In this document: in pieces, positions 1 through 64,000 of the stretch
How the letters are laid out: the number at the start of each line of letters is the position of its first letter
How positions within the stretch are numbered: position 1 is the first letter of the stretch
From: a bacterium
Lineage (GTDB): Bacteria > Myxococcota_A > UBA9160 > SZUA-336
Assembly: GCA_041498295.1 (NCBI GenBank)
Contig: JBGQIB010000001.1
Span: forward strand, 2,428 to 66,427
DNA length: 64,000 nucleotides
Direction of reading: 5' to 3'
The notes under the pieces: model-generated
Database searches by the model: none
Told to the model about the DNA's origin: nothing
The model's input: the letters and a program-made list of their open reading frames with translations, nothing else
Translations under genes and position numbers: made by a program

Positions 1-24
1 CTGGGAAGCGACGATTCGTCGAAG

Positions 25-1695
25 GTGACTGCAAAGCTGAAGGGCGCCGCGGCGAACGACGAGCTCGAGGAGCGCCTCGAGGTCGAGCTCGAATGCAGCG
101 AATGCGGCGCGAACTTCGTCGCGGGCGTTTGGGATCACTCGTTCCGCTGCACCTACTGCGGCTCGGTGCTGGCCTGCACGCGGGCGCTCGGCGAGGAGGT
201 GTTCGCGGTCTCCGACGGTGGCTCGAGCCCCTCCGACGCCCTCGCGCTCGTGATCCGCAACGAGACCGAGGGCTACCGCAACATGCTGGTCGGACGCGCG
301 AAGGGCGAGAACGAGGGCGCGGGCGAGATCTCGGCAGCGGCGATCGATGTGCAGGTCGAGGCGCTGCGCGCGAAGCTCGAACGAGAGCTCGTACTCATCG
401 AGGCCGGCGACTTCCTCGTGCCGTACGAGCTGCACGAGCGCACGGTGTTCCAGGGCATCCTGGGCCGGCGCGGCGCCGCGAAGGAGGCGTTCGTGCAGAG
501 CCTCCGCACCGAGGACGTCCAGCGCCGCTACGACCCCGCGCTCTACAACCTGCGCGACCGCGGCCTGAAGCTGCGCTTCGCGCGGGTCGCGCTGCTGCGA
601 CAAGCACACCTGGCGCGCGTCGGGGAGCGCGCCCTCGAAGCGGTCGGCGGGCGCGCGGAAGACGACGATCCCGCCGACCGCACGCGCGTGCGGGTCGACC
701 CGGAGCTCGAGATCATCGGCCGCCTGGAGGGTGTCTGCGCCGAGCGGCGGCTGCGCGTCTGGAAGCAGATGGGCTTCGCGCGCATTCAGCGCGGCGCCGG
801 GCTCGAGGACCATCTGATCGATCACCAGTTCGGGACGATCGCCGGTCGGCTCGAGCCCGAGGAGACCGAGGTCTACCGCGCGCTCGCGCCGCGCCGGCTC
901 GACGAGGTGCTGACGAAGCCGGTGCTGCGCGCGATCGCGTCCGAGTGCCCGAACTGTGGCGTCGAGCTCCAGCTCTCGCCGCGCGCGAAGCTCGCGTTCT
1001 GCGCGACCTGCGCGACCGCGATTCACGTCTCGGCAGACGGGCTGGCCGCCGTCGACTACGAGCTCGCGGCGACGCCGGAGCGCGACGGAGCCGACGCATT
1101 CATCGGCTATCCATTCTGGGCCTTCCCTGCGCGCATACTCGCCGGCGGCCGCGAGTTCCACCGGCTCTGGGATTGGCTCGAGCAAGTGAGTCCACAGCCC
1201 GCGGCGGTGCGCTACCGCGAGACTGATCCCGCGGAGGCGCGCCTGTTCGTGCCCGCGCGCGAGGTCTTCGGCACGCGCGAGCTCGACGATGCCTTCGCCG
1301 CGCTCGCGGCGGTCGCCACCTGGCGCCAACCCGTCACGCAAGTCACTCGTGCGCAGCCGAGCGACGGCGTGCGCCTGCTCGACGTCGAGCTCGAGCCGGA
1401 GCGAGCGGCGCCACTCGCCAAGTTCGCGCTCGTCGCGCTGCACGATCGCCAGAGCACGCGCGCATTGAACGGGCTGTCGTTCAAGACGTGGGTCGCGGAC
1501 GCGCGGCTCTCGCTCGGCGTGCCCCGCCTCGTCGTGTTGCCGCTGCCGCTGCACGCGGACCAGTGGCTGCCCTTGGGTCGCGCGGCGCAGTTCGATCTGC
1601 GCAATGCACCGGTGTATCCGAGGCCGGTGGCGCGCGGGGTGCTCGAGGACTCGGGCCAGCTTGCGCGGCGCTCGAAGCCGTTCTCGCTCCGCTGA
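25..1695 (+). CDS. Double zinc-ribbon protein (two CxxC...CxxC modules), YdjG-like, first gene of a Zn-ribbon/SPFH operon. GTG start at 25; upstream 24 nt are in-frame with no stop, so the gene may be 5'-partial.
   Basis: ORF track. Motifs CSECGANF...CTYCG (aa 24-46) and CPNCGVEL...CATCATA (aa ~313-333). A GAAGGAG RBS precedes the next gene, so co-operonic with downstream genes. Confidence 0.6.
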   Translation: MTAKLKGAAANDELEERLEVELECSECGANFVAGVWDHSFRCTYCGSVLACTRALGEEVFAVSDGGSSPSDALALVIRNETEGYRNMLVGRAKGENEGAGEISAAAIDVQVEALRAKLERELVLIEAGDFLVPYELHERTVFQGILGRRGAAKEAFVQSLRTEDVQRRYDPALYNLRDRGLKLRFARVALLRQAHLARVGERALEAVGGRAEDDDPADRTRVRVDPELEIIGRLEGVCAERRLRVWKQMGFARIQRGAGLEDHLIDHQFGTIAGRLEPEETEVYRALAPRRLDEVLTKPVLRAIASECPNCGVELQLSPRAKLAFCATCATAIHVSADGLAAVDYELAATPERDGADAFIGYPFWAFPARILAGGREFHRLWDWLEQVSPQPAAVRYRETDPAEARLFVPAREVFGTRELDDAFAALAAVATWRQPVTQVTRAQPSDGVRLLDVELEPERAAPLAKFALVALHDRQSTRALNGLSFKTWVADARLSLGVPRLVVLPLPLHADQWLPLGRAAQFDLRNAPVYPRPVARGVLEDSGQLARRSKPFSLR

Positions 1696-1785
1696 TCCTC
1701 CGCTCAAGCCGCTCGCGCGACCGGCCGAATCGACCAGGGATGCGCGCCTGGCGTTCATGACGCGCGCGGGCGAGAAGGAGCGACG

Positions 1786-2274
1786 ATGGCCAAGCTACGA
1801 GACACGCTGCGCGCGGAGCGCGGCAGCCTCGAACGCCTGATCGCACGCGTGCCGGGCTTCCGCGGCTACCTGGGTCGCGAGCAGCGGCGCGAGGCCGACA
1901 AGCTCCTGCGCGATCACGGCGCAACGCGCCTGGAGCGCGTCGTGCATGACTTGAGCGGCGTGATCGCGAAGGCTTCGCTCGAGCAGATCGGCGAGCTCCA
2001 GGAGCTCGTCACCCAGGTCGAGAAGCTGCGCGCGGAGCTCCGCTTCGCAGACCGCGGTTACTCCGGCTTTTTTGACGAGGTGAAGCTCGACGGCGACGCG
2101 GCGCTCGACGCGGTGTACGCGCAGGACGAGCGCATCGTCCTGCAAGTGGAGGAGGTCGCGGCGCAAGCGGCCGAGGTGGACTTTTCGCCGGCGAAGCTGC
2201 GCGGCAGCGTCAAACGGCTCGGGCTCGCGCTCGCCGATCGGCGCAACGCGATCCTCGGCCTGGGATCGAGGTAG
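1786..2274 (+). CDS. Hypothetical 162-aa coiled-coil-like protein, middle gene of the Zn-ribbon/SPFH operon.
   Basis: ATG at 1786 preceded by GAAGGAG; stop 4 nt before gene 3 start. No recognisable family from sequence. Confidence 0.5.
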   Translation: MAKLRDTLRAERGSLERLIARVPGFRGYLGREQRREADKLLRDHGATRLERVVHDLSGVIAKASLEQIGELQELVTQVEKLRAELRFADRGYSGFFDEVKLDGDAALDAVYAQDERIVLQVEEVAAQAAEVDFSPAKLRGSVKRLGLALADRRNAILGLGSR

Positions 2275-2276
2275 TC

Positions 2277-3314
2277 ATGTCGCAGTTCGTCGAAGTCATC
2301 GAGTGCCTCGACCGTTCAGCCGAGACGCTCGTCTCGCGCTTTCCCGAGCAGGGCTCGGCGGAGATCAAGCTCGGGGCGCAGCTCGTCGTGCGCGACAGCC
2401 AGGCCGCGATCTTCGTGCGCGACGGCCGCGCGCTCGACACCTTTGGCGCGGGCCGACACACGCTCACGACCCTGAACGTGCCGCTCCTCTCGAAGGCGCT
2501 GTCGCTGCCGACCGGGTTCAAGAGCCCCTTCCGCGCCGAGGTGTACTTCCTCAACCTGCGCAGCTTCGTGAACCAGAAGTGGGGCACGATGGAGCCGATC
2601 CTGTTCCGCGACAGCGAGCTCGACATGGTTCGGCTGCGCGCCTTCGGGATCTACGCGTACCGCATTTCGAACCCGCAGGTGTTCCTGCACTCGCTCGTCG
2701 GCACGGTGAGTGAGTTCACGACCGAGGCCGTGGCCGACTTCTTCCGCGGGCTCATCGTGACTCAGACGGCGGACTTTCTCGGCGCGCACCTGCAGAGCGT
2801 GCTCGACCTGGCGCAGCATTACGTCGCGCTCTCGGCCGGCATCCAGGCGAAGGTGCTCGCCGACTTCGAGAAGTACGGCGTGACGATCTCGGACTTCAAG
2901 ATCCTGTCGATCTCGCCGCCGGACCACGTGCAGGAGATGATCGACAAGCGCGGCGGCATGGCGGCCGTCGGCTCGCTCGATTCGTTCGTTCGCTACCAAG
3001 CGGCGAACGCCCTCGAGAAGTCGGCTGCGAGCGGAGCCGGAGGAGGCGGCCTCGCGGCCGCGGGCGTCGGCGCCGGCGCGGGCCTCGGACTCGGCGCGGG
3101 CATGGCGGGCATCGTGAGCCAGGCGCTCGGCGCCAAGACGGCCGCGAGTCACTGTGCCGCCTGCGGCGCGGGCGTCGCGAGCGAGGCGAATTTCTGCTCG
3201 AGCTGCGGTGCGAACCAACGTCCCGCGGCGCTGACCTGCCCGAGCTGCAGTGCGCAGAACGCCTCCGCCTCGCGCTTCTGCTCGAGCTGCGGGACTCCGC
3301 TCAACCCCTCCTGA
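2277..3314 (+). CDS. SPFH/band-7 (stomatin-prohibitin-flotillin) domain protein with C-terminal tandem zinc ribbons (COG4260 / YdjI-like).
   Basis: N-terminal SPFH-like region. Gly/Ala-rich linker. C-terminus CAACGAGVASEANFCSSCG and CPSCSAQNASASRFCSSCG (two CxxC-N10-12-CxxC ribbons). Confidence 0.8.
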   Translation: MSQFVEVIECLDRSAETLVSRFPEQGSAEIKLGAQLVVRDSQAAIFVRDGRALDTFGAGRHTLTTLNVPLLSKALSLPTGFKSPFRAEVYFLNLRSFVNQKWGTMEPILFRDSELDMVRLRAFGIYAYRISNPQVFLHSLVGTVSEFTTEAVADFFRGLIVTQTADFLGAHLQSVLDLAQHYVALSAGIQAKVLADFEKYGVTISDFKILSISPPDHVQEMIDKRGGMAAVGSLDSFVRYQAANALEKSAASGAGGGGLAAAGVGAGAGLGLGAGMAGIVSQALGAKTAASHCAACGAGVASEANFCSSCGANQRPAALTCPSCSAQNASASRFCSSCGTPLNPS

Positions 3315-3327
3315 CGACGGATCGCGA

Positions 3328-4128
3328 CTAACTCGCGAAGAGTTCGGAGAGCGTCGTCAGAGCTCGCGGCATGCGCGGGCCGTACCAGGACAAGAGCTCG
3401 CCTTCCAAGATGTGGATGCGGCCGCTGCGTGCGGCCGGGCAGTCGAGCTCGAGCAGCTCGCGGCGGTCGAACTCTCCGAAGCGGTAGGGCTCCGTCGGGA
3501 GCAGGAGGACGTCCGGCGCGGCGGCTTCGAGAGCGCTCCGCTCGATGCGTGGGTAGCGGGCGCCGCCGGCGACGGCGAACGCGTTCTGCGCGCCCGCGCA
3601 CTCGAGCAAGTCACTCGCGAACGTGTCTCCGCCGACGACCATGAGCGGGTCGCGCCAGACGAGCGCCACCGCGCGCGGTCGCGGTGCCACGCGCTTCGCG
3701 AGCGCCGCGAGGCGTGACTCGACTTCGACGCCGATCGCGTCGGCCTCGCCGGCGCGCGCGACGATGCGCCCGAGCGCGCGCATTTCGCGCACCGCCTCGG
3801 CGACGCCGCGCGCGTAAGTCACGAAGACGCGCAGGCCGGCGGCCTCGAGGCGCTCCACGTCGCGCGCGCGATTCTCTTCCTTGTTCGCGATCACGAGGTC
3901 GGGACGCAGCTCGGCGATCGCCCGTACGTCCGGATTCTTCGTGCCGCCGACGCGCGCCACGCGCACGACCTGCTCCGCGGGGTGTACACAGAACTCGGTC
4001 ACTCCGACGATCGCGTCACCCGCGCCGAGCGCGAACAACGTCTCGGTCCATGAGGGCACCAGCGAGACGATCCGCCGAGGCGGCGACGAGAACTCGTGCT
4101 CGCGTCCCAGCGAGTCGCTTTCGAGCAA
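3328..4128 (-). CDS. BtuF/FecB-like (class III periplasmic-binding-fold) cobalamin/metal-binding protein. No obvious signal peptide.
   Basis: RRIVSLVPSWTETLFALGAGDAIVGVTEFC matches the N-terminal core of BtuF-type binding proteins. 32 nt downstream of the ankyrin gene on the same strand. Confidence 0.65.
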   Translation of the reverse strand: MLESDSLGREHEFSSPPRRIVSLVPSWTETLFALGAGDAIVGVTEFCVHPAEQVVRVARVGGTKNPDVRAIAELRPDLVIANKEENRARDVERLEAAGLRVFVTYARGVAEAVREMRALGRIVARAGEADAIGVEVESRLAALAKRVAPRPRAVALVWRDPLMVVGGDTFASDLLECAGAQNAFAVAGGARYPRIERSALEAAAPDVLLLPTEPYRFGEFDRRELLELDCPAARSGRIHILEGELLSWYGPRMPRALTTLSELFAS

Positions 4129-4160
4129 GGCGTCTCTTTACGGCTCGCCGAGCCGCGGCG

Positions 4161-6833
4161 CTAGTGGCGAAGACCGGTATCGAAGAGCAGGTGCACGATA
4201 TCGGGGTGACCGTGCGAGGTCGCTAGCGTAGCGGCGGACAGGCCGTCGGCGGTGCGCGCGTTCGGGTCTGCGCCGCGCTGCAGGAGCAACTGCACGATGT
4301 CGCTGTGGCCAGCGGCGGACGCGTGCAGCAGCGGGGTCCAGCCTTGATCGTCCCGCGCGTCGGCTTGCGCGCCGGCAGCGAGCAGCGCTCGCAGGTACGA
4401 GGTTTGTCCGTCGCGAGCGGCCTTCGCGAGCGCTTGGTTGTTCTCACGCCGGCGGCGCTCGCGGTCGCCGCCGCCCGGCAGCACCGACGCCATCATCAGC
4501 GCCGTGCGTCCATCCTGTGATTTCACGTTCGGGTCGGCGCCCTTCTCGAGCAGCAGGAGCGCAATCGGGCCATGGCCCGCGGCCGACGCGAGCAACAGCG
4601 GCGTCCAGCCGGCGCGATCGCGCACGTTCGGGTTGGCGCCCTTTTCGAGCAAGACCCGAGCGGCGTCGAGATGGCCCTCGCGCACGGCGCGGATCAGGGA
4701 GTTCTGTCCGTCCTCGGCGCTCGCTTCGAGCTTGGCGCCGGCCGCGAGCAGCGCGAGCAGAGCGCGCACCCGGCCCTTCCACGCGGCGTACATCAGCGCG
4801 GTCTGGCCCGTCGCGGAGCGCGCGTCGACCTCCGCGCCGCCGGCCAGCAGCGCGTTCACGACGATGGTGCGGCCCTTCATCGAGGCAAGCATCAGCGGCG
4901 TTTGGCCGCCGCGGGCGCGGCTGTTCGCGTCGGCGCCCGCCTTCAGCAGGGCGAGCGCGACGTCGGTGTGACCCTCTTGAGAGGCGAGCATGAGCGCGGA
5001 CATGCCCTTGCGATCACGCGCGTTCGGGTCGGCGCCCGCGTGCAGCAGCGAGTCGACGGAGTCGAGCTGACCCATCTGTGCGGCGCGAGTCAGTGCGATG
5101 CGCCCGGGCTCGCCGCGCACCCCGAGGCTCGGGTCGTGCTCGACGAGTAGCTCGACGATGCGCACGTGTCCCTCGCGCGCGGCGCGTGCCAGCGCGCTCT
5201 GCCCGTCGCCGGCGCCGATGCGCGGGTCCGCGCCGCCCTCGAGCAGGATGCGGGTGATCGGCTCGTAGCCGTTCGAGGCAGCGACCTGCAGCGGCGTCGT
5301 GCCGACGTTCGTCCTTGCGTTCACGTCCGCGCCTGCGCGCACGAGCATGCGCACGACGTCGGTGCGACCCTCATTTGCGGCGCGGAACAGCGCTGTCTGG
5401 CCCGCGTTGGTGGTGTCGTCGAGGCTGGCGCCCGCGGCGATCAGCGCGCGAACTGACTCGAGCTCGCCGGCGCGCGCGGCCTCGCCGAGTGCCGACGAAC
5501 CGCTGCGGCTGTGCGCGTCGACGTCGACGCCCTTCTCGACCATCGCGCTCAGCAGCTTCTCGTCACCCTTCTCCGCGGCATCGACGAACAAGTCGTTCGC
5601 GACGCGCAGCTCGGGCAGGAGAAATGCCGGATCGGCGCGCGACAGATCGGCGCCCGCGCGCCGCAGCTCGTCGACGACGTCGCGATGGCCCTCGCGCGCG
5701 GCCACCTCGAGTGGCGTCTCGCCCGACGCGTCGGACGCGTCGATCGACGCACCGCTCTCGAGCAGCTTGCGCACGGTGTCACCGCGCCCCTTTTCGGCGG
5801 CCAACAGCAGGGCGGTCTTTCCCTCGCTGGAGCGCGCGTTCACGTCCGCGCCCTTCAGGAGGAGCGCGGAGATCAACGCGCCCGTCGGCGTGCGCGCGGA
5901 GCCTGCGTCCCCGCCCGCGCCGACGTCGGCAAGAGAGGGCTCGTCGGGGCGCAGGCTCGCGAGCAGGCTCACGACGTCGTCGCGCTTCTCGGCCTTCGCA
6001 TAGTCGAGCGCGCTGCGCCCGGCGGCGTCGACGGCGTCGACCTTCGCACCGTCGGCAAGCAGCGCACCGATGGTGTATGTGCGGCCGGCGGAAGCCGCGT
6101 ACATCAAGGCGGTCTCGCCGTCGCGCGCGCGCGCGTCGGCCGTCGCCCCGGCGCGGATCAGGGCGTCTACGACGCCGGTGCGGCCTTTGATGGCCGCGAG
6201 CATGACGGGCGTCTGTCCGAGCGCCGTGGTCCCGTTCGGATCCGCCTTCTGTTGCAACAGCTCGCGCACGATCGCGAGCCGGCCTTCAGCGGCGGCGAAG
6301 TGAAGCGCGCTCAGGCCCGCGGCGTTGCGCGCTGTGACGCTCGCGCCGGCGTCGAGCAGGAGCTTGACGATCGGCGCGTAACCGCGCGCGCTCGCCTGCA
6401 TGAGCGGCGTGAAGCCCTGTTCGTCCGCGAGATCCACGCGCGCGTGGTGCTTGAGCAAGAGCGCAGCGACTTCGCGGGAGCCCTGTGCGCTCGCGTGCAG
6501 GAGCGCGGTCCAGCCGCTCGTGTCGCGCGCGTCTGCCACGGCGCCGCGCGCCAGAAAGAGATCGACGAGCTCGTCAGATCCGAGCTGCGCGCCGATCGCG
6601 AGCGGTGTCGCACCGTCGGCGGCCGTGCACTCGAGCGACGCGCCCGCGGCGAGCGCTGCGCTCGCCGCGTCGACATCTCGCTCGCGGGTCGCGGCGAGCA
6701 ACCGCGCGTCGTTTCCGTGAGCGCTCTCGACCGCGTCGGCCGAGCTCGTGTGCGGTTTGCGGACACCTTCAGGAGAAACTGTGGCCCCGGTGGCTGCCGC
6801 CAGTAGGAGCGCGGAGGCGAGCAGCCGGCGCAC
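4161..6833 (-). CDS. Secreted ankyrin-repeat protein, 890 aa, ~24 ANK repeats. GTG start with AGAGAGGA RBS.
   Basis: N-terminal signal peptide MRRLLASALLLAAATGATV. Dozens of G-TPL--A---GH--IV--LL--GA repeats. 15 nt downstream of the PEP-CTERM gene. Confidence 0.85.
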   Translation of the reverse strand: MRRLLASALLLAAATGATVSPEGVRKPHTSSADAVESAHGNDARLLAATRERDVDAASAALAAGASLECTAADGATPLAIGAQLGSDELVDLFLARGAVADARDTSGWTALLHASAQGSREVAALLLKHHARVDLADEQGFTPLMQASARGYAPIVKLLLDAGASVTARNAAGLSALHFAAAEGRLAIVRELLQQKADPNGTTALGQTPVMLAAIKGRTGVVDALIRAGATADARARDGETALMYAASAGRTYTIGALLADGAKVDAVDAAGRSALDYAKAEKRDDVVSLLASLRPDEPSLADVGAGGDAGSARTPTGALISALLLKGADVNARSSEGKTALLLAAEKGRGDTVRKLLESGASIDASDASGETPLEVAAREGHRDVVDELRRAGADLSRADPAFLLPELRVANDLFVDAAEKGDEKLLSAMVEKGVDVDAHSRSGSSALGEAARAGELESVRALIAAGASLDDTTNAGQTALFRAANEGRTDVVRMLVRAGADVNARTNVGTTPLQVAASNGYEPITRILLEGGADPRIGAGDGQSALARAAREGHVRIVELLVEHDPSLGVRGEPGRIALTRAAQMGQLDSVDSLLHAGADPNARDRKGMSALMLASQEGHTDVALALLKAGADANSRARGGQTPLMLASMKGRTIVVNALLAGGAEVDARSATGQTALMYAAWKGRVRALLALLAAGAKLEASAEDGQNSLIRAVREGHLDAARVLLEKGANPNVRDRAGWTPLLLASAAGHGPIALLLLEKGADPNVKSQDGRTALMMASVLPGGGDRERRRRENNQALAKAARDGQTSYLRALLAAGAQADARDDQGWTPLLHASAAGHSDIVQLLLQRGADPNARTADGLSAATLATSHGHPDIVHLLFDTGLRH

Positions 6834-6848
6834 GGTGATCCTCTCTTT

Positions 6849-7598
6849 TTAGGTATTTCGAACGCGCCGCCCGCTGAGCACAGCGAGCGCCGAGAAGCCG
6901 AGGAGCCATGCAATCGCGGGCTCTGGTACGGCGACGATGTTCGAAACACTCACGATGAAATCGTTGAAGCCGCCGTCGTTGCCGGTCTCGAAGGCGAGGA
7001 GATATTGATTCGTGAGAAACAGGCCGGGTGACTGGCCCGGGAACTTCAAGGTCGTCGTGCCGTTCCCTGCGAACACCTTGACCCGAACCTCGCCGCCGTT
7101 GAGGTCCGCTTCGGTGAACAGATACACAGGCGAGTCACTGTGCGCCGACGCGACCTTGGCGAAGAAGCCGAACGGGCCGTCGAAGCCCGACGCCTTCGCC
7201 TTCGGCGTGAGACCGCCGCGAATCGTGATCGAGCCGTCGTCGCTGAAGCTCACGCTCGCGACATCGTCCGGCGACATGCTGTCGGAGAGCAGGAACGCGT
7301 GGTTCCCCGAATCGTCGGCGGGGTACATGCCGAACCAGAGCGCGTCGGACCGCCCCGTGTAGTCGACCACGACGTTGGCGCTCATCGGCCCCGAGGCATT
7401 GTCCCAGAGGTCGATGTTGGCCGGCGCGCCGGCGTCGATCGCCGGGCCCGACACGACGAGGCCGTCGAGAATTTGCTGCAGGCTCGGAGCGGCCGGGGTC
7501 GGCTTGGGACACCGCGCTGGCTTGGTAATCAGATGTGCGCCCGCGGTTTGGGCGAACAGCACGAGACACACGAGTGCCGGGAGAACCCGCTTGATCAT
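6849..7598 (-). CDS. PEP-CTERM sorting-domain surface protein.
   Basis: Signal peptide MIKRVLPALVCLVLFAQTAGA. C-terminal VPEPAIAWLLGFSALAVLSGRRVRNT (PEP motif + TM + basic tail). Start trimmed to the internal ATG at residue 38 of the ORF. Confidence 0.75.
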   Translation of the reverse strand: MIKRVLPALVCLVLFAQTAGAHLITKPARCPKPTPAAPSLQQILDGLVVSGPAIDAGAPANIDLWDNASGPMSANVVVDYTGRSDALWFGMYPADDSGNHAFLLSDSMSPDDVASVSFSDDGSITIRGGLTPKAKASGFDGPFGFFAKVASAHSDSPVYLFTEADLNGGEVRVKVFAGNGTTTLKFPGQSPGLFLTNQYLLAFETGNDGGFNDFIVSVSNIVAVPEPAIAWLLGFSALAVLSGRRVRNT

Positions 7599-7645
7599 CG
7601 ATATTCGGCCCTGCCGGTCTCGAGTTCCTGACCGGTCTGTCAGCG

Positions 7646-7680
7646 TGGGGCATTCTAAGTGACGTGGGTGATGCCCCACA
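7646..7680. promoter_or_regulatory. Perfect 9-bp inverted repeat GTGGGGCAT-N17-ATGCCCCAC in the Nif3 / PEP-CTERM intergenic region. Candidate operator or RNA hairpin.
   Basis: Seen directly: gtggggcattctaagtgacgtgggtgatgccccac, about 50-80 nt upstream of the PEP-CTERM start codon. Confidence 0.3.
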
Positions 7681-7778
7681 AGCCATAAGTACCCACCGTT
7701 GTACCACAATTACGTTGCTTTCCGAGCCATTCCGTGACGCAAGACATGCGCATCGAGCTGCGAAGGTCGGGTACCACG

Positions 7779-8894
7779 TCAGGTTCTCCGGCTCCACGGA
7801 TCGGCGTCGAGATCGAGCAAGCCGGCGGTCTCGAGACCCTGCGCCGCAATCAGCGCGAGCAGCCGCTCGACCCCGGGCCGCTCCGTCGCGGCGTGGCCGG
7901 CATCGATCGACGCCAGGCCCGCGTCGAGCGCGCGGCGGGTCGCGTGATGCCGCAGATCGCCGGTGACGAAAACATCGGCTCCGGCTTCACGCGCCGCTCG
8001 GGCGAAGTCCTCGCCTGCGCCGGGAAGCACCGCGACGCGCCGAACCCGCTGCCCGGGATCGCCCGCGACCCGAGGCACGGGGCCCTGTAGCGCATCCGCG
8101 ACTCGATCCGAGAGCTCCGCGAGGGAGACTTCGCCCTCGATCCGTCCGATTAGCCCGGCTGGGCGCGCTTCGCCGCGCCGCTCGAACAGATCGAAAGCCG
8201 GTTCCTCGTACGGGTGCGCGCCGACGAGCGCGCGAACCGCCTCGGCCTCACGCGCGGGCGACACCAGAAACTCGAGCCGCACCTCGGGTTCGACCGACAG
8301 CTCGCCGCGCTTGCCCGCGCGCGGGGCGGCGCCTTCGCCCGCGAAGAACGTGCCCGTGCCCTCCGCGCGGAACGAGCAGTGCGTGTAGTTGCCGATGCGC
8401 GCGGCGCCGGCCCCGGCGACCGCGTCGAGCACCGCGTCGGCTGCAGCGCGCGGCACGAATGTGACGAGCTTCTTCGACGCCGCGCCGTAGAGCGGACCGA
8501 AACCCTCGACGTCGGCGAGCTGGAGCGCATCCGCGAGCGCGTCGGCCGTGCCTCCTGGGGCAACGTCGAAATTCGTGTGCACGACGCCGAGCGCGATTCC
8601 GGCGCGCATCAGGCGGAGCGCACGGCCTTCGGGCGTCCGCCCGGCAACGAGGCGCTGGGTCGGCTGAAACAGCAACGGGTGATACGCGACCAACAGATCG
8701 ACCGGATCCGACTCGAGCGCCGCGACGACGGCCTCCGTCACTTCGTGACAGACCGCGATCTTCCGCGCCGGCGCACTCGAATCACCGAGCACGAGCCCGA
8801 CCGGGTCCCACGCGGCGGCGCGTTCGAAGGGCGCGCGCGCGGCGAGCGCCGCAAGAATGTCCGAGATCGCACGAGCTCGACTCACGCGCGCCAT
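7779..8894 (-). CDS. Nif3-like dinuclear-metal-centre protein (YqfO / GTP cyclohydrolase 1 type 2 family).
   Basis: Length 371 aa. Typical N- and C-terminal Nif3 halves with an inserted PII-like domain (HTNFDVAPGGTADALA ... VTGDLRHH). Confidence 0.85.
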   Translation of the reverse strand: MARVSRARAISDILAALAARAPFERAAAWDPVGLVLGDSSAPARKIAVCHEVTEAVVAALESDPVDLLVAYHPLLFQPTQRLVAGRTPEGRALRLMRAGIALGVVHTNFDVAPGGTADALADALQLADVEGFGPLYGAASKKLVTFVPRAAADAVLDAVAGAGAARIGNYTHCSFRAEGTGTFFAGEGAAPRAGKRGELSVEPEVRLEFLVSPAREAEAVRALVGAHPYEEPAFDLFERRGEARPAGLIGRIEGEVSLAELSDRVADALQGPVPRVAGDPGQRVRRVAVLPGAGEDFARAAREAGADVFVTGDLRHHATRRALDAGLASIDAGHAATERPGVERLLALIAAQGLETAGLLDLDADPWSRRT

Positions 8895-8972
8895 GCTATC
8901 GCGCGGCTCCGAACCACTCGTGACGCAGCCGTGAGGACGCTGTGAAGAAACCGCTTCGAGGCGGCGTGGACG

Positions 8973-9080
8973 CTACTCGCGTTCGAGCAGCACCGCGGCG
9001 AACCCGAAGATCACCGGCAGGAATAGGATGCCCAACGTGGCGGCGAACAGGTACATGAGATCGAACGAATTCGGCTGCAT
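8973..9080 (-). CDS. Unannotated small ORF: 35-aa hydrophobic single-TM peptide MQPNSFDLMYLFAATLGILFLPVIFGFAAVLLERE, 21 nt downstream of korB.
   Basis: ATG preceded by GAGGAG at -10. Below the ORF-track length cutoff. Codon usage GC3-rich like its neighbours. Confidence 0.4.
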   Translation of the reverse strand: MQPNSFDLMYLFAATLGILFLPVIFGFAAVLLERE

Positions 9081-9101
9081 CGCGACGGATCTCCTCGGGT
9101 C

Positions 9102-10136
9102 CTAGACGTCCCAGCGGTCGCCTGCGTACAGAAGCTCTTTCAGCGAGCCCTCGCCGCGCGCCGCGATCTGCGCTCGATTCTGCGCGAGCGTCTGGTCTTC
9201 GAAGGTCGGCTCGGACACGGCGCGCAGAACACCGAGCGGTGTCGGGAACTCCGGCGGCGTGCAGCGCGCGAGCAGGAGCGCGAGACCGGGATCCGCGCTC
9301 GCCTCGTCGTGCATGATCTCGACGCCGCCGTCGGCCTCGCCGCGTTTCGCGACGTAGAGCCGCATGTGCGCCGCGTCGAGCTTCACTACCTGAGCGTCGT
9401 CTTTCCCGAAGACGAGCGGCTTGCCTTGCTCGATGAAGAGCAGGTGATCCGACTTCGTCTTTCGGTCCTTCAGCTCGTCGAAGACGCCGTCGTTGAACAC
9501 CGGACAGTTCTGGTAGATCTCGAGCAGCGCGGTGCCCTTGTGCGCGGCCATGCGCGAGATCATCTCCTGCAGGTGTTGCGTCTCCGTGTCGACCGCGCGC
9601 GCGACGAATGTGGCTTCGGCGCCGAGCGCCAGGGACAGCGTGCGGAACGGCCGCGCCACCGAGCCAGCCGGCGAGCTCTTCGTCTTCATGCCGACTTCCG
9701 ACGTGGGCGAGAACTGGCCCTTGGTGAGTCCGTACACCCGGTTGTTGAAGAGCAGGATCTTCAGGTCGACGTTGCGGCGCAGCGCGTGAATCAGATGATT
9801 GCCGCCGATCGAGAGCGCGTCGCCGTCGCCGGTCACCACCCAGACGCTGAGCTCCGGGCGCGCGAGCTTCAGGCCGGTCGCGATCGCGGGCGCGCGCCCG
9901 TGGATCGTGTGGAAGCCGAAGGTGTCCATGTAGTACGGGAAGCGCGAGCTGCAGCCGATGCCGGAGATGAAGACGATCTTCTCCTTCGGGATGCCGAGCT
10001 CGGGCATCACCTTCTGCATCTGCGCGAGGATCGCGTAGTCACCGCAGCCCGGGCACCAGCGCACCGCTTGGTCGGTCTCGAAATCCTTCTTCGTGAGCTT
10101 CTTGGGCTCGCCGCCGTTCGAGATCAGCTGACTCAC
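9102..10136 (-). CDS. korB: 2-oxoglutarate:ferredoxin oxidoreductase beta subunit (TPP-binding).
   Basis: CPGCGDYAI, GIGCSSR, GDGDALSIGGNH motifs. GTG start overlapping the korA stop (GTGA). ORF-track N-terminal extension rejected. Confidence 0.9.
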   Translation of the reverse strand: MSQLISNGGEPKKLTKKDFETDQAVRWCPGCGDYAILAQMQKVMPELGIPKEKIVFISGIGCSSRFPYYMDTFGFHTIHGRAPAIATGLKLARPELSVWVVTGDGDALSIGGNHLIHALRRNVDLKILLFNNRVYGLTKGQFSPTSEVGMKTKSSPAGSVARPFRTLSLALGAEATFVARAVDTETQHLQEMISRMAAHKGTALLEIYQNCPVFNDGVFDELKDRKTKSDHLLFIEQGKPLVFGKDDAQVVKLDAAHMRLYVAKRGEADGGVEIMHDEASADPGLALLLARCTPPEFPTPLGVLRAVSEPTFEDQTLAQNRAQIAARGEGSLKELLYAGDRWDV

Positions 10137-12037
10137 GAGTGCAACCCCTCTCGCGCGCCAATCGACGGCGCGAGCAACTTGCGCACCGCCTCTACGACCT
10201 CGCGCACCTTGAACGGCTTGCCCTGGATCTTGTTCAGGCCCCGAGCGTCGACGAGGAACTTGTCGCGCAGGATCGAGCGCAGCTGGCCGCGGTTCAGCTC
10301 CGCGACGACCACGCGCCGGTAGCGGCGCAGCAGCTCGCCGACGTTCGACTGCAGCGGGTTCAGGTAGCGCAGGTGCAGATGACCGACGGCGTGTCCCTCG
10401 CTGCGCAGCTGCAAGGTCGCCTGGCGCAGCGAACCGTACGTCCCGCCCCAGCCGACCACGAGCACGTCGCCCTGCGGCGGTCCGTCGATCTCCGCGGGCG
10501 GAAGTCGGTCCGCGATGCGGTCGATCTTCGCCTGGCGCGTCCGCACCATGTGCTCGTGGTTCTCCGGGTCGTACGAGATGTTCCCGGTGACGTCTTCCTT
10601 CTCGATCCCGCCGATACGGTGCTCGACGCCCGGCGTTCCGGGAATCGCCCAGGGCCGAACCAAGCGCGCGTCCCGCAGAAACGGCGCGAAGCTCTCCGGG
10701 TCGGTGCGGAACGACACATGAATCGGCTCGAGGTCGTCGGGATCCGGGAGCTGCCACGGCTCGGCGCCATTCGCGAGCGAGCCGTCGGACAGATACGCGA
10801 CCGGGCACATGTGCTCGATCGCGAGCCGCACGGCCTCGATCGCCATGTCGAAACACTCGGCGGGGGTCGCGGGCGCGACGACGGCGATCGGGCTCTCACC
10901 GTTGCGGCCGACGATCGCCTGCAAGAGATCCGCTTGCTCGGTCTTCGTCGGCATGCCGGTCGAAGGGCCCGCGCGCTGCACGTTCACCACGACGAGCGGA
11001 AGCTCGACGGCGACGGCGAGGCCGATGCCCTCCTGCTTCAGCGCGAAGCCGGGTCCGGACGTGCCCGTGACTCCGATGGCGCCGCCGAACGCCGCGCCGA
11101 TGGCCGCACCGACGGCGGCGATCTCGTCCTCCGCCTGGAACGTCGTCGCGCCGAAGCGCGCGTAGCCGGCCAGGTTGTGCAGCACGTCGGAAGCCGGCGT
11201 GATCGGGTAGCTCGCATACACGAGCGGCAGGCCGGCGAGCTTCGCGGCCGTCACGAGTCCGAGCGCGGTGGCCTCGTTGCCGGTGATGTTTCGGTAATGG
11301 CCGCCCTCGAGCCGCGCGGGCGGAACCTCGTAGCGCGCGTCGAACAGCTCGAGCGTCTCGCCGAGGTGATAGCCGGCCTGAAACACCTTGATGTTGGCGT
11401 CCGCGAGCTCCTGGCTCTTGGCGAACTTCTTCTGGATCGACGCGAGCTCCGGCACCGGATCACGCCCGTAGAGCCAGAACAAGAGCCCGAGCGCGAAGAA
11501 GTTCTGCGTGCGCGCGATCTCGCGGCTCGACATGCCCGTGCCCGCGAGCGCCGTCGTGACGTGTTTGCTGAAGTCGATCGGGACCAGGCGGTACTTCGCG
11601 AGGCTGCCGTCCTCGAGCGGGTTCTTCTCGTAACCGGCGAGCTCCAGGTTCTTCGCCTTGAACGCGCCGGTGTTCAGGATCAGCAAACCGCCCGGCTCGA
11701 GATCCTCGAGGTTCGTGCGCAGCGCGGCCGGGTTCATCGCGACCAGAACCTCGGGTGCGTCGCCGGCCGTGAAGATCTCGTTCGACGAGAACTGGAGCTG
11801 GAAGCCCGAGACGCCCGCCAAGCTGCCCGCAGGCGCGCGGATCTCCGCCGGAAAGTCCGGGAACGTCGCGATGTCGTTCCCGTAGAGCGCCGCGGTGCGC
11901 GTGAACTCGGTGCCGGTCAGCTGCATGCCGTCGCCGGAATCGCCTGCGAATCGGATGACCACCGAATCGAGGCGCCGTGTGTGGCCAGGGGAACTTGCGT
12001 TCGAAGACCCGTCCGAATGCCCGTCGTCTTGTGCCAT
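10133..12037 (-). CDS. korA: 2-oxoglutarate:ferredoxin oxidoreductase alpha subunit.
   Basis: Pyruvate/2-oxoacid:ferredoxin oxidoreductase alpha-type sequence. Start set at the internal ATG (MAQDDG), residue 61 of the ORF. Confidence 0.88.
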   Translation of the reverse strand: MAQDDGHSDGSSNASSPGHTRRLDSVVIRFAGDSGDGMQLTGTEFTRTAALYGNDIATFPDFPAEIRAPAGSLAGVSGFQLQFSSNEIFTAGDAPEVLVAMNPAALRTNLEDLEPGGLLILNTGAFKAKNLELAGYEKNPLEDGSLAKYRLVPIDFSKHVTTALAGTGMSSREIARTQNFFALGLLFWLYGRDPVPELASIQKKFAKSQELADANIKVFQAGYHLGETLELFDARYEVPPARLEGGHYRNITGNEATALGLVTAAKLAGLPLVYASYPITPASDVLHNLAGYARFGATTFQAEDEIAAVGAAIGAAFGGAIGVTGTSGPGFALKQEGIGLAVAVELPLVVVNVQRAGPSTGMPTKTEQADLLQAIVGRNGESPIAVVAPATPAECFDMAIEAVRLAIEHMCPVAYLSDGSLANGAEPWQLPDPDDLEPIHVSFRTDPESFAPFLRDARLVRPWAIPGTPGVEHRIGGIEKEDVTGNISYDPENHEHMVRTRQAKIDRIADRLPPAEIDGPPQGDVLVVGWGGTYGSLRQATLQLRSEGHAVGHLHLRYLNPLQSNVGELLRRYRRVVVAELNRGQLRSILRDKFLVDARGLNKIQGKPFKVREVVEAVRKLLAPSIGAREGLHS

Positions 12038-12200
12038 TACCTCTGTGTCGTTCTCCGAGCCGCGGATGAGGCGCCGCTGGAGAGTCCCTGGGGCGGGGTC
12101 GTGATGATTACGCGCACGGGGCCCTCCCACAACAGGCCAGCCTCGTGTGTGACGTACGCCGTGCTCCCCTCCTTGAGCCCCTCTGCCCCGGGCGTGTAGA

Positions 12201-13397
12201 TTGCCGCCGCGAGCCAATCAAGGGGGTCACCACGTGCGTGAAGTTTACATCGTCGAGGCAGTGCGAAGTCCAATCGGCCGGCGTGCCGGAGGCCTGTCGG
12301 GAATGCATCCCGCCGACCTGCTCGGGACGGTCCAGAAGGCGGCTCTAGACCGCAGCGGCGTGCCGGCCGAGGCGATCGGCCAGGTCATCGGCGGCTGCGT
12401 CTCACAGGTCGGCGAGCAGACCTTCAACATCGCGCGCCTCGCGTGGCTTTCGAAGGGCCTGCCGATGGACGTGGCCTCGACGACGGTCGACTCACAGTGC
12501 GGCTCGAGCCAGCAGGCAACGACGCTCGCGGCGGGACTCGTGGGCTCCGGCCTCGAGGACGTCGTGCTCGCGTGCGGCTTGGAGATGATGAGCCGCGTGC
12601 CGCTCGGCGCCGCCATGAAGGGCGGCTCGCCGATCTCCAAGAGTTACATGGAGCACTACCAGCCCACGTCGCAGTTCGCGGGCGCGGAGATGATCGCCAA
12701 CGAGTACGGCATCACGCGCGCAGACGTCGACCGCTTCGGCCTGCGCAGTCAGGAGCTCGCCGCCCGCGCGTGGGAAGAGAAGCGCTACGAGCGCGAAGTG
12801 ATTCCCGTTTCGGCGCCCGGCATGGACAAGGAAGGCAAGTCGACTGGCGAGATCGTGCGCGTCGAGCGCGACGAGGGCCTGCGCAAGACCTCCCTCGAGA
12901 AGCTCGCGGCGCTGCAGCCCGTGCCTGGCCAGAACCTCCACACCGCGGGCACGTCGTCGCAAGTGAGTGACGGCGCGTCCGCGCTGATCCTCGCGTCCGC
13001 GGACGCCGCGAAGCGCCTCGGCATCAAGCCGCGCGCGCGCATCGTCGATTCCGTGCTCGTCGGCTGTGACCCAGTCACGATGCTGAAGGGCCCGATTCCG
13101 GCCACCCGCAAGGTGCTCGGGCGCGCAGGGCTCAGGATCGAGGACATGGACGTGTGCGAAGTGAACGAAGCGTTCGCCTCGGTCGTGCTCGCCTGGATGA
13201 AGGAGTGCAAGGCGATCGAGTCACGCGTGAACCCGAACGGCGGCGCGATCGCGCTCGGTCACCCGACGGGCTGCACCGGGGCGCGCCTGATCACGACGGC
13301 GCTGCACGAGCTGGAGCGAACGGGCGGGCGCTACGCGTTGATCTCGATGTGCTGCGGTGGTGGATTGGGAACCGGAACGATCATCGAGCGGCTGTAG
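12201..13397 (+). CDS. Acetyl-CoA C-acetyltransferase (thiolase). True start may be the GTG at 12234.
   Basis: VREVYIVEAVRSPIGRRAGG, catalytic Cys region (DSQCGSSQQA), C-terminal CCGGGLG/GHP motifs. Confidence 0.9.
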   Translation: MPPRANQGGHHVREVYIVEAVRSPIGRRAGGLSGMHPADLLGTVQKAALDRSGVPAEAIGQVIGGCVSQVGEQTFNIARLAWLSKGLPMDVASTTVDSQCGSSQQATTLAAGLVGSGLEDVVLACGLEMMSRVPLGAAMKGGSPISKSYMEHYQPTSQFAGAEMIANEYGITRADVDRFGLRSQELAARAWEEKRYEREVIPVSAPGMDKEGKSTGEIVRVERDEGLRKTSLEKLAALQPVPGQNLHTAGTSSQVSDGASALILASADAAKRLGIKPRARIVDSVLVGCDPVTMLKGPIPATRKVLGRAGLRIEDMDVCEVNEAFASVVLAWMKECKAIESRVNPNGGAIALGHPTGCTGARLITTALHELERTGGRYALISMCCGGGLGTGTIIERL

Positions 13398-13556
13398 CAT
13401 CGAGGTGACTCGCCGCCCGTGCGGCGGCCGGTGCCTCCTCGCGGGTACCCTTCTCGCTCGCGGACTCGCTGCGAAACCCACTCGTCGGCATCCGGCCTCC
13501 GCACGAGCTCCGCTTTCAGGATCCTGTGGCGCCGCGCGCGGTGACGCGAGCTCTCG
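13398..13556. repeat. Local repeat copy A, ~160 nt, beginning immediately after the thiolase stop with GTGACTCGCCGCCCGTGCGG.
   Basis: Shares >85% identical segments with 14344-14430 (direct, with a ~60-nt internal deletion) and 14505-14550 (inverted). Confidence 0.6.
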
Positions 13557-14273
13557 CGAGGAGGCCGGCCACGAGCAGGAGAACGACCCAGGAGAAGCTC
13601 GCGGGCTCAGGGATCGGTCGGCTCGAGAACGAGGTCACGTTGCCTCCGAGTGACCAGATGCCCAGCGTCTCGTTCGTGGCGAACATGTTGAACTGGGCCG
13701 AGGTCCACGGCGGCGTCCCGGGATTCACCTGCGATGGGAATGCGTCGGAATCGAGGGCGGCGGGGGTCAGGCCCAGGAGCAGATCCTGAAAGAAGAGGCT
13801 CGCGTGGATCCGGTCGGTCGCCAAGGCCGGCGTGTACCAGTACCGGTCACTCGCAAAGCTCAGAAAGTCGCGCACCTGGTCGGGTGGCGGCGGGGGCGCG
13901 GGCGGTGGACCGACGTCGGGTCCGGGCGGGATGTGCTCGTCGTTCCTGACGGTCAGCTGCGTGCCGTCGGTCCACGTGTGCGTCTCCGGCCCGCCGAAGC
14001 TCACCGTCATGGACTCGAGCGTATAGATTCCGAGCGACTCAGCCGCGCTGTCCGAGCAGCCCCCCCCGCACTGGTCGGGAACGCCCTCGTCGAAGACGAA
14101 TACACATCCCCATTCTGAACCGACGCGAACACCGGCGCCGGAGGCGCATCCTGGGTCGTCTCGACCGCGAGGGCGGTTCCGCCGAACGTGAATTCGACGC
14201 GTGCGGCCCGCGCGGCGGACGAGACACTGACTGCCGTCGCGAAGACGGATTCCCTCCGCCGCGATACTGGCAC
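13516..14273 (-). pseudogene. PEP-CTERM surface protein gene split by a +1/-2 frameshift at a C8 (G8 on the coding strand) homopolymer at 14060-14067. Possibly phase-variable.
   Basis: Upstream frame (GTG ~14273 to stop 14007) encodes signal peptide MPVSRRRESVFATAVSVSSAARAA plus a VEFTFGGTALAVETTQ motif. Downstream ORF 13516-14010 encodes paralogous TVSFGGPETHTWTDGTQ and C-terminal IPEPASFSWVVLLLVAGLLARAR. One extra G would fuse the frames. Confidence 0.5.
14060..14067. repeat. Homopolymeric C8/G8 tract inside the disrupted PEP-CTERM gene.
   Basis: cagcccccccgcactgg. Confidence 0.8.
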
Positions 14274-14343
14274 AAGGCGATCCGCGGCTACAAGGAAAAC
14301 GTCAGTGAGTGCGGCCGGAGAGTCATGGCTGTCTCTGATCGGG

Positions 14344-14430
14344 GTGACTCGCCGCCCGTGCGGGGGCGGGCGCCTCCGCACGGGCTGCATTTCTCGGATC
14401 CTGTCGCGCCGCGCGGGTGACGCCAATGCC
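14344..14430. repeat. Local repeat copy B (direct, internally deleted relative to copy A).
   Basis: gtgactcgccgcccgtgcgggggcgggcgcctccgcacgggctgcatttctcggatcctgtcgcgccgcgcgggtgacgcc. Confidence 0.55.
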
Positions 14431-14504
14431 AGCAAGATGCTCTTACACTAAAAGATAGTGGAAGAACGACTCACTGCTCGAATCAGCGAAAGGCCGGCGC
14501 TTCG

Positions 14505-14550
14505 GCGGGACGCGGACGAGTGGGTTTCGCAGCGAGTCCGCGAGCGAGAA
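14505..14550. repeat. Local repeat copy C (inverted), matching the segment deleted from copy B.
   Basis: Its reverse complement contains cccttctcgctcgcggactcgctgcgaaacccactcgtc, identical to 13451-13489. Confidence 0.55.
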
Positions 14551-14606
14551 GGGACCCACGAGTCGGCGCCCGCCGAAGCGCCGGCCGCTGCGATCCGATC
14601 CGTGCG

Positions 14607-15083
14607 CTACGGCTTGGCGTCGGGCGCGGACGCGGGCACACCGAACGACGCGTGGTCGACGACGTACTGCCAGCCGGAGGACGTCTTCATGATCACTTCG
14701 GTCGCGCGTAGCGGCGTCGTCATCGGCTTTCCGTCGGGGCCCGGGCCCGTCGCGTTCCAATCGCCGAGCGCGGCGATCACGGTGTGCGTCGCGTCGACCC
14801 AGATCGCGCGATAGCCGACGAGCTCGAACTTCGGTCCGCCCTTCGCGCAGGTCTGCGCCACGATGTGGCGCAGCTCGGCCTTGTTCGCGGCCGACTGACC
14901 CGCGCCGGGATACACGACGCGCGCGTCGTCGCGGTACAGCGCGAGCACGGTGTTCACGTCGCCGGCGTCACACGCGGAAGCGAATTTCTCGCCCACGGTG
15001 CGCGCGATCGCCGACGGGTCGTCGGCGGCGGCCGCCGCGGAAGCGGCTACACAGAAAAGTGCTGCAAGGATCGCTCGCTTCAT
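14607..15083 (-). CDS. Secreted SnoaL-like/DUF4440-like (NTF2-fold) protein.
   Basis: Signal peptide MKRAILAALFCVAASAAAA. ATG overlaps the stop of the upstream acyl-CoA synthetase gene (ATGA). Arg-rich N-terminal ORF extension rejected. Confidence 0.6.
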   Translation of the reverse strand: MKRAILAALFCVAASAAAAADDPSAIARTVGEKFASACDAGDVNTVLALYRDDARVVYPGAGQSAANKAELRHIVAQTCAKGGPKFELVGYRAIWVDATHTVIAALGDWNATGPGPDGKPMTTPLRATEVIMKTSSGWQYVVDHASFGVPASAPDAKP

Positions 15084-16696
15084 TTGTACTCTCCCGCGGC
15101 GAACTGCTGCGCCGACTTGTAGTCCGCCTTGCCGTTCGGCGCGCGAAACATGGCCGGCACCGCGAGGACGCGCTTCGGCACCTTGTAGCCCGCGAGCCGC
15201 TCCTTCACGTGCGCACGGAGCTTCTCCTCGTCGGTCACCGCGCCGCCGCGCAGCTGCACGACGCCCACGACCGCGTTGCCCCAGCGGTCGTCGGGCACGC
15301 CGACCACGAGCGCGTCCTCGACGTCGGGATGCGTCTTCAGCGCCTCCTCGACCTCCTCGGGGTAGATCTTCTCGCCGGCGGAGTTGATGCACGCGCTACC
15401 GCGCCCGAGCAAGGTCAGCGTTCCGTCCGCCTCGACGATGCACCAGTCACCCGGGATCGAGTAGCGCACGCCGTTGATCGTCGGAAACGTCTTCGCGGTC
15501 TTCTCGGGGTCCTTGTAGTAGCCGACGGGGATCGGGCCGCTGCGCGCGACGAAGCCCTTCTCGCCGCTTCCGGGAGTCACTTCGCGGTGATCCTCGCTGA
15601 ACACCTTGCAGCGATCGCCGATCGTGAACTTCGCGGTGCGCGCTTCGCCGGCCGCCGACATCACCGAGACGCCGAAGCCCACGGCTTCGGACGAGCCGAA
15701 CGAGTCGGTGAGCAGCATGCCCGGGTGATGCCGCAGGAGGCCCTTCTTCACCTCGGTGCTCCACATGACCCCGGACGAGACGATCAGCTTCACCGACGAC
15801 AGGTCCCAGCGACCCGGGTTTTCGTCGAGCGCGTTCAGCATCGGCTTCGCGAACGCGTCGCCGACGATCACGAGTGAGTTGGCCTGTTGACGCTGAACGG
15901 TGTCGAACAGCTCTTCGCAATCGAATTTGCTTCCCGCGAGCGTGATCACGCAGCCGCCGGCGATCATCGTGCCGATCGCCGTGAACAGCCCCGTGCCGTG
16001 CATCAGCGGGCAGCACGGGATTTGGCGCGTCGTCGAGCCGGCCTTCCGCGCGTTCGCGACATGCTGTTCGAGCGTGGCCGGCGCGACTCCGCCGTTCGCG
16101 GGCGCATTCGCGCCCGCGCCCAGCGCGTGCCAGAGATCGTTCGCGGTCCACATCACGCCCTTGGGCATGCCGGTGGTGCCGCCGGTGTAGAGGAAGAGCA
16201 TGTCCTCGCCACTGCGGCGGATGCCGAGCGGGCGACCGTCGCCGCTGGTCGCGAGGGTCTCGTAGGACTCACCGAGCTGCGGGCCGTCGCCGACCCGGAT
16301 CCAGGCGGCGACGCGCGGCAGGCGCGGGCGCAGCAGCTCGACCCTTTCCGCGAACTCGGCGTCGAACAGCACCACCTTCGCATCCGAGTTGTCGAGGATG
16401 TAGCGGAGCTCCTCGTCCAGATAGCGGTAGTTCACGTTCACCTGGACGAGCCGCGCCTTGAAGCAGGCGGCGAGCGCCTCGGTGTACTCGGGTCGGTTGC
16501 GCAGGTAGAACGCGACCTTGTCGCCCGGCTCGGCGCCGCGCGCGAGCAGCGCCGCCGCGAGGTTGTTCGAGCGTCGCCCGAGCTCGCGCCACGTGACCGT
16601 GCGCTCGCCGTGGATCAGCGCCGGCGCGTCGCCCGGAAACGACGCGTCGAGCGCGTCGAGAATGTCACCGAAGTTCCAGTTTGGAGCCGTCGTCAT
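15080..16696 (-). CDS. AMP-dependent acyl-CoA synthetase/ligase.
   Basis: LYTGGTTGMPKGV AMP-binding motif, YGSSE-like and C-terminal lysine region. Start set at MTTAPNW, residue 64 of the ORF. Confidence 0.85.
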   Translation of the reverse strand: MTTAPNWNFGDILDALDASFPGDAPALIHGERTVTWRELGRRSNNLAAALLARGAEPGDKVAFYLRNRPEYTEALAACFKARLVQVNVNYRYLDEELRYILDNSDAKVVLFDAEFAERVELLRPRLPRVAAWIRVGDGPQLGESYETLATSGDGRPLGIRRSGEDMLFLYTGGTTGMPKGVMWTANDLWHALGAGANAPANGGVAPATLEQHVANARKAGSTTRQIPCCPLMHGTGLFTAIGTMIAGGCVITLAGSKFDCEELFDTVQRQQANSLVIVGDAFAKPMLNALDENPGRWDLSSVKLIVSSGVMWSTEVKKGLLRHHPGMLLTDSFGSSEAVGFGVSVMSAAGEARTAKFTIGDRCKVFSEDHREVTPGSGEKGFVARSGPIPVGYYKDPEKTAKTFPTINGVRYSIPGDWCIVEADGTLTLLGRGSACINSAGEKIYPEEVEEALKTHPDVEDALVVGVPDDRWGNAVVGVVQLRGGAVTDEEKLRAHVKERLAGYKVPKRVLAVPAMFRAPNGKADYKSAQQFAAGEYK

Positions 16697-16733
16697 GCGC
16701 GTCCCCTCCCGCGCGGCGCATGATACCCGAAAG

Positions 16734-17996
16734 ATGGAGGTGCGCTTCGTGACACGTAGAGCTGCGCTCGGGGTGCTTCTGGTTTGCGTGAGCTCGGCTT
16801 GCGCACACGCGCCGGTGGAGGATCTCGACACGCGCGCGCGGCGTGTGCACCGCGACGCGATCGTGCTCGACACGCACGCGGACACTACCCCGCGCTTTCA
16901 GTCGCCGGACTTCGATTTTGCCGCGCGGCACGACAAGTCGGACGTGCGCATCGATCTGCCGCGCGCGCGTGAGGGCGGCCTGGACGTGCAGTTCTGGTCG
17001 ATCTGGGTGGGCAAGGTCGAGGGCGACGGGCGCGCGATCCGCGAAGCGCTCGAGCGCATCGACGCAGTGTGGGAGATGGCGCGCCGCTATCCGAACGACG
17101 TCGTGGTGGCGACCGACGTCGCCTCGATCCGGCGCGGCGTCGCCGAGGGCAAGCTCGTCTCGCTGATGGGCGTGGAGGGCGGCCACATGATCGAGGACAA
17201 GCTCTCCATCCTGCGCGACTTCTACCGGCTCGGCGTCCGCTACATGACGCTCACGCACGCGTTCCACACGTCCTGGGCCGACTCGGCGGGCACGGGCCAG
17301 CCGCTGCCTCCCGGGAACGGCGGACTCACACCATTCGGTGTAGAGGTCGTGCACGAGATGAATCGCCTCGGGATGATGGTCGACGTCTCGCACGTCTCGG
17401 ACCAGACGTTCTGGGACGCGCTGAAGGCGTCGCGCGCGCCGGTGATCGCTTCGCACTCGTCGTGCCGAGCGATCTACGATCACCCGCGCAACCTCACCGA
17501 CGACATGCTGCGCGCGCTCGCCGAGAAGGGCGGCGTGGTGATGATCAACTACTACCCGGGCTACACGGATCCGGAAGCGGCGCCGCGCATCGCGGCGTGG
17601 TTCGCGCGCCATGCGACCGAGCTCGGCGCGCTGCGCGAAAAATACGGGACCGACATGCGCGCGCTCGGCGAGGCGATGAAGGCGATCGCCGCGTCGGACC
17701 CGGTTCCACAGGGCACGCTCGACCGCCTGCTCGACCACTTCGACCACGCGCTGCGCGTCGCCGGCGAGGACCACGTGGGCCTCGGCTCGGACTTCGACGG
17801 CGTCGCGAGCTTCCCGGTCGGCCTCGACGAGGTGAGTCTCTTGCCGAACCTGACCCGTGGCCTGCTCGCGCGCGGCTGGTCCGAGGAGGTCGTGAAGAAG
17901 GTCCTCGGCGAGAACCTGCTGCGCGCGATGCGCGAGGTCGAGCTCACGGCCGCGCGCATCAGCGCCGAACCCGCAGCACCCCCGAGCCCGCGATGA
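16734..17996 (+). CDS. Membrane dipeptidase (peptidase M19, renal-dipeptidase family), secreted or lipoprotein.
   Basis: HxD metal site (LDTHADT), GVEGGH, DVSH motifs. Signal peptide MEVRFVTRRAALGVLLVCVSSAC. Confidence 0.85.
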   Translation: MEVRFVTRRAALGVLLVCVSSACAHAPVEDLDTRARRVHRDAIVLDTHADTTPRFQSPDFDFAARHDKSDVRIDLPRAREGGLDVQFWSIWVGKVEGDGRAIREALERIDAVWEMARRYPNDVVVATDVASIRRGVAEGKLVSLMGVEGGHMIEDKLSILRDFYRLGVRYMTLTHAFHTSWADSAGTGQPLPPGNGGLTPFGVEVVHEMNRLGMMVDVSHVSDQTFWDALKASRAPVIASHSSCRAIYDHPRNLTDDMLRALAEKGGVVMINYYPGYTDPEAAPRIAAWFARHATELGALREKYGTDMRALGEAMKAIAASDPVPQGTLDRLLDHFDHALRVAGEDHVGLGSDFDGVASFPVGLDEVSLLPNLTRGLLARGWSEEVVKKVLGENLLRAMREVELTAARISAEPAAPPSPR

Positions 17997-18963
17997 GCCC
18001 GCTCTTCAGCGCAAGCAATGCCTCGTTCGCGCGCGCAAACTCGAAGGCGGTCGTGCGCGGGCGCAGCGGGATTTCGGCCGCGAGCGCGAGCAGCTCGCGG
18101 CCGTCGGCGCGCGTGTTCGCGGTGACACTCGTCAGTGTTCGCTCCTCGAAGAGGTGGCGCGCGTAGTCGAGCGCGGGGACGTCACTCATGTGGATGCCCG
18201 CGCAGGCGAGCGTCGCGCCCGGCGCGAGCGCTTCGAGCGCGGGCGGCACGAGCGCACCGACGGGCGCGAACAGCACGGACGCGTCGAGTTTCTCCGGCGG
18301 CAGCGCGTCGAGATCGCCCGCCCACTCGGCGCCGAGCGCGAGCGCCAGCGCGCGGTGCGACGCCTCGCGCGTCACGACGAAGACGCGCGCGTTCCAGTGT
18401 CTCGCGACCTGCAGGGCGATGTGCGCGGACGAGCCGAAGCCGTACAGGCCGAGCTTCTCTCCGGGCCGGATGCCGCTGCGCCGGAGCGCGCGGAAGCCGA
18501 TGATCCCCGCGCACAGGAGCGGCGCGGCGGACTCGTCGTCGAGTGACTCGGGCAGCGCGTAGGCGAAGTCCTCGGGCACGCGCACGCGCTCCGCGAAGCC
18601 GCCGTTCTCGTGCCAGCCGGTGAACGACGGCGCGCGGCACAGGTTCTCGTCGCCGCGCAGGCAGTACGCGCAGGCGCCGCACGCGCGCCACAGCCAGGCG
18701 ACTCCGACGCGCGCGCCGAGCGCGAAGCGCCGCGCGCCCGCGCCCAGCGCGGCGACCCGGCCGACGACCTGATGTCCGGGCACGATCGCGGGGCGCTGCC
18801 TCGCGAGCTCACCTTCGATCACGTGCAGATCGGTGCGGCACAGCCCGCAGACCGACACGTCGACCGCGATCTGGCCCGGCCCCGGCGCGGGATCGGGAAG
18901 CTCGCGCAGCGCGAGCGGCGCGCTCTCGATCGGTCCGGGCTCTTGGAGCACCCACGCGCGCAT
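17959..18963 (-). CDS. Zinc-dependent medium-chain alcohol dehydrogenase/reductase.
   Basis: GHQVVGRV, CGACAYC structural-zinc motif, GxGxxA Rossmann region. Confidence 0.85.
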   Translation of the reverse strand: MRAWVLQEPGPIESAPLALRELPDPAPGPGQIAVDVSVCGLCRTDLHVIEGELARQRPAIVPGHQVVGRVAALGAGARRFALGARVGVAWLWRACGACAYCLRGDENLCRAPSFTGWHENGGFAERVRVPEDFAYALPESLDDESAAPLLCAGIIGFRALRRSGIRPGEKLGLYGFGSSAHIALQVARHWNARVFVVTREASHRALALALGAEWAGDLDALPPEKLDASVLFAPVGALVPPALEALAPGATLACAGIHMSDVPALDYARHLFEERTLTSVTANTRADGRELLALAAEIPLRPRTTAFEFARANEALLALKSGLIAGSGVLRVRR

Positions 18964-18990
18964 CGCGCGCAGATCTTACACTCGCGCGCG

Positions 18991-19698
18991 TTGAACGTTC
19001 TTCTCTTCGACGAGAGCGACGAGCTCGCGCCGGGACGCGTGCGCGTGGCGGGCCGCCGCTTGCGCCACGTGCGCGAGATACTTCGCGCGAAAACCGGCGA
19101 CGAGCTCGTCGTCGGCAAGCTCGACGACCGGCTCGGACGCGGCCGCATCGCGCGCCTGGACGCGGAGGCGCTCGACCTCGAAGTCACTCTCGAACGCGAT
19201 CCGCCGCCGCCGCACGGCGCCGTGCTCGCGGTCGCGCTGCCGCGGCCGCCGAGCCTGCGCAAGGTGCTGCAGCAGGCGACCGCGCTCGGCGTGAAGCGCC
19301 TCGTGTTCTTCGCCAGCGCGCGCGTAGAGAAGAGTTACTGGCAGAGCTCGGCGCTGCGCCCGGACGCGCTGCGCGAGCAGCTACTGCTCGGGCTCGAGCA
19401 AGCGGGGGATACGCGCGTTCCGCGGCTCGACTTCGCGCGCAGCTTCCGCCACTTCGTCGCCGAAACGTTGCCCGCACTGGCGGACGGCGCGCCCATCTTC
19501 GCGGCGCACCCGGGTCATGCGCCCATCGCGCTCGGCGCGGCGCCGCGCTGCGCGCTCGTGGTCGGGCCCGAGGGCGGCTTTCTCGACGACGAGCTCGCCG
19601 AGCTCGAGCACGCGGGCGCGCGTGCCGTCGGACTCGGGCCGCGCGTGCTGCGCATCGAGACGGCCGTCGTCGCGCTCCTGTCTCGCGTCGCCGGTTGA
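18991..19698 (+). CDS. rsmE: 16S rRNA (uracil1498-N3)-methyltransferase RsmE. TTG start inferred.
   Basis: C-terminal LVVGPEGGF...GPRVLRIETA SPOUT motif. No ATG/GTG between the convergent ADH start and the conserved N-terminus. Confidence 0.7.
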   Translation: MNVLLFDESDELAPGRVRVAGRRLRHVREILRAKTGDELVVGKLDDRLGRGRIARLDAEALDLEVTLERDPPPPHGAVLAVALPRPPSLRKVLQQATALGVKRLVFFASARVEKSYWQSSALRPDALREQLLLGLEQAGDTRVPRLDFARSFRHFVAETLPALADGAPIFAAHPGHAPIALGAAPRCALVVGPEGGFLDDELAELEHAGARAVGLGPRVLRIETAVVALLSRVAG

Positions 19699-19732
19699 CA
19701 CTGAAACGCGTCATTGGGATAGTCGCCGGCCC

Positions 19733-21040
19733 ATGATGGATCTGATGGAAAAGCTGGTCGCGCTCTGTCTGAACCGCGGCTTCATCTATCCGTCGAGCGA
19801 GATCTACGGCGGCATCGCGGGCTTCTGGGACTACGGTCCACTCGGCGTCGAGCTGCGCGCCAACATCAAGAGCGCGTGGTGGCAGACGATGGTGCGCGAC
19901 CGCGACGACGTCGTCGGTCTCGACTCGTCGATCATCGCGAATCCGCAGACATGGATCGCGTCGGGTCACGTCGCGAACTTCCACGATCCGATGGTCGACT
20001 GCCGGGCGTGCAAGCGCCGCTTCCGCGCAGGACAGATCGACGCCGACGACCACTGCGCCGCGACGTCGAGCGGCAAGCACGATCTCACCGAGCCGCGCCA
20101 GTTCAACCTGATGCTGAAGACGCGCGTCGGCGCGTCCGACGACACCGCCGGCGACGCCTATCTCAGGGCCGAGACGTGCCAGTCGATCTTTCTCGACTTC
20201 AAGCGCGTGATGACCTCGGCGCGCATGCGCCCACCGTTCGGCATCGCGCAGATCGGCAAGGCGTTCCGCAACGAGATCACGCCGCGCAACTTCATCTTCC
20301 GCTCGCGCGAGTTCGAGCAGATGGAGCTCGAGTTCTTCACGCCGCCCGCGGAGGCGATGGACTGGTTCGAGCGCTGGCGCGAGGTGCGCATGAACTGGCA
20401 TCGGTCGATCGGCCTCGATCCGGCGAAGCTGCGCTGGAAGGCGCACGGCCCCGACGAGCTCGCGCACTACGCGAAGGCGGCGTACGACGTCGAGTTCGAG
20501 TTCCCGTTCGGCTGGCACGAGCTCGAGGGCGTGCACCACCGCGGCGACTTCGACCTGCGTCAGCACAGCGAGCACTCCGGCAAGGATCAGTCGTACACCG
20601 ACCCCGACACCAAGGAGCGTTATACGCCGACGGTGATCGAAACCTCCGTGGGCGTCGACCGCAGCTTGCTGGCGCTGCTCGCGAGCGCCTATGCGGAGGA
20701 CGAGGTCGGCGGCGAGAAACGCGTCGTGCTGCGCTTCACGCCCCGACTCGCGCCGATCAAGGTCGCCCTGCTGCCGCTCTCGAAGAAGCTCTCCGAGCCG
20801 GCCGAAAAGCTCGCTGCCGATCTGCGCCGGCGCTTCGCGCTCGATTTCGACGTCTCGGGCAGCATCGGCAAGCGCTACCGCCGCCAGGACGAGGTGGGCA
20901 CGCCGTTCTGCGTGACGTTCGACTTCGAGTCGCTCGAGGATCACAAAGTCACCGTGCGCGAGCGCGACACGACGCTGCAGGAGCGCATCGCCGTAGACCA
21001 GCTGGGCGCCTACCTTTCCGAGCGGGTGCTGGGCTTCTAG
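19733..21040 (+). CDS. glyQS: Glycine--tRNA ligase, dimeric class II (GlyQS type).
   Basis: MMDLMEKLVALCLNRGFIYPSSEIYGG..., class II motifs, C-terminal anticodon-binding domain. Confidence 0.9.
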   Translation: MMDLMEKLVALCLNRGFIYPSSEIYGGIAGFWDYGPLGVELRANIKSAWWQTMVRDRDDVVGLDSSIIANPQTWIASGHVANFHDPMVDCRACKRRFRAGQIDADDHCAATSSGKHDLTEPRQFNLMLKTRVGASDDTAGDAYLRAETCQSIFLDFKRVMTSARMRPPFGIAQIGKAFRNEITPRNFIFRSREFEQMELEFFTPPAEAMDWFERWREVRMNWHRSIGLDPAKLRWKAHGPDELAHYAKAAYDVEFEFPFGWHELEGVHHRGDFDLRQHSEHSGKDQSYTDPDTKERYTPTVIETSVGVDRSLLALLASAYAEDEVGGEKRVVLRFTPRLAPIKVALLPLSKKLSEPAEKLAADLRRRFALDFDVSGSIGKRYRRQDEVGTPFCVTFDFESLEDHKVTVRERDTTLQERIAVDQLGAYLSERVLGF

Positions 21041-21050
21041 ACTCCGCGCC

Positions 21051-21947
21051 ATGCGCCGCGCCCTCCCCCACCCGAGCCTCGCCGTCGGGCTTGCGCTCAT
21101 GGGTGCGATCTGGGCGTCCGGCTACGCCGCGCTCGGTGAATGGAACGTTCATCCGAGCATTCCGTTCGGCGTCGGCGCCTTGCTCGCGCTCTATGCGCTC
21201 GCGGTCGGCCCGCTGCGCGAGGCGCGTGCTCTCGGCCCTCCGGTGCCCGTCGAGCAGTGGCTCTCGTTCGTGACCGGCGCCGTCGTGCTGTTCGTCGCGC
21301 TCACGGGTCCGGTGCACGACCTGTCCGACTCGTATCTCTTCTCCGCGCACATGATCCAGCACCTGCTGATCACTTTGCTCGCGCCACCTCTCTTGCTGAT
21401 CGGCACGCCGGCTTGGCTCGTGCGCTATCTCGTGCGACCCGCACCGGTGCACCGGGTCGCGCTCTTTCTGGGTCACCCGACGGTCGCGTTCATCGCTTGG
21501 AACGGAACCTTGCTTCTCTGGCACCTGCCGCCGCTCTACAACGCGACGCTCGTCGATCTCGACGTGCACATCTTCGAGCACCTGCTGTTCATCGTGACCG
21601 CGACGATGGCGTGGTGGCCGACCTTGGCGCCCGCGCACGAGCTGCGCGCGCCGATGGTGTTCCAGCTGATCTATCTGCTGTTGCTGCCGATCCCGATGAA
21701 GGTGCTCGGCATGATGCTGACGTTCTCGACCGGCGTTCTGTACCCGGCCTATGCGATCGCGCCGCGCATCTGGGACATCTCGCCGACGGTCGATCAGCAG
21801 ATCGGCGGGATCATCATGTGGGTGCCCGCGGGCTTCGTCATCTGGATCAACCTCGCCGCACACTTCTTCCGCTGGTACCGCGAGAGCGCGCGCCAGGACC
21901 GCGGCGAGACGAACGTCGTCCCCCTGACACGCGAGCGTGTCACGTGA
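21051..21947 (+). CDS. ctaG: Cytochrome c oxidase caa3-type assembly factor CtaG (Caa3_CtaG family), polytopic membrane protein.
   Basis: Multiple TM helices with HxxxHxH-like motifs (HMIQHLL, HIFEHLLF). Confidence 0.75.
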   Translation: MRRALPHPSLAVGLALMGAIWASGYAALGEWNVHPSIPFGVGALLALYALAVGPLREARALGPPVPVEQWLSFVTGAVVLFVALTGPVHDLSDSYLFSAHMIQHLLITLLAPPLLLIGTPAWLVRYLVRPAPVHRVALFLGHPTVAFIAWNGTLLLWHLPPLYNATLVDLDVHIFEHLLFIVTATMAWWPTLAPAHELRAPMVFQLIYLLLLPIPMKVLGMMLTFSTGVLYPAYAIAPRIWDISPTVDQQIGGIIMWVPAGFVIWINLAAHFFRWYRESARQDRGETNVVPLTRERVT

Positions 21948-22759
21948 GGAGCAGAGCGCTCGCCGCCGCCGCGCTCGTGTTCGCGCTCGCCGCCTGCGGG
22001 CTCGAGCGCGAGCAGACCTACGAAGTGACTGGCTTCGTGCAGGCCGTCGACGTGCCGAACAAACAAGTGACGATCTCGCACGAGGAGATTTCCGGCTTCA
22101 TGCCCGCGATGACGATGAACTTCGACGTGGCCGACGCCGGCCTGCTCGAGGGCGTCGCGCCCGGCGCGCGCGTGGCGTTCGGTCTGCACCGCAGCGCGAG
22201 CTTGTTGCGCATCGAGAGCCTGCGCGTCGTCGTGCCCGCGCTGGCCGGAGACGTCGCGCCGCCTGCGCTCGAGGAGCTCGAGACTGCGCCGGAGTTCGCA
22301 CTCGTCGATCAGGACGGGCGCACGACGAAGCTCTCCGATTGGCGCGGCCGCGCGGTGTTCGTCGACTTCGTGTTCACGCGCTGTCCCGGCCCGTGCCCAA
22401 TCCAGACGGCGCGCTTGGTCGACGTGCAGCGCCAGATCCCGCCGGAGCTCGCGCCGCGCGCGCAGTTCGCCTCGATCACGCTCGACCCCGAATACGACTC
22501 ACCCGAGCGCCTGCGCGAGTACGCCGAGCAACACCGCGCGCGGCTCGACAACTGGTCGTTCCTCACAGGCGACGCCGCGCAGGTGCAAGCGGTGCTCGAC
22601 GCCTACCGAATCGGCACGATCCGCAAGCCGGACGGCACGCTCGACCACGTGGTCGCCACGTTCCTGATCGCGCCCGACGGGAGCATCGCGCACCGCTATC
22701 TCGGACTCACCGGCAGAGCGAGCGAGATGCTCGATGATCTGCGCAAGACGCTCTCGTGA
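21944..22759 (+). CDS. SCO1/SenC copper chaperone (thioredoxin fold, CPGPCP) fused to an N-terminal CusF-like MxM copper-binding domain. Lipoprotein.
   Basis: Lipobox LAACG. MPAMTMNF motif. FTRCPGPCP. GTG start overlapping the ctaG stop (GTGA). Confidence 0.8.
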   Translation: MRSRALAAAALVFALAACGLEREQTYEVTGFVQAVDVPNKQVTISHEEISGFMPAMTMNFDVADAGLLEGVAPGARVAFGLHRSASLLRIESLRVVVPALAGDVAPPALEELETAPEFALVDQDGRTTKLSDWRGRAVFVDFVFTRCPGPCPIQTARLVDVQRQIPPELAPRAQFASITLDPEYDSPERLREYAEQHRARLDNWSFLTGDAAQVQAVLDAYRIGTIRKPDGTLDHVVATFLIAPDGSIAHRYLGLTGRASEMLDDLRKTLS

Positions 22760-23136
22760 ACCGTTTCGCGCGCGCGCTGCTGCTCTCGCTCGCGCTCGTC
22801 GCCGCGCCCGCGTGCGAGCGCGCGACCGGCTCGGACGCGCGCGCCGCGTCGATCGAGCACAAGCTGCTCGCGTCGTGCTCGTGTCACCCGAAGAAGATCG
22901 CCGGCCTGCCGCTCGAGAAGGAAATCCGCAGCGCGATCCGCGAAGGCATGGCGGAAGGCCTCGACGACGACGCGGTTCTGTGGCGGGTCTTGCAGACACA
23001 CGGCACCGCGCTGCTCGCCGCGGGCATTCAGGATCTCGAAGCGCGCGCGGCCGCGTTCGCGGCCGAGACCGGCGTGGTCATCGTCGCGGGGCTCGGCGTC
23101 CTGCTCTTGCAGCTGCGCCGCCGCGACGCGGACTAA
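22756..23136 (+). CDS. Small membrane-anchored periplasmic protein with a CSCH motif, last gene of the ctaG-sco1 operon.
   Basis: Signal/anchor MNRFARALLLSLALVAAPACE, C-terminal TM. ATGA overlap with the sco1 stop. Confidence 0.5.
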   Translation: MNRFARALLLSLALVAAPACERATGSDARAASIEHKLLASCSCHPKKIAGLPLEKEIRSAIREGMAEGLDDDAVLWRVLQTHGTALLAAGIQDLEARAAAFAAETGVVIVAGLGVLLLQLRRRDAD

Positions 23137-23789
23137 GTCCGCTCGCGCTTGCGCGCGAAGAGCAGCGGATGTGACTCGCGTTTTCGGGGCTCGCTCGCGT
23201 CGTAGCCGTGCCCGATCGCACTCGTCTCCAGGAGCTCGAAGTCGAGGCGCGCGAGCATCTGCACGTAGTCTTCGCGCGACCAGTTGCTCCGGTACATGCG
23301 CACGCCGAAGAAGCCGTCCTCCGTGTAGGCGTCTTCGCGGAAGTGACTGACGGTCGCGGCGAGATATCCGCCGGGCACGAGCCAGCGCGCGAAGCGGCGG
23401 AACAGCGCCTCGTGCTCCTCGCGCGGGAGGTGAAAGACGGCATAGAAGGAGACGACCGCGTCGAAAGACGCCTCCGGGAGCTCGACGGACATCGCGTCGG
23501 CGAGCAGGAACGCCGCGTTCGGGACGTTCTCGCGCGCCCGCCGGATCTGCTCGGGCGAGACGTCGACACCGGTCACTCGGTGCTCGCACGCGAGCGCAGC
23601 GGCGATCGGAACGCCCGAGCCGCAGCCGACGTCGAGCACGCGCGAGCCGGGCGCCAAGCGCGCGACGAGCGCTGCGAGCTCGCGGCCGAGCTCACGGCGA
23701 CGCGCTTCGGTGTAGGTCGCGGAGCAGCGGTCGTACCCGTCGCGAACGAGCCCGCGGTAGTCGACCGTCGGGTCGTCCGCGGGCTTCAT
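23133..23789 (-). CDS. Class I SAM-dependent methyltransferase.
   Basis: VLDVGCGSG motif I. 218 aa counted from MKPADDP. ATG overlaps the upstream ADH stop. Confidence 0.8.
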
Positions 23790-24949
23790 TCGTACTTGAT
23801 CACCGTGCGGATCGCCGAGCCGTCGTGCATGCGCTCGAACGCAACGTTGATGCGCTCGAGCGGCAGCTCCAGGGTCACCATCTCGTCGAGCTTGATGCGC
23901 CCGCTCATGTAGCGATCGACGAAGCGCGGCAGCTGCGTGCGCCCCTTCGTGCCGCCGAACGCGGTGCCGCGCCACGAGCGGCCGGTGACGAGCAGGAACG
24001 GGCGCGCATGAATCTCCTGGCCCGCGCCCGCGACGCCGATGACGATCGACTGACCCCAACCGCGCTGCGTGCAGGCGAGCGCTTGGCCCATCACGTCGAC
24101 GTTGCCGATGCACTCGAACGAGTAGTCGACGCCGCCGTCGGTCAGCTCCACGATCGCGGCCGCGACGTCGGCGGTCTCCCCGGGGTTCAGGAACTCGGTC
24201 GCGCCGAACGCCTTCGCGAGCTGGAACTTCCGCGGGTTCGTGTCGATGCCGATGATGCGCTCCGCGCCCGCCAGCACCGCGCCTTGGATCACGGAGAGAC
24301 CGATGCCGCCGAGCCCGAACACCGCCACGCTCGAGCCGGGCTCGACCTTCGCGGTGTGCAACACCGCGCCGATGCCGGTCGTGACTCCGCAGCCGAGCAG
24401 ACAGATGCGATCGAGCGGCGCGTCGGCGCGCACCTTCGCGAGCGCGATCTCGGGAACGACCGTGTACTCGGCGAACGTCGACGTGCCCATGTAGTGGTGC
24501 AGCGTCTTGCCGCGCGCCGAGAGTCGGCTCGAGCCGTCGGGCATGAGTCCCTTGCCCTGGGTCGCGCGGATGCGGACACAGAGGTTGGTCTTGCCCGAGA
24601 GGCAGTATTTGCACTCCCTACACTCCGGAATGTAGAGCGGGATGACGTGGTCGCCGACCGCGAGCGAGCGCACGCCCGCGCCCAACTCGACCACGACGCC
24701 GGCGCCCTCGTGCCCGAGCACCACGGGGAACAGGCCCTCGGGGTCCTTACCCGAAAGTGTGTAGGCGTCGGTGTGACACACGCCGCTGGCGGCCAACTTG
24801 ACCAAGCATTCGCCCGCGCGCGGCCCTTCGAGCTCCATTTCCTCGATCTCGAGCGCGCGTCCCGCTGCCCATGCAACCGCCGCTTTAACCTTCACAAACG
24901 CGATTATACGAGGTTTGGCAGCGTGCTTTGACCGAACTTTGACCCACAA
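23786..24949 (-). CDS. Class III alcohol dehydrogenase / S-(hydroxymethyl)glutathione dehydrogenase. True start probably the internal GTG (VKVKAAVAW).
   Basis: [21 protein letters not shown] motifs. High similarity pattern to FrmA/AdhC. Confidence 0.85.
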
Positions 24950-25005
24950 CCCGCCGCGCCGCGCCGATGCGGTCGATAGTCTGTTTGCCAGGGGGAAGGG
25001 ACCAG

Positions 25006-26097
25006 ATGTCAGCCGAAGTGCAGATCGCGGGCGCGCCCGACCTGGAGGTCGGCCCCAGCATCGGCGACGTAATCGCGATTCTGCCGGACAGCGTCTACGA
25101 GAACCCGACGGCGCTCGGTCTCGCGTACTTCGCGCGCGACGTCGTGATCTACGGCATCGCGGTCACCGCGCTCGTGTTCGCGCATCACCCGCTCGTCATC
25201 CTCCCGTTGTGGATCTTCACCGCGCTCGTGATCAGCGCGCTCTTCATCGTCGGACACGACGCCGCCCACGGCGCGCTCTTCAAGAGCAAGCGGCTCTGCT
25301 ACGTGATCGGGCAGCTCGCGATGCTGCCGTCCCTGCACGTGTACGAAGCCTGGGTGTTCGGGCACAACCGAATCCATCACGGTCACACCGTGCGCGAGGT
25401 GATGGACTACGTTTGGCATCCGATCAGCCCGGACGGATATCGCGCGATGTCGCTGCCGCAGCGCCTCGTTCACCGGCTGAAGTGGTCGTGGCTCGGCGCG
25501 GGCGTGTACTACGGTTGGGACATCTGGTGGCGCAACATGATGCGCTTCTCGCCGCCGGAAAAGATCGCCGCCGACGTGCGGCGCGATCGACGCATCGTGC
25601 TCGTCTACGCCGCGATCGTGAGCAGCGCCCTGCTCGCGCTCGGCGCACACATGTACGGGGGCGTGAGTGGTGCGCTGTGGATGTGGACCAAGGTGTTCGC
25701 CGTTCCGTTCGCGCTCTGGAACTACTCGATCGGTATCTCGGTCTACGTGCACCACATTTCGCCCGACATCGCCTGGTACGGCCGCCGCGAGTGGACGCGC
25801 TTCAAGGGTCAGATGGAAGGCACGACGATCCTACACGTCCCGGTGTGGCTGAACTTCTTCTACCACAACATCTTCCTGCACGTGCCGCACCACGTCGACA
25901 TGCGCATCCCGTTCTATCACCTCGACGAAGCTTCGGAGGCGATCCTCGCGAAATTCGGGAACGTCGTGCGCGAGCGCAGCTACGGCTTCGCCGACTATCT
26001 CCGCGCGACGCGCACATGCAAGCTCTACGACTTCACGGCGCACGAGTGGCGCGGCTACGACGCCGCCGCGGTGACCGTGCCCTCAGTCGCCGCGTAG
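25006..26097 (+). CDS. Membrane fatty-acid desaturase family protein.
   Basis: His boxes [29 protein letters not shown] upstream of the ATG at 25006. Confidence 0.85.
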
Positions 26098-27870
26098 CAG
26101 AAGCCCGAGCTCCTTGAGCTGCGCCGCGTCGACTGGAGTCGGCGACTCCATGAGCAGGTCCTGCGCGCGCTGAGTCTTCGGGAACGCGAGCACGTCGCGC
26201 AGGCTATCGCCGCCCGCCAGCATCAGCGCAAAGCGGTCCATCCCGAACGCGAAGCCGCCGTGCGGCGGCGCGCCCGTGTCGAGCGCGTCGAGCATGAAGC
26301 CGAACCGCTCGCGCGCCTCTTGCTCGCTATAGCCCATGATCGACAGGATCTTGAGCTGCAGATCCGAGCGGTGATTGCGCAGGCTCCCCGAGCCGAGCTC
26401 CACGCCGTTCACTACCAGGTCGTAGTGAGTCGCCACGACGCTCTTCGGATCGGTGTCGAGCTTCTCGATCTCGCTCTCGAGCGGCGCGACGAACGGCATG
26501 TGCATGTACGTGAGCTTGCCGTCGTCGGTCTCCTCGAAGAGGGGGAAGCCGACTACGAAATGGGGGTCCCACGCGCGCCCATCCCAGCGCCCGAGCTTCG
26601 CGCCGAGCTCCAGCCGAATCCGGCCGAGCACGTCGCAGACCAGCTTCTCGCGATCCGCGCCGAACAGAATCACGTGCCCCGGGCGGAGTCCCGCGCGCTT
26701 GGCGATCGCGACGCGCTCCGCGTCGGAGAGAAATTTCGCGATCGGGCTCTGCCAGCTACCGTCGGGCTGAATGCGCGCCCACGCGAGGCCCTTCGCGCCG
26801 AAGCCGCGCGCCAGATCGTTCAGGCGGTCTAGCTCGCTGCGCGAGAGCGCGTCGGCGTCTGGTACCGGCAGCCCGCGCACCACGCCACCCGACGCGAGCG
26901 CGCCGGCGAAGACCTTGAACTCAGTGTTCGCGAGTGTGTCGGAAAGCTCGACGAGCTCGAGCGCGATGCGCCGCTCCGGCTTGTCGGAGCCGTAGCGCAA
27001 CATCGCTTCCGCGTGCGGCAAGCGCGGGAACGGTCGCTCGAGCTCGACGCCGAGCACGTCGCGAAACGCGCGCACCGTGATGTGCTCGAGCAGCTCGAGC
27101 ACGTCCTCCACGCCCACGAACGACATCTCGAGGTCGAGCTGCGTGAACTCGAGCTGGCGGTCGGCGCGCTGATCCTCGTCGCGGAAGCAACGCGCGATTT
27201 GGAAGTAGCCGTCGAAGCCCGCGACCATCAGCATCTGCTTCATGATCTGCGGTGACTGAGGCAGGGCGTAGAAGCTGCCGTGGTGGACCCGGCTCGGGAC
27301 GAGGAAGTCGCGCGAGCCCTCGGGAGTCGCGCGCGCGAGGATCGGCGTCTCGATCTCGACCAGGCCGCGAGCGTCGCAGCTCGCGCGGAGTGACTGCGCG
27401 AGCTTGTGCCGCACGAACAGGCGCTTCTGCATGATCGGCCGCCGCAGGTCGTGGATGCGGTACTGGAGGCGGACGCCGTCGTCGATCTCCGCGTCGTCCT
27501 CGATCGCGAACGGCGGGGTCGACGCCGAGTTCAAGATGCGCAGCTCCTGCGCGACGAGCTCGACCTCGCCCGTCGGCAGGTTCGGATTCGCCGCGTCCTG
27601 CTCGCGCCGCTCGAGCCGCCCGCGCACCGCGAGCACGAACTCGGAGCGCACCGCCTGCGCGCGCTCGTGCGCCTGCGGCGCGGAATCCGGCTTGATCACC
27701 ACCTGCGCGATCCCCGTGCGGTCGCGCAGATCGACGAAGATCACGCCGCCGTGGTCGCGGCGCTTGCGCACCCAGCCGCACAGCACGATCTCGCGGCCGA
27801 CGTCGCTCGCGCGCACGTCGCCACAGAAGTGTGTTCGGCGAAGGTCGCCCAATGGATCGAGTCGCAGCAC
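26083..27870 (-). CDS. aspS: Aspartate--tRNA ligase (bacterial type).
   Basis: N-terminal OB fold, class II motifs, FGxDR, 595 aa. Confidence 0.95.
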   Translation of the reverse strand: MLRLDPLGDLRRTHFCGDVRASDVGREIVLCGWVRKRRDHGGVIFVDLRDRTGIAQVVIKPDSAPQAHERAQAVRSEFVLAVRGRLERREQDAANPNLPTGEVELVAQELRILNSASTPPFAIEDDAEIDDGVRLQYRIHDLRRPIMQKRLFVRHKLAQSLRASCDARGLVEIETPILARATPEGSRDFLVPSRVHHGSFYALPQSPQIMKQMLMVAGFDGYFQIARCFRDEDQRADRQLEFTQLDLEMSFVGVEDVLELLEHITVRAFRDVLGVELERPFPRLPHAEAMLRYGSDKPERRIALELVELSDTLANTEFKVFAGALASGGVVRGLPVPDADALSRSELDRLNDLARGFGAKGLAWARIQPDGSWQSPIAKFLSDAERVAIAKRAGLRPGHVILFGADREKLVCDVLGRIRLELGAKLGRWDGRAWDPHFVVGFPLFEETDDGKLTYMHMPFVAPLESEIEKLDTDPKSVVATHYDLVVNGVELGSGSLRNHRSDLQLKILSIMGYSEQEARERFGFMLDALDTGAPPHGGFAFGMDRFALMLAGGDSLRDVLAFPKTQRAQDLLMESPTPVDAAQLKELGLLLRGD

Positions 27871-27931
27871 ATCGCCCCAACGCGCGTCGGCTCGCGCGGA
27901 GCGCGGAGCTTAACAGGGGGCCGGCGGAGGG

Positions 27932-29347
27932 TCAAAGGCCCGAGCCGGATCCCTGCGGGCGCGGCTGCGACAGATCGTCGGCAGAGCAGACGAGATTCCG
28001 GCCGAGCGCCTTCCCGAGATACATCGCCTTGTCGGCCAGATCGAGCAGCCGCTCGCGGCTCTCGCCGTGCATCGGGAACGTGGCGACGCCGATGGAGATG
28101 GTGAGTCGAACGTCGAGACCGCGCTCGGCGCCGAACGGGTGATCGGCGACCGATTGGCGGATGCGGTCGGCGACGGAGAGCGCGCCGTCGAGGCCCGTGT
28201 CGACGAGCAGGATCGTGAACTCGTCACCGCCGTAGCGGCCGACGGTATCGATCGCGCGCACTGAATCCTGCAACAGCGCGCCCAGCTCGCGCAGCACGCG
28301 CGAGCCGATCAGGTGACCGAAGCGGTCGTTCACCGCCTTGAAGCGGTCGAGGTCAAGGAACAGCACGGAGAGCTTGCTCTGTGCGCGCGACGCGCGATTC
28401 ACTTCCCGGTCGAGCGCCGCGAGCAGATAGCGCGCGTTGTACAGGCCGGTGACGTCGTCGACGAACGCCTTCTCGCGCGCCTGAAGGAAACGCTCCGAGT
28501 TGATGAGCGCGAGCTCGGCTTGCTCGACGACGAGCTCCGCTCGCTCCAAGTCGTCGCGCGCGAACGCCCGGCCGTCGGAGAAGAGCCAGATGCCGCCCGC
28601 GATGCGGCCCTCGACGCGCACTGGAAGCGCGAGCAGCTGGCCCTCCTCGAGACCGAACTGCGCGAGCGCCGGCGACATGTCTTCGAGCGCCGAGACGGCC
28701 GTACGCTCGAGCTCCGTCGGATCGAAGAGCTTCCCCTCCTCGATCAGGCCGCGCAGCTCGCCCGTGCGCTCCGTCGCGAAGCCGCGCAGCTCGACGCCTT
28801 CGCCCACGTGCGACGGCAGATCGACCAGCCGCGCGATCGCACGCGTGCGCCCAGTGACTCGTAGGACGATGTCGAGCGCGAGCGGTAGGACATCGCCACT
28901 CTCGAGACAGGACGCGAGCGGGCGCGCCGCCTCGAACGCCTGGATGCAACCCCGGAGTGACTCGTTCTCGTCGATCAAGCGGCGGCGAAGCAAGGTGCGC
29001 TTCACCCCGTAGGTGATCTCGGGCGCCGACACCGGCTTGCGCAGGTAGTCGGCCGCGCCGAGGCGCATCGCCTGCAGCGCGCTCTCGAGCGACGCGTAGC
29101 CGGTGAGCACGATGACCTCGGTGTGCGGCGAGGCGCGCTTCACGCGCTCGAGCAGCTCCAGCCCGTCCATCTCGCGCATCGAGAGGTCGGTGATGACCAG
29201 GTCGAACGGGCCTTCGTCGCCCAGGCGCGACAGCGCCTCGCGGCCCGAGGCGGCGGTGGCGACGCGGAAGCCCTCCTGGACGAGCGCGTCTCGCGTCATC
29301 TCGCGAATCAGGCGGTCGTCATCGACCACCAGCACACGCTTGTCCAC
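27932..29347 (-). CDS. Response regulator with REC-GAF-GGDEF architecture (diguanylate cyclase).
   Basis: VLVVDDD...DLVITDLSM receiver. GAF-like middle. RYGGDEF active site. GTG start at VDKRV. Confidence 0.85.
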   Translation of the reverse strand: MDKRVLVVDDDRLIREMTRDALVQEGFRVATAASGREALSRLGDEGPFDLVITDLSMREMDGLELLERVKRASPHTEVIVLTGYASLESALQAMRLGAADYLRKPVSAPEITYGVKRTLLRRRLIDENESLRGCIQAFEAARPLASCLESGDVLPLALDIVLRVTGRTRAIARLVDLPSHVGEGVELRGFATERTGELRGLIEEGKLFDPTELERTAVSALEDMSPALAQFGLEEGQLLALPVRVEGRIAGGIWLFSDGRAFARDDLERAELVVEQAELALINSERFLQAREKAFVDDVTGLYNARYLLAALDREVNRASRAQSKLSVLFLDLDRFKAVNDRFGHLIGSRVLRELGALLQDSVRAIDTVGRYGGDEFTILLVDTGLDGALSVADRIRQSVADHPFGAERGLDVRLTISIGVATFPMHGESRERLLDLADKAMYLGKALGRNLVCSADDLSQPRPQGSGSGL

Positions 29348-29404
29348 GCCTGGGCCCCTCCGCTCGCGAGTCTCCGTTGCGCAGAATCGGCCCCGAATAG
29401 AGCG

Positions 29405-29426
29405 GAGTTGAGACACCGTTCGGTGT
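29405..29426 (-). terminator. Candidate terminator hairpin downstream of purN (GACACCG-TTC-GGTGTC).
   Basis: Perfect 7-bp stem seen in sequence, followed on the transcribed strand by a moderately U-rich stretch. Confidence 0.35.
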
Positions 29427-29453
29427 CGCTGGCGCGGGCGAACCGGGGCGTCG

Positions 29454-30068
29454 TCAGGGGCGGATCCTGACGCGCCTGCCCACGATCGAGAGGCGCCCCT
29501 CCGCGTGCAGCTGCACGGCGCGGGGGTAGAGCTCGTACTCGACCGCCGCGACGCGCTCGGCAAGCGTTGCGGGCGTGTCGTTCTCACGCACGTCGATCGC
29601 TTGTTGCAGGATGATCGGCCCCGAGTCGTACTGCTCGTCGCAGTAGTGAATCGTCGCGCCGGTCACCTTCGCGCCGTAGTCCAGCACCGCTCGATGGACT
29701 CGCTCGCCGTAGAAGCCCTGGCCACAGAACGCCGGGATCAGCGCGGGGTGAGTGTTCATCGCGCGCCCGTTGTAGCCGCGCAGCTCGATTCTCGAGAGAA
29801 AGCCCGCCAGCACGAGAAGCTCGGGCGGATCCTTTGCGAGCACGGCATGGAGCGCGTCGTTGAACGCGCGCTCTTCGCGGTGCTCCTTGCGAGACACGAC
29901 GTGCGCGGTGATTCCATGTCGGCGCGCCCGCTCGAGTCCTGGGGCCTCTGGCTTGGACGAGATCACCGCGGTGAACTCGACGTCGAGGGCGCCCTTCGCG
30001 CGCTCGGCGACGAGGCGCTCGAAGGTCGTGCCTCGGCCGGAGAGCAGTACCGCGATGCGGAGGGTCAC
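29454..30068 (-). CDS. purN: Phosphoribosylglycinamide formyltransferase.
   Basis: GTG start. Formyl-transferase motifs (NTHPALIP, HYCDEQYDSGPII). Confidence 0.9.
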   Translation of the reverse strand: MTLRIAVLLSGRGTTFERLVAERAKGALDVEFTAVISSKPEAPGLERARRHGITAHVVSRKEHREERAFNDALHAVLAKDPPELLVLAGFLSRIELRGYNGRAMNTHPALIPAFCGQGFYGERVHRAVLDYGAKVTGATIHYCDEQYDSGPIILQQAIDVRENDTPATLAERVAAVEYELYPRAVQLHAEGRLSIVGRRVRIRP

Positions 30069-30125
30069 TCGCGAAGCCTAGCGGACGGAGCGTGGGCAGG
30101 GTGCCCACGCGATGATCGGGAAGCG

Positions 30126-30162
30126 GAGGCGCCTTCCGACTCGTCACCGGAAGGCGCCTCAC
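30126..30162 (-). terminator. Strong GC-rich hairpin (14-bp stem GGAGGCGCCTTCCG/CGGAAGGCGCCTC), then a second 7-bp hairpin (30098-30114), downstream of the giant OMP gene.
   Basis: Seen directly in the 114-nt spacer between the OMP stop and the purN start. Confidence 0.45.
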
Positions 30163-30182
30163 TCATCCCTTCCCGAAGGAAG

Positions 30183-33100
30183 CTACCAGGTGTAGCGGAA
30201 GCGGAGCTCCGCCTGATCGCGGTTCAGCACGGGTGCGGCGCCGCGGCCGAGAACCGCGCTGTTGTATTGCTCGATCGACCCATACTGGGCGATCGGGAAG
30301 TACGCGCCCTGCGCGGTGGATACGTGACCGAAGAAGTTCGAATACCCGATGCTGGTCGAGAACGCGTCATTCCACCGGTACGAGAGACCCGTGAGTACGG
30401 CCGCCTGTTCCTCCAGCGGCCAGTACACCATCGACACGCGCGGCGCGAGCCGATCCTGGAAGTAGCCGGTGAAGAACGTGAGCACCATCTGGGTCGAGAA
30501 CGGACCCACCGAGGTCTGATACATCCCGTCGTTGTTGCGCCTGCCGCCGACGTAGTTCGGGAGGTAGCGCACGAACATCTGGAAGTTCAGGAAGAAGCTG
30601 CGGTTCGGGTTCAGGAAGTTGAAGAACGTCGGGCGGTCGACGGAGAGCGAGAGCACCATCTCGTCGGACTGCGACAGACCCGAGAACTCCTGAGTGTTCG
30701 CGAACAGCTTGCGCGCCATCCACGAGAACTCGACGCCCCAGCTCGTCTTCGTGACGTCCTCCGCGAAGTCGAGACCGAACCCGAACACGTTCTTCTTCTG
30801 GTAGCGCAAGGACACCTGGCGGCCGCCCTGCCACAGGAAGTCGCGGCGCCCGAAGCGACCGTCGCCGCCCGCCTTCTTGATCGGCAGTGTCTGGGTCGTG
30901 CCGCCGACGATTCCCGCGACCGTCTTGCAGAACACTGGTGAGCGCGGCGGCAGGCCGTTCGGGAACTTCGCCTTGAACTTCGCGCTGCCGGGCGCTTCGT
31001 CGAGCCGGTACGGATCGTACTGCGCCGCGTCCTGGAGGACGTCGCCGCGCAGGCCGCTGCCGCACAGGATGTTGTCATCCGTAATCGGGCCAGAGCTGTA
31101 GTCGTCGAGGCCGTCCCAGATCCCGTCCTTGTCCTGGTCGAGGTCGCTTATGCCATCGGCGTTGATATCGCGCGGCAGCTTCACAGTCACTTCGCTCCTT
31201 CCGAAGAGCTCTTCGCGCTGCGGCTTGGTCATCTGCACGTGGTGCTCTACCCCTGCGGAGTCGACGACGCTGACGATTTGGCCGGAGAAGAGCAGGCTCA
31301 GCTTCTTGAGATCCGCCTGCTGGAGGGCCGCGAGATTCACCTTGCGCGCTCCGATGGTGGTCGGCGGGAGGTTCGGGTCGTTCGGCTCGTCGACCTCCGC
31401 GACCGTGAAGCCGATCGGCAGGTCGATCACGAGCGGCAGCTTGGACTTTGTGTCCGTGGGATCGTGCAGGGTCGCGCTGACGTCGTAGAGACACTGCGCG
31501 GTCCTCTTGCACTCGACGTTCGGGTCGAAGGTCAGGAGGCGGGTGAGGGCCTCTTGCTTGTCGGCCGGGGCCACGATCAGAGCGTTGTCTCCCACGCGCC
31601 GCGCGGGCATGACCTCGAAGTCGACCTCGTCGTCTCGGAACACCATCTGGTTTCGCGTGAAGATGCCGTCCGGGCCAGAGATCGGGTCCCCGTGGGCTTG
31701 CTTCGCGGTGCTGCCGCTGCCCCAGTTCGAGAGCTCGGTGAGGCTCTCGGGTGGATCGAAGATGCGATCGAAGCCGATGATCTCGCCCGCGATCAGCAGG
31801 CGTTCGAAGTTCGCCGACGCGGTCTCGAGCGCCGTGCAGCCGTGGTTGAAGGGGGTGCTCGAGACGGCGGCATCGAGGGTGTTCATCCAGCGCCCGCAGT
31901 ACTCGCCGTCGATCTGAGAGTAGGACGTCGCTGCCCCGGTCTGGTTCTTGTCGATGAAGTTCCACTGGTTGAGCGGGCTCGAGAGATCGAACGGGTTGTT
32001 CGGGTCGTTCTCGAAGACGATGGCTCCGAACTTCTTCCTGGCCTCCGGGTCCACCTTCCACGGCATCGGCTCGACCCAGCCGTCGGCCTGCTTCGGGTCG
32101 TTCGGGTCGTTCTGGAACTCCGCGCGGCCGACCCGGCCCAAGTCGATCACTTGCTGGGGCGTGATGTCGAGGTAGTGGCCGCGCTCGATTTGTGCGGGGG
32201 GGAGCCCTGGAATCGGGATGAACACTACGGTGCCGTCGCGGCTGTAGTTGATCCCGGGCTCGTACACGAGCTGTCCCTTCGGGCCCACCCGCGTTCCGAC
32301 CAGGGCACCCGGCGAGACCGCCTTCAGGCCGGTGAACTCCTGCGTAACGACGCTGGCGTCGGCGTTCATCAGATCGATGCCACCGAACTGATCACCGGGG
32401 CGGCGCTTCAGGGACGCCAGGATCGCCGGGTCGAGCGCCCAGACTTGTGCCTGTGCCGAGCTGCAAGGGGATGCGTATGCCGCGCCGCAGCCGAGTAGAG
32501 CCGCCTGTTCGGGCAGGAGGTTGAGTCCGAGGTCCTGATCGAATGAGTCCTGACGCCCCTTCGGATTGACCGCCAGGAACTCGGTCTCCAGGAAGGAACC
32601 GAGCTGCTGCCCGACGTTGTCGTAACCGTTGGGCTGGGTGCGAATCGTGTCGGTGCCGTCGAGCACGAGGGCGCCGAGACCGCCCAGGCCACCGAGGATA
32701 TTGGAAATGAAGCCGAACGTACCCGGGTTGTTCAGGCGGTCGAAGGCGCAGTAGCCCTCGTCCTGGTCGAACGTGTAGGCGCAGATCGAGTGGAAGAGTG
32801 TCTGGTTTACGTTGTGCAGCGAGGCGATCGCCTCGGGAGCGCGCAGGTGCTGGCGGCCGTTCTCGGGATTATTGGGGTCGTTCGGGTCGTTGAACGGGTT
32901 GCCCCAGAGCAAGCAATGGCCACCGCTCGCGAAGGTGTCGTCGCCATCGCCCGGGATACCGTTCGGACCGACGGCCTGTCCTTTCGCGTTCTTGCGGATG
33001 GTGCACTGCCCGCCCGCGCGCGTGGCCGTCGAGAGCGGGGCGCCCGTGGAAAAATCCGCCGTTCGCTCGTACTGCTGTACCAAGTTGAGATAGAAGCCAT

Positions 33101-35543
33101 CATCCCAGCCCCAGAAGTCGGAGACCGCGAACGTGAAGCGATCCAAGCGACCCTCGAGGCGGGCGCCGTAGTCCCAGGTCGCCCAGCTGTTGTAGTCGTG
33201 GTTGGGCCGCTGTTCGCCGGCGACGCCGATGGCCGCGAGGCCTGACGCCATCGCGCCGAAGCTCTTCAGGCAGATCAAGTCGACGGCGCCGCCTTCGCCG
33301 CACTTGCCGAGGTCGGTGGGCGTGAATTTGTTGAAGATCCAAAGAAGCTCGAGACGCAGGTCCTCGATTGGACCTACCCGCATGAACATCTCGGGCGAGA
33401 TCGTGACGTCTGCCGCCCACTGACCGACGCGCTGCTCTTCGAGCGGACCGAACAGGCCGTTGCCGATGTCGAGCGGGTTGTTGCGGTCCTGGTTGCGGAA
33501 CAGCTCGGTCTTGCCCCAGATCACGATCAACTTGCCGACACGCGCGAACACCTGGCTGTCCGCCATCTCGAACTCGAGATAGCCCTCGGCGAACTCGTGC
33601 TCCTGCTGGCTCGCGCCGTGGTTCCACGCCAGCTCGTCCTCGTTGAATTTCAGGTCGAGCTGCGACACCACGGCCTTGTGAGTGGCATAGAAGTTGGCCG
33701 TGCCCGGCGCCTGGAAGTCGATCCCGTTGCCCTTCTGCCGCGGCCGCGCGGGAATCTGGAAGCCGTCGCTGTCGCTGTAGAGGAGGAGGTCCGTGGCGTC
33801 GAGCGGTTCGTTGGAGGCCTGCGCCGGGCGAGCGCGGATATCTGCCAAGAGACTCAGCACCTCGTACTGAACCTGCCTTGATTTGGTGGCGTTGACCTGG
33901 ATGCAGCGGCCGTCGCCGTTGACGCCGATGTTGGGTGTCGAGGTGAAGTTCGCGCGCGAGAGCGCGCCGCAGCCGGCGGCAGACGCTTGCGCGGTGATGT
34001 CGGCGCCATTGGTTGCCGTGCACTTCTTCGTCACCAGGTTGAACGTGCCGCCGATCCCGCCGGTTGAGGTCTGGCAGCCCTGTAGGGTCACGTAGTCAGG
34101 GTTGTACTCACCGTACAGCTCGACTGTCTTGGAGATGCTCGGGTTGTTCGCCGTCGGCACCGTGATCTGAGCCGTATCCGAGAACACGTGGATTCCGCTG
34201 TCGCTCACGTTGAATCGATCGGTCGGGATCGGCGCTGCGAGCGTGTAGCCCGCGGCCTGCCCGGTTGGGTTGTTCGCGACGAACGGCAGATCGTCCGCGG
34301 TGTCGCGAATGCCATCGGGCCCGATGAAATACGGATCCGACCTCTTCACCGTGATGGAAGGAACGATGATCTTATTCCCGTCCGCGTCGATAATCGTCGG
34401 CGCGCCGACGACGTCCGCGCTGAGATCATCCGCGACACCAGTCTCGTACTGTCCGAACCAGTTCAGGCCTCCGGCATTCGCGAAGTAGCCCTTCGGATTG
34501 ATCGGGGTGTTGATCGTGGCCAGGAACGGCGTAATCGCGCTCCCGATCTTGTTCGAGCCCCACTTCGCCGTGAGCAGCTGCGGGGACAGCGCCTTCGAGA
34601 AGATCGCGAAGCGGTTGGGATCGGGGCGGGTGCCGAGAAGCTCCGGGATGTTGGCGTCGAAGGTGGTCTGTGTCGTGCCGAGAATCGCGTCGGCCTCCGC
34701 GGTCGCCGCCTGCGCCGCGGCCTGGTCGCCGGCTTTCTGGGCCAGCGAGGCCTGGACGATCAACGTGCGCCGCAGCGACTCCTGCGTGATCGAGAGCGTA
34801 TTGCCTCCGATCAGGAGGTTCCGCAGGCGGTTGAACTCGCCTTCACCGATCGTCGGGCGCGCCGAGCTGAGCAGTGACTCGCGCGAGAGGCGCGAGAAGT
34901 CGCCGCTGCGAACCTCGATGAACTGAGGTAGACCCGGCTTCAGCGGGCCGTCGAGCGGTGTGCGCTGATTCAGGTTGCAGAAGGCCGCCAGCGGGAACGG
35001 GTTCTGGAAGATGCCCGGCGGGTTCTCGCACTCGCGGTAGCGCCGCCCCGGGTTGTACTCCTTCCGGGCGTCCGTGAGCGTTCCGGGAACGTAGATCTGT
35101 TTCAGCAAGCCGCCGAAGAACGGGGACGGGTTCTGGACGCCCGCCTGCAGGCTCGCGGGTTGGCGAACGGCTTTGCGCGAGGCGTCGCCGTACGAGTCCG
35201 CGGCGTTGAACAGGCCGCAGGCTCGCGTATAGATGCAGTCGTAGCTCGCGAGCACGCGCGTGAACATGAACATCGAGTCGAACGGCCCGAAGCCGTCCGG
35301 GAAGAGCGACAACTCGAACTCGACCGAGAGCACGTGCCGGAACTGCGAGAACGTGACGGAGTTTGCCGGCAGGTCTTCGCCAGTGAACAGCAAGCGCGCC
35401 TCGTAGAAGCCGTGAATCGAGAACTTCCGCTCTCCGGGCAGATCCCACTCGAACGCCTTCGCGCGGTTCGCCAGGCCGACGCCCGTGATCAGGATACCGA
35501 GGACCAGAGCAGCAAGTCTGCCCGCAGCTAGCCTTCCCCTCAT
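30183..35543 (-). CDS. Giant (1786-aa) outer-membrane protein. DUF1302/AupA-like N- and C-terminal beta-barrel segments flank a ~1400-aa Gly/Asp/Asn/Pro-rich insertion carrying thrombospondin-type-3-like DPNDPN calcium-binding motifs.
   Basis: Signal peptide. N-terminal FSIHGFYEARLLF. C-terminus ...AELRFRYTW (aromatic terminal residue). Motifs NDPNDPNNPENG, NDPNDPKQADGW, ENDPNNPFD, DQDKDGIWDGLDDY. Confidence 0.7.
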   Translation of the reverse strand: MRGRLAAGRLAALVLGILITGVGLANRAKAFEWDLPGERKFSIHGFYEARLLFTGEDLPANSVTFSQFRHVLSVEFELSLFPDGFGPFDSMFMFTRVLASYDCIYTRACGLFNAADSYGDASRKAVRQPASLQAGVQNPSPFFGGLLKQIYVPGTLTDARKEYNPGRRYRECENPPGIFQNPFPLAAFCNLNQRTPLDGPLKPGLPQFIEVRSGDFSRLSRESLLSSARPTIGEGEFNRLRNLLIGGNTLSITQESLRRTLIVQASLAQKAGDQAAAQAATAEADAILGTTQTTFDANIPELLGTRPDPNRFAIFSKALSPQLLTAKWGSNKIGSAITPFLATINTPINPKGYFANAGGLNWFGQYETGVADDLSADVVGAPTIIDADGNKIIVPSITVKRSDPYFIGPDGIRDTADDLPFVANNPTGQAAGYTLAAPIPTDRFNVSDSGIHVFSDTAQITVPTANNPSISKTVELYGEYNPDYVTLQGCQTSTGGIGGTFNLVTKKCTATNGADITAQASAAGCGALSRANFTSTPNIGVNGDGRCIQVNATKSRQVQYEVLSLLADIRARPAQASNEPLDATDLLLYSDSDGFQIPARPRQKGNGIDFQAPGTANFYATHKAVVSQLDLKFNEDELAWNHGASQQEHEFAEGYLEFEMADSQVFARVGKLIVIWGKTELFRNQDRNNPLDIGNGLFGPLEEQRVGQWAADVTISPEMFMRVGPIEDLRLELLWIFNKFTPTDLGKCGEGGAVDLICLKSFGAMASGLAAIGVAGEQRPNHDYNSWATWDYGARLEGRLDRFTFAVSDFWGWDDGFYLNLVQQYERTADFSTGAPLSTATRAGGQCTIRKNAKGQAVGPNGIPGDGDDTFASGGHCLLWGNPFNDPNDPNNPENGRQHLRAPEAIASLHNVNQTLFHSICAYTFDQDEGYCAFDRLNNPGTFGFISNILGGLGGLGALVLDGTDTIRTQPNGYDNVGQQLGSFLETEFLAVNPKGRQDSFDQDLGLNLLPEQAALLGCGAAYASPCSSAQAQVWALDPAILASLKRRPGDQFGGIDLMNADASVVTQEFTGLKAVSPGALVGTRVGPKGQLVYEPGINYSRDGTVVFIPIPGLPPAQIERGHYLDITPQQVIDLGRVGRAEFQNDPNDPKQADGWVEPMPWKVDPEARKKFGAIVFENDPNNPFDLSSPLNQWNFIDKNQTGAATSYSQIDGEYCGRWMNTLDAAVSSTPFNHGCTALETASANFERLLIAGEIIGFDRIFDPPESLTELSNWGSGSTAKQAHGDPISGPDGIFTRNQMVFRDDEVDFEVMPARRVGDNALIVAPADKQEALTRLLTFDPNVECKRTAQCLYDVSATLHDPTDTKSKLPLVIDLPIGFTVAEVDEPNDPNLPPTTIGARKVNLAALQQADLKKLSLLFSGQIVSVVDSAGVEHHVQMTKPQREELFGRSEVTVKLPRDINADGISDLDQDKDGIWDGLDDYSSGPITDDNILCGSGLRGDVLQDAAQYDPYRLDEAPGSAKFKAKFPNGLPPRSPVFCKTVAGIVGGTTQTLPIKKAGGDGRFGRRDFLWQGGRQVSLRYQKKNVFGFGLDFAEDVTKTSWGVEFSWMARKLFANTQEFSGLSQSDEMVLSLSVDRPTFFNFLNPNRSFFLNFQMFVRYLPNYVGGRRNNDGMYQTSVGPFSTQMVLTFFTGYFQDRLAPRVSMVYWPLEEQAAVLTGLSYRWNDAFSTSIGYSNFFGHVSTAQGAYFPIAQYGSIEQYNSAVLGRGAAPVLNRDQAELRFRYTW

Positions 35544-35611
35544 CGCATTCCCCTCTCTACCTTCCTTGCACTTGCGACCGCGGCGCTTCCCTCACACCGC
35601 GATTGCGACGT

Positions 35612-38600
35612 TCAGCCTGCTCTGGCCGCAATTGGAAGCGGCTCGGAGTTACCCAAGTGATGTTGCTGCGTGACCTCGCTAAGTGACGCGGCGAAGAATT
35701 TCGGGCGAAAGATCGAGAAGCACGCCGGGACCAGATAGATCGCCCCGAGCATGTTCACGAACATCAGGATCGAGAGGAGTTGCGCCATCTCGGCCTGAAA
35801 ACGGAGGCCGCTGAAGGCCCATGCGACGATCCCGCCGATCACGGTCGTCGCGGTAAACGACACGGCCATGCCCGTGGTTCGGATCGCGCGCCGGATCGCC
35901 TCGTCCAGATCGCCGAGCCAGGAGTACTCCTGGCGAATGCGATCGGTGGTGTAGAAGGCGTAGTCGACGCCCACCCCGACACCGACCGATTGCACCGGCA
36001 ACGTCTGGATCGTGAGCCCGGTCTCGCGCCACGCCATCCAGGCGAGCGAACCGATGGTCGCAGTCGCGAGGCTGAACACGATCACGAGCCCCGCGATGTT
36101 CGAGCGGTAGCTGATTGCGACGAACAGGTAACAGATCAGGAAGATCAACAGGATGTTCGCGACGTGTCCGCGCTCGACTTCCTCGTTCACGGCCGCGTAC
36201 ACGCCCATGATGCCGCCCGCGAGCACGAACTCCGCGCCGCGCGTGTAGGTGTTCGTGCGCTGCGGGTCGAACGACTTGTCGTTGAACTTCGTGTTCCGAG
36301 TCCAGAGCTCGTACCCGCAGTACGTCCGGCAGTAGCGGAGTGTCTGCGCGGTGATGTTGCCCTCGTCGTTCTTCCATTCTTCGTCGACGTAGAACTTGCT
36401 GCGCTCGACGATGTAGTGGACGAGCTCGCCGACGGTCGCGAAGCGCGAGATCGCGTCGCCCGCGGAGCGATCGACCGTCTCGATGCGGTAGTCGTGGTCC
36501 GCGGAGAGTTTCTCGGCGACTTTCTCCAGGCGCTCCGAGTCGAACTCGAGATCCTTGAAGCGGTCACTCGCGGTGACGGGACCGAGCTTTCTTCGCGACT
36601 CCGCTTGGAGCGCCGCGGCGACCTCAGTGAGGACGTCGTCGGCTTTCACGGGCTCCGACCACTTCCCGACTCGGATCGGCTGCTTCGACTGGTAGCCCGT
36701 GATCTTCTGGTCTTCGTTGATGTCCGCGACCTGTACGGTCATCTGCGAGTGTCTCGGGAACAGGATCGGCCCGACGAGGTAGTACGCGGCGTCGAACGGC
36801 TCGCCGCGGTCCTGCACGAGGCGCACGTTGATCCGCCCCATCGGATTCTTCTCGATGAACTCCTGCGCGTAGTGGACCGCGCGCTTGATCGTCGCTCCCT
36901 TGTGATCGCGGAAGTAGAACGTGATGTTCGCGTCCTCGGCGTCGTCCGTGAGATACGGGCGCAGGAAGCCGGGCGCACTGTTCTGCTGCAGCTGAAAGAC
37001 GATCCCGCCGATGGTCTGCGCGGCGTCGGGGACGAAGCCCCATTTCGGATCGTTGTAGTGATTCACGAGCCAGTACTGCTTGATGACGTCGACGAGCGAG
37101 ACGGTCTGGCCGACGTCCACGTAGCGCTTCATGTAGCGCTGCATCGCTTCCATGCGCTGCAGGACCGCACCGTCCGAGCTCGCGCTCTTGCCGTCGCCGT
37201 CGACGAAGATCGTCATCTGATCCACGCCGCCGAAGGTCTCGCCGATCTTCCCGGTCGCGACGTTGTACGGGTGATCGGGCCAGAAGACCGGTGAACCGGG
37301 GCGACTCTCTCCGATCGTCGTGTGATACAGCACGTACCAGGTCGCGAGCACGAGACCGAGCGCCGTACCGCCGACGAGCGCCCACTTACTGACTGGGCCG
37401 GTGGCGATGCGCCCGGTCGTCGTCAGGAAACGCTGCATCCACGCCGGGGTGAAGTGATGGAAGTCGTGCGGCGGCGGCAGGTACGAGATCATGATCGGGT
37501 GGAGCATGATCACGTTGAAGATGATCGCGACGACCCAGAACGAGCCGAAGATCGACAGGTCGCGCATGGTCTGGATCGTCGTGAGGAAGCAGACCCCGAG
37601 GCCCGCTGCGTCGGCCAGGATGCCGAGCATGCCGGGCAGCATTAGCTTGGCCATCGCGGTAGTCGCGGTCTCGACCTTCGCGGCCTCGAGTTCTTCGGCG
37701 CTGAGTGAGCGGCCGAGCCTGTGCTCGCCCGCCTTGCACGCCATCTCGTAGTCTTCGAAGAAGCGCTCCGCCATCTGGATCGTGTGCGAGATGGAGCGCG
37801 CCGTGATGAGCAGCGGAATCACGAGCACGAGCGGATCGAGCGTGATTCCGACCCAGGCGCAGAAGCCCAAGCCCCAGATCGAAGTCGCCAGACCCGCGAC
37901 CATCGGGATCGCCACGCCGTGCAGCCGGCGGAAGTAAGCCAGCAACAGGAAGAACAGCGCGACGATCGTGACGAGCAGGTAGTAGACGATCTGGAACTGC
38001 GAATCGATCACGTAGCCCGTCGCCATGGGCGCGCCCGAGATGTAGATTTCTGCGGTGCCGTCGGCCTCTTCCTCCGCCTTCAGGTTCCGGAGGTAGTTGA
38101 AGAGCGCCGTGTAGGCCTCGCGGTTGTCGAGGTTCTGCGTGATGAAGCCGGCGGTGATGAAGCACGCGCGGTGATCGCGCGACACGAGCTGTCCGTAGAT
38201 CGGGCCGGGATTCTCGAGGACCTTCTGCTTGAGCTTCGCGAGCTCCCCCGGTTCCTCGGGAGTCTCCTCGATCAGCGGCGTGGCTTCGATCGCGCCGTCG
38301 GGCTGGATCGTCATCACGCGCGTGTTGATGTGCGTGAGGCTCCGAACCTGGTAGTGATTGACGTTCGGCGCCTGGTCGAGCTTGTCCGTGATGCGAGAGA
38401 CTTTCTGCAGAAAGTCGTAGTCGTAGATCTCGCCGTCCTTCTTGATCGCGACGATCGCGATCGTGGAGGCGGATCCGAACTTCCCCGCGAACTTGTCCTG
38501 CGCGTGGATGTACGGGTGCTCGGGGAAGGTCTTACGCACGTTCGCGTCCATGCGGAAACGCGCCGGCGACCCGAACAGGAGCTTGCCTTCACCGGTCTCG

Positions 38601-38788
38601 CTGCGCTGCGCGGTGAAGTTGTAGTAAGCGGCGTTGACGAGCGGGAACACGAAGAAGAGCGCGAGACTCAGGAGAGTCATCAGAGTCGCAAACCGGTACT
38701 TCATGATGAGCCGCCCGAAGCGCATCGAGAACGCGCTCTCCGGGAGGTTCTCCTCCATGAAGTCCGGCGGTCGCTGACCCTCGGGCAC
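35612..38788 (-). CDS. RND-superfamily (MMPL/COG1033-type) exporter with two 6-TM bundles and two large periplasmic domains. GTG at the ORF start; MRFGRL or MKYRF ATGs are alternatives.
   Basis: Twelve predicted TM segments in two repeats. Architecture typical of the transporters that accompany DUF1302/DUF1329 genes. Confidence 0.8.
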   Translation of the reverse strand: MPEGQRPPDFMEENLPESAFSMRFGRLIMKYRFATLMTLLSLALFFVFPLVNAAYYNFTAQRSETGEGKLLFGSPARFRMDANVRKTFPEHPYIHAQDKFAGKFGSASTIAIVAIKKDGEIYDYDFLQKVSRITDKLDQAPNVNHYQVRSLTHINTRVMTIQPDGAIEATPLIEETPEEPGELAKLKQKVLENPGPIYGQLVSRDHRACFITAGFITQNLDNREAYTALFNYLRNLKAEEEADGTAEIYISGAPMATGYVIDSQFQIVYYLLVTIVALFFLLLAYFRRLHGVAIPMVAGLATSIWGLGFCAWVGITLDPLVLVIPLLITARSISHTIQMAERFFEDYEMACKAGEHRLGRSLSAEELEAAKVETATTAMAKLMLPGMLGILADAAGLGVCFLTTIQTMRDLSIFGSFWVVAIIFNVIMLHPIMISYLPPPHDFHHFTPAWMQRFLTTTGRIATGPVSKWALVGGTALGLVLATWYVLYHTTIGESRPGSPVFWPDHPYNVATGKIGETFGGVDQMTIFVDGDGKSASSDGAVLQRMEAMQRYMKRYVDVGQTVSLVDVIKQYWLVNHYNDPKWGFVPDAAQTIGGIVFQLQQNSAPGFLRPYLTDDAEDANITFYFRDHKGATIKRAVHYAQEFIEKNPMGRINVRLVQDRGEPFDAAYYLVGPILFPRHSQMTVQVADINEDQKITGYQSKQPIRVGKWSEPVKADDVLTEVAAALQAESRRKLGPVTASDRFKDLEFDSERLEKVAEKLSADHDYRIETVDRSAGDAISRFATVGELVHYIVERSKFYVDEEWKNDEGNITAQTLRYCRTYCGYELWTRNTKFNDKSFDPQRTNTYTRGAEFVLAGGIMGVYAAVNEEVERGHVANILLIFLICYLFVAISYRSNIAGLVIVFSLATATIGSLAWMAWRETGLTIQTLPVQSVGVGVGVDYAFYTTDRIRQEYSWLGDLDEAIRRAIRTTGMAVSFTATTVIGGIVAWAFSGLRFQAEMAQLLSILMFVNMLGAIYLVPACFSIFRPKFFAASLSEVTQQHHLGNSEPLPIAARAG

Positions 38789-38790
38789 GT

Positions 38791-40245
38791 CTACTCACCG
38801 GCACCCGTCGCCGGAGCCTGTTCCGGCTTCGGAAGCACCTCGTACCAGCTCGTGCCCGCGTCGGTGGAGCGCAGCACGTTTCCGCCCTGCCCCACCATCC
38901 AGCACACGCTCGGCGTGCCGCAGGTCAGGTCGCGGAAGTAGCCGTGTTTCTCGGGCGGGAAGCGACCGTAGCCACCCTCGTCGCCCAGCTTCTGCCACGA
39001 CTTACCGCCGTCGAGACTCACGCGACGCAGGCCCTTCTCACCGACGGCGATCAACTTGGAGTCCGCGAACGCGGCGGCGAACAGCGCCTGCTTCGAACCC
39101 GTCTGGAGATACTCCCAGTTGCGACCGCCGTCCGTGCTGGTGAGTGCCACGCCGCCGAGGCCGGTGATCATCCCGTGATCGAGATCGCGGAACTTCACGT
39201 CGAACAGGAACGGTGTCTCGATGACCTCGATCTTCACGACCGGCTCGGCCTGGACCTTGGTCTGTGCGAACGCCTTCATGTCGACGCCCTCCTGATCCAG
39301 TGGCGTCGGGTGTTTGATCTTGATGCGGTCCTGGTTGATGCCTTCGTTCTCGAGAAACTTCTGGATCTCGTCGGCGCGCTCGTCTGTGAGGAACGTGTCC
39401 TTGCGCTGGTGCAGCTCGTCGGCGGTGAGATAGCCCTCGATCTCGACCTTCAGATAGGGGCGCTCCGCGAGCACCTCGGCCGCCTTGAAGATCTGGTCCC
39501 AGCGATCCTTGGGGACCTTCTTCTCGCTCTTCGGGAACGAGATGTCGTCGAAGTGCACGGTGCCCTTGATGCGACCGCGCTCCCAGGTCTGCCCGCCGTC
39601 CTCGGTGCGGAAGATGAAGCCGTACTCGCCGGCCATCCATCCGTGGTCCTTGTCGGCGAAGTAGACGTCGTTCAGGAAGATGTCGTCGTAGATCTTGTCG
39701 CCGCGCTCGAACGCCGCGAGCTCGTCCTCGGAGAGATACTTGAAGCTCGGGTGGTCGCGGCCGACGAGGAACGAGCGGTCCTCCCAGGTCTTGCCGCCAT
39801 CGGCCGTGTAGTAGCGACCGCCCCAGTCACCGACCGCCCACGCGGTGTTCGCGTCGACGGCGCGCACCGCGAACAAGTGCTGCGCGGGCTTGCGCGGGAT
39901 CGTCTGCTGCTCCCACGTGTCGCCGCTGTCGGTCGTGTGAATCACGAAGCCGCGGCGACCGACCGCCCAACCGTTCTTCTCGTCCGCGAACGAGATGTCA
40001 TAGATCGACTGGTCGGTGAGTCCGTTGAGCTTGCGCCAGTTCTTTCCGCCGTCGGCCGTGCGGTAGATCGCGCCGAAATAGCCCGCCGCCCAAAGGTGGT
40101 CGGCGCCGATGGCCGTGACTGCGTAGAGGTCGTCCGGGAGGTCGATCTGACCTTCCGCGAACTTCTCCTCGTACTTCTCCTGACTGCACGCGCTCGACAC
40201 GAACGCGACCGCGAGCAGCAAAATCAGGGCGCGCGTCGCGCGCAT
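38791..40245 (-). CDS. BNR/Asp-box repeat, Ycf48-like beta-propeller lipoprotein.
   Basis: Signal peptide MRATRALILLLAVAFVSSAC. Repeated SxDGGxTW motifs (TADGGKNW, TDSGDTWE, TADGGKTWE, TEDGGQTWE, STDGGRNWE, SLDGGKSWQ, STDAGTSW). Confidence 0.8.
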   Translation of the reverse strand: MRATRALILLLAVAFVSSACSQEKYEEKFAEGQIDLPDDLYAVTAIGADHLWAAGYFGAIYRTADGGKNWRKLNGLTDQSIYDISFADEKNGWAVGRRGFVIHTTDSGDTWEQQTIPRKPAQHLFAVRAVDANTAWAVGDWGGRYYTADGGKTWEDRSFLVGRDHPSFKYLSEDELAAFERGDKIYDDIFLNDVYFADKDHGWMAGEYGFIFRTEDGGQTWERGRIKGTVHFDDISFPKSEKKVPKDRWDQIFKAAEVLAERPYLKVEIEGYLTADELHQRKDTFLTDERADEIQKFLENEGINQDRIKIKHPTPLDQEGVDMKAFAQTKVQAEPVVKIEVIETPFLFDVKFRDLDHGMITGLGGVALTSTDGGRNWEYLQTGSKQALFAAAFADSKLIAVGEKGLRRVSLDGGKSWQKLGDEGGYGRFPPEKHGYFRDLTCGTPSVCWMVGQGGNVLRSTDAGTSWYEVLPKPEQAPATGAGE

Positions 40246-40509
40246 TCGTCCGAGCGTGCTCAATGCCCCTCCCCGTCGGGCCCCGAGCGCAACGCGCGCA
40301 GGTCCCTGAGCCGCAAATTTCCCGTCTCCCGGTTCAGTGCGTCGCGCAGAAAGCATGCCGCGGAGGTCCACGACCAGCGCCGACCGGTGGCCGGTTCTAC
40401 GACGAGCGCTGACCCAGTGTCAAGCTTCGGCGGAAATTCCGGCACCGATGTGCAGCAGACGCGCAATTCGGTGAGCCATTCGCAGCGACAGGTCGGGCCG
40501 GCAGATAGA

Positions 40510-41817
40510 ATGCGCGCGGTGTCTTACGGGAGAAGTCTCACGATTCGGCCGAAATCGGCCGGGCGAACGCTCGCGCGCACCGCGCTGCTCGTCGCGCTGC
40601 GCGACTTCGGCCCGCTCGGGGCGCGCCGGTCACGCGCCGAGCGCGACACCGCGGCGGGTCAACGGGTCGCCGAGGCGCTCGGGTCACTCCGCGGGCTCTA
40701 CACCAAACTGGGCCAGCATCTCGCCACGCGCGTCGACGCACTTTCGGATGAGTTTCGTGCGCCGCTCGACGCGCTGCACGAGGCGGCCCCACGGGTTCCC
40801 TTCTCGTTGATCCGGGCCGAGATCGAGCGCGGCCTCGGCTCGCTTCAGGGCTTCGCCTGGATCGACCCGGAGCCGCTCGGCACGGCCTCGATCGCCCAGG
40901 TGCACCGCGCGCGGCTGCGCAGCGGCGCGGAGGTAGCGGTCAAGGTGCGGCACCCGGAGCTGACGCCGGAGCGCGTCGCCCGCGATCTGCGAGCCCTGCA
41001 CCGCGCGCTGCCCCTCGTGCGGCCATGGCTCCGCCCGAGCGACGCGCGCGCGCTGCTCGACGAGGTCGGCCACGCGCTGCGGCGCGAGCTCGACTTCGAG
41101 CTCGAGGGCCGCACCGCTGAGCAGATCGCCGCGTACTTCGCAAGTGACTCACGCGTGCTAGTGCCGCGCGTACACTGGGAGGCGAGCGGGCGCAACGTGC
41201 TCACGCTCGACTACGTGCCGCGCGTGCGCCTGGACGACGCGGCGGCGCTCGCGGCGCGCAATGTGTCACCCGAGGCGTGTCTGGCGATCGTCGTGGACGC
41301 GTACGGTCGCCAGGTCTTCGGCGACGGACTGTTTCACGCGGACCCACACATCGGTAATTTGTATCTCGTCGACGCTCCCGAGCCGCCGCCGCGCGTCTTG
41401 TTTCTCGACTTCGGCCTCGCCGAGCGACTCGGCCCCGAGGTTCGCGAAGAGCTGCGTCTCGGATTGCAATCACTGCTCAAGCGCGACGTCGACGCGCTGC
41501 TCGCGGGCCTCGTCCGGCTCGGCGCGGTGCTGCCCGGACGCGAGGTCGAAGCCCGCGCGGCGCTCGAAGCCGCGCTCGCCGCCGGCGCCGCGGGCGCGCT
41601 CGGCGCGAACGTCGCCGCAATCCAGTCACTGAAACAACTCGGCAAGCGACTCGTGCGCGACAGCCGCGCCTTTCGCATCCCGCGCGAGCTCCTGCTCTGG
41701 GCGCGCACGCTGGCCTACGTCTACAACCTCGCCGAGCGCATCGCCCCTGGAGCCGACCCGATGCGGCTCTTCCTGCCTCACCTCCTCCGGTTCGTGACTG
41801 GGTCCCGGCGCGGCTGA
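40510..41817 (+). CDS. UbiB/ABC1 (AarF-domain) atypical kinase.
   Basis: ABC1 kinase-like motifs (ASIAQVHRARL, VAVKVRHP, HADPHIGN, DFG). Only the C-terminal 435 codons of the 957-aa track ORF are genic. Confidence 0.85.
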   Translation: MRAVSYGRSLTIRPKSAGRTLARTALLVALRDFGPLGARRSRAERDTAAGQRVAEALGSLRGLYTKLGQHLATRVDALSDEFRAPLDALHEAAPRVPFSLIRAEIERGLGSLQGFAWIDPEPLGTASIAQVHRARLRSGAEVAVKVRHPELTPERVARDLRALHRALPLVRPWLRPSDARALLDEVGHALRRELDFELEGRTAEQIAAYFASDSRVLVPRVHWEASGRNVLTLDYVPRVRLDDAAALAARNVSPEACLAIVVDAYGRQVFGDGLFHADPHIGNLYLVDAPEPPPRVLFLDFGLAERLGPEVREELRLGLQSLLKRDVDALLAGLVRLGAVLPGREVEARAALEAALAAGAAGALGANVAAIQSLKQLGKRLVRDSRAFRIPRELLLWARTLAYVYNLAERIAPGADPMRLFLPHLLRFVTGSRRG

Positions 41818-41880
41818 GCCGCGCTACCCAGCCTTCGCTCGGCTTCGCCTCGCTGCGCGCGCCGCGCCCGCCGCTTGCCT
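41818..41880 (+). repeat. Stop-codon-abutting repeat family, partial copy (3' box CGCTCGGCTTCGCCTCGCTGCGCGCGCC) immediately after the ubiB-like stop.
   Basis: Matches the 3' half of the copies at 57389-57470 and, inverted, the 5' box of the other copies. Confidence 0.5.
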
Positions 41881-41939
41881 CTAGCCTCACCTCCTCCGGT
41901 TCGTGACTACGGACGCTGCGTCGATGCCCCGCAAGGCGA

Positions 41940-42024
41940 GCGCGGAGCGCGAAGGCGCGCAGTGAGCCGCAGGCGAACGAAGAGCGGGTGGGCGGGCTTC
42001 GCCCGCCCGGGTCCCGCTAAGGGC
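41940..42024 (-). repeat. Stop-codon-abutting repeat, full copy at the argG stop (CTTAGCGGG... on the transcribed strand) with hairpin GGGCGGGC-TTC-GCCCGCCC.
   Basis: Conserved boxes GCGCAGTGAGCCGCAGGCGAACGAAGAGCGGGTGG and CCCGCTAAG. The TAG of CTAAG is the argG stop codon. Confidence 0.6.
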
Positions 42025-43210
42025 GGAGCTTGAGGCGGAGTGCGTTCAGCTTGATGAAGCCCGTGGCGTCGCGCTGGTCGTAGCTGCCACCGGCCTCGAA
42101 CGTCGCGATGTCCTCGCGGTACAGCGAGTGCGGCGAGCGGCGGCCGCGCACCATGACGGCGCCCTTGAACAGGCGCATGCGCACCTCGCCGCTCACGTGC
42201 TCCTGACTCTTGTCGATCGCCGCGCGCAGAAATTCCATCTCGGGCGAGAACCAGAAGCCGGCATAGATGAGTTGCGCGATGCGGGGAATCAGTCGGTCGC
42301 GCTCGAGCATGACTTCGCGGTCGAGCGTGATCGACTCGAGCGCGCGGTGCGCGCCGTGCAGCACGGTTCCACCCGGTGTCTCGTAGACGCCGCGCGACTT
42401 CATGCCCACGGCGCGATCCTCGACGAGATCCACGCGACCGACGCCGTGCTCCGCCGCGAGCTCGTTCAAGCGAGTCAGTAACTCGACCGGTCCGAGCGGC
42501 CGCCCGTCGACCTTCACCGGCACCCCGCGCTCGAACTCGATCTGGAGCTCGCTCGGCTGGTCCGGCGCGTCGGCGACGGCGTTCGTCCACTCGAACATCT
42601 CCTCGTCGGGCGCGCGCCACGGATCCTCGAGAATCCCGCCCTCGTAACTGATGTGGTAGATGTTCCGATCCAGCGAGTAAGGCTTGCGCAGGGTCGCGTC
42701 GACGGGAATGTCGTGCTTGCGCGCGTAGGCCATGAGCTCGGTGCGGCCGCCCATGTCCCAGGTGCGCCAGGGCGCGATGATCTGGAGATCCGGCGCGAGC
42801 GCGTGGAAGGCGAGCTCGAAGCGCATCTGGTCGTTGCCCTTGCCCGTGCAGCCGTGCGCGACCGCGTCCGCGCCGACTTGGCGCGCGATCCGCACCTGCT
42901 CCTTCGCGAGCACCGGCCGCGCGAGAGACGTGCCGAGCAGATAGCTGCCCTCGTAGACCGCGTTCGCGCTGATCGCCGGGAACACGAAGTCGCGCACGAA
43001 CTCCTCGCGCAGGTCCGAGATCACACAGTCGACGGCGCCGGTCGCGAGCGCCTTCTTGTGCACGGCGTCGAGGTCCTCGCCCTGCCCCACGTTGCCGACG
43101 TAGCAAACCACTTCCGCCGCGTACGTCTCGATCAGCCAGCGCAGGATCACCGAAGTGTCGAGCCCGCCGCTGTACGCCAACACGATCCGCTTGATGTCGC
43201 CCTTGCTCAT
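42017..43210 (-). CDS. argG: Argininosuccinate synthase.
   Basis: MSKGDIKRIVLAYSGGLDTS..., typical ArgG throughout. Upstream ORF extension lies within a repeat element and is rejected. Confidence 0.95.
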   Translation of the reverse strand: MSKGDIKRIVLAYSGGLDTSVILRWLIETYAAEVVCYVGNVGQGEDLDAVHKKALATGAVDCVISDLREEFVRDFVFPAISANAVYEGSYLLGTSLARPVLAKEQVRIARQVGADAVAHGCTGKGNDQMRFELAFHALAPDLQIIAPWRTWDMGGRTELMAYARKHDIPVDATLRKPYSLDRNIYHISYEGGILEDPWRAPDEEMFEWTNAVADAPDQPSELQIEFERGVPVKVDGRPLGPVELLTRLNELAAEHGVGRVDLVEDRAVGMKSRGVYETPGGTVLHGAHRALESITLDREVMLERDRLIPRIAQLIYAGFWFSPEMEFLRAAIDKSQEHVSGEVRMRLFKGAVMVRGRRSPHSLYREDIATFEAGGSYDQRDATGFIKLNALRLKLRP

Positions 43211-43254
43211 GAACGGCATCATAGCGAGCACGCCGTTCCGAGGTAGGGAGCAAG

Positions 43255-43372
43255 CCGCGGGCGCGCGGCGCGCAGCGAGCCGCAGGCGAGCGAAGAGCGG
43301 GTGGCGCGGCTTAGCCCGACACCGGCGCGCGGGCCGGTGTCCCGCGGGAGCGGGCCCCGCTAAGTCACTCGA
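43255..43372 (-). repeat. Stop-codon-abutting repeat, full copy starting at the TGA of the DUF4388 gene. Hairpin GACACCGGC-N-GCCGGTGTC.
   Basis: GCGCAGCGAGCCGCAGGCGAGCGAAGAGCGGGTGG...CCCCGCTAAG-TCA(stop). Confidence 0.6.
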
Positions 43373-44114
43373 CGACTCCCTCGCGGACGAGCTTGGCAAT
43401 GATCTCGAGCGTGCGGACGCGGTCGGCGGTGGAGACGGAGAGGAGGTCGGCGATCGACATGCGGCCGTCGATCTGGGAGAGCATGAAGCCTTCGTCCGGC
43501 TGCAGGCGCAGCTTCATGACCTGCTGAGTCGTGACCTTCAGGCGCAGCACGTGGCCCTGGTCGCCGAGCTCCTTGGCCCACGCCTGCGCTCGCTCGGTGC
43601 GCACGAGCTGCAGGTAGCCCTGCACGTCGAGGCGGTCGGGCTCGTCCTTCGCGAGCTTTCGCAGCTCCGTGAAGGCGTCGTCGTAGCGCCCTTCCTTGTA
43701 CGCCTGGAGCGCGGACTGAATCTGCGTGTCCGGGTCGTCGTCCGCGTCGAACTCGATCACCGGGCCGCTCTTCGGTGTGTCGTCCTCGTCGGTGACCGGG
43801 CGCGCGCCCCTACCGGCGGGCTTCGCGGACGCGGCCTTCGGCGCGGGCTTCGGGACAGAGCCCTTCGGCGTCGAGCTCTTGGCGGGCGCGCTCGGCGGCT
43901 TCGCGGCCTTCGGCGGCGCGCCCTTCTTCTTGCTCGCGTTCCCGCCCTGCTCCTCGTAAGCGGTCTCGAGATAGTCGTGCACGGCCTGGTTCTCGGGGTC
44001 GAGCGCGCGCGCCTGCTCCCAGCACGAGATGGCGGCCTCGAGGTCGCCCAACCCGTAGTGATTCAGGCCGCGCTTGAGCAGCCGAGTGACTTCAGCGTGT
44101 CTCGCGTCGTCCAC
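43365..44114 (-). CDS. TPR-like N-terminus plus DUF4388-like C-terminal domain protein with a Lys/Pro/Ala-rich linker.
   Basis: C-terminal GHVLRLKVTTQQVMKLRLQPDEGFMLSQIDGRMSIADLL resembles the DUF4388 (PatA-N-like) domain common in Myxococcota. Directly downstream of the Hsp70 gene (4-nt gap). Confidence 0.55.
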   Translation of the reverse strand: MDDARHAEVTRLLKRGLNHYGLGDLEAAISCWEQARALDPENQAVHDYLETAYEEQGGNASKKKGAPPKAAKPPSAPAKSSTPKGSVPKPAPKAASAKPAGRGARPVTDEDDTPKSGPVIEFDADDDPDTQIQSALQAYKEGRYDDAFTELRKLAKDEPDRLDVQGYLQLVRTERAQAWAKELGDQGHVLRLKVTTQQVMKLRLQPDEGFMLSQIDGRMSIADLLSVSTADRVRTLEIIAKLVREGVVE

Positions 44115-44117
44115 GAC

Positions 44118-45695
44118 TCAGCCTTTGACGGCGACCTCGTCGCCCTGCTGGTACATATTCGCGAGGCGCTCGATTTCTTCCGGCGTCAGCGTGCCGCGCG
44201 GATTCACCTGGATCGAATGAGCGCGGCCGGTCGCGAGATCGCGCGCCGAGACCGACACGATGCCGTTCGCATCGATGTCGAACGTGACCTCGATCTCCGG
44301 CTGGCCCTTCGGTCCGGGCGGAATGCCGGCGAGCACGAATTCGCCGAGCAGATCGTTGTCGTCCGCGCGCTCGCTCTCGCCCTGCAGCACGCGGATCTTC
44401 ACCGCGGTCTGATTGTCACGCGTGGTGGTGAAGATCTCCTGGCGCGATGTCGGCACCGTGGTGTTGCGCTCGATGAGCTTCGCGAAGTGACCGCCGAAGG
44501 TCGCGATGCCGAGCGACAGCGGAGTCACATCGACGAGGAGCGGGCCCTCCTTCTCCTCGCTGAGCATCGCCGCCTGGATCGCGGCGCCGACCGCGACGAC
44601 TTCGTCGGGATTCACGCCCTTGTGCGGGGTCTTCCCGAAGAACGACGCGACCGTCTTCTGCACCATCGGCATGCGTGTTTGACCGCCGACCAGCAGCACC
44701 TGGTCGATCTGCTTCACGGTGAGCTTCGCGTCGTCGAGAGCGCGCTGCACGATCGGCTGAGTGCGGAGGACGAGCTCGCCGACGAGCTCCTCGAGTTTCT
44801 CGCGCGTGAGCAGCACGCTCATGTGCAGCGCGTTCTCTTCCGCGTCCGCCGCGATGAACGGCAGATTGATCTCGGTCGAGCCGAGCTGCGAGAGATCGCA
44901 CTTCGCCTTTTCCGAGGCATCCTTCAGCCGCTGCAGCGCCATCGTGTCGCCGCGCAGCGAGAGCTTTTCCTTCTCCTGGAAGGTCGCGAGCAGGTGATCG
45001 ACGATCTTGCGGTCGAAGTCCTCGCCGCCGAGCTGTGTGTCGCCGGAGGTCGCGAGCACCTCGATCACGCCCTTGCCCATTTGCAGGATCGAGATGTCGA
45101 ACGTGCCGCCGCCGAGGTCGTAGACCGCGATGATCTCGGTCTTGTCACGGCCGAAGCCGTAGGCGAGCGCCGCCGCCGTCGGCTCGTTGATGATGCGCAA
45201 GAGCTCGAGGCCCGCGATGCGCCCGGCGTCGCGCGTCGTCTGGCGCTGCGCGTCGTTGAAGTAGGCGGGCACTGTGATGACGGCCTGCTGCACGGTGTCT
45301 CCGAGATACTCCTCGGCGACGCGCTTCATCTCGCGCAGCACGATGCCCGAGATCTCGGGGATCGTGTACACGCGCCCCGCGACGCGCACGCGCACGTCGT
45401 TGTTCGGGCCCTGGACCAGCTCGTACGGCAGCAGCTCCTTGAACTTGGAGACGTCCTGCGAATCGAAGCTGCGTCCGATCAAGCGCTTCGCCGCATAGAC
45501 CGTGTTCTTCGCGTTCGTGACGGCCTGGCGCTTGGCGAGGTGACCCACCAGGCGCTTGCCCTCCTCCGTGACGGCGAAGATCGACGGCGTCGTCTTGTAC
45601 CCGCCCGTGTTGGGAATCACGACGGGCTGGCCATCCTCGAGGATGGCCACGCAGGAGTTCGTGGTTCCCAGATCGATTCCGATTACTCGACTCAT
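44118..45695 (-). CDS. Hsp70-family chaperone lacking the C-terminal helical lid (525 aa, HscC-like).
   Basis: [25 protein letters not shown] motifs. Substrate-binding beta domain present. Ends ~110 aa short of canonical DnaK. Confidence 0.9.
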
Positions 45696-45716
45696 TTCGT
45701 TCCCTTCGCGGCGCAG

Positions 45717-45732
45717 GACACTCTAGAGTGTC
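45717..45732. promoter_or_regulatory. Perfect 16-bp palindrome GACACTCTAGAGTGTC overlapping the J-protein stop codon, 25 nt upstream of the Hsp70 start.
   Basis: Seen directly. The self-complementary sequence spans the TAG stop. Confidence 0.4.
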
Positions 45733-46760
45733 TGGAGCGCCTGGCGGATCTCCTTGTCCATCGGATCGAGCTCCCACGCGCGCTGCAGGTGCTTGCGCGC
45801 CTTTTGTGAGTCGCCGGCCTTGCGGTAGACTTCGCCGGCGAGCTTACGGAACGGAATGCTCTCTTCGTCCAGCGCGACGGCGCGCTCCGCGTAGAGCGCC
45901 GCCTTCTCGAGACCGCCCTCGAGCCCGGCGAGTAACTCGGCGAGCTTTTGCGCGAGCTCCGCGTCGGTCGGAGAGAGCTGCGCGGCCTCCTCGAGCAGCT
46001 CGGCGGCGCCCGCGCGGTCGCCGGAGAGCAGCATCTCGGCCTTGCGGCGCACCGCGGCCGCGCGTTCCGCGTTCGCGCGCGGGAGGATCTCGGCGAGCTC
46101 GTCGTGGTAGCGCTTTTCGCGCGGGTCGAACGCGAGCGCGAGCTCGACGAGCTGCGCGGCTCGCGCCCAGTCACCGTTCTGTTTCTGCAGCATCGCGGCG
46201 TCGAATTGCTTGCTCGCGCGCGCGCGGCTCTGTTCGAGCTGGCGCTGCAGCGAGATGAGCATCAGGCCGGGTGACTTGAGACCGAGTCGGCCGCGCAGCG
46301 ACGCACCGCGGCCGGAGGTGGGCGCGCGTGACAAGGGCACGGCAGGCGGCGGGATCGTGACCGGACGTGACTCGGTGGTCGTCGGCGAGAGCGAGCGATC
46401 GTACGCGCCGCGCAGCTTCGGATCGCGGAGCACGTCGTGCGCGGCGACGATGCGCTTGTACACCTCGTTCAACAGGTCCGCGTACGGACCGAGCTCCTTC
46501 TTGAAGTAGCGATCGGGGTGGTAGGTCTTCGAGCGCTGGAAGAAGGCGTCGCGAATGTCGGCGGACTCGGCTTCGCGCGGGACGCCGAGCACGTCGTAGT
46601 ACGTGAGCGTGGCGAGTGAGCGCGCGAACTCGCGGACATCGCGCTGAAACGCTTCGGGCAAATCCACGCGAGCGCCCGCGTTCGCTGCCTCGTTCGAGGC
46701 CGCTTCGCCGTCGGTGCTCGAACTCATCCCGCCTCCACGCCGATGCGCAATTCGCCCCAC
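45723..46760 (-). CDS. J-domain (DnaJ-like) co-chaperone with C-terminal TPR repeats.
   Basis: YYDVLGVPREAESADIRDAFFQRSKTYHPDR (HPD motif). TPR-like helices in the C-terminal 200 aa. Start may be the internal ATG (MSSSTDG). Confidence 0.8.
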   Translation of the reverse strand: MGRIAHRRGGGMSSSTDGEAASNEAANAGARVDLPEAFQRDVREFARSLATLTYYDVLGVPREAESADIRDAFFQRSKTYHPDRYFKKELGPYADLLNEVYKRIVAAHDVLRDPKLRGAYDRSLSPTTTESRPVTIPPPAVPLSRAPTSGRGASLRGRLGLKSPGLMLISLQRQLEQSRARASKQFDAAMLQKQNGDWARAAQLVELALAFDPREKRYHDELAEILPRANAERAAAVRRKAEMLLSGDRAGAAELLEEAAQLSPTDAELAQKLAELLAGLEGGLEKAALYAERAVALDEESIPFRKLAGEVYRKAGDSQKARKHLQRAWELDPMDKEIRQALQTL

Positions 46761-46836
46761 AAGCTATCGGGGGGCCTCGGCGGGAAATTGAGGCGCGCGG
46801 ACGCGAAGCGGCGCGGCTGTCGCGCGTGTCGCGCGG

Positions 46837-47781
46837 CTAGCGAGCGATCAAAAGCTCGAGGATCGCCTTCTGCGCGTGCAGGCGATTTTCAGCTTGATCG
46901 AACACGATCGCGCGCGCGGATTCGAACACGTCCGCGGTGATCTCTTCGCCGCGGTGCGCGGGCAGGCAGTGCAGGATGCGCGCCCCGGGCGCGAGCGCGA
47001 CGAGCTCCGCGTTCAGCTGATACGGGCGAAAGATGCGCCGCCGCGCCTCGGCTTCGCTCTCCTGTCCCATGCTGGCCCACACGTCCGTGTAGAGGAAGGC
47101 GGCGCCCTTCACCGCCTCGCGCGGATCGGCGACGAAGCGGATCTGCGCGCCCGTCTGCGCCGCGCGCTCGAGCGCCGTGCGCACGAGCGCTGGGTCGGGC
47201 GCGTAGCCCGGCGGGGTGCTCACCACGAGCGACATGCCGAGGCACGCGGCGAGATTGATCAGCGAGTGACACATGTTGTTGCCGTCGCCGATGTAGCTGA
47301 CTTGGTCTCGGCGCAGGTCACCGTGCTCGAGGATCGTGAGCGCGTCCGCCATGGCCTGACACGGGTGCAGCCAGTCGGTGAGCGCGTTGATCACCGGTAC
47401 ACTCGCGTGTGTCGCCAGGGTCTGTACGACGTCGTGGCCATACGTGCGCGCGACGATCCCGTGGCACCAGCGCGAGAGGTTGCGGGCGACGTCCTCGGGC
47501 GGTTCGCGCTCGCCGATCTGCACCTGCCCGGGCGGGAGATACACCGGAAACCCGCCCAGCTCGACGACGCCTACTTCGAAGGTCACGAACGTGCGCAGAC
47601 TCGGCTTCGCGAAGTAGAGCAGAATCGAGCAGCCGTCGAGCGAGCGCACCGGCACGCGCCGGCGGCGCAGGTCCTTCAGCTCGAGCGCGCGCGCGAGAAT
47701 CTCCTCGATCGCGTCGCGGGGCCACTCCGCGATCGACAGGAAGTCCTTGGGGACGCGGCGCTCAGGCCTTTGAGCGGACAA
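46837..47781 (-). CDS. argF: Ornithine carbamoyltransferase (start possibly the GTG at ~47754 to avoid a 20-nt overlap with argB).
   Basis: SLRTF carbamoyl-phosphate motif, HPCQ, HCLPA motifs. Confidence 0.85.
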   Translation of the reverse strand: MSAQRPERRVPKDFLSIAEWPRDAIEEILARALELKDLRRRRVPVRSLDGCSILLYFAKPSLRTFVTFEVGVVELGGFPVYLPPGQVQIGEREPPEDVARNLSRWCHGIVARTYGHDVVQTLATHASVPVINALTDWLHPCQAMADALTILEHGDLRRDQVSYIGDGNNMCHSLINLAACLGMSLVVSTPPGYAPDPALVRTALERAAQTGAQIRFVADPREAVKGAAFLYTDVWASMGQESEAEARRRIFRPYQLNAELVALAPGARILHCLPAHRGEEITADVFESARAIVFDQAENRLHAQKAILELLIAR

Positions 47782-48628
47782 GTTTCGTTCCCACGCCGCC
47801 GTCGGTGAAGATCTCGAGCAAGAGCGCGTGCGGCACGCGCCCGTCGATGATGTGCGCCGCGGTGACTCCGCGCTCCATCGCGCGCACGGCGCACTCGAGC
47901 TTCGGAATCATGCCGCCCTTCACCGTACCGTCCGCGATCGAGCGCCGCACCTCCGCCTCGGTCATCTGGTGGATGAGCTGCCTCGCGTCGTCGAGTACGC
48001 CCTCGACGTCGGTGAGCAGGATCAGCTTCTCGGCCGCGAGCGCCTCGGCGATCGCGCCCGCGGCGGTATCGGCGTTGACGTTGTAGGTGACTCCCTGCGC
48101 GTCCACGCCGACGGGCGCGACGACGGGAATGAAGCCGTCCTTGGTGAGTGTCTTGATCAGCGAGACGTCGACACGCTCTGGTGTACCCACGAGGCCCAGG
48201 TCGCGGCCGGCCGGGCCGAATAGGCGCTTCACGCGCAGGAAGCCGCCGGCGTCCTTGCCGGTGAGGCCGATCGCCTGGCCGCCGGCGGCGCCGATGAGTG
48301 ACACGATCTCGGCGTTGATCTGACCGCCGAGCACCATCTCGACGACCTCCATCGTCTCCTGGTCGGTGACTCGAACACCGTCGACGAACTCGGACTTCTT
48401 GCCGAGTCGCGCGAGCAGCTGGCCGATCTGGGGACCGCCGCCGTGCACGATCACCGGGCGCAGCCCGATGAAGCGCAGCAAGGTCACGTCGGTCGCGAAC
48501 GAGGCTTTGAGCGCGTCGTTCTCCATCGCGGCGCCGCCGTACTTGATCACCACCGTCTTGTCGAAGAACGCGCGGATGTAGGGCAGCGCCTCGACCAGCG
48601 TGTTTGCCTTGCGAATCAGCTCTTCCAT
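47762..48628 (-). CDS. argB: Acetylglutamate kinase.
   Basis: VIKYGGAAM, VHGGGPQI motifs. Confidence 0.9.
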   Translation of the reverse strand: MEELIRKANTLVEALPYIRAFFDKTVVIKYGGAAMENDALKASFATDVTLLRFIGLRPVIVHGGGPQIGQLLARLGKKSEFVDGVRVTDQETMEVVEMVLGGQINAEIVSLIGAAGGQAIGLTGKDAGGFLRVKRLFGPAGRDLGLVGTPERVDVSLIKTLTKDGFIPVVAPVGVDAQGVTYNVNADTAAGAIAEALAAEKLILLTDVEGVLDDARQLIHQMTEAEVRRSIADGTVKGGMIPKLECAVRAMERGVTAAHIIDGRVPHALLLEIFTDGGVGTKLVRSKA

Positions 48629-48634
48629 CGCCGC

Positions 48635-49957
48635 CTACAAGATGAAGCGCGAGAGCTCTCGGTCTCCCGCGATGTCCGAGAGTCGCTCGCGCACGCGCGC
48701 GGCGTCGAAGACTTCGCTCGAGCCTCCGCGGTCGGGCGCTTCGAAGAGCGCGTCGTCGAGGAGTCTCTCGAGCACGGTATGCAAGCGCCGCGCGCCTATG
48801 TTCTCGGTCGAGCGATTCACTTCCGCCGCGATGCGCGCGATCTCGCGAATCGCGTCCGGCTTGAACTCGAGCCGCACGTTCTCGGTCGCGAGCAGCGCTT
48901 GATACTGCTTCACGAGCGCATTGTGCGGCTCCTCGAGGATCCGCACAAATGCCGCCTCGTCCAGATCCTCGAGCTCGACGCGGATCGGGAAGCGCCCCTG
49001 CAACTCCGGGATCAGGTCGGAGGGCCGCGAGACGTGAAACGCCCCGGCCGCAATGAACAGAATGTGGTCGGTGCGCACCGTGCCGTGCTTCGTCTGCACG
49101 CTCGTACCCTCGACGATCGGCAGTAAGTCGCGCTGCACGCCCTCGCGAGAGACGTCGGCGCCGTGTGTCTCGCGGCGCGCGATCTTGTCGATCTCGTCGA
49201 TGAACACGATGCCGGTCTGCTCGGTGCGCTGCAGCGCGCGCTCGCGCACGGCGTCTTGGTCGATCAAGCGGCCCGCCTCCTCGTCGCGCAGGAAGTCGCG
49301 CGCCTGCGCGACCTTCACGCGCCGCGAGCGCGTCCGCTTGGGCATCAGGTTGCCCATCAGATCCTTCAGTGAGACGCCCATTTCCTCGATGCCCTGCGGC
49401 GAGAAGATCTCGAGCGTCGGACCCGAGCGCTCGGGCATGTCGATCTCGACCTCGCGCTCCTCGAGCTCGCCGGAGCGCAGCTTCGCGCGCATGCGTTCGC
49501 GGGTCGAATCCGATCCCTCGCTCGTGCCCTTCATCTCCGGGGTTCGCGGGTACAGCGCGTCGAGCAGCCGCTCCTCGGCGATCCGCTCCGCGGAGGCTTG
49601 CACCTTCGCGAGCTCCTCGTCGCGCACCAGCTTGATGCCGACCTCCATCAGGTCGCGCACGATCGAGTCGACGTCGCGCCCTACGTAGCCGACCTCGGTG
49701 AACTTCGAGGCTTCGACCTTCACGAACGGCGCGGCCGCGAGCTTCGCGAGCCGGCGCGCGATCTCGGTCTTTCCGACGCCGGTCGGGCCGATCATCAGGA
49801 TGTTCTTCGGGTGAATCTCGTCCTTGAGATCACCCGACACATTTTGGCGTCGCCAGCGATTGCGCAGCGCGATGGCCACCGCGCGCTTCGCGGCGTGCTG
49901 GCCGACGATGAAGCGATCGAGCTCCGAGACCACCTCGCGCGGAGTGAAGGTTCTCAA
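48635..49957 (-). CDS. hslU: ATP-dependent protease ATPase subunit HslU. TTG start overlapping the hslV stop (TTGA).
   Basis: [35 protein letters not shown] Walker A. The long upstream ORF extension overlaps hslV in another frame and is rejected. Confidence 0.9.
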
Positions 49958-50496
49958 AGCGCGAGCTCCTCGATGCTGATTTGGTCGTTTGTGTACAAGC
50001 AGATCTCCGCGGCGATGCGCAAGCTGCGCTCCGCGATCTCGCGCGCCGAGAGCTCCGTCGCGTCGAGCAGCGCGCGCGCGGCGGCGAGCGCATACGCGCC
50101 CCCGGAGCCGATTGCGGCCACTCCGCCATCGGGCTCGATCACGTCGCCGTTGCCGGAGATGACGAGCATGTCCTGCACGTCGGCGACGATCAGCAGCGCC
50201 TCGAGGCGGCGCATCGAGCGATCGGTGCGCCAGTCCTTCGCCAGCTCGACGGCGGCGCGGCGCAGGATGCCGCCGCGCTCCTCGAGCTTCGCCTCGAAGC
50301 GCTCCGCGAGCGCGAACGCGTCGGCGGTCGAGCCCGCGAAGCCCGCGAGCACCTTGCCGCCGCGCAGCCGCTGGATCTTCTTCGCGGTCCGCTTCATCAC
50401 CATCTCGCCGAACGTGACTTGGCCGTCGCCGGCGATCACCACGCTGGCGCCTCGCTTCACGGCGATCACGGTCGTGGCGTGAAACTGCGCCGTCAT
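49954..50496 (-). CDS. hslV: ATP-dependent protease subunit HslV.
   Basis: TTVIAV N-terminal threonine protease signature, GSGGAYA. Confidence 0.9.
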
Positions 50497-50581
50497 GGCG
50501 GGTTAGCGGCGGGCAAAGCTCGCCTGCCCGCACGGCAGTGCGGCGCACCGCCTTCGGTGCTCGTGGCCAGGGCTCGTGTCA

Positions 50582-51484
50582 CTAGTCTTCCTTCGCGCGC
50601 GGGTGGGCGGCGCGGTAGACGCGCGCCAGTCGCTCGGCGGAGACGTGGGTATAGCGCTGAGTGGTGGAGAGCCGCTCGTGGCCCAGGAGCTCCTGGATCG
50701 CGCGCAGGTCGACGTCCGCGTCGAGCAGATGCGTCGCATAAGAGTGTCGCAGGGTGTGGGGGCTCGCGGGCCGCGCGATCCCAGCCACGAGCATGCGCCG
50801 GCGCAGGATCACGCGCACGCCGCGGTCCGACAGCGCCCCGCCGCGCGCGTTCGTGAACATCGGCTCTGCGAGCAGGCCTTCGGCGGGGCGCAGTTTCAGC
50901 CAGGCGTCGAGCGCGCCGCGCGCTTCGGAGGGCACCGGCACGACACGCTCCTTGTTGCCTTTGCCCGAGACGCGCAGCTCGCGGCGGTCGTGGTCCCAGT
51001 CGCGCACGCGCAGCGCCGCGAGCTCGCCCACGCGCAGCCCCGTTCCGTAAAGCAGCTCGAAGAGCGCCTTGTCGCGCAGCGCGAGCGAGGGCGCGCGGGT
51101 CGGGTCCTCGCTCTCGACCAGCTGCTCGCAGTCCTCGGCCGAGAGTGGCGAGGGCAGACGGCGTTCGCGCTTCGGCCCGGGCAGCCCCTCGGTCGGGTCC
51201 GCGCCGCGCGCGCCGATCTTCACGCGGAAGCGGAAGAACGCGCGCAGGGCCGCGAGCCGACGGTTGCGCGTCGACGCCTTGTGCACGCGGTGAAAGCCGG
51301 CGAGGTAGGTGCGCACCGCCAGTGACTCGATGCGATCGAGTCCTCCGGCGCGCGCGCACTCCGGGCTCTCGGCGAGCTGGCGCGCTTCGCCCAGATACGC
51401 GCGCGAGGTGTGCGGCGAGAGACCGCGCTCGGCGACGAGGTGGCGTTCGAAGGCCGTGATGGCGCGCGCGTCGGCCGGAGTCAC
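50582..51484 (-). CDS. xerC: Tyrosine recombinase XerC/XerD family. GTG start overlapping the trmFO stop.
   Basis: R...HxxR...Y catalytic residues (LRHSYATHLL, TQRYTHV). 300 aa counted from VTPADARAI. Confidence 0.85.
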   Translation of the reverse strand: MTPADARAITAFERHLVAERGLSPHTSRAYLGEARQLAESPECARAGGLDRIESLAVRTYLAGFHRVHKASTRNRRLAALRAFFRFRVKIGARGADPTEGLPGPKRERRLPSPLSAEDCEQLVESEDPTRAPSLALRDKALFELLYGTGLRVGELAALRVRDWDHDRRELRVSGKGNKERVVPVPSEARGALDAWLKLRPAEGLLAEPMFTNARGGALSDRGVRVILRRRMLVAGIARPASPHTLRHSYATHLLDADVDLRAIQELLGHERLSTTQRYTHVSAERLARVYRAAHPRAKED

Positions 51485-52821
51485 GCGCGCTCCGCGGGCG
51501 GCGCGCCGACCGCGCGCAGCCACGGCCCGAGATCCTCGTGCGCGCGCGCGGCGAGCCGCGCGTGTCGGTCGCGCCGCGGCCCACGCGCCTGGCGTCCCTC
51601 GAACGGCGGGAAGAGACCGAAGTTCACGTTCATCGGCTGGAAGTGGCGCGGGTCCGCGTTGCGCAGATGCGCCAGCAGCGCGCCCAGCGCGGTCGTCGCC
51701 GGCGGCAGGGGCGCCGAGTCGCCCGCGGCCTTCGCTGCCACGAACAGGCCGGCGAGCAGGCCGAGCGCCGCGGATTCGACGTAGCCCTCGACCCCGGCCA
51801 TCTGGCCGGCGAAGTGGAGGCCGGGACGCGCTCGGTGCTGCAGGCGCTCGTCGAGCAGCTCGGGCGCGCGGATGAACGTGTTGCGATGCACCGATCCGAA
51901 GCGCGCGAAGACCGCCTCCTCGAGACCCGGAAGCGTCCGGAAGATCCGCTTCTGCTCGCCGATCCGCAGCTTCGTCTGAAACCCGACCAGGTTGTAGAGC
52001 GAGCCCGCCTTGTCCTCCTGGCGCAGCTGGACGACCGCGTAGGCCGGGGCGCCCCCGCGAGGGTCCTCGAGGCCGACGGGCTTCATCGGTCCGAACGCGA
52101 GTGTCTCGGCGCCGCGCTCCGCCATCACCTCGATCGGCAGACAACCCTCGAAGTAGACCGCCTTTTCGAACGCGTGCAGCGGCACCTTCTCGGCCGCGAC
52201 CAGCTCGGCGACGAACGCGTGGTACGCGTCGCGCGAGAGCGGCGAGTTGAGATAATCGCCCTCGCCGTCGTCTCTGCTCTGCCAGCGCGAGGCTCGAAAC
52301 AGCCGCTCGTGCGCGAGGCTGTCGGCGTAGACGACCGGCGCGATCGAGTCATAGAAGTAGAGTGAGTCACCGCACAGCTCGCGCACGCGCTCGGCCAGCG
52401 CGTCGGAAGTGAGTGGCCCGGTCGCGAGGATGACCAGGCCCTCGGGCAGCTCGCGCACTTCGCGGCGCACGAGCTCGATGTTCGGCTCCGCCTCGATGCG
52501 GACGCCGATCTCGCGCGCGAATGCGCCGCGATCGACGGCGAGCGCCGAGCCGGCGGGCACGCGATTCGCGTCTGCGGCGGAGAGGACGAGCGAGCCCGCG
52601 CGGCGCAGCTCTTCGTGCAGCAGACCGATCGCGTTCTCCGGCGTGTCGGAGCGCAGGCTGTTCGAGCAGACCAGCTCCGCGAGCTCGTCCGTGTTGTGCG
52701 CGGGAGAGCGCCGCTCGGGGCGCATCTCGAAGAGCTGCACGGAGACCCCTCGCCGGGCGAGCTGCCAAGCTGCCTCGCAGCCTGCGAGCCCGCCGCCGAT
52801 AACCTGCACGCGCATCGCCAT
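51481..52821 (-). CDS. trmFO: Methylenetetrahydrofolate--tRNA-(uracil-5-)-methyltransferase TrmFO (Gid). Start MAMRVQV; 52815 and 52836 are alternatives.
   Basis: VIGGGLAGCEAAWQLARRG FAD-binding motif. Remainder typical of Gid. Confidence 0.85.
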   Translation of the reverse strand: MAMRVQVIGGGLAGCEAAWQLARRGVSVQLFEMRPERRSPAHNTDELAELVCSNSLRSDTPENAIGLLHEELRRAGSLVLSAADANRVPAGSALAVDRGAFAREIGVRIEAEPNIELVRREVRELPEGLVILATGPLTSDALAERVRELCGDSLYFYDSIAPVVYADSLAHERLFRASRWQSRDDGEGDYLNSPLSRDAYHAFVAELVAAEKVPLHAFEKAVYFEGCLPIEVMAERGAETLAFGPMKPVGLEDPRGGAPAYAVVQLRQEDKAGSLYNLVGFQTKLRIGEQKRIFRTLPGLEEAVFARFGSVHRNTFIRAPELLDERLQHRARPGLHFAGQMAGVEGYVESAALGLLAGLFVAAKAAGDSAPLPPATTALGALLAHLRNADPRHFQPMNVNFGLFPPFEGRQARGPRRDRHARLAARAHEDLGPWLRAVGAPPAERA

Positions 52822-52844
52822 TCCGGCACGGAACATAGCCGGGC

Positions 52845-52960
52845 GCCGCAGCAAGCGAAGCGCGCAGCGAGGCGCAGCCGAGCGAAGAGGGGGTGGCGGC
52901 GGCCGGACATCGGCCCGCCGGCCGATGTCCCGCGGGGGCGCCGGGGCCACTAAGACCTCA
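52845..52960 (-). repeat. Stop-codon-abutting repeat, full copy at the dprA stop. Hairpin GGACATCGGC-N-GCCGATGTCC.
   Basis: GCGCAGCGAGGCGCAGCCGAGCGAAGAGGGGGTGG...GGGGCCACTAAG with the TAG of CTAAG serving as the dprA stop. Confidence 0.6.
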
Positions 52961-54047
52961 GGCTGAGCCGCGAGCCCTCGCGGCGGAGCGCTCCGTCGAG
53001 CTCGAGCTCGAGCAACACGCGCGCCAGCTCGGCCGGGCTCCGCCCGAGCGCGCGGGTGAGCGTGTCGAGATCGCACGGCCCGTCGGCCAGATGCTCGAGC
53101 ACCGCGCGCGCCGCCGGCGTCGCATCGCTCGCTTGCACGGGCACGCGAGGCTTCGCGGCGAGCGGGCCGAGCACGGCCTCGCGCAGGTCGTCCGCATCGA
53201 GGATCGGAATCGCGCCGTCACGCAACAGGCGATTGGAGCCGCGACACAGATCGGCGTCGATCGGCCCGGGCACGACCGCGACGTCGCGTCCCTGCTCGAG
53301 TGCGTGGCGTGCGCTCCACAGGGTGCCGCTCTTTTCGCGCGCCTCGACGATCAGGGTCAGGCGCGCGAGTCCGCTGATCAGCCGATTGCGCTCCGGGAAG
53401 TGGTGAGGGTGGGCGTCGGCGCCGGGATTGCGCTCCGACAGCCATGCGCCGCCGCCCGCGAGAATCCGCTCCGCGAGCCGCCGCTGACCCGCGGGAGTCA
53501 CTCGATCGAGGCCCGAAGCGAGCACCGCCACCGTGCAGCCCGCCCCCGCGAGCGCGCCCTCGTGCGCCGCTGCATCGATGCCATAGGCGAGACCCGAGAC
53601 GATCGCGACGCCGGAGCGCGATAGCTCCCCGGCGAAGGCGTGCGCGGTTGCAACGCCCCTCCCGGTCGGACGCCGCGAGCCGACGATCGCGATCGCCGGT
53701 CCGGTCGGGAGCTCGCCGCGCAGCCACAGCAAGAGCGGCGGATCGGGGATCTCGCGCAGCGCGGCCGGGAACTCGAGTGACTCGGGCGCGACCGCGCGCA
53801 CGCCGGACGCCGCTCCGAGCGCGAGCGCGCGTTCGCCCGCGCTCGCGTCGACGGCGCGCGCAACCGCCGACGCGAGCTTGCGCGGAACGTGCGCGGCAAG
53901 CCGCGCCGAGCTGGCGCCGAGCAGCGCGCTCGCCGATCCGTACAGCGCAATGAGTCGGCGCGCGTGTGCGCGCGAGAGACCGGGAACGGCGCCGAGTGCG
54001 GCGCGGGCAACGAGCTCGTCGTTCACGGAAAAACTCCGCGGGACCAC
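52950..54047 (-). CDS. dprA: DNA-processing protein DprA (Smf).
   Basis: Rossmann-like DprA core (IAIVGSRRPTGRG, VVSGLAYGIDAAAH), C-terminal winged-helix region. Confidence 0.85.
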   Translation of the reverse strand: MVPRSFSVNDELVARAALGAVPGLSRAHARRLIALYGSASALLGASSARLAAHVPRKLASAVARAVDASAGERALALGAASGVRAVAPESLEFPAALREIPDPPLLLWLRGELPTGPAIAIVGSRRPTGRGVATAHAFAGELSRSGVAIVSGLAYGIDAAAHEGALAGAGCTVAVLASGLDRVTPAGQRRLAERILAGGGAWLSERNPGADAHPHHFPERNRLISGLARLTLIVEAREKSGTLWSARHALEQGRDVAVVPGPIDADLCRGSNRLLRDGAIPILDADDLREAVLGPLAAKPRVPVQASDATPAARAVLEHLADGPCDLDTLTRALGRSPAELARVLLELELDGALRREGSRLSLRS

Positions 54048-54077
54048 GCGGGGCGAGCGCGGCTAGAGTAGCCGGCC

Positions 54078-54776
54078 ATGCCCAACTCGCCCGCGCGCTC
54101 GCCGAGCTCACTCGCGCTGCCCTACGTCGTCCCGTACGTCGTCTACGTCGTGCTCGGCTCGCTCGTGGACGTGCGCACTCACGCCGAGCTGATCTACGCG
54201 GCGCGCCTGGTGGCGGTGGGCGGGGCGCTGGCGTTCTTCAGGCGCGACTACTTGCCGCTGCGCGGGCCGCGCTCGCCGTGGGCGTCGCTCGCGCTCGGTG
54301 CGGCTGCGGGTCTCTTGGGCGCAGCCCTATGGGTCGCGCTGCGCGCGCGCTTCACCGCGGGTGCTGCGCCCGCGTGGTCCGACTCGGCCTGGGCCGCGCG
54401 CGCGCTCGGCTCGGCGCTCCTCCCGCCGTTCGTCGAGGAGCTGCTCTTCCGCGGCTGGGTGTTGCGCACGGTGCTGCTCTTCGAGCGCGCGCGACGCGCG
54501 GGGAGCGCCGCGCCGTTCGCGGACGCGCTCGACCGTTCGGCGCTGGCCGACGTCGCGCCCGGCGCCTGGAGCGCACTCTCGGTCGCGGTCTCGAGCGCCC
54601 TGTTCGCGGCGGGCCACCTGCCCGGTGAGTGGCCGGCCGCCTGCGTCTACGGCGTCCTGATGTGCACGCTCTGGATCGCGCGCGGCGACCTCGTATCATG
54701 CATTTCCGCTCATGCGGTCACGAACGCGGCGCTCGCGCTGTTCGCGCGTGCGAACGGATCATGGGGAAGTTGGTAG
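54078..54776 (+). CDS. CPBP-family (CAAX protease/Abi) intramembrane metalloprotease.
   Basis: EELLFRG motif 1, FAAGH motif 2, HAVTN motif 3, multiple TM segments. Confidence 0.75.
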   Translation: MPNSPARSPSSLALPYVVPYVVYVVLGSLVDVRTHAELIYAARLVAVGGALAFFRRDYLPLRGPRSPWASLALGAAAGLLGAALWVALRARFTAGAAPAWSDSAWAARALGSALLPPFVEELLFRGWVLRTVLLFERARRAGSAAPFADALDRSALADVAPGAWSALSVAVSSALFAAGHLPGEWPAACVYGVLMCTLWIARGDLVSCISAHAVTNAALALFARANGSWGSW

Positions 54777-54778
54777 CG

Positions 54779-57388
54779 ATGTCCGAGCTCCCGCAAAGCT
54801 ACGAGCCCGACAAAGCCGAGGGCCGCTGGGCCGAGCGCTGGGAACGCGAGGGCGTATACCGCTGGGATCCGGCGCGCCGCCGCGACGAGACGTTCGTCAT
54901 CGACACACCGCCGCCCACGGTGTCCGGGTCGCTGCACATCGGCCACGTCTTCAGCTACACGCACGCGGATCTGATCGCGCGCTTCCAGCGCATGCGCGGC
55001 AAGAACGTCGCGTTCCCGATCGGCTGGGACGACAACGGACTGCCGACGGAGCGGCGCGTGCAGATCGTGCTCGGACTGCGCCCGAATACGAAACTCGCGT
55101 ACGACCCGCACTGGCAGCCGCGCCGCGACAAAAAGGCCGACGAACCGCTCGAAGACGTCTCGCCGCAGAACTTCATCGAGGCCTGCAAGCTCGTGATGAG
55201 CGAGGACGAGGCAGTATTCGAGGCGCTCTGGCGGCGGCTCGGTCTCTCGTACGACTGGACGCAGCTCTACCGCACGATCGCGGATCACCCGCGGCGCATC
55301 GCGCAGCTCTCATTTCTCGACCTCTACGCGAAGCGCGAGGCGTACTCGAAATTCGCCCCCACGATGTGGGACGTCGACGACCAGACCGCGGTCGCGCAGG
55401 CGGAGACGGAGGACCGCGAGCAGCCCGGCGCGTATCACGATCTACGCTTTTCGGTGTTGGGCGGCGGCGAGCTCACGATCTCGACGACGCGGCCCGAGCT
55501 GCTCGGCGCCTGCGTCGCGGTGGTCGCGCATCCCGACGACGAGCGCTACCGCGCGCTCTTCGGCAAGACGGCGCGCACACCCCTCTTCCACGCGCCGGTG
55601 CCGATCGTGGCCAGTGCGCACGCCGATCCCGAGAAGGGCACGGGCATCCTGATGGTGTGCACGTTCGGCGATCAGGCCGACGTGGAGTTCTGGCGCGCCC
55701 AGAGCCTGCCGCTGCGCCAGCTGATCGGCCCCGACGGGCGCATGCGCCGCGTGGTCTTCGGCGAAGCGCCCTTCGCCAGCGAGGATGCGGCGCGCGCGCG
55801 CGCCGCCTGGGCCGAGCTCGAGGGAAAAACGGTCAAGCAGGCGCGCGCGAAGATCGTCGAGCTGCTGCGCGCCGACGGCGCGCTCGTCGGCGAGCCGCGC
55901 GCGATCACGCATCCGGTGAAGTTCTACGAGCGCGGCTCGCGCCCGCTCGAGTTCTTGCCCACGCGCCAGTGGTTCGTGCGCATCCTGGTACACAGAGATG
56001 CGTTGCTCGAGCAGGGCCGGAAGATCGAGTGGCACCCGGCGCACATGCGCGCGCGCTACGAGAACTGGGTGCAAGGCTTGAATCAGGACTGGTGCGTGAG
56101 TCGCCAGCGCTTCTCGGGCGTGCCCTTCCCGGTCTGGTACCGGCTCGACGCACAGGGCCGGCCCGACCATGAGCGCCCGCTGCTCGCGCGCGCCGAGGAG
56201 CTTCCCGTCGACCCGCGCCTGCAGCCGCCGACGGGCTACGGCGAGGCGCAGCGCGGCCAGCCGGGCGGATTCATCGGCGATGCGGACGTCATGGACACCT
56301 GGGCGACGTCGTCGATGTCGCCGCAGATCATGAGTCACTGGACGCTCGACCCCGCGCGTCACGCACAGCTGTTCCCGATGGACATGCGCCCGCAGGCGCA
56401 CGAGATCATCCGCACCTGGCTCTTCTACACGGTCGTGAAGGCGTATCTGCACGAGCGCGAGATCCCGTGGAAACACGCTGTGATCAGCGGCTGGATCCTC
56501 GACCCGGACCGCAAGAAGATGAGCAAGTCGAAGGGCAACGTGACTACGCCCGCGCACTTGCTCGACCAGCACTCGGCCGACGCGGTGCGCTACTGGGCGG
56601 CGCGCGCGCGGCTGGGCGTCGACACGACCTTCGACGAGCAGGTGATGAAGCTCGGCAAGCGCCTCGCGACGAAGCTCGTGAACGCCGGCCGCTTCGCGAT
56701 CCTGCAGCTCGAGCGCGCCGGCGCCACGCCGGAGACACATCCGGCGAGCGCGATCTCGCACCCGCTCGACGTCGACTTCGCGGCGCGCCTGCGCGAACTG
56801 GTCGCGCGCGCGACCGCGTCGTTCGAGGAGTTCGAGTACGCCGCCGCGCTGCAGGCCACGGAAGAGGCATTCTGGGACTTCTGCGACAACTATCTCGAGA
56901 TCGTGAAGGTGCGCGCGTACGCGGAGTCACCCTCGCCCGAGCAGCGCTCGGCGCTCGCGACGCTGCAGCTCGCGCTGCGCGTCTTCCTGCGGCTGTTCGC
57001 GCCTGCGCTGCCGTTCGTGAGCGACGAGATCTGGTCGTGGCGCTTCGCGGCGAGCGCGGGCGGCCGTTCGATTCACTCGGGTCCGTGGCCGAGCGTCGAG
57101 GAGTTCGCCGGTATTTCGCTCGAGCGCGCGGGCCGCGCGTATGCGGCCGCGTGCGAGATATCGACGCGGATTCGCGGCGCGAAGACGAGCGCGAAGAAGA
57201 GCCTGCGCTGGCCGGTCGCGCGCCTCGAGGTGCGCGGCGCGGAGCCCGACCTCGCCGCTCTGCGCACGGTGCTACCCGACGTCCTCGCCGCCGGCGTGGT
57301 CGACACCGCTGGGTGTCGCCTCTCCGCGGGTGCGCCCAGCGACGGAGCGATCTTCGCGACCGAGGTAGAGCTGGCTACGGCGTCTTAG
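54779..57388 (+). CDS. valS: Valine--tRNA ligase (compact type lacking the C-terminal coiled coil).
   Basis: PPPTVSGSLHIGH (HIGH), KMSKSKGNV (KMSKS), editing-domain sequences. ATG at 54779 just after the CPBP stop. Confidence 0.9.
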   Translation: MSELPQSYEPDKAEGRWAERWEREGVYRWDPARRRDETFVIDTPPPTVSGSLHIGHVFSYTHADLIARFQRMRGKNVAFPIGWDDNGLPTERRVQIVLGLRPNTKLAYDPHWQPRRDKKADEPLEDVSPQNFIEACKLVMSEDEAVFEALWRRLGLSYDWTQLYRTIADHPRRIAQLSFLDLYAKREAYSKFAPTMWDVDDQTAVAQAETEDREQPGAYHDLRFSVLGGGELTISTTRPELLGACVAVVAHPDDERYRALFGKTARTPLFHAPVPIVASAHADPEKGTGILMVCTFGDQADVEFWRAQSLPLRQLIGPDGRMRRVVFGEAPFASEDAARARAAWAELEGKTVKQARAKIVELLRADGALVGEPRAITHPVKFYERGSRPLEFLPTRQWFVRILVHRDALLEQGRKIEWHPAHMRARYENWVQGLNQDWCVSRQRFSGVPFPVWYRLDAQGRPDHERPLLARAEELPVDPRLQPPTGYGEAQRGQPGGFIGDADVMDTWATSSMSPQIMSHWTLDPARHAQLFPMDMRPQAHEIIRTWLFYTVVKAYLHEREIPWKHAVISGWILDPDRKKMSKSKGNVTTPAHLLDQHSADAVRYWAARARLGVDTTFDEQVMKLGKRLATKLVNAGRFAILQLERAGATPETHPASAISHPLDVDFAARLRELVARATASFEEFEYAAALQATEEAFWDFCDNYLEIVKVRAYAESPSPEQRSALATLQLALRVFLRLFAPALPFVSDEIWSWRFAASAGGRSIHSGPWPSVEEFAGISLERAGRAYAAACEISTRIRGAKTSAKKSLRWPVARLEVRGAEPDLAALRTVLPDVLAAGVVDTAGCRLSAGAPSDGAIFATEVELATAS

Positions 57389-57470
57389 CGGGTTACGCGC
57401 GAGGGCGGCCGCGCGCTCCCGCCTACGCTCGGCTTCGCCTCCCTGCGCGCCTTCGGCTTGCGAGTCCTAG
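57389..57470 (+). repeat. Stop-codon-abutting repeat copy starting at the valS TAG (TCTTAGCGGG...).
   Basis: 5' CTTAGCGGG, variable middle, 3' CGCTCGGCTTCGCCTCCCTGCGCGCC. Confidence 0.55.
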
Positions 57471-57471
57471 C

Positions 57472-58359
57472 TCAGGCGGTCTCTCCCGCCATGGCCAGGA
57501 CTCGCTCTGCTTGGGTCAGATGCGGCTTGTCGAGCATCTGGCCGTCGAGGCCGACGGTGCCGGCGCTGGGATTCGCGCGGAATGCGGCGACGACGCGGCG
57601 CGCGCGCGCAACCTCTTCCTGGGTCGGGCTGAACGCGCGCTGAATCACGGGGACCTGGTCGGGGTGAATCGCGATCTTGCCCGTGAAGCCGTCCATGCGC
57701 GCGCGCGCGCAGGTCTTCTCGAGACCGGCCGTATCGCGGAAGTCCGGATACACCGTGTCGATCGGCTGCACGCCGGCGGCGACGGCGCCCGCGAGACACA
57801 GCGCTCTCGCGAGTTGGTAGACGAATGCGAGCTCGCCGTCGGGACCGCGGTTCGTGCTCGCGCCGAGCGCCGCGGGCAAGTCCTCGGCGCCCCACGTGAG
57901 CCCCGCGAGGCGCTGACTCACTCCGCCGTAGGTGTGCAGATGGAACAGCGCGCGCGCCGTCTCCGTCGCGACCGGTAGGATGCGCGTGCGCCCGTCCGCG
58001 AGCCCCTCGCGCGCCTCGAGCGCCGAAAGGAAGTGCGCGAGCTGCACGACCGCCTCGCCGGAGTCCGCCTTCGGCAGCACGATGCCGTCGGGCGCGCCCG
58101 GCATGACTCCGGCGAGATCGGCGAGCGACTCGCCGGACGCGAGCGGATTGATGCGCACCCAGAGCTCCGGTCGGCGCGCGCCCGACGCGCCGCGCCGCGA
58201 CGACAGGTACTCGCGTACGAGCGTGCGTCCCGCGGGCCTGCGCTCCGCAGCGACGGCGTCTTCGAGATCGAGGATCAGCACGTCCGCGCCGATCCCCTCG
58301 GCCTTCGCGAGCTTGCGCTCGCTGTCGCCTGGAACGAAGAGCCAAGCCCTGGAGACCAC
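57472..58359 (-). CDS. HpcH/HpaI aldolase / citrate-lyase beta subunit (CitE)-like / (3S)-malyl-CoA lyase-like protein. GTG start at VVSRAWLFVPG.
   Basis: LFVPGD...ILDLEDAV, GIVLPKA, C-terminal motifs. The ATG at 58410 would overlap the divergent LLM gene start (CATG), so the internal GTG is preferred. Confidence 0.7.
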   Translation of the reverse strand: MVSRAWLFVPGDSERKLAKAEGIGADVLILDLEDAVAAERRPAGRTLVREYLSSRRGASGARRPELWVRINPLASGESLADLAGVMPGAPDGIVLPKADSGEAVVQLAHFLSALEAREGLADGRTRILPVATETARALFHLHTYGGVSQRLAGLTWGAEDLPAALGASTNRGPDGELAFVYQLARALCLAGAVAAGVQPIDTVYPDFRDTAGLEKTCARARMDGFTGKIAIHPDQVPVIQRAFSPTQEEVARARRVVAAFRANPSAGTVGLDGQMLDKPHLTQAERVLAMAGETA

Positions 58360-58408
58360 GCGCGGAGCGTACCCCAACTCCGATAGACTCGCGCCGAAGG
58401 AGCCTTGC

Positions 58409-59578
58409 ATGTCCGAGTTCGCGCTGCGCAATGGGATCTTTCTCGCGCCGTTCCACCCCGTCGACGAGGATCCGACACGCGCGCTGCGGCGCGACCTCGA
58501 GCTCGTCGAGTTTCTCGACAAGATCGGGTACGAGGAAGCCTGGATCGGCGAGCACCACTCCGCCGGCTACGAGATCATCGCGTCGCCCGAGCTGTTCATC
58601 GCCGCGGCGGCGGAGCGCACGCGCCGCATCCGACTCGGCACCGGCGTGATCTCGCTCCCGTATCACAATCCGCTGATGGTCGCGGACCGCATGATCCAGC
58701 TCGACCACATGACGCAGGGCCGCGCGATGTTCGGCGTCGGCCCAGGTCTACTGCCCTCCGACGCGCACATGCTCGGGATCCCGGTTGCGAAGCAGCGCGA
58801 CCGCATGATCGAGTCTCTCGAAGTGATTCTGCGTCTGCTCGCCGGCGAGACCGTGAGCGCGAAGACGGAGTGGTTCGAGCTGCACGACGCGCGCTGTCAA
58901 CTGCGCCCGTACACGCGGCCGCGTCCGCACATCGCCGTGGCGAGCACGGTGACTCCGTCGGGCGGGCGCGCGGCCGGGCGCTACGGGCTCGGCATGCTCT
59001 GCGTAGCCTCGACGCAGCCCGACGGCTTCGACGCGCTCGGGGTGAACTGGAAGATCGCCTGCGAGTTCGCGGCGGAGCGAGGCGCCGAGATGAACCGCGA
59101 CGAGCTGCGGCTCGTCGCGCCGATCCATGTCGCGGCCACGCGCGACGAGGCGCGCAAGAACGTGAAGTTCGGCATCGAGAAATGGGCGGCGTACTTCAAT
59201 CGCATCAGCCCGGCGGGCTTCGGCAATCCCGCGCCGAGCGGCGATCTCGTCGACGGCATGATCGAATCCGGACGCGCCGTGATCGGCACGCCCGACGACG
59301 CGGTCGAGCTGATCGAGCGGCTCGAGAAGAAGTCGGGCGGCTTTGGCGCGTTCCTGCAGCTCGCGCACAACTGGGCCGACTTCGAAGCGACGAAAAAGTC
59401 CTACGAGCTGATCGCGCGTCATGTGACTCCCCGTCTCCAGGGCGCCAATCGCGCGCGCGAAGCCTCACTCGCGTTCGCGGGCGACGGCAGCGCCAAGTTC
59501 ATGGGCGACGCCATGGCCGCCGCCACCGCCTTCATCCAGCGCCACGCCCAGGAAGAGGCCGCCAAGAAGCGTCCCTGA
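58409..59578 (+). CDS. LLM-class (luciferase-like) flavin-dependent oxidoreductase.
   Basis: GAAGGAG RBS 7 nt upstream. LLM fold motifs (EAWIGEHH, GVGPG). Confidence 0.85.
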   Translation: MSEFALRNGIFLAPFHPVDEDPTRALRRDLELVEFLDKIGYEEAWIGEHHSAGYEIIASPELFIAAAAERTRRIRLGTGVISLPYHNPLMVADRMIQLDHMTQGRAMFGVGPGLLPSDAHMLGIPVAKQRDRMIESLEVILRLLAGETVSAKTEWFELHDARCQLRPYTRPRPHIAVASTVTPSGGRAAGRYGLGMLCVASTQPDGFDALGVNWKIACEFAAERGAEMNRDELRLVAPIHVAATRDEARKNVKFGIEKWAAYFNRISPAGFGNPAPSGDLVDGMIESGRAVIGTPDDAVELIERLEKKSGGFGAFLQLAHNWADFEATKKSYELIARHVTPRLQGANRAREASLAFAGDGSAKFMGDAMAAATAFIQRHAQEEAAKKRP

Positions 59579-59866
59579 TCGCGGTCACCGCAGCCAAGAC
59601 TCACGCCTATTCGCGCGCGGGCGCCCCCGTCCTCCGCTCTCGCGAGAGTGACCCGATGGCCGCCCCCACCGCCTTCCCCTGGCGCCCCGCCCAAGAAGCA
59701 GACGCGGACGCGAGCGTCACAAGACTCATGCCTGTTCGCGCGCGGGGCGCGGGCGCGCAGCTCGACGAGGAGGGTCGAGCGCGTACCCGCGCGAAGGGGA
59801 CCCCCGAGGAGAGCTGCGCGACCGCGCCCCGCGCGCTCCTGGTGTCCGGCTCCCTAGAGTGACTCG

Positions 59867-60991
59867 CTAGCGCGAGTTCCTAAAGCTATCGCCGACGTGC
59901 AAGTCCCGCTCTGACTTCATCACGAGCGCGAGCGACGTTCCGTCGCCCGCCTTCACGACGAAGAGATCGCCGATCACGTCGTCGGGAACCATCAGCAGCT
60001 CCTTCGTCAGCGGATCGCGCACTTCGCGCGACGGCCGATACACCACGAGCCGTCGGCCCGCAACCATTCCTTGCCGCGTGCCCGCGTCCAGGATCACGAA
60101 GTCACCCGCGCCGGTTCGTTGGCGATACGGCTGAAAGGCGACGATCTGTCCCTGCACGGCCTCGCCGCTGCGCACCTCGGTGATCGCCGGCGGTTCCTCG
60201 ACGAACGGAATCACGCGGTCACCGGGCTGGATCTCGGAATACGAGGTGATGATCTTCGCCCAGCTCGTCTCGGGATAGAGCTGAGTGATCTCGGCCTTGC
60301 CCAGGACCTGGACGAAGTAGCCGATCGTCTCGCCCGTCTTCGGGTGGCGCAGCGCGCGCCGCACGCGGAAGACCGTGAACGCGTCGCCGACGTGTCCCTG
60401 ACCCTCTCCCACGGATATGATCGTGCGCTGGCCCTGTGAGACCCACACGTTCTCTTCGTGGTTCCCCATGACGGCGCCAGCGGCCTTCAGCTCGTCGCTC
60501 GTGACGAAGCTGACACCTTGCAGTGTTGGGACCTCGATCTTCACGTCGCCAGTCACGTCCGCCGCGTCGAGCGAAGCGAATGGATCGCTCTCGTCCTGCG
60601 CAGGCTGCGGGGCCTTTGCGGCCTCCGGCGACGCCGGGACTTCGGGCGCGGCGAGCGCCTCGGGCGTGACCTGCCCGGCGGCGGCCAGTCGCGCCGCCTC
60701 CTCGGGCGTCAGCTTGCGCATCGACCCCGCGGAGATCCAGATCAGGTCACCCGGATAGATCAGGTGAGGATTGACGAGCTTGGGCTCGTTCTCCTTCCAA
60801 ACGGAGGGCCAGATCCAAGGCGTACCGAGATACTTCTCGGAGATCGCCCAGAGCGTGTCACCCTTCTGGACCTTGTAGATCTGTCCTTTTCGGCCGTCGG
60901 GAGTGACACCCTCGCCTTGCTCCTGCGCGAGGCAGAGCGTAGGCAGGATCAGCAAACCGATGGCGAGCGTGATGGGGCGCAGCGAGGACAT
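59867..60991 (-). CDS. Secreted LysM-domain peptidoglycan-binding protein.
   Basis: Signal peptide. YKVQKGDTLWAISEKYLG...YPGDLIWI LysM motif. Pro/Ala-rich linker. Confidence 0.8.
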   Translation of the reverse strand: MSSLRPITLAIGLLILPTLCLAQEQGEGVTPDGRKGQIYKVQKGDTLWAISEKYLGTPWIWPSVWKENEPKLVNPHLIYPGDLIWISAGSMRKLTPEEAARLAAAGQVTPEALAAPEVPASPEAAKAPQPAQDESDPFASLDAADVTGDVKIEVPTLQGVSFVTSDELKAAGAVMGNHEENVWVSQGQRTIISVGEGQGHVGDAFTVFRVRRALRHPKTGETIGYFVQVLGKAEITQLYPETSWAKIITSYSEIQPGDRVIPFVEEPPAITEVRSGEAVQGQIVAFQPYRQRTGAGDFVILDAGTRQGMVAGRRLVVYRPSREVRDPLTKELLMVPDDVIGDLFVVKAGDGTSLALVMKSERDLHVGDSFRNSR

Positions 60992-61084
60992 GGATTCCCC
61001 CTTCTGCGCCGCGCATCGGCACGTGGCCAGTGCGCCTTTACCCGAGCGCGCGCGGAGCCGCGAAGGCGCGCCCTGGCGCGCCGC

Positions 61085-63532
61085 TCAGCCGGTTTGAAGC
61101 TCCTTGAGGAGCTTCTCGGCCTCGGCGCGTTCGTTGAACTGCGCCGCTTCGTCGAGCGCGCGCTTGAGCTCCGCGACGGCCCGGTCGCGCTCGCCGTTCT
61201 TGTCATAGGCCTTCGCCAGGTGGTAGCGGACGGTGCCGCGCAGCGGATGGCCCTCGGGGTAGCCCTCGATCGCCTCCTTGAAGAGCGCGATGGCCGCGGC
61301 GGAGATGCCCTTCTTGTACATGATCCAGCCGAGCGTGTCCGCGACGCTGGGCTCGTTGGGCAGCGCGTTCTTCGCGTCCTGCGCGAGCTGCAGCGCGCGA
61401 TCCAGATCGGCGGGGCTCGGGTTGTCCACGTTCGCCAGCAACCAGGCGAGATTGTTCTTTGCGGCGGCCTGGTCCTGGTCGATGCGCAGAACGGCCTCGT
61501 AGTACTCCTTCGCCTGCGCGGTCCTGCCGGCAGACTCACAGAGCTGCGCGAGCTCGAGCGAGATAGCGGCGTTGTCCGGCTGCAGCGCGTGCGCCTTGTC
61601 GAACGTGCTGATCGCCTGGTCCAGGCGCTTCTCGCCGCCCTCTTTGCGCCACAGCTCGCGGTGCAGCTTGCCGAGCGTCATCAGTGACTCGACCCGCTTC
61701 GGGTCCTTCTGGACGGCGATCAGCAGGTCGGCTTCGGCCTTCTCGAACGTGTCCGGCTTCTGATCGGGGCTGCCGAGTCGGATCTTCGCGCGCATCTCGT
61801 AGAGCGCGGCGTTGTCGGGCTGCTCGGCGATCCAGCCGTCGATCTTCTTCATCGCCTGTTCCGGCTGGCGCTCGTCCAGATCCGCTTGCGCGATCTCCGC
61901 CATCACCGCCCCGTTGGTCGGGTCTTGCTGGTGGAGCTTCTCGAGGATCGGCGCGGCGAGCTTCGGCTCGCGCGTGCGCCGGTAGAGCTGCGCGATCTTG
62001 AGCTGGACCTCGGGCGAAGTGCCGTCGGGAATCGAGATCGCGTGCAGAGCCTCGCGCGCCTCGTGGATGCGCTTCAAGCGCACGAGCGCCTCGGCGTAGA
62101 CCAAGGTCACCCGCAGGTCGCCATGGGCTTGATCGAGCGCCGCCTTCGCCTCGCGCGCCGAGTTCTCGTTCTCGTTGGCGTCGAGATACAGAGCGGAGAG
62201 CTGGCTGCGCGCGGGCAAGTTCTGCGCGTCGAGCTGCAGCGCCTGCTGGAACTCACTGCGCGCCAGCTCGGTCTGGTGCTGCGCGAGATACGCGGTGCCG
62301 AGTAACACGTGCGCGCCGGCGTTGGGCTGCTCGTCGATCACGCGCCGCAGGCTGGTCGCCGCCTCGGCGTACTTCTTGTCGAGCAGATAGAACTTCCCCT
62401 CAGTGAACAAGCCGAGGACGCTCTTGGGGTTTTCCTTCAGCACGTCGCGCACGATGGCCCACGCCTCGGGAGTGGGCGTCGCGGACTCGCCCTTCTGATC
62501 GACCATCAGCTCGGCGCGGCGCAAGCGCGCGGACTCGTTCTTCGGCTCGAGCACGATCGCGCGATCGACGTCGGCGAGCGCCTTGTCCATGGCGCCCGTG
62601 CGCCGGTGGTAGTCGGCCAGCACGAGCAGTGGGTCGACGGAGTCGGGCTTCGCCTTCACGCCCTCCTCGAGCATCTCCTCCGCCTTCTCCGCTTTGCCCG
62701 CCGAGTAGTAGAAGCGCGCGAGCGTCAGCAGCACGTTCGTGTCGGCCGGCGCGTCGTCTCGCGCTTGCAACAAAACCTGCTCGGCTTTGTCGTTCTGCGA
62801 CTGATTCATGTAGAAGTTCGCTAGGAAGAGGCGCACCGACGTGCGGTCTTGCGGCGTATCCGCGACGGAGATCGCGGTCTCGAGCTCCTTCAACGCCTCG
62901 TCGTTCTTTCCGATGATCGCGAGAAAGCGCGCGAGGCTCGTGTGATTCGCGGCGGAACCCTTCGCCTCGACCAGCTTGCGCAGCGCTTCCTCGGCGCCGG
63001 CCACGTCGCCTTTGCGCCCGAGCGCCTGGGCCTTGAGCGCGAGCGCCGCCTCGTGCTGAGGGTCCACCTCGAGCGCCGCGTCGACGTCCTCGAGCAAGCC
63101 GTCGACATCGCCCTTCACCGACTTCAGCCCGCCGCGCAGAAGCAGCGCTTCGATGTTCTTCGGATCTTTGTCGAGAAGCACAGTGACTTGCTCGAGCGAG
63201 CCGTCGTAGTCGCGCGCGACGAACAGGACCTGCGCGAGCTTCAGCTTCCACGGCTCGTTGTCAGGCGCGAGCCGGGCCGCTTCCTTGTACTGCCAGAGCG
63301 CTTCGCCGTACTCCTGGAGCGCCCAGAGCGTCTCGGCCATCTGGTAGTGCGCTTCCGCGTCGTTGGGCGCGAGCTTGAGCAGGTTGAGGAGCGCGATCTT
63401 CGCCTCGCTCCATTCCTTTTTGTCGTAGTACTCGGTCGCCGCCTTGCGGCTTTCGGCGATTCGCGTTTCGCGCGAGGTGCAGCCGCCGATGGCAGCGAGC
63501 AGAAAAACGGCAACGAGGACGGCGGCGCGCAT
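61085..63532 (-). CDS. TPR-repeat lipoprotein, PrsT-like (PEP-CTERM system TPR-repeat protein).
   Basis: Lipobox LLAAIGGC. ~20 TPR units across 815 aa. Size and architecture match TIGR02917-type PrsT. Start set at MRAAVL. Confidence 0.7.
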   Translation of the reverse strand: MRAAVLVAVFLLAAIGGCTSRETRIAESRKAATEYYDKKEWSEAKIALLNLLKLAPNDAEAHYQMAETLWALQEYGEALWQYKEAARLAPDNEPWKLKLAQVLFVARDYDGSLEQVTVLLDKDPKNIEALLLRGGLKSVKGDVDGLLEDVDAALEVDPQHEAALALKAQALGRKGDVAGAEEALRKLVEAKGSAANHTSLARFLAIIGKNDEALKELETAISVADTPQDRTSVRLFLANFYMNQSQNDKAEQVLLQARDDAPADTNVLLTLARFYYSAGKAEKAEEMLEEGVKAKPDSVDPLLVLADYHRRTGAMDKALADVDRAIVLEPKNESARLRRAELMVDQKGESATPTPEAWAIVRDVLKENPKSVLGLFTEGKFYLLDKKYAEAATSLRRVIDEQPNAGAHVLLGTAYLAQHQTELARSEFQQALQLDAQNLPARSQLSALYLDANENENSAREAKAALDQAHGDLRVTLVYAEALVRLKRIHEAREALHAISIPDGTSPEVQLKIAQLYRRTREPKLAAPILEKLHQQDPTNGAVMAEIAQADLDERQPEQAMKKIDGWIAEQPDNAALYEMRAKIRLGSPDQKPDTFEKAEADLLIAVQKDPKRVESLMTLGKLHRELWRKEGGEKRLDQAISTFDKAHALQPDNAAISLELAQLCESAGRTAQAKEYYEAVLRIDQDQAAAKNNLAWLLANVDNPSPADLDRALQLAQDAKNALPNEPSVADTLGWIMYKKGISAAAIALFKEAIEGYPEGHPLRGTVRYHLAKAYDKNGERDRAVAELKRALDEAAQFNERAEAEKLLKELQTG

Positions 63533-63623
63533 CTCGAAGATCCTCCATCGGTGCGGTTTCGCCCGAACCTCTAGCATAGCCCGAGTCAGGCCGTACCGGC
63601 GGTAGGTTCGCGAGCGAGAGGTC

Positions 63624-64000
63624 TTAGCTCTCTGCGTCCGCGGACGGGACGAGGTAGCGCTTGCCCTCTTGCTCGAGCCAGCCCTCGTCCTTCAGCTCTT
63701 TGACGACGCGCGTGATGGTCTCTCGGCTGGTGCCGACGAGATCGGCGAGCTGCTGGTGGGTGATCGGAGACGTGGCCATCCGGTCGTCGCGACCGGCGAC
63801 CGGTTCCTTGGCCAGGCGCGCGAGCAGGCGGCGCGTGCGGCCCTCGACGCGCTCGAAGAGCAGACCCTTGATCTGCTCGTCGGTCTCGCGCAGGCGGCGC
63901 GCGAGAACGCGGATCAGCTCGAGGGTCACTTCGTGGTTCTGCTTCAGGAGACCCAGAAAGTCCTGGCGCGAGAGCGCGAGCAACACGCACGGCGTCGTCG
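63624..64000 (-). CDS. Crp/Fnr-family transcriptional regulator, C-terminal HTH part only; gene continues past the window end.
   Basis: HTH segment ITHQQLADLVGTSRETITRVVKELKDEGWL. Upstream cNMP-binding-like sequence runs to position 64000. Confidence 0.7.
   Translation of the reverse strand, partial: TTPCVLLALSRQDFLGLLKQNHEVTLELIRVLARRLRETDEQIKGLLFERVEGRTRRLLARLAKEPVAGRDDRMATSPITHQQLADLVGTSRETITRVVKELKDEGWLEQEGKRYLVPSADAES

Follow-up and report, generated by a model that had tools for sequence, protein, structure and literature searches.

Motif Abundance in the Window

The window (the whole 64-kb stretch of DNA analysed here) raises the question of why one short word, AGTSACTCG, recurs in it so often and apparently mostly on one strand. 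The preliminary description had taken this word for a strand-specific nonamer; it is instead one half-extended form of an 11-bp palindrome, CGAGTSACTCG, whose core is its own reverse complement, AGTGACT and AGTCACT being reverse complements of each other and AGTSACT hence a quasi-palindrome. We consider it probable that (C)GAGTSACTC(G), built on the core AGTSACT, is a degenerate quasi-palindrome that has become hyper-abundant in a lineage-specific manner, in the window and in a few close relatives among the uncultured soil Myxococcota, and that it belongs to the class of the highly iterated palindromes (HIPs) of cyanobacteria and, more loosely, of the DNA uptake sequences.

AGTSACT is the top 7-mer of the window by z-score. 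Its 25 matches compare with 3.05 ± 1.7 in dinucleotide-preserving shuffles, and the 17 matches to AGTSACTCG with 1.8 ± 1.6; neither figure was attained in any of 100 shuffles. For the core, this corresponds to an O/E of ~8 against shuffles, a 14-fold excess over sister lineages and 390 sites per Mb. The core sites are distributed through all 64 kb, and 81 relaxed sites (GTSACT or AGTSAC, in which an outer position may mismatch) span positions 1–64000 with a mean spacing of 799 bp; regular spacing was not detected within the window, the coefficient of variation (CV, 0.83-1.02) not differing from random. The preliminary description was right that a DNA-level signal beyond codon bias stands far above chance, and the enrichment that it reported for GTGACT plus AGTCAC holds, at a recount of 61 rather than ~49 (order-3 Markov expectation ~17); the 12 plus-strand sites that it listed for AGTSACTCG all exist, albeit at coordinates up to 14 nt away (e.g., 1341 not 1351, 28956 not 28967, and 53496 not 53510).

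Twenty-three of the 25 sites lie inside coding sequence, in ordinary housekeeping genes, and all three frames are hit (7, 7, and 10 times, in addition to intergenic sites), with the rare codons AGT, ACT, and TCA among those used. Near the left end, AGTCACT cores stand in plus-strand genes at 1341–1347 (extended AGTCACTCG, read CAA GTC ACT) and 3147–3153 (extended CGAGTCACT from 3145, read AGT CAC) and in minus-strand genes at 3609–3615 (AGTCACTCG, sense AGT GAC) and 7133–7139 (CGAGTCACT from 7131). An AGTGACT core follows in a plus-strand gene at 22024–22030, an AGTCACT core in a 1786-aa gene at 31185–31191, an AGTGACT core that runs on as AGTGACTCAC at 41143–41149, and an AGTCACT core in an ABC1 kinase-like gene at 41624–41630. 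A minus-strand TPR gene (43365–44114) carries AGTCACTCG overlapping its TGA stop (43363–43371) and CGAGTGACT at 44083–44091. Farther on, AGTGACTCG occurs in a XerC-like integrase gene (51321–51329), dprA holds both AGTCACTCG (53496–53504) and the full 11-bp palindrome CGAGTGACTCG (53774–53784), and a plus-strand class I tRNA synthetase gene holds an AGTCACT core (56333–56339). The intergenic AGTGACTCG at 59858–59866 adjoins the stop codon of a minus-strand gene (59867–60991), and the TPR protein gene contains AGTGACTCG at 61683–61691 and an AGTGACT core at 63182–63188. The remaining sites are described below with their counterparts in sister metagenome-assembled genomes (MAGs).

The flank profile of the motif is mirror-symmetric. 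GTSAC is followed by T in 55% of half-sites at motif-rich loci and 31% in the window clade, against 5-9% in controls; the second base is C in 52%, 35%, and 27%, and the third is G in 42%, 37%, and 27%, respectively. One-off variants are enriched too, chiefly at the outer position (126 at positions 1/7, 50 at 2/6, and 63 at 3/5 in the window clade), and the window itself holds such relatives as AGTGTCT, AGTGAGT, and GACTCAC. Non-palindromic relatives also rise (GAGTGAGTC 23 versus 0, AGTGTCT 19 versus 0), as does a second quasi-palindrome, TGASTCA.

Several trivial sources of such a pattern can be set aside. Local repeats, named in the preliminary description as an explanation that would undo the finding, do not account for it, as the flanks are unrelated and only two copies of one short repeat (13405 and 14344) were found; a search for long repeats likewise returned no motif-bearing family apart from one two-copy repeat. 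A dispersed repeat of the REP or MITE type would have common flanks of >20 nt and a mostly intergenic location, neither of which is seen here, and no Rfam match to a structured RNA was obtained within the window. The string CCAGTCAC resembles what we take to be the end of the TruSeq adapter, but a sequencing-adapter artefact is rejected because reading frames stay open at the sites and the sites recur at orthologous positions in independent assemblies. A literature search did not find AGTSACT or GAGTSACTC, and found AGTGACT once, in an unrelated context.

Strand Bias and Gene Orientation

The apparent plus-strand bias is a side effect of coding, and replication polarity is not its source. The counts behind it are sound: AGTSACTCG occurs 12 times on the plus strand and 5 times on the minus strand, exactly as first described, and the plus-strand excess of GTSACTCG was recounted at 22 versus 8 for the complement (21 versus 7 before). 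The former alone is not significant (p = 0.14), the latter gives p = 0.016. The further claim of an orientation constant on the plus strand whatever the gene strand, however, fails. Within the window, the plus-to-minus ratio of GTSACTCG is 1:2 in plus-strand genes and 18:6 in minus-strand genes, and that of GTGWSTCG is 1:7 and 25:5; more generally, genes of opposite orientation show opposite biases (Fisher p = 2e-5 to 9e-10), also within single contigs, as with GTGACTC (16:33 in plus-strand genes, 29:7 in minus-strand genes; p = 2e-5) and GTGWSTCG (p = 9e-10). GTSACT as such is symmetric overall (113 sense versus 127 antisense).

The bias at the central base arises because TGA cannot stand in frame on the sense strand: in the frame xAG-TSA-CTx there are 7 TCA and 0 TGA, while in the other frames the G:C ratio at the centre is 8:9. 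About 70% of the window's genes lie on the minus strand. The bias at the CG side also tracks gene strand and is presumably due to codon context. A candidate for a truly polar motif elsewhere in the window, GGGTTGTT, was rejected: its strong skew is that of the antisense of an Asn-Asn-Pro repeat confined to the 1786-aa gene. In a short window, the apparent strand bias of a motif can arise wholly from gene orientation and stop-codon avoidance.

Distribution Among Relatives

Following the earlier suggestion that relatives and other parts of the genome be checked, MAG or metagenome contigs of ≤64 kb were compared, and the enrichment does extend beyond the window. AGTSACT reaches 10.6 sites per 10 kb in a motif-rich set, 3.6 in the window clade, and 0.26 in controls (sister lineages), so that the motif-rich set exceeds the sisters about 40- to 41-fold; against the sister set, counts are 108 versus 17 for GTGACT/AGTCAC and 36 versus 4 for AGTSACT. 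The motif is spread over the genome in this lineage, occurring throughout the 64-kb window and, in a MAG related to it within the clade (DATJZP01), at the unlinked loci L029 and L207 (2.8 and 4.2 per 10 kb), as compared with 0.5 per 10 kb at each of two loci (L053 and L211) of the control MAG JBBDXF01. Related lineages hold 8-17 sites per 10 kb at unlinked loci, and the unlinked contigs L123, L105, and L107 carry 19, 9, and 4. In L123, the 19 AGTSACT (1,700 per Mb) compare with 1.0 expected, and the 44 sites in 11.2 kb, at up to 1 site per 250-600 bp, are spaced more evenly than random (CV 0.58, P < 0.001).

Among 215 loci, GAGTSACTC recurs only in lineages of the window clade or the motif-rich set. 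The motif is absent in sister MAGs whose AspRS protein is 79-88% identical. At the EttA locus it is missing from 4 of the 8 lineages; L209 and L210, a pair with ~88% nucleotide identity in EttA, hold 0 and 18 sites. Genus-level relatives differ about 60-fold in density and form a graded series (0, 1.4, 4, 8, and 17 core sites per 10 kb), which suggests a young state in which accumulation is ongoing. A shift in codon usage or composition is ruled out as the cause, since mono-, di-, and trinucleotide frequencies equal those of the sister MAGs. A k-mer scan of each lineage against the rest revealed no comparable "dialect" in sister lineages; CGAWTCG in L056 is taken to be compositional because it exceeds the other lineages only 2.5-3 times, has flanks of the same profile as theirs, and contains GAWTC, a word whose density itself differs ~9-fold from locus to locus.

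Origin of the Sites

At orthologous positions, sister MAGs have ordinary GC-rich sequence (e.g., AGCGACT or GAGCGCGTC), and the sites are therefore derived. The AGTCACT core at 15575–15581, in an AMP-binding enzyme gene, replaces GCGATCT or similar and turns EIAP/EVVP into EVTP; the full palindrome CGAGTGACTCG at 18540–18550, in an alcohol dehydrogenase gene, replaces GAGCGCGTC and turns DAL into ESL; and the AGTCACT core at 19182–19188 replaces GGTCGCG (EVAL to EVTL). The AGTGACT core at 23342–23348 corresponds to AACGCGT in sisters, and that at 27389–27395, in the aspartyl-tRNA synthetase gene, to AGCGACT through a synonymous change of TCG to TCA. One GGDEF response-regulator gene has two AGTGACTCG sites, both synonymous: at 28853–28861 (sisters GGTSACGCG), with the rare codons CGA and ACT, and at 28956–28964 (sisters AGCGACTCG or AGCGCCTCG), with TCG changed to TCA. 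In the 1786-aa gene, AGTGACTCG at 34873–34881 stands where sisters have AGGTTCTCG or AGCTGCTCG (ETLL/ENLL to ESLL). Overall, the amino acid differs from the sisters at 7 of 10 window sites.

All 17 sites that could be polarised are gains, of 1-3 changes each, comprising transitions and transversions (74% GC to AT versus 33% background); at least eight substitution types at six positions are involved, and only the end state is common. As judged from these alignments, the sites arose recently through directional substitutions out of ordinary GC-rich sequence. They also turn over quickly: when motif-rich lineages are compared with one another, the motif is kept in 18 of 78 comparisons versus 30 expected for random hexamers, such that between diverged lineages sites are less conserved than random positions. 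A selection test in near-identical strains (99.6-99.97%) found no polymorphism at motif positions, with <1 expected.

Comparison With Highly Abundant Words

The closest likeness, one that the preliminary description did not raise, is to the HIPs of cyanobacteria (HIP1, GCGATCGC, and the alternate HIPs GGCGCC, rCCGGy, and GCsGC), which are short palindromes or quasi-palindromes with a central S, occur far above expectation both between genes and within them in all frames, have one-off variants enriched mainly at outer positions, and reach hundreds to ~2,000 per Mb (the word here: 390 in the window and 1,700 in L123); the alternate HIPs, moreover, crop up in one lineage here and there (PMC4390886; PMC5861425). 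The motif-rich lineages attain the over-representation reported for HIPs (O/E 15-300, ~500-2,500 per Mb); the window is a borderline case. A periodic distribution at 10-90 kb is a further HIP trait; in the contigs compared, the longest of which is 64 kb, the evenness seen was short-range, in L123. The present word nevertheless belongs to another phylum (Myxococcota), differs in sequence, and has an odd length; it is A/T-containing in a 68.5% GC genome and therefore costs rare codons. Moreover, HIP1 sites are conserved between genomes, whereas AGTSACT sites are not, and a cognate methyltransferase is here only hypothetical.

Possible Engines

The engine that we prefer, with reserve, is a DNA methyltransferase with a GTSAC-type specificity that these lineages would have gained by horizontal transfer; the model is the proposal for alternate HIPs that are sporadic in single cyanobacterial lineages with a cognate methyltransferase. 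A protein unique to these lineages would recognise the duplex symmetrically, and the sites, once methylated, would impose a bias on mismatch repair or recombination; mutations moving a near-match towards the word would then be preferentially fixed, and sites would accumulate until roughly evenly spaced. Alternate HIPs, including the central-S palindrome GCsGC, do co-occur with cognate methyltransferases (PMC4390886), and GTSAC is a known methyltransferase specificity, that of M.Hpy99II (m6A) (PMC3936762). The 5-bp core is exactly the target of Type IIP R-M systems (Tsp45I; M.Hpy99II, m6A) (PMC3936762), although here the word is enriched about 14- to 40-fold and extended to 7-11 bp. Among the genes of the window, L123, L105, and L107, Pfam scans turned up small-molecule methyltransferases only, and candidates for a DNA methyltransferase, nuclease, or pilin were found neither in the window nor at the motif-rich loci. 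As far as is known, host genomes normally avoid the targets of restriction, and we know of no methylation-linked repair mechanism that drives GC to AT at four positions of a 7-mer. A single dimeric recogniser, furthermore, does not obviously account for the non-palindromic relatives and TGASTCA.

A molecular drive like that of DNA uptake sequences, wherein a competence receptor prefers the word and uptake with homologous recombination spreads motif-creating mutations, was among the options of the preliminary description and is a serious if less likely contender; much of the evidence would fit it: all substitution types converge on one end state, one-off variants are enriched, both orientations are equally frequent, sites are dense and even in L123, and their turnover between lineages is fast. 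The window also contains dprA, though this gene is nearly universal and not diagnostic. Drive, rather than a function of the individual site, is the usual account of how the known uptake sequences, the DUS of Neisseriaceae and the USS of Pasteurellaceae, build up. They are genome-wide words (~1 per kb, both orientations) that lie in coding sequence, with enriched mismatched variants and lineage-specific "dialects" (PMC3630211; PMC3868556). According to a preprint, Synechococcus sp. PCC 7002 shows improved natural transformation with HIP1 (10.1101/2024.09.10.611283). The copy number found here, 25 core and 81 relaxed sites per 64 kb in both orientations and in genes and spacers, is of that order. 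The known words, however, are asymmetric, 9-12 nt long, non-palindromic, and read by a pilin (ComP) or an unknown receptor; to our knowledge, they are common to whole families. The word here is a quasi-palindrome, is patchy even among genus-level relatives (0 versus 18 sites in L209 and L210), and comes without a receptor candidate, in uncultured organisms whose competence and uptake are only putative.

It is improbable that the sites are under selection because an abundant nucleoid-associated or chromosome-structuring protein exclusive to these lineages binds them. Palindromic half-sites (GAGT and ACTC) would suit a dimer, the spacing is even at high density, and a role of HIP1 in nucleoid structure has been argued (PMC5861425); nevertheless, the sites have no positional conservation, no candidate protein was found, and a gradation from 0 to 17 per 10 kb in close relatives resembles accumulation over time rather than a fixed architecture. 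We hold it very doubtful that the motif is the by-product of a context-dependent mutational process (e.g., a mutator polymerase or deaminase) acting with neither a recognition protein nor a function. Many words of alternating W and S do rise together (strictly alternating runs of length 9 number 19.8 per 10 kb in the motif-rich set, 9.1 in the window clade, and 2.3 in the control), and sites are not conserved, but the at least eight substitution types at six positions share only their end state, composition up to trinucleotides is unchanged, and the effect is highly sequence-specific, with AGTSACT and TGASTCA rising and AGASTCT and TGTSACA not.

As far as is known, Chi and KOPS keep a strong co-orientation with replication on either gene strand and are conserved over wide clades. 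A replication-oriented polar signal of this kind (Chi, whose recognition by RecBCD/AddAB attenuates degradation; KOPS, which orients FtsK; or some other architecture-imparting motif) was the reading first offered for the window. It has in its favour the plus-strand excess (12:5 and 22:8), and such signals, like the present word, are short, over-represented, and dispersed among genes (for KOPS, PMC3384302). It deserves next to no credence, because those words are asymmetric (KOPS being a G-rich 8-mer with extreme skew that switches at dif), whereas this one is palindromic and not G-rich, its residual bias reverses in opposite-orientation genes of the same contigs (GTGACTC 16:33 and 29:7), and it is missing in sister MAGs and in 4 of 8 EttA-locus lineages.

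Outlook

The origin and purpose of hyper-abundant motifs such as HIP1 have been in question for ~30 years, partly because of the great age of HIP1 and its near-universal presence in its phylum; in the present case, a HIP-like signal is young and polymorphic between close relatives. The motif is costly, demanding A/T bases, rare codons, and altered amino acids of a genome with 68.5% GC, so that a strong force must write it; comparing motif-rich with motif-free sister genomes for gene content and methylation could reveal that force directly. It is conceivable, though we put it forward tentatively, that the word represents the first genome-wide "self-tag" of the HIP or DUS class outside cyanobacteria, Neisseriaceae, and Pasteurellaceae, caught mid-spread, with most sites being lineage-specific gains. 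If so, the causal gene (a methyltransferase, repair nickase, or uptake receptor) would be mappable by presence or absence across sister MAGs, and the stepwise build-up of a hyper-abundant motif could be followed.

Motif abundance and lineage distribution

In the window (GC 68.5%), AGTSACTCG occurs 12 times on the + strand and 5 times on the − strand, GTSACTCG occurs 22 times versus 8 for its complement, and GTGACT and AGTCAC together occur 61 times. These tallies uphold the counts of the preliminary description, including its 12 + strand copies of AGTSACTCG, although the coordinates in its site list deviate by as much as 14 nt. Dinucleotide-preserving shuffles of the window yielded 1.8 ± 1.6 AGTSACTCG (17 observed) and 3.05 ± 1.7 AGTSACT (25 observed), with 0 of 100 shuffles reaching the observed value in either case, and an unbiased scan of all k-mers in the window ranked AGTGACT/AGTCACT first among over-represented 7-mers and AGTGACTCG first among 9-mers. 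Since, in addition, the flanks of the sites are unrelated to one another and a repeat search of the window returned no motif-carrying family except one two-copy repeat (13405 and 14344), the enrichment is genuine and not produced by local repeats.

Syntenic loci from related Myxococcota MAGs, retrieved by an AspRS-anchored scan, are enriched only in the window's species, L010, L029, and L007 (94%, 89%, and 87% amino-acid identity, respectively); enrichment is missing at this locus from L013 (88%), L030 and L053 (86%), L008, L009, L056, and all more distant relatives. Mono-, di-, and trinucleotide frequencies are equal in 101 kb of enriched and 109 kb of sister sequence (ACT/AGT ratio 1.06), and the same sequences contain 108 versus 17 GTGACT/AGTCAC, 59 versus 7 GTGACTC/GAGTCAC, and 36 versus 4 AGTSACT. 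Over the whole L056 locus, CGAWTCG reaches 7.8 per 10 kb versus 0.5-3.2 in relatives; considered as a separate "dialect," it was taken as compositional, given its modest excess and undistinctive flank profile.

The window's intergenic REP-like repeat, GCGCAGYGAGSCGMAGSCGARCGAAG, is present in four copies in 64 kb (41847-41872 (−) and 41957-41982, 43270-43295, and 52862-52887 (+)), partly as inverted pairs, and has exact matches, often tandem, in over 120 metagenome contigs from soil or sediment. Unlinked DNA was sampled through 120 contigs bearing this repeat (525 kb), the majority of which hold no motif sites; L105 and L107, among these contigs, hold 9 and 4 AGTSACT, and L123 (11.2 kb of housekeeping genes) holds 19 AGTSACT and 44 relaxed sites. 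When relatives were compared at the EttA locus, AGTSACT density was 17 per 10 kb in L123, 8.3 in L210, 4.2 and 3.2 in L207 and L208, 1.4 in L213, 0.5 in L211, and 0 in L209, L212, and L215. Two loci of one MAG are concordant (L207, 4.2; L029, 2.8 per 10 kb), and both loci of a control MAG (L211 and L053) give 0.5. Lineage groups drawn up from the density results themselves have pooled AGTSACT densities of 10.6 per 10 kb (motif-rich: L123, L105, L107, and L210), 3.6 (window clade: the window, L029, L007, L010, L207, and L096), and 0.26 (controls: sister MAGs, L209, L211, L212, and L215), and, among 215 loci fetched, GAGTSACTC is recurrent in motif-bearing lineages only. Because unlinked contigs, EttA loci, and other MAG loci of relatives share the motif, the enrichment is not confined to the window, a possibility that the preliminary description had raised.

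Anatomy and strand bias

As AGTGACT and AGTCACT are mutually reverse-complementary, AGTSACT is a quasi-palindrome. Every GTSAC was extended outward on both strands, with loci pooled by lineage group: T follows at +1 in 55% of motif-rich, 31% of window-clade, and 5-9% of control sites, C at +2 in 52%, 35%, and 27%, and G at +3 in 42%, 37%, and 27%, respectively. The complete word is (C)GAGTSACTC(G), found as the full 11-mer at 18540 and 53774, and the strand-specific nonamer first described is one half-extended form of it. One-mismatch variants of AGTSACT are enriched too, chiefly at the outer position, as are some non-palindromic relatives (AGTGTCT, AGTGAGT, and GAGTGAGTC) and a second quasi-palindrome, TGASTCA (4.0 per 10 kb in motif-rich sequence, 1.1 in the window clade, and 0.15 in controls); the specificity is degenerate, following G-W-G-W-S-W-C-W-C. 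TGASTCA/GTGASTCAC and the direct-repeat-like GAGTGAGTC increase alongside the main motif in L123, L210, L105, and the window (e.g., 41143-41152), reflecting either one degenerate specificity or two systems.

Approximately 70% of window genes lie on the − strand, and the strand bias, previously held to favor the + strand whatever the gene strand, reverses with it: GTGWSTCG is distributed 1(+):7(−) in + genes and 25:5 in − genes of the window. Pooled over six loci having genes in both orientations, GTGACTC gives 16:33 where genes are on the + strand and 29:7 where they are on the − strand (Fisher p = 2e-5), and GTGWSTCG depends on gene strand at Fisher p = 9e-10. The bias tracks gene orientation, not the + strand, and a replication-direction signal is excluded because orientation switches between adjacent genes of one contig. 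With its degenerate center, pooled GTSACT is found 113 times sense versus 127 antisense. All seven window coding sites in frame xAG-TSA-CTx read TCA and none TGA (stop), the remaining two frames having a G:C center ratio of 8:9; codon content (TGA stop avoidance) accounts for part of the strand bias. The CG extension favors the antisense strand roughly 2:1, presumably owing to codon context.

Origin and turnover of sites

At orthologous positions, sisters carry ordinary GC-rich sequence (e.g., AGCGACT, GGTSACG, and GAGCGCGTC). With ancestral states set by agreement of at least two outgroups, all 17 polarized sites are derived through 1-3 changes each (C>T 8, G>A 7, G>T 6, C>A 5, C>G 4, G>C 3, A>G 1, T>G 1), and the sites are recent gains. 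GC to AT changes make up 74% of motif-making changes versus 33% of background; at three of ten window sites a rare synonymous codon has been substituted (TCG to TCA, ACC to ACT, and CGC to CGA), and at the other seven the amino acid differs from that of the sisters. The end state is all that the motif-making changes share, which speaks against a simple mutational signature and in favor of fixation skewed toward the word.

Sites are mostly private to individual lineages: the motif is retained in 18 of 78 pairwise comparisons versus 30 expected for hexamer positions drawn at random from these alignments. Stepwise intermediates occur (AGCGACC in L209 and L210, AGTGACC in L207, and AGTGACT in L123), and the ratio of outer-position one-off to perfect sites is 2.7 for the window clade and falls to 1.3 for the motif-rich group. 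Site spacing is more regular than random in L123 (CV 0.58, P < 0.001) and does not differ from random in the window. The picture looks like ongoing accumulation that nears saturation in some lineages. An 880-bp insertion at L123 4134-5007, missing from four aligned relatives (L210, L207, L208, and L209), carries the gene for a small-molecule class I SAM methyltransferase, not a DNA methyltransferase, and already has eight GTSACT-type sites.

Other features of the window

Inverted repeats of 50 nt (13448-13497 and 14504-14553; 94% complementary) flank roughly 1 kb of DNA with poor coding character, including an ORF (13516-14010) with no Pfam match, and a direct repeat, GTGACTCGCCGCCCGTGCGG, lies at 13405 and 14344; the region 13405-14553 is perhaps a small segment able to move or invert. 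Of the 10 GGGTTGT copies in the window, 7 lie in the gene for a 1786-aa protein that matches no Pfam family (30183-35543, −); the word is strongly skewed because it is the antisense of a recurring stretch coding for Asn-Asn-Pro, conserved in relatives. This gene and an MMPL-family transporter are spanned by 30000-40000, where GC is 64-65% versus 68-73% elsewhere. DNA repeats of 99-nt period stem from an 890-aa protein consisting almost wholly of ankyrin repeats (4161-6833, −), and a short HSP70 (525 aa) is flanked by a DnaJ-TPR protein on one side and a TPR protein on the other (43365-46727, −), adjoining argG, argB, argF, and hslUV.

Possible mechanisms and outlook

The MAG and metagenome contigs sampled show that a few lineages are subject to a genome-wide force, strand-symmetric and sequence-specific, that is strong enough to override codon preference and some amino-acid identities; a lineage-specific protein would recognize the duplex symmetrically. 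By analogy, the motif appears to behave as a genome tag of the highly iterated palindrome (HIP) or DNA uptake sequence type. It differs from HIP1 in sequence and phylum and fails the site conservation between genomes reported for HIP1 (PMC5861425), and no mention of the word as a genomic motif was found in the literature searched.

The engine tentatively favored is a mobile GTSAC-type methyltransferase coupled to repair or recombination bias, because the core matches a Type IIP specificity already known (M.Hpy99II, m6A; PMC3936762), because alternate cyanobacterial HIPs (GGCGCC, rCCGGy, and GCsGC) arise sporadically, in single lineages, with a cognate methyltransferase alongside (PMC4390886), and because the patchy distribution would suit a mobile gene. 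For HIPs, Elhai put forward a methyl-directed mismatch-repair ratchet, and the same work reports that HIP1 one-off variants depart mostly at outer positions (PMC4390886). Profile searches of the sampled DNA, including the window, L123, L105, and L107, found no candidate determinant gene. A DNA-uptake-like drive, which the substitution spectrum, even spacing, and turnover suit as well as they do the methyltransferase model, is rather unlikely, as it matches neither the palindromic shape nor the patchiness and the asymmetry of uptake sequences (PMC3630211) is wanting here. Weaker than both are a nucleoid-protein site, which is improbable, and a pure mutational by-product, which is even more so. 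A Chi or KOPS signal, the polarity of which (PMC3384302) the motif lacks, is contradicted and least credible of all.

The main value of the motif lies in its natural presence/absence and dosage series across close relatives, by which the origin of hyper-abundant motifs becomes testable through comparative genomics and metagenomic methylation calling.

Follow-up and report, generated by a model that had tools for sequence, protein, structure and literature searches.

Three genes in the analysed stretch of DNA (64,000 nucleotides from an uncultured Myxococcota bacterium, hereafter the window) form a chromosomal, vertically inherited operon, and their content identifies it as a soluble, PspA-less relative of the SamGHI (YdjGHI) SPFH module of Bacillus. 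Taken as a working system, the operon probably provides an SPFH scaffold (gene 3) that acts with a constant small partner (gene 2) and with a YdjG-like protein docked to its tail (gene 1). SPFH proteins are universal, while mechanisms are known for few families, all of them membrane-anchored. Work on the YdjI/SamI (Band_7_1) type has, to our knowledge, been confined to Bacillus, where this type relies on two membrane proteins and on PspA. The operon comprises the following features:

25–1695, + strand: gene 1, 556 aa, GTG start, soluble protein of two tandem YdjG-like modules, each a Zn ribbon plus an alpha/beta domain (open reading frame)
67–867, + strand: N-terminal module of gene 1, aa 15–281, homologue of the YdjG/SamG core (hhalign via a Bathyarchaeia protein)
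916–1692, + strand: C-terminal module of gene 1, aa 298–556, a second, more divergent copy (hhalign; single-module relatives)
1774–1780, + strand: Shine-Dalgarno sequence GAAGGAG of gene 2, 5 nt before the ATG (read from the letters)
1786–2274, + strand: gene 2, 162 aa, predicted four-helix bundle, constant upstream partner of its Band_7_1 clade (AF2; related loci)
2268–2271, + strand: Shine-Dalgarno sequence GAGG of gene 3, within the end of gene 2, 5 nt before the ATG (read from the letters)
2277–3314, + strand: gene 3, 345 aa, YdjI/SamI-type SPFH protein (Pfam; BLASTP against YdjI)
2334–2963, + strand: SPFH (Band_7_1) domain, gene 3 aa 20–229 (Pfam envelope)
3012–3140, + strand: uncharged Gly/Ala-rich linker with the glycine-zipper motif GVGAGAG, gene 3 aa 246–288 (sequence)
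3153–3290, + strand: two C-terminal Zn ribbons, gene 3 aa 293–310 and 321–338, each CxxC-x10-CxxC (Pfam Zn_Ribbon_1, DZR and Zn_ribbon_3)

The genes are co-directional, with gaps of 90 nt (gene 1/gene 2) and 2 nt (gene 2/gene 3), and the three-gene operon proposed in an earlier sequence-only reading was thus recovered together with its Shine-Dalgarno sites and spacing. A gap of only 2 nt suggests that genes 2 and 3 may be translationally coupled; it measures 2–3 nt in every Myxococcota locus, while in Bathyarchaeia it ranges from −4 to 5 nt. The same reading had considered that gene 1 might extend upstream or be the end of something longer and unrelated; neither is the case. A sibling contig of 99% identity has no stop codon in this frame back to an ATG that lies 54 codons further upstream, and a 610-aa protein is called there. 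This longer form was rejected: its additional stretch is low-complexity and not conserved, and it would reduce the distance to the divergently oriented neighbour, an alpha/beta hydrolase in sibling contigs, to just 38 bp. Orthologues of 538–557 aa begin at the same codon as gene 1, either ATG or GTG (M/V-T-A/D/E...). Consensus scans of the locus for promoters and terminators gave no match, a result that is uninformative at 70% GC.

The genomic setting bears on another early suggestion, the recurrence of Zn-ribbon plus SPFH scaffolds in defence-island modules, and on the explanation that the genes belong to an anti-phage defence or mobile-island module. Some candidate defence systems contain SPFH and Zn-ribbon proteins, and PADLOC gave weak matches of a Zn ribbon in gene 1 with HEC-08 and Cas12f (E about 1e-3). 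However, the PADLOC matches span about 30–50 Zn-ribbon residues at E≥5.6e-4 with none for genes 2 and 3, PHROGs yielded nothing under E 2.6e-3 and no match whatever for gene 3, no relative was located on viral contigs, and the three proteins carry no effector domain. Moreover, the flanking housekeeping genes (carboxyl transferase, MFS, Peripla_BP_2, an ankyrin protein and NIF3) keep their synteny in relatives with as little as 44% identity, and the GC content of the operon is similar to that of the surrounding DNA. A defence or mobile-island function is largely refuted and we regard it as highly improbable.

Gene 3 matches Band_7_1 (PF13421) along profile positions 2–210 of 211 with 211.8 bits (cutoff 24; E 1.2e-62) and ends in the two zinc ribbons listed above, which bears out its assignment as a COG4260-type SPFH protein. 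Among 40 related SPFH proteins, 31 carry a GxGxGxG motif like that of the linker. A transmembrane segment was not detected, the Kyte-Doolittle maximum over 19 residues being 1.48 (in the linker), under the usual threshold for such segments. Sequence searches of the PDB with all three proteins returned Zn-ribbon noise only, and gene 3 showed no sequence match to solved SPFH chains at E≤1.

Gene 1 belongs to no Pfam family, and its Zn-ribbon matches are generic and fall below Pfam thresholds. In both of its modules a PepSY/cystatin-like alpha/beta domain comes after a Zn ribbon, the N-terminal one comprising Zn ribbon 1 (nt 94–159; C24-x2-C27-x14-C42-x2-C45), a VPYE motif and, as its PepSY-like closing motif, LIDHQFGTIAG, and the C-terminal one Zn ribbon 2 (nt 946–1011; C308-x2-C311-x14-C326-x2-C329) and a YPFW motif. 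The two separated CxxC-N14-CxxC ribbons anticipated from the sequence were both found, with all eight cysteines invariant among 26 close and 27 distant homologues. The second module was recognized through a Bathyarchaeia YdjG-like protein, which aligned to residues 298–476 (hhalign, 86–90%, E 2e-6 to 5e-6), and through single-module relatives (e.g. P0293 and P0251) that match the C-terminal half only. At E≤1e-3, homologues of gene 1 comprised 51 close clusters and 444 representatives at 50% identity; a further search with a diverse gene 1 alignment returned the close family only and added nothing. The AF2 model (pLDDT 85.9, pTM 0.84) gave no significant Foldseek match in the PDB (best E 0.34), and neither a transmembrane segment nor a tail anchor was detected (Kyte-Doolittle maximum 1.37, within Zn ribbon 2). 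The similarity of the gene 1 domain to PepSY, YpeB and YpmB is weak, with nothing significant by Foldseek; whereas PepSY domains mostly lie outside the cytoplasm, that of gene 1 is predicted to be cytosolic and is joined to Zn ribbons. Since distant members of the gene 1 family have no adjacent SPFH gene in 3/4 informative contigs, gene 1 proteins may have an SPFH-independent role.

Gene 2 had been described as a small coiled-coil protein, a description that has to be replaced, as the AF2 model predicts a compact four-helix bundle (pLDDT 84.4, pTM 0.81). Two loops are conserved, PGFRGY (nt 1852–1869) and GYSGFF (nt 2056–2073), and residues P23, Y28, R34, R35, D38, R42, G91, Y92 and R152 are invariant across 120 homologue clusters. 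No Pfam match was obtained at E≤0.1, including the TPM domain that had been proposed for checking, and no transmembrane helix was found (Kyte-Doolittle maximum 0.62). The NCBIfam entry for Leptospira LIMLP_15305 matched weakly (28 bits, cutoff 210); the one lead that this gave was a table entry of a peroxide transcriptome paper, which holds no functional information. A PspA/ESCRT-III-like identity of gene 2 was rejected (hhalign 0.3%). Gene 2 is thus a member of an undescribed family which occupies the position of YdjH and is not a YdjH homologue.

For comparison with Bacillus we used a pspA-ydjGHI (pspA-samGHI) operon recovered from a metagenome (L060); in B. subtilis this operon is under sigma-W control. 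The proposed resemblance to ydjG-ydjH-ydjI stood for two of the three genes. Gene 3 aligned to the B. subtilis-group YdjI of L060 with 24.5% identity over 322 aa (BLASTP, E 2e-29), and in both operons the last gene encodes a Band_7_1 SPFH protein that lacks its own membrane anchor and carries a low-complexity linker and a C-terminal Zn-ribbon region, with two ribbons in gene 3 and one in YdjI. The direct alignment of gene 1 with YdjG is weak (85–88%) and restricted to Zn ribbon and closing motif, and the homology depends on an archaeal intermediate: YdjG matched the Bathyarchaeia protein at 98.2% (hhalign, E 5e-14), which in turn matched gene 1 residues 15–281 at 98.0% (profile–profile, E 2e-13 to 3e-13). 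The first partner is in both cases a Zn-ribbon plus PepSY/NTF2-like protein, and the YdjG-type cytoplasmic alpha/beta domain (NTF2/YpeB-like) that follows the ribbon, with its PFW and DG.TG.V.G motifs, is present in gene 1. YdjG, however, has a single module with two adjacent N-terminal ribbons and a C-terminal transmembrane anchor (end ...AAWFSGIAGGTFLALKLVSLMMGGGF), whereas gene 1 has two modules, each headed by one ribbon, and no such anchor. The resemblance failed for the small protein encoded between these two: YdjH is a transmembrane, TPM-domain protein (TPM_phosphatase, PF04536, E 3e-23), while gene 2 is all-helical, soluble and without this domain, and YdjH scored only 0.6% against the gene 2 family by hhalign.

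The Myxococcota operon, unlike its counterpart in Bacillus (Bacillota), also has no pspA inside or nearby. The first reading had seen no pspA-like gene, and a phmmer search of the window and the 8 kb upstream of it with Bacillus PspA returned no match at E≤1. In Bacillus, YdjI is soluble and forms foci, its localisation depends on YdjG/YdjH, both of which it restrains, and the higher-order SamI oligomer that recruits PspA has been reported from this genus only (PMC8581546; bioRxiv 10.64898/2026.02.06.704340). An alternative explanation would make the operon a functional equivalent of PspA-SamGHI, in which the proteins would attach to the inner membrane as a peripheral complex, with the glycine-zipper segment of gene 3 as one conceivable contact, and would recruit a PspA/IM30 encoded elsewhere upon envelope stress. 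Apart from the homology of genes 1 and 3 to YdjG and YdjI, this would be in line with the uncharged 40-residue G/A/L/M segment, whose GxGxGxG motif is widespread among the relatives and whose hydrophobicity (1.48) nearly reaches that of membrane insertion, with N-terminal transmembrane helices in some distant gene 1 relatives (P0230, P0240, P0245, P0253 and P0314), and with a published PSP survey noting that such modules might cooperate with a PspA from another locus (PMC11237479). Yet the operon encodes neither a transmembrane helix nor a TPM protein, a PspA-like ORF is missing from the searched region, and cluster analysis of about 50 related loci revealed no pspA-like conserved neighbour. 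With no transmembrane helix in any of the proteins, the attachment to the membrane that is the hallmark of the Bacillus system finds no support here, and we consider such an equivalence unlikely.

Related loci were retrieved by a single-protein query, which yielded 40 complete loci in 42 species genomes. A gene 2 homologue lies immediately upstream of the Band_7_1 gene on the same strand in 40/40 of them (Myxococcota, Chloroflexota and Bathyarchaeia), with independent examples beyond these loci. Conservation is thus strongest for the gene 2–SPFH pair, in Bacteria and Archaea alike, a point that the first reading had missed. An apparent gene 2–SPFH fusion (P0161), considered as Rosetta-stone evidence, was discarded as a frameshifted assembly artefact. 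All three families occur in the same order in 7/7 Myxococcota species loci and in metagenomic relatives at 44–50% identity, so that the co-conservation expected for an operon was found and the arrangement is far beyond chance; on an unrelated contig (L057) the order is gene 2, SPFH, gene 1. That the three genes are mere neighbours without functional coupling could be argued from the 90-nt gap between genes 1 and 2, in which a promoter could fit, and from distant gene 1 relatives that often stand alone. It is refuted for genes 2 and 3, given their adjacency in two domains of life and their 2-nt spacing, and is hardly credible for the triad, which is kept in two gene orders.

The occurrence of gene 1 relatives appears to follow the C-terminal tail of the SPFH protein. 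Zn-ribbon tails were found in Myxococcota (7/7), Bathyarchaeia (8/8), L057 and YdjI, and 9/9 Bathyarchaeia loci have a YdjG-like gene with one module upstream. In 25/27 Chloroflexota-type loci the tail is instead SHOCT, GYF_2 or HTH_17 and no YdjG-like gene is adjacent; two Chloroflexota loci (L034 and L047) have a Zn-ribbon tail and no YdjG-like neighbour. YdjG-like partners thus seem to go with Zn-ribbon-tailed SPFH proteins in Myxococcota, Bathyarchaeia, one other lineage and Bacillus, a co-variation that counts only 4–5 independent lineages and in which the numbers of modules and ribbons do not match one-to-one across lineages. The tails also prompt the explanation that the operon is a nucleic-acid-linked or regulatory module, whose TFIIB-like Zn ribbons, like the HTH_17 tails of some relatives, would bind DNA or RNA and whose SPFH scaffold would hold back or free a regulator. 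TFIIB-type ribbons, seen both in YdjG and in extended relatives of gene 1, the HTH_17 tail of some Chloroflexota SPFH proteins and the global transcriptional changes upon loss of SamI in Bacillus (bioRxiv 10.64898/2026.02.06.704340) would fit. Against it, the ribbon matches of gene 1 are generic, no DNA-binding domain was found in the three proteins, and the alternative tails are mostly SHOCT and GYF_2, i.e. protein-binding or oligomerisation modules, making a regulatory role of this kind improbable.

Among other known systems, the SPFH–NfeD pairs (E. coli QmcA–YbbJ, archaeal stomatin–STOPP) likewise couple an SPFH protein tightly with one small dedicated partner in Bacteria and Archaea. In contrast to NfeD, the gene 2 partner is encoded upstream, is all-helical and lacks the OB fold, protease domain and transmembrane segments, and no NfeD Pfam match was obtained in the three proteins; gene 3 itself is of the divergent Band_7_1 family without membrane anchor. 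The cages of HflK/C, flotillin and stomatin, from which we take the assembly model, share the succession of SPFH domain and C-terminal region, the latter closing the oligomeric cage in these families (bioRxiv 10.64898/2026.02.06.704340), while gene 3 has no transmembrane or hairpin anchor and ends in Zn ribbons.

In the mechanism that we infer for the soluble SamGHI-like operon, both as regards oligomerisation and all protein contacts, gene 3 would self-assemble into a ring- or cage-like oligomer by analogy with other SPFH proteins and the reported SamI. Gene 2 would be its constant, stoichiometrically co-translated partner and might bind or regulate the SPFH body via the two invariant aromatic-glycine loops. 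The flexible linker of gene 3 could display the Zn-ribbon tail for docking of YdjG-like gene 1, which may act as adaptor or sensor for a client. Because the SPFH plus gene 2 core of Chloroflexota bears SHOCT, GYF_2 or HTH_17 in place of ribbons, the tail would be an exchangeable targeting part. A wider and tentative extension, which we hold to be possible although rather doubtful, is that gene 2 and Band_7_1 represent an ancient, membrane-independent two-component scaffold of Bacteria (Myxococcota, Chloroflexota and others) and Archaea (Bathyarchaeia), in which gene 2 has an NfeD-like status, the exchangeable tail selects the client, Zn-ribbon tails specifically recruit YdjG-like proteins, and the PspA-SamGHI system of Bacillus is a membrane-tethered derivative.

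These results show that the YdjG–YdjI partnership exists far beyond Bacillota, without membrane anchors and without PspA, and that the most faithful companion of this Band_7_1 clade in both domains of life is the uncharacterised small gene 2 protein. They lead to the predictions that gene 2 and the SPFH protein form a complex, that the Zn-ribbon tail contacts the YdjG-like module, and that a tail swap changes the client. The operon would also offer a simpler, all-soluble system for a first Band_7_1 assembly structure, and if the two-component-scaffold reading is true, gene 2 would stand for a kind of dedicated SPFH partner that had gone unrecognised.

The three co-directional genes lie at the very start of the window, with the ATG of gene 3 placed 2 nt past the stop codon of gene 2, and comprise the following features.

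25-1695, + strand: gene 1, ORF of 556 aa with a GTG start
1774-1780, + strand: Shine-Dalgarno sequence GAAGGAG ahead of gene 2
1786-2274, + strand: gene 2, ORF of 162 aa
2268-2271, + strand: Shine-Dalgarno sequence GAGG ahead of gene 3
2277-3314, + strand: gene 3, ORF of 345 aa

The sequence-only reading had considered that gene 1 may extend upstream or form the tail of a larger gene. An exact-sequence look-up of gene 3 retrieved six near-identical contigs (L001-L006) that reach upstream of the window; in L001, which is ~99% identical to it, the gene 1 frame stays open for 54 further codons and is called as 610 aa. This extension consists of low-complexity sequence and would begin only 38 bp from an alpha/beta-hydrolase gene that is read in the opposite direction, most of 51 homologue clusters measure 538-557 aa, and orthologues start (ATG or GTG) at the homologous position, with conservation setting in from about residue 10. 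The low complexity, the spacing and the orthologue lengths and starts argue against an upstream extension and for the GTG at position 25 as the likely start; gene 1 does not form the end of some other gene.

Pfam searches assigned gene 3 to Band_7_1 (PF13421, E 1.2e-62) with additional matches to several Zn-ribbon models, and the two ribbons at residues 293-310 and 321-338, each CxxC-x10-CxxC, confirmed the earlier description as an SPFH protein ending in two Zn ribbons. For comparison with Bacillus, a pspA-ydjG-ydjH-ydjI operon was found in a metagenome by a degenerate pattern from a published ydjG primer. A full-length alignment of gene 3 and YdjI showed 24.5% identity (E 2e-29), and both have the order SPFH domain, low-complexity linker and Zn ribbon; the gene 3 tail carries two ribbons and that of YdjI one. 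Of 40 related SPFH proteins, 31 carry a GxGxGxG motif behind this domain. Gene 3 contains no TM segment, and a sequence search of solved structures gave no detectable match.

Gene 1 matched no Pfam model above threshold. Its two separated CxxC-x14-CxxC ribbons (C24/27/42/45 and C308/311/326/329) are as the initial reading had described. Its family comprises 444 representatives (50% clustering, E<=1e-3). Nearly all measure 450-600 aa and share both ribbons at a spacing of about 270-290 residues; TM helices are absent in most, and a few members carry N-terminal TM helices or additional TFIIB-type ribbons. A subgroup (homologues P0181, P0184, P0186, P0189 and P0190 of 833-872 aa, and L053:1589-4090) bears an N-terminal extension of ~300 aa without Pfam match, and no SPFH gene is adjacent in the sole contig examined. 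A sequence link to YdjG was obtained via an archaeal intermediate, a Bathyarchaeia protein of 254 aa encoded just upstream of a gene 2 homologue, as compiled below.

Profile comparisons linking gene 1 and YdjG
Bathyarchaeia protein vs YdjG: 98.2% probability, E 5e-14
Bathyarchaeia protein vs gene 1 family N half: residues 15-281, 228 columns, 98.0%, E 2e-13
Bathyarchaeia protein vs gene 1 family C half: 86-90%, E 2e-6 to 5e-6
YdjG + Bathyarchaeia alignment vs gene 1 N half: 229 columns, 97.9%, E 3.4e-13
Diverse gene 1 HMM vs archaeal proteins (hmmsearch): E 1e-11 to 3e-7

The gene 1/YdjG-like alignment revealed shared motifs, namely the ribbon, YlPFW opposite vPY/YPFW, and a PepSY-like closing hairpin (PvW.vsY...DG.TG.V.G opposite RvW......iD.QFGtiAG). 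Together with the profile matches of both halves, these motifs indicate at the sequence level that gene 1 is composed of two YdjG-like modules in tandem and lacks the C-terminal anchor of YdjG.

Gene 2 matched no Pfam model above threshold, its sole library match being a sub-threshold hit to NCBIfam LIMLP_15305. Its 120 homologue clusters measure 155-180 aa with few exceptions and share the invariant positions P23, Y28, R34, R35, D38, R42, G91, Y92 and R152, within the two motifs PGFRGY..RE.RR.AD and DRGYSGFF. Relationships to PspA and to YdjH were both rejected; YdjH contains TM helices and a TPM domain (E 3e-23). The earlier analogy to ydjG-ydjH-ydjI thus holds for genes 1 and 3, while gene 2 has no counterpart in YdjH. 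An apparent gene 2-SPFH fusion (P0161, a metagenomic protein of 257 aa) turned out to be a frameshift-riddled gene call and was discarded as a natural fusion.

A neighbourhood scan using one genome per species yielded 42 loci with gene 2 relatives; their hosts belong to Myxococcota, to Chloroflexota, where most are Anaerolineae, and to Bathyarchaeia. In all 40 loci having downstream DNA, the next same-strand gene is Band_7_1. The two genes are 2-3 nt apart in Myxococcota; the spacing is -4 to 5 nt among Bathyarchaeia and 10-90 nt among Chloroflexota. The pairing was also seen in independent metagenomic look-ups. All three genes are co-conserved in Myxococcota, where gene 1 lies upstream in 7/7 species loci, and a single-module YdjG-like gene takes this place in 9/9 Bathyarchaeia loci. 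The Bathyarchaeia contigs (L032-L052, e.g. L033:6782-7546) encode the anchor-less 254-aa YdjG homologue, the gene 2 homologue and a double-Zn-ribbon Band_7_1 in identical order, an archaeal SamG/SamI-like pair without TM anchor or PspA. On the unrelated contig L057, a gene 2-like gene (E 8e-30) is followed by a Band_7_1 gene with several ribbons and a gene 1-like gene (E 4e-22). Chloroflexota loci mostly hold the gene 2 + SPFH pair alone, beside unrelated housekeeping genes, and distant gene 1 relatives are solitary in 3/4 informative contigs.

SPFH tail types and adjacency of a YdjG-like gene
Myxococcota (7/7): two Zn ribbons; adjacent
Bathyarchaeia (8/8): two Zn ribbons; adjacent
L057: several Zn ribbons; adjacent
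Bacillus YdjI: one Zn ribbon; adjacent
Chloroflexota-type loci (25/27): SHOCT, GYF_2, HTH_17 or Q/P-rich; not adjacent
L034, L047 (relatives' loci): Zn ribbons; none found nearby

Zn-ribbon tails go with YdjG-like genes, a pattern that is suggestive rather than statistical proof because the lineages are few and not independent. The Chloroflexota Band_7_1 proteins encoded after gene 2 homologues (L017-L051, e.g. L019:8551-9633, L051:8554-9546, L031:8544-9632) end in GYF_2, SHOCT or HTH_17 instead of Zn ribbons; within this SPFH clade the C-terminal tail behaves like a part that can be swapped. At one Chloroflexota-type locus, a DUF2207 membrane protein gene and a gene (L007:5393-5911) for a 172-aa protein that starts with TM helices and ends in a Zn ribbon precede the gene 2 + SPFH pair, and may represent a different, membrane-bound partner set.

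A link to defence islands, raised initially, was not borne out. PADLOC matched gene 1 at the Zn-ribbon level only and genes 2 and 3 not at all, PHROGs and viral contigs gave nothing meaningful for the operon proteins, and the GC content of the operon is typical for the region. Flanking synteny (upstream carboxyl transferase and MFS genes; downstream Peripla_BP_2, a ~900-aa ankyrin-repeat protein, NIF3 and TPP/PFOR genes) is kept in relatives of only 44-50% identity. The locus is core and vertically inherited, not a defence island.

Several further features of the window were recorded. The ankyrin protein (4161-6833, - strand, 890 aa) consists nearly entirely of repeats (at least 17) behind a hydrophobic N-terminus. 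In every Myxococcota relative that was examined, its gene is conserved two genes downstream from the operon. A 286-aa ORF (6849-7709, - strand), called as 248-249 aa in related contigs, gave a weak, sub-threshold C-terminal PEP-CTERM match (E 0.026). At 30183-40371 (- strand), where GC falls from ~0.70 to 0.64 between about 30 and 40 kb of the window, lie a 1786-aa ORF without Pfam match, a protein of 1058 aa whose C-terminal part is of MMPL type, and a BNR/YCF48-like + OmpA protein of 526 aa. An ORF at 43155-45809 (+ strand) strongly matches PF10712 'NAD-GH' (E 3e-126), a family consisting largely of antisense translations of high-GC genes; the real gene may be the overlapping ORF 44118-45695 on the - strand.

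In Bacillus, YdjI/SamI is a soluble protein that forms higher-order assemblies and is localised by YdjG/YdjH; it also recruits PspA and keeps SamGH signalling in check (PMC8581546; bioRxiv 10.64898/2026.02.06.704340). In the mechanism proposed for this locus, gene 3 would assemble into an SPFH oligomer. Gene 2, whose translation is coupled to that of gene 3, would serve as its constant structural or regulatory partner, and gene 1, an adaptor of two modules, would be docked by the linker-tethered Zn ribbons of gene 3. The membrane anchors and PspA of Bacillus SamGHI are missing here: the three proteins have no TM helices, the genes upstream of the operon (hydrolase, luciferase-like oxidoreductase, enoyl-CoA hydratase, MFS transporter and carboxyl transferase) include no pspA, and, in line with the first impression, phmmer with Bacillus PspA against the window and the upstream 8 kb gave no match at E<=1. 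A membrane-peripheral role of the complex, with PspA encoded at a distance, remains the main rival to the proposed docking assembly. Overall, the operon is real and is best described as a newly seen variant of the SamGHI-type SPFH module, in which, unexpectedly, an uncharacterised family, that of gene 2, is the universal companion of its SPFH clade across Bacteria and Archaea.

Follow-up and report, generated by a model that had tools for sequence, protein, structure and literature searches.

The three proteins encoded at the locus described here all belong to known families. The first resembles DUF4114 (PF13448) and the calcium-dependent lectins PA-IIL (LecB), RS-IIL, CV-IIL and BclA, as well as the DUF4114 domain of Myxococcus xanthus PilY1.1. 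In LecB, D101 bridges both calcium ions. The second is an ankyrin-repeat (ANK) protein. The membrane-binding domain of eukaryotic ankyrins, which is cytoplasmic, contains 24 ANK repeats and binds partners in its inner groove, and Bd3460 of Bdellovibrio bacteriovorus is a small ANK protein whose partner is a peptidoglycan endopeptidase. Bd3460 is an exported self-protection protein encoded beside the exported protein that it binds (PMC4686830). The third shares the Peripla_BP_2 fold with the class III binding proteins BtuF, HmuT, ShuT and RhuT, and the best-matching relatives of known structure are binders of heme or B12. Two further systems involve PEP-CTERM proteins. In the PEP-CTERM/exosortase system (EpsH, XrtA) of soil or sediment bacteria, the substrates carry a signal peptide and a tail composed of VPEP, a hydrophobic helix and an Arg cluster (Haft et al. 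2006, PMC1569441). ZepA, a small exoprotein that takes part in zinc handling in Anabaena, carries a Sec signal, ends in a PEP-CTERM tail and adjoins metal-related genes (PMC10957091).

The window, the whole 64,000-nucleotide stretch of DNA analysed, holds three consecutive minus-strand genes with gaps of 15 and 32 nt (Table 1). This arrangement, including a ribosome-binding site before the ANK gene, had been noted in the original prediction and is borne out by the sequence. The ORF of gene 1 spans 6849-7709(-), with its true start at the ATG at 7598. Following its TAA stop (6851-6849), the sequence reads AAAGAGAGGATCACC and then the GTG at 6833; the gap includes AGAGAGGA. The spacers of the orthologous loci measure 7-13 nt between genes 1 and 2 (about 10 nt in L003 if a TTG start is used) and 11-36 nt between genes 2 and 3. 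Neither gap in the window contains a terminator-like site or has room for one. Comparison of GC3 with the neighbours places the three genes (0.81/0.87/0.88) within the range of the other ORFs in the window (0.81-0.93).

Table 1. Positions of the genes, spacers and sequence elements of the locus in the window.
Feature	Position	Strand	Remarks
NIF3/DUF34 gene (upstream context)	7779..8894	-	PF01784 2.4e-59; TIGR00486 152 bits; ancestral immediate neighbour of gene 3
Promoter-like element TTGTGG-N18-TAGAAT	7652..7681	-	conserved; within conserved blocks of eight aligned orthologous upstream regions
Inverted repeat CTGAC-N6-GTCAG	7628..7643	-	putative 5' leader of gene 1; in most aligned orthologues
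Gene 1, secreted PEP-CTERM protein	6849..7598	-	249 aa; mature part a predicted divergent DUF4114/LecB-type beta-sandwich
Predicted Sec signal peptide, gene 1	7536..7598	-	aa 1-21, MIKRVLPALVCLVLFAQTAGA followed by HL; by inspection; conserved in 42-sequence alignment
LecB-type calcium loop, gene 1	6960..6989	-	E204-T-G-N-D208-G-G210-F-N212-D213; from hhalign
PEP-CTERM sorting domain, gene 1	6852..6929	-	aa 224-249: VPEP, hydrophobic helix, RRVR; TIGR02595
Spacer gene 1/gene 2	6834..6848	-	15 nt; holds AAAGAGAGGA ribosome-binding site for gene 2
Gene 2, exported ANK protein	4161..6833	-	890 aa; GTG start; about 25-26 repeats in four blocks
Predicted Sec signal peptide, gene 2	6783..6833	-	aa 1-17, MRRLLASALLLAAATGA followed by TVSP; by inspection; conserved in orthologues
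Spacer gene 2/gene 3	4129..4160	-	32 nt; gene 2 stop TAG 4163-4161, gene 3 start TTG 4128
Gene 3, leaderless TroA-like binding protein (Peripla_BP_2)	3328..4128	-	266 aa; TTG start; class III, heme/B12-type; FCVHP motif

The gene 1 product has the features of an exosortase substrate. Its tail scores 16.8 bits against TIGR02595, at the threshold of that model (cut-off 16), and P225, E226, P227, R244 and R245 are invariant across 42 homologues. A Pfam search gave no DUF4114 match for the gene 1 protein itself. In hhalign, residues 205-219 align to LecB 96-110, with E204, D208, N212 and D213 corresponding to LecB E95, D99, N103 and D104, and the wider DUF4114/PEP-CTERM family retains DxD[FY]ND. 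From these comparisons, we assign the mature domain to DUF4114, as a divergent member that has the fold of the LecB/PA-IIL lectins. The calcium-ligand Asp at LecB D101 is replaced by Gly210, a position that varies across the clade, as reported for PilY1.2. The domain probably binds glycans, with a degenerate calcium site; since the D101 equivalent is missing from the loop, lectin activity may be lost. Unlike LecB, the protein runs on into the PEP-CTERM anchor and so lacks a free C-terminal Gly carboxylate; its domain is about 60 residues larger and carries an N-terminal helix. The combination of an export signal, an exosortase tail and a lectin-type fold makes a role at the surface or in the matrix reasonable, and gene 1 is a credible exosortase substrate. 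The locus differs from the described PEP-CTERM/exosortase system in having no adjacent exosortase or EPS locus; neither was found within the 64-kb window.

The ANK protein matches Ank_2 at E 1e-177, and its repeats fall into four blocks (about aa 41-305, 322-405, 418-785 and 797-890). A low-confidence AF2 model contains about 25 helix pairs. The original prediction of a large secreted protein stands, the signal peptide being recognized by inspection; its count of about 24 repeats is revised to about 25-26. Classic AxA sites are present in the L006 and L014 orthologues, that of L006 being MHRLLLSLLLVGSLAAAAVQA followed by AE, and the L006 signal lacks RR and is therefore not a Tat signal. The protein resembles the membrane-binding domain of eukaryotic ankyrins in forming a long ANK solenoid with a comparable number of repeats, but it is exported, and its array is split into four blocks by low-confidence linkers. 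As with Bd3460, the ANK protein carries an export signal and is encoded directly beside another exported protein; here the neighbour is a lectin-like PEP-CTERM protein instead of an endopeptidase, and binding between the two is suggested by analogy.

The ANK ORF is intact (862-892 aa) in eight independent assemblies (L001, L003, L005, L006, L008, L009, L012 and L014), and it is fragmented only in L004 and L007, assemblies whose neighbouring housekeeping genes are fragmented too. The orthologues are collinear and 59-84% identical to the window protein, and the corresponding values for the PEP-CTERM protein are 43-71%. Evolution is thus much faster in gene 1 than in gene 2, which does not point to tight co-evolution. 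Among ANK orthologues, the repeat-specific concave-face residues (positions 5, 9, 10, 13, 14 and 16) are about 0.80 identical and the convex-face positions (17, 18, 21, 22, 25, 29 and 30) about 0.63, a difference that fits a conserved binding partner. Judged from its orthologues, purifying selection acts on the ANK protein, and its architecture is fixed.

Many Myxococcota are predators, and the ANK protein could be a secreted effector directed against eukaryotic or bacterial prey through a type II or other route, with its neighbours being incidental. The predicted signal peptide would suit such a role, as would the statistical enrichment of ANK repeats in symbionts and host-associated bacteria and their higher number in intracellular bacteria (PMC3932732). 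However, the protein lies far below every T4SS Ank effector cut-off, its GC3 is native, and the locus has a fixed place in the core chromosome, surrounded by housekeeping genes. Rapid turnover is usual for effectors, whereas this protein shows strong purifying selection, slow collinear evolution and a fixed repeat number, and the loci come from soil and sediment MAGs that give no hint of association with a host. We therefore consider an effector role quite improbable, and the earlier suggestion of a host effector is not upheld. Nor are large ANK proteins unusual in free-living bacteria, as had been assumed, since they are known in Chondromyces, Aquisphaera and Roseibium.

Gene 3 matches Peripla_BP_2 at 6.7e-26, and its best PDB matches are RhuT (5gj3, 1.6e-19) and BtuF (1n2z, 2e-13). 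It scores 202 bits against NF038402, the 'helical backbone metal receptor' family (cut-off 30), compared with 69.7 bits against the BtuF equivalog (cut-off 234). The domain starts at residue 19-20, no upstream extension of the ORF is possible, and no leader peptide was found in any orthologue or outgroup homologue examined, in agreement with the initial remark that the third protein lacks a recognizable signal peptide. More than 7400 homologues exist; among the 120 closest, 98 have the motif [FY]C[VIL]HP and 101 leave no room for a leader. By these family matches, gene 3 is a member of a large leaderless TroA-like family, and its product is predicted to be cytoplasmic because none of the homologues examined has a leader. 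Unlike BtuF, HmuT, ShuT and RhuT, it lacks a signal peptide, a lipobox and cognate permease/ATPase genes, and it belongs to NF038402, with the [FY]C[VIL]HP motif and an ancestral position beside NIF3. The BtuF-like identity first given to this gene is rejected: the equivalog score is below cut-off, the leader is missing, no BtuCD-type neighbours lie near the gene, and no cobalamin riboswitch was found in the window.

It could be proposed that the three genes form one functional module, in which the gene 1 and ANK products trap a ligand (heme, corrinoid or metal chelate) for subsequent handling by the TroA-like protein. Such a module would be in line with the tight spacing of all three genes throughout the clade, with the ANK gene lying immediately upstream of gene 3 at every locus that has it and enough downstream sequence, and with the heme/B12-type class of gene 3. 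The PEP-CTERM exoprotein ZepA offers a precedent, as it serves metal uptake and sits among metal-handling genes (PMC10957091). However, without an export signal in any homologue examined, gene 3 would act in a different compartment from genes 1 and 2, and no ABC permease/ATPase, TonB-dependent receptor or riboswitch is found near it. Gene 3 is also older than genes 1 and 2 at this site, beside NIF3. As described, ZepA has a different two-domain architecture, an Ig-like sandwich and a novel domain with His ligands, and it is reported in Cyanobacteria, Proteobacteria, Nitrospirota and the PVC group (PMC10957091) but not in Myxococcota. A shared ligand-handling mechanism thus appears very doubtful.

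The distribution of the genes bears on how they came together. The trio was found in L001-L006 and L008-L012, loci from soil and sediment MAGs of a clade of uncultured soil Myxococcota; L007 is fragmentary, and in L013 the contig ends within gene 2, after gene 1 and the first part of gene 2. All clade members share the tight same-strand packing, and in each of the twelve loci with both genes 1 and 2 (L001-L006, L008-L013) the two are 7-15 nt apart, with a ribosome-binding site between them. The PEP-CTERM/ANK pairing is restricted to this one clade. No ANK gene lies beside members of the wider DUF4114/PEP-CTERM family, either downstream (0 of 39 loci) or on either side (0 of 51), so the pairing does not hold generally. 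In L014, the sister of L006, the ANK gene and gene 3 are retained without a gene 1 homologue; thus, the adjacent PEP-CTERM gene is dispensable for the ANK gene. The surface or biofilm-matrix role proposed for the locus is retained for gene 1, with its exosortase tail and lectin-type fold, but its coupling to the ANK protein is not obligatory.

In three outgroup lineages (L015, L016 and L097/L099), the gene 3 homologue lies 6, 14 and 38 nt after NIF3; neither ANK nor PEP-CTERM genes occur at these loci, and the downstream genes differ. This direct adjacency indicates that the envelope genes were inserted upstream of gene 3. The linkage of gene 3 to genes 1 and 2 therefore looks historical, and this insertion, not a shared mechanism, best accounts for its presence in the trio. 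Some lineages no longer have NIF3 upstream, through loss or replacement, and the gene 1/gene 2 pair is intact there.

The three genes might also have no functional link and merely be packed in a compact syntenic region of the chromosome. Gene order in the entire 15-kb neighbourhood (thiolase, KorAB, SPFH) is the same throughout the clade, and such conservation alone is thus weak evidence of function. The L014 locus, the outgroup loci with gene 3 alone and the unpaired wider family would agree with such packing. On the other hand, genes 1 and 2 occur at this locus in this clade alone, both products carry export signals, the short gap with its ribosome-binding site is common to all twelve loci, and the pair persists where NIF3 does not. 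We regard the absence of any link as unlikely.

The promoter-like blocks 5' of gene 1 are conserved among eight aligned orthologous regions, also at loci without NIF3. A consensus promoter scan found none, TTGTGG-N18-TAGAAT being below its stringency; we infer that this element could be the promoter of gene 1. The inverted repeat is present in the window, L001, L003 and L008, imperfect in L009 and absent from L005, L006 and L012, and it matched no Rfam family.

We propose, as the likeliest reading and at about an even chance, that the trio is a composite operon, a clade-specific and chromosomally fixed unit that holds an envelope pair, genes 1 and 2. Gene 3 would encode a cytoplasmic TroA-like ligand binder whose original partner was the upstream NIF3. 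The envelope pair would have been inserted between NIF3 and gene 3, bringing or acquiring a promoter of its own, and gene 3 is now probably co-transcribed with the pair while remaining outside its mechanism. The gene 1 product would be exported by Sec and its PEP-CTERM signal cleaved by an exosortase encoded elsewhere, so that the mature domain would be either set free or anchored on the cell surface or within the exopolysaccharide layer. The ANK solenoid, likewise exported by Sec, would serve as a periplasmic or surface-located protein-binding scaffold, and most plausibly its concave groove would hold or regulate the gene 1 product or other envelope proteins.

The PEP-CTERM gene (gene 1), the ankyrin-repeat (ANK) gene (gene 2) and the TroA-like binding-protein gene (gene 3) lie on the same strand with the positions and spacing of the original prediction, as borne out by the ORF calls and by the sequence itself. 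The TAA of gene 1 is followed by AAAGAGAGGATCACC and then by the GTG of gene 2, a gap of 15 nt, and the TAG of gene 2 stands 32 nt before the TTG of gene 3, a codon replaced by ATG in the orthologues. The GC3 values of the three genes (0.81, 0.87 and 0.88, respectively) fall within the range of the other ORFs of the window, so the proposed comparison with the neighbours marks the trio as native. This composition, together with the lack of flanking mobile-element genes, argues against horizontal acquisition of the trio. A scan for terminator-like sites returned four, compared with 2.8 expected; they are weak and mostly within coding sequence, and only one touches a spacer, on the opposite strand. 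The positions are collected in the Table.

Table. Positions of the genes and elements discussed, in the window unless another locus is named
Feature	Locus	Position	Strand	Remark
Gene 1 ORF	window	6849-7709	-	real start ATG 7598, judged by N-terminal conservation in 42 homologues
Gene 2 ORF	window	4161-6833	-	890 aa, GTG start
Gene 3 ORF	window	3328-4128	-	TTG start
GGTAC-N7-GGTAC direct repeat (GTAC-N8-GGTAC)	window	7689-7705	-	conserved upstream block
TTGTGG-N18-TAGAAT promoter-like element	window	7652-7681	-	conserved upstream block
CTGAC-N6-GTCAG hairpin	window	7628-7643	-	in most, not all, aligned loci
Terminator-like match touching a spacer	window	4116-4132	+	
NIF3 + TroA-like gene	L015	5882-7819		gaps of 6-38 nt in the three outgroup loci
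NIF3 + TroA-like gene	L016	5880-7807		
NIF3 + TroA-like gene	L097	5862-7840		
Rdx (SelW-like) gene	L006	6759-6935	-	in place of NIF3
Rdx (SelW-like) gene	L014	about 3810-4100	-	in place of NIF3
ORF with second PEP-CTERM-like tail	window	13516-14010	-	
Small hydrophobic ORF	window	8973-9080	-	directly downstream of KorB
1786-aa ORF	window	30183-35543	-	
1058-aa and 526-aa proteins	window	35612-40371	-	
556-aa protein	window	25-1695	+	
162-aa protein	window	1786-2274	+	
SPFH/Band-7 zinc-ribbon gene	window	2277-3314		

Gene 1 has a narrow distribution, with only 49 close homologues, all in metagenomes or MAGs labelled Myxococcota, and it occurs in only five species-level genomes of the GTDB set. 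The order PEP-CTERM, ANK, binding protein is found in ten related loci (L001-L006, L008, L009, L011 and L012); L010 and L008 are one contig, L013 ends within the ANK gene, and L007 is fragmentary. Among the loci bearing gene 1, identity to the corresponding window protein is 83-96% for thiolase and KorB, 77-90% for the SPFH protein, 69-85% for the binding protein, 64-84% for the ANK protein (leaving out the fragmented L004 and L007 and the truncated L013) and 43-71% for the PEP-CTERM protein (38% in the fragmentary L007). The ANK orthologue of L014, a locus without the PEP-CTERM gene, is 59-60% identical to that of the window. Because the whole neighbourhood is syntenic, the conserved gene order taken alone is weak evidence of function.

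The history of the locus can be read from three outgroup lineages of Myxococcota (L015, L016 and L097/L099), where gene 3 homologues were looked up at 58-62% identity. In all three, the homologue lies behind the NIF3/DUF34 gene, at a distance of 6, 14 or 38 nt; ANK and PEP-CTERM genes are absent at the locus, and the downstream neighbours vary. Since it recurs in all three outgroup lineages, the NIF3-binding protein arrangement is the older one. In the clade of the window, genes 1 and 2 sit between NIF3 and gene 3. NIF3 itself has been lost in L008 and replaced by a reverse-strand Rdx gene in L006 and L014, with the downstream genes kept. The Rdx gene of L014 was not called and has an apparent in-frame TGA that possibly encodes selenocysteine. 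L014 and L006 are sisters (72% ANK identity between them, compared with at most 64% to the others). No PEP-CTERM homologue was found at L014, although the ANK and binding-protein genes are present; with its sister relationship to L006, this means that the PEP-CTERM gene was lost there. The most likely picture, with chances about even, is that the trio is a composite operon, formed when a clade-specific envelope pair entered the locus on the 5' side of a cytoplasmic TroA-like gene that was there before; the pair would comprise a lectin-like exosortase cargo and an exported ANK scaffold.

Alignment of the region 5' of gene 1 reveals conserved blocks, possibly operator, promoter and leader structure. 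These blocks are also found in loci without NIF3, and because they persist there, the trio probably has its own promoter. A strict consensus promoter scan found nothing, and no Rfam family matches the blocks (7628-7705, minus strand).

Gene 3 had been described as BtuF-like. The TroA-like "helical backbone metal receptor" model NF038402 matches it with 202.3 bits (cut-off 30) over the full model (positions 1-219 of 219), Peripla_BP_2 matches with E 6.7e-26, and the best solved relatives are the heme/B12 binders RhuT, BhuT, BtuF, ShuT and HmuT (E 1e-19 to 1e-12). Conversely, its score with the BtuF equivalog model NF002894 is 69.7 bits (cut-off 234). The missing signal peptide was correctly recognized in the original prediction: the domain begins at residue 19-20, no upstream extension of the ORF is possible, and no leader is present in any homologue examined. 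Of the 120 nearest homologues, 101 leave no space for a leader, and an [FY]C[VIL]HP motif is present in 98. The family is very large, with more than 7400 matches at E<=1e-20. No ABC transporter genes adjoin gene 3 in the window or the related loci, and the Rfam scan of the whole window was empty, so that no cobalamin riboswitch is found; the tRNA scan of the whole window was also empty. With a score below the cut-off and without leader, transporter genes or riboswitch, a BtuF identity is not tenable. Judged by its sequence, gene 3 is best described as encoding a cytoplasmic TroA-like protein with a historical tie to NIF3.

Gene 1 carries the components of a PEP-CTERM sorting domain (TIGR02595 / PF07589), namely the PEP motif, a hydrophobic helix, a basic cluster and an N-terminal signal. 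The TIGR02595 match is at threshold level (16.8 bits, cut-off 16). The C-terminus, read directly, is VPEP-AIAWLLGFSALAVLSG-RRVR, and P225, E226, P227, R244 and R245 are invariant among 42 homologues. By inspection, the N-terminus (MIKRVLPALVCLVLFAQTAGA followed by HL) is a typical Sec signal peptide, conserved across the family. No exosortase (EpsH/Xrt) was found among the ORFs of the 64-kb window. A second PEP-CTERM-like tail (IPEPASFSWVVLLLVAGLLARAR) occurs with a Pro-rich stretch in another minus-strand ORF of the window (Table). Whichever in-frame start is taken, this ORF shows no recognizable signal peptide, and neither Pfam nor NCBIfam gives a match; it may be an exosortase substrate that has decayed or whose start is wrongly placed.

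The AlphaFold2 model of gene 1, built from a 42-sequence alignment, is a confident beta-sandwich (pLDDT 86.7) of the PA-IIL/LecB type. The highest Foldseek probabilities were for BclA, PA-IIL and CV-IIL, and the best PDB sequence match of the family profile is LecB (E 0.018), in an alignment that runs through the calcium loop. Among 1.8 billion representatives, a profile search gave 1472 relatives, most of them sharing the architecture and a length of about 250 aa. Several exceed the DUF4114 (PF13448) cut-off on the homologous region and also match PEP-CTERM; full-length relatives (E 1e-36 to 1e-22 with the family profile) score 29-39 bits there (cut-off 27). The window protein itself has no Pfam match at E<=0.01, DUF4114 included. 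The two-calcium sugar site of LecB consists of E95, D99, D101, N103, D104 and the C-terminal Gly114 carboxylate. In hhalign, residues 205-219 of gene 1 align onto LecB 96-110, and E204, D208, N212 and D213 correspond to E95, D99, N103 and D104. The D101 position is Gly210, variable in the clade, and there is no free C-terminal Gly, so gene 1 does not have the full two-calcium site; DxD[FY]ND is retained in the wider family. The connection between DUF4114 and PA-IIL-type calcium lectins has already been published, with exopolysaccharide binding proposed for the DUF4114 domain of M. xanthus PilY1.1 and mannose binding demonstrated for an Acanthamoeba DUF4114 domain (PMC9109919, PMC11934332). M. 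xanthus PilY1.2 lacks one Asp (PMC9109919, PMC11934332), as does gene 1 at the D101 equivalent. Because of the fold and profile matches and this published link, gene 1 is assigned to a known class, the lectin-like exosortase cargo, as a divergent member with uncertain sugar binding. ZepA-type metal scavenging was considered and rejected, since ZepA, as described, has a different architecture.

The ANK protein is a tandem array of 33-residue repeats (PF12796 / PF00023). Ank_2 matches 14 stretches (E 1e-177, 577.8 bits; Pfam); 20 repeats are in clean register, of about 25-26 in total, and short non-repeat linkers at about 296-334, 399-414 and 771-790 divide the array into four blocks. The single-sequence AF2 model is poor (pLDDT 62, pTM 0.36) and was used for the helix-pair count and linker positions only. 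By inspection, the protein has a typical Sec signal peptide, retained in the orthologues. Tat export, suggested by an MRR sequence, is disfavored by the short n-region and by L006, which has MHR and a classic AxA site. The orthologues are 862-892 aa long and collinear over their full length; the ORF is therefore intact and not an assembly artefact, a possibility that would have undermined the original prediction. It is broken in two assemblies only, L004 (ERZ25039551) and L007 (ERZ25039520), where the ANK, thiolase and KorA genes are all split into short ORFs, most likely by assembly indel errors rather than as real pseudogenes. Repeat-specific residues of the concave face show a mean identity of about 0.80 among the orthologues, compared with about 0.63 for the convex face, the pattern that general ANK structure would lead one to expect from a conserved groove ligand.

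The proposal that the ANK protein is a host-interaction effector is not supported. Every T4SS Ank effector model (NF043019-NF043029) scores below its cut-off, the best being AnkY (268 bits, cut-off 600), so that the matches reduce to repeat similarity and membership of the Dot/Icm effectors is rejected. The same applies to the anti-phage systems MZA and PDC-M72: MzaA scores 335.9 against a cut-off of 800, the PADLOC matches (MzaA and PDC-M72A) cover the repeats only, and the three neighbouring proteins have no PADLOC match, leaving the system partners missing. Symbionts are statistically enriched in ANK repeats (PMC3932732). In the homologue search, ANK proteins of 800-1500 aa are common, and free-living Chondromyces, Aquisphaera and Roseibium carry large ones, contrary to the view that they are unusual in free-living bacteria. 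The full-length search was flooded by generic repeat proteins, did not even return the orthologues, and is of no use for the origin of the gene.

An obligatory partnership between gene 1 and the ANK protein is disfavored by L014, which keeps the ANK gene without gene 1, and by the wider DUF4114/PEP-CTERM family. Across 80 metagenomic loci, surveyed with a subset alignment because the broad family alignment was too diverse for the scan, no ANK gene occurred in the 39 loci with at least 1.5 kb downstream, or in the 51 with a flank on either side. In the literature library searched, PEP-CTERM and ankyrin come together in a single paper, in an unrelated context. The closest mechanistic precedent for an exported ANK protein next to an exported neighbour is Bd3460, encoded beside an exported enzyme that it binds (PMC4686830). 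The surface or matrix function put forward in the original prediction is reasonable for gene 1, as lectin-like PEP-CTERM cargo, and for gene 2 possible only. It is a speculative and rather unlikely proposal that the solenoid of about 25 repeats serves as a periplasmic or surface docking platform, which would capture, orient or gate the lectin-like exosortase-sorted protein and perhaps other PEP-CTERM cargo.

Elsewhere the window carries housekeeping genes, among them KorAB, thiolase, several tRNA synthetases, arginine biosynthesis, DnaK/DnaJ, DprA and HslV. Downstream of KorB lies a hydrophobic ORF of 35 aa (MQPNSFDLMYLFAATLGILFLPVIFGFAAVLLERE). A gene of this length is called there in almost every related locus, the outgroups among them (37 aa in L004 and L007; MQPNAFHLMYMFAATCGVLFIPVIVGLAAVLLERE in L014; not called in L008), so that the ORF is probably genuine and encodes a small membrane protein with a link to the 2-oxoacid:ferredoxin oxidoreductase. 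The 1786-aa ORF has no Pfam match at E<=1e-4 and adjoins genes for a 1058-aa MMPL-type transporter-like protein and a 526-aa BNR/Asp-box/OmpA-domain protein; together they may form an envelope or export cluster. The SPFH gene comes after those for the 556-aa protein, which has several CxxC pairs, and the 162-aa protein, both without Pfam match; the three stay together in every locus of the clade apart from L003, where they are missing, and the fragmentary L007.

These results refine the annotation and offer modest hypotheses, and do not overturn current understanding. Insertion into an older NIF3/TroA-like pair explains the apparent "BtuF" link and removes a misleading transport interpretation. 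The adjacency of a leaderless TroA-like protein to NIF3 raises a separate question, the role of this very large, presumably cytoplasmic family with its Cys-x-His motif; a "periplasmic binding protein" that is cytoplasmic and has the dinuclear-metal protein NIF3 as its partner may deserve its own study. Each component of the trio belongs to a known family; the ANK/PEP-CTERM pairing is unreported and confined to one narrow lineage. If true, the docking platform would be a two-component surface or matrix module of a kind not described before, and would for the first time connect ankyrin scaffolds functionally with the exosortase pathway. Little is known of what PEP-CTERM cargo and exported bacterial ANK proteins do, and a clade that keeps the two as fixed neighbours provides a concrete pair in which to ask whether the ANK groove binds the lectin-like cargo.
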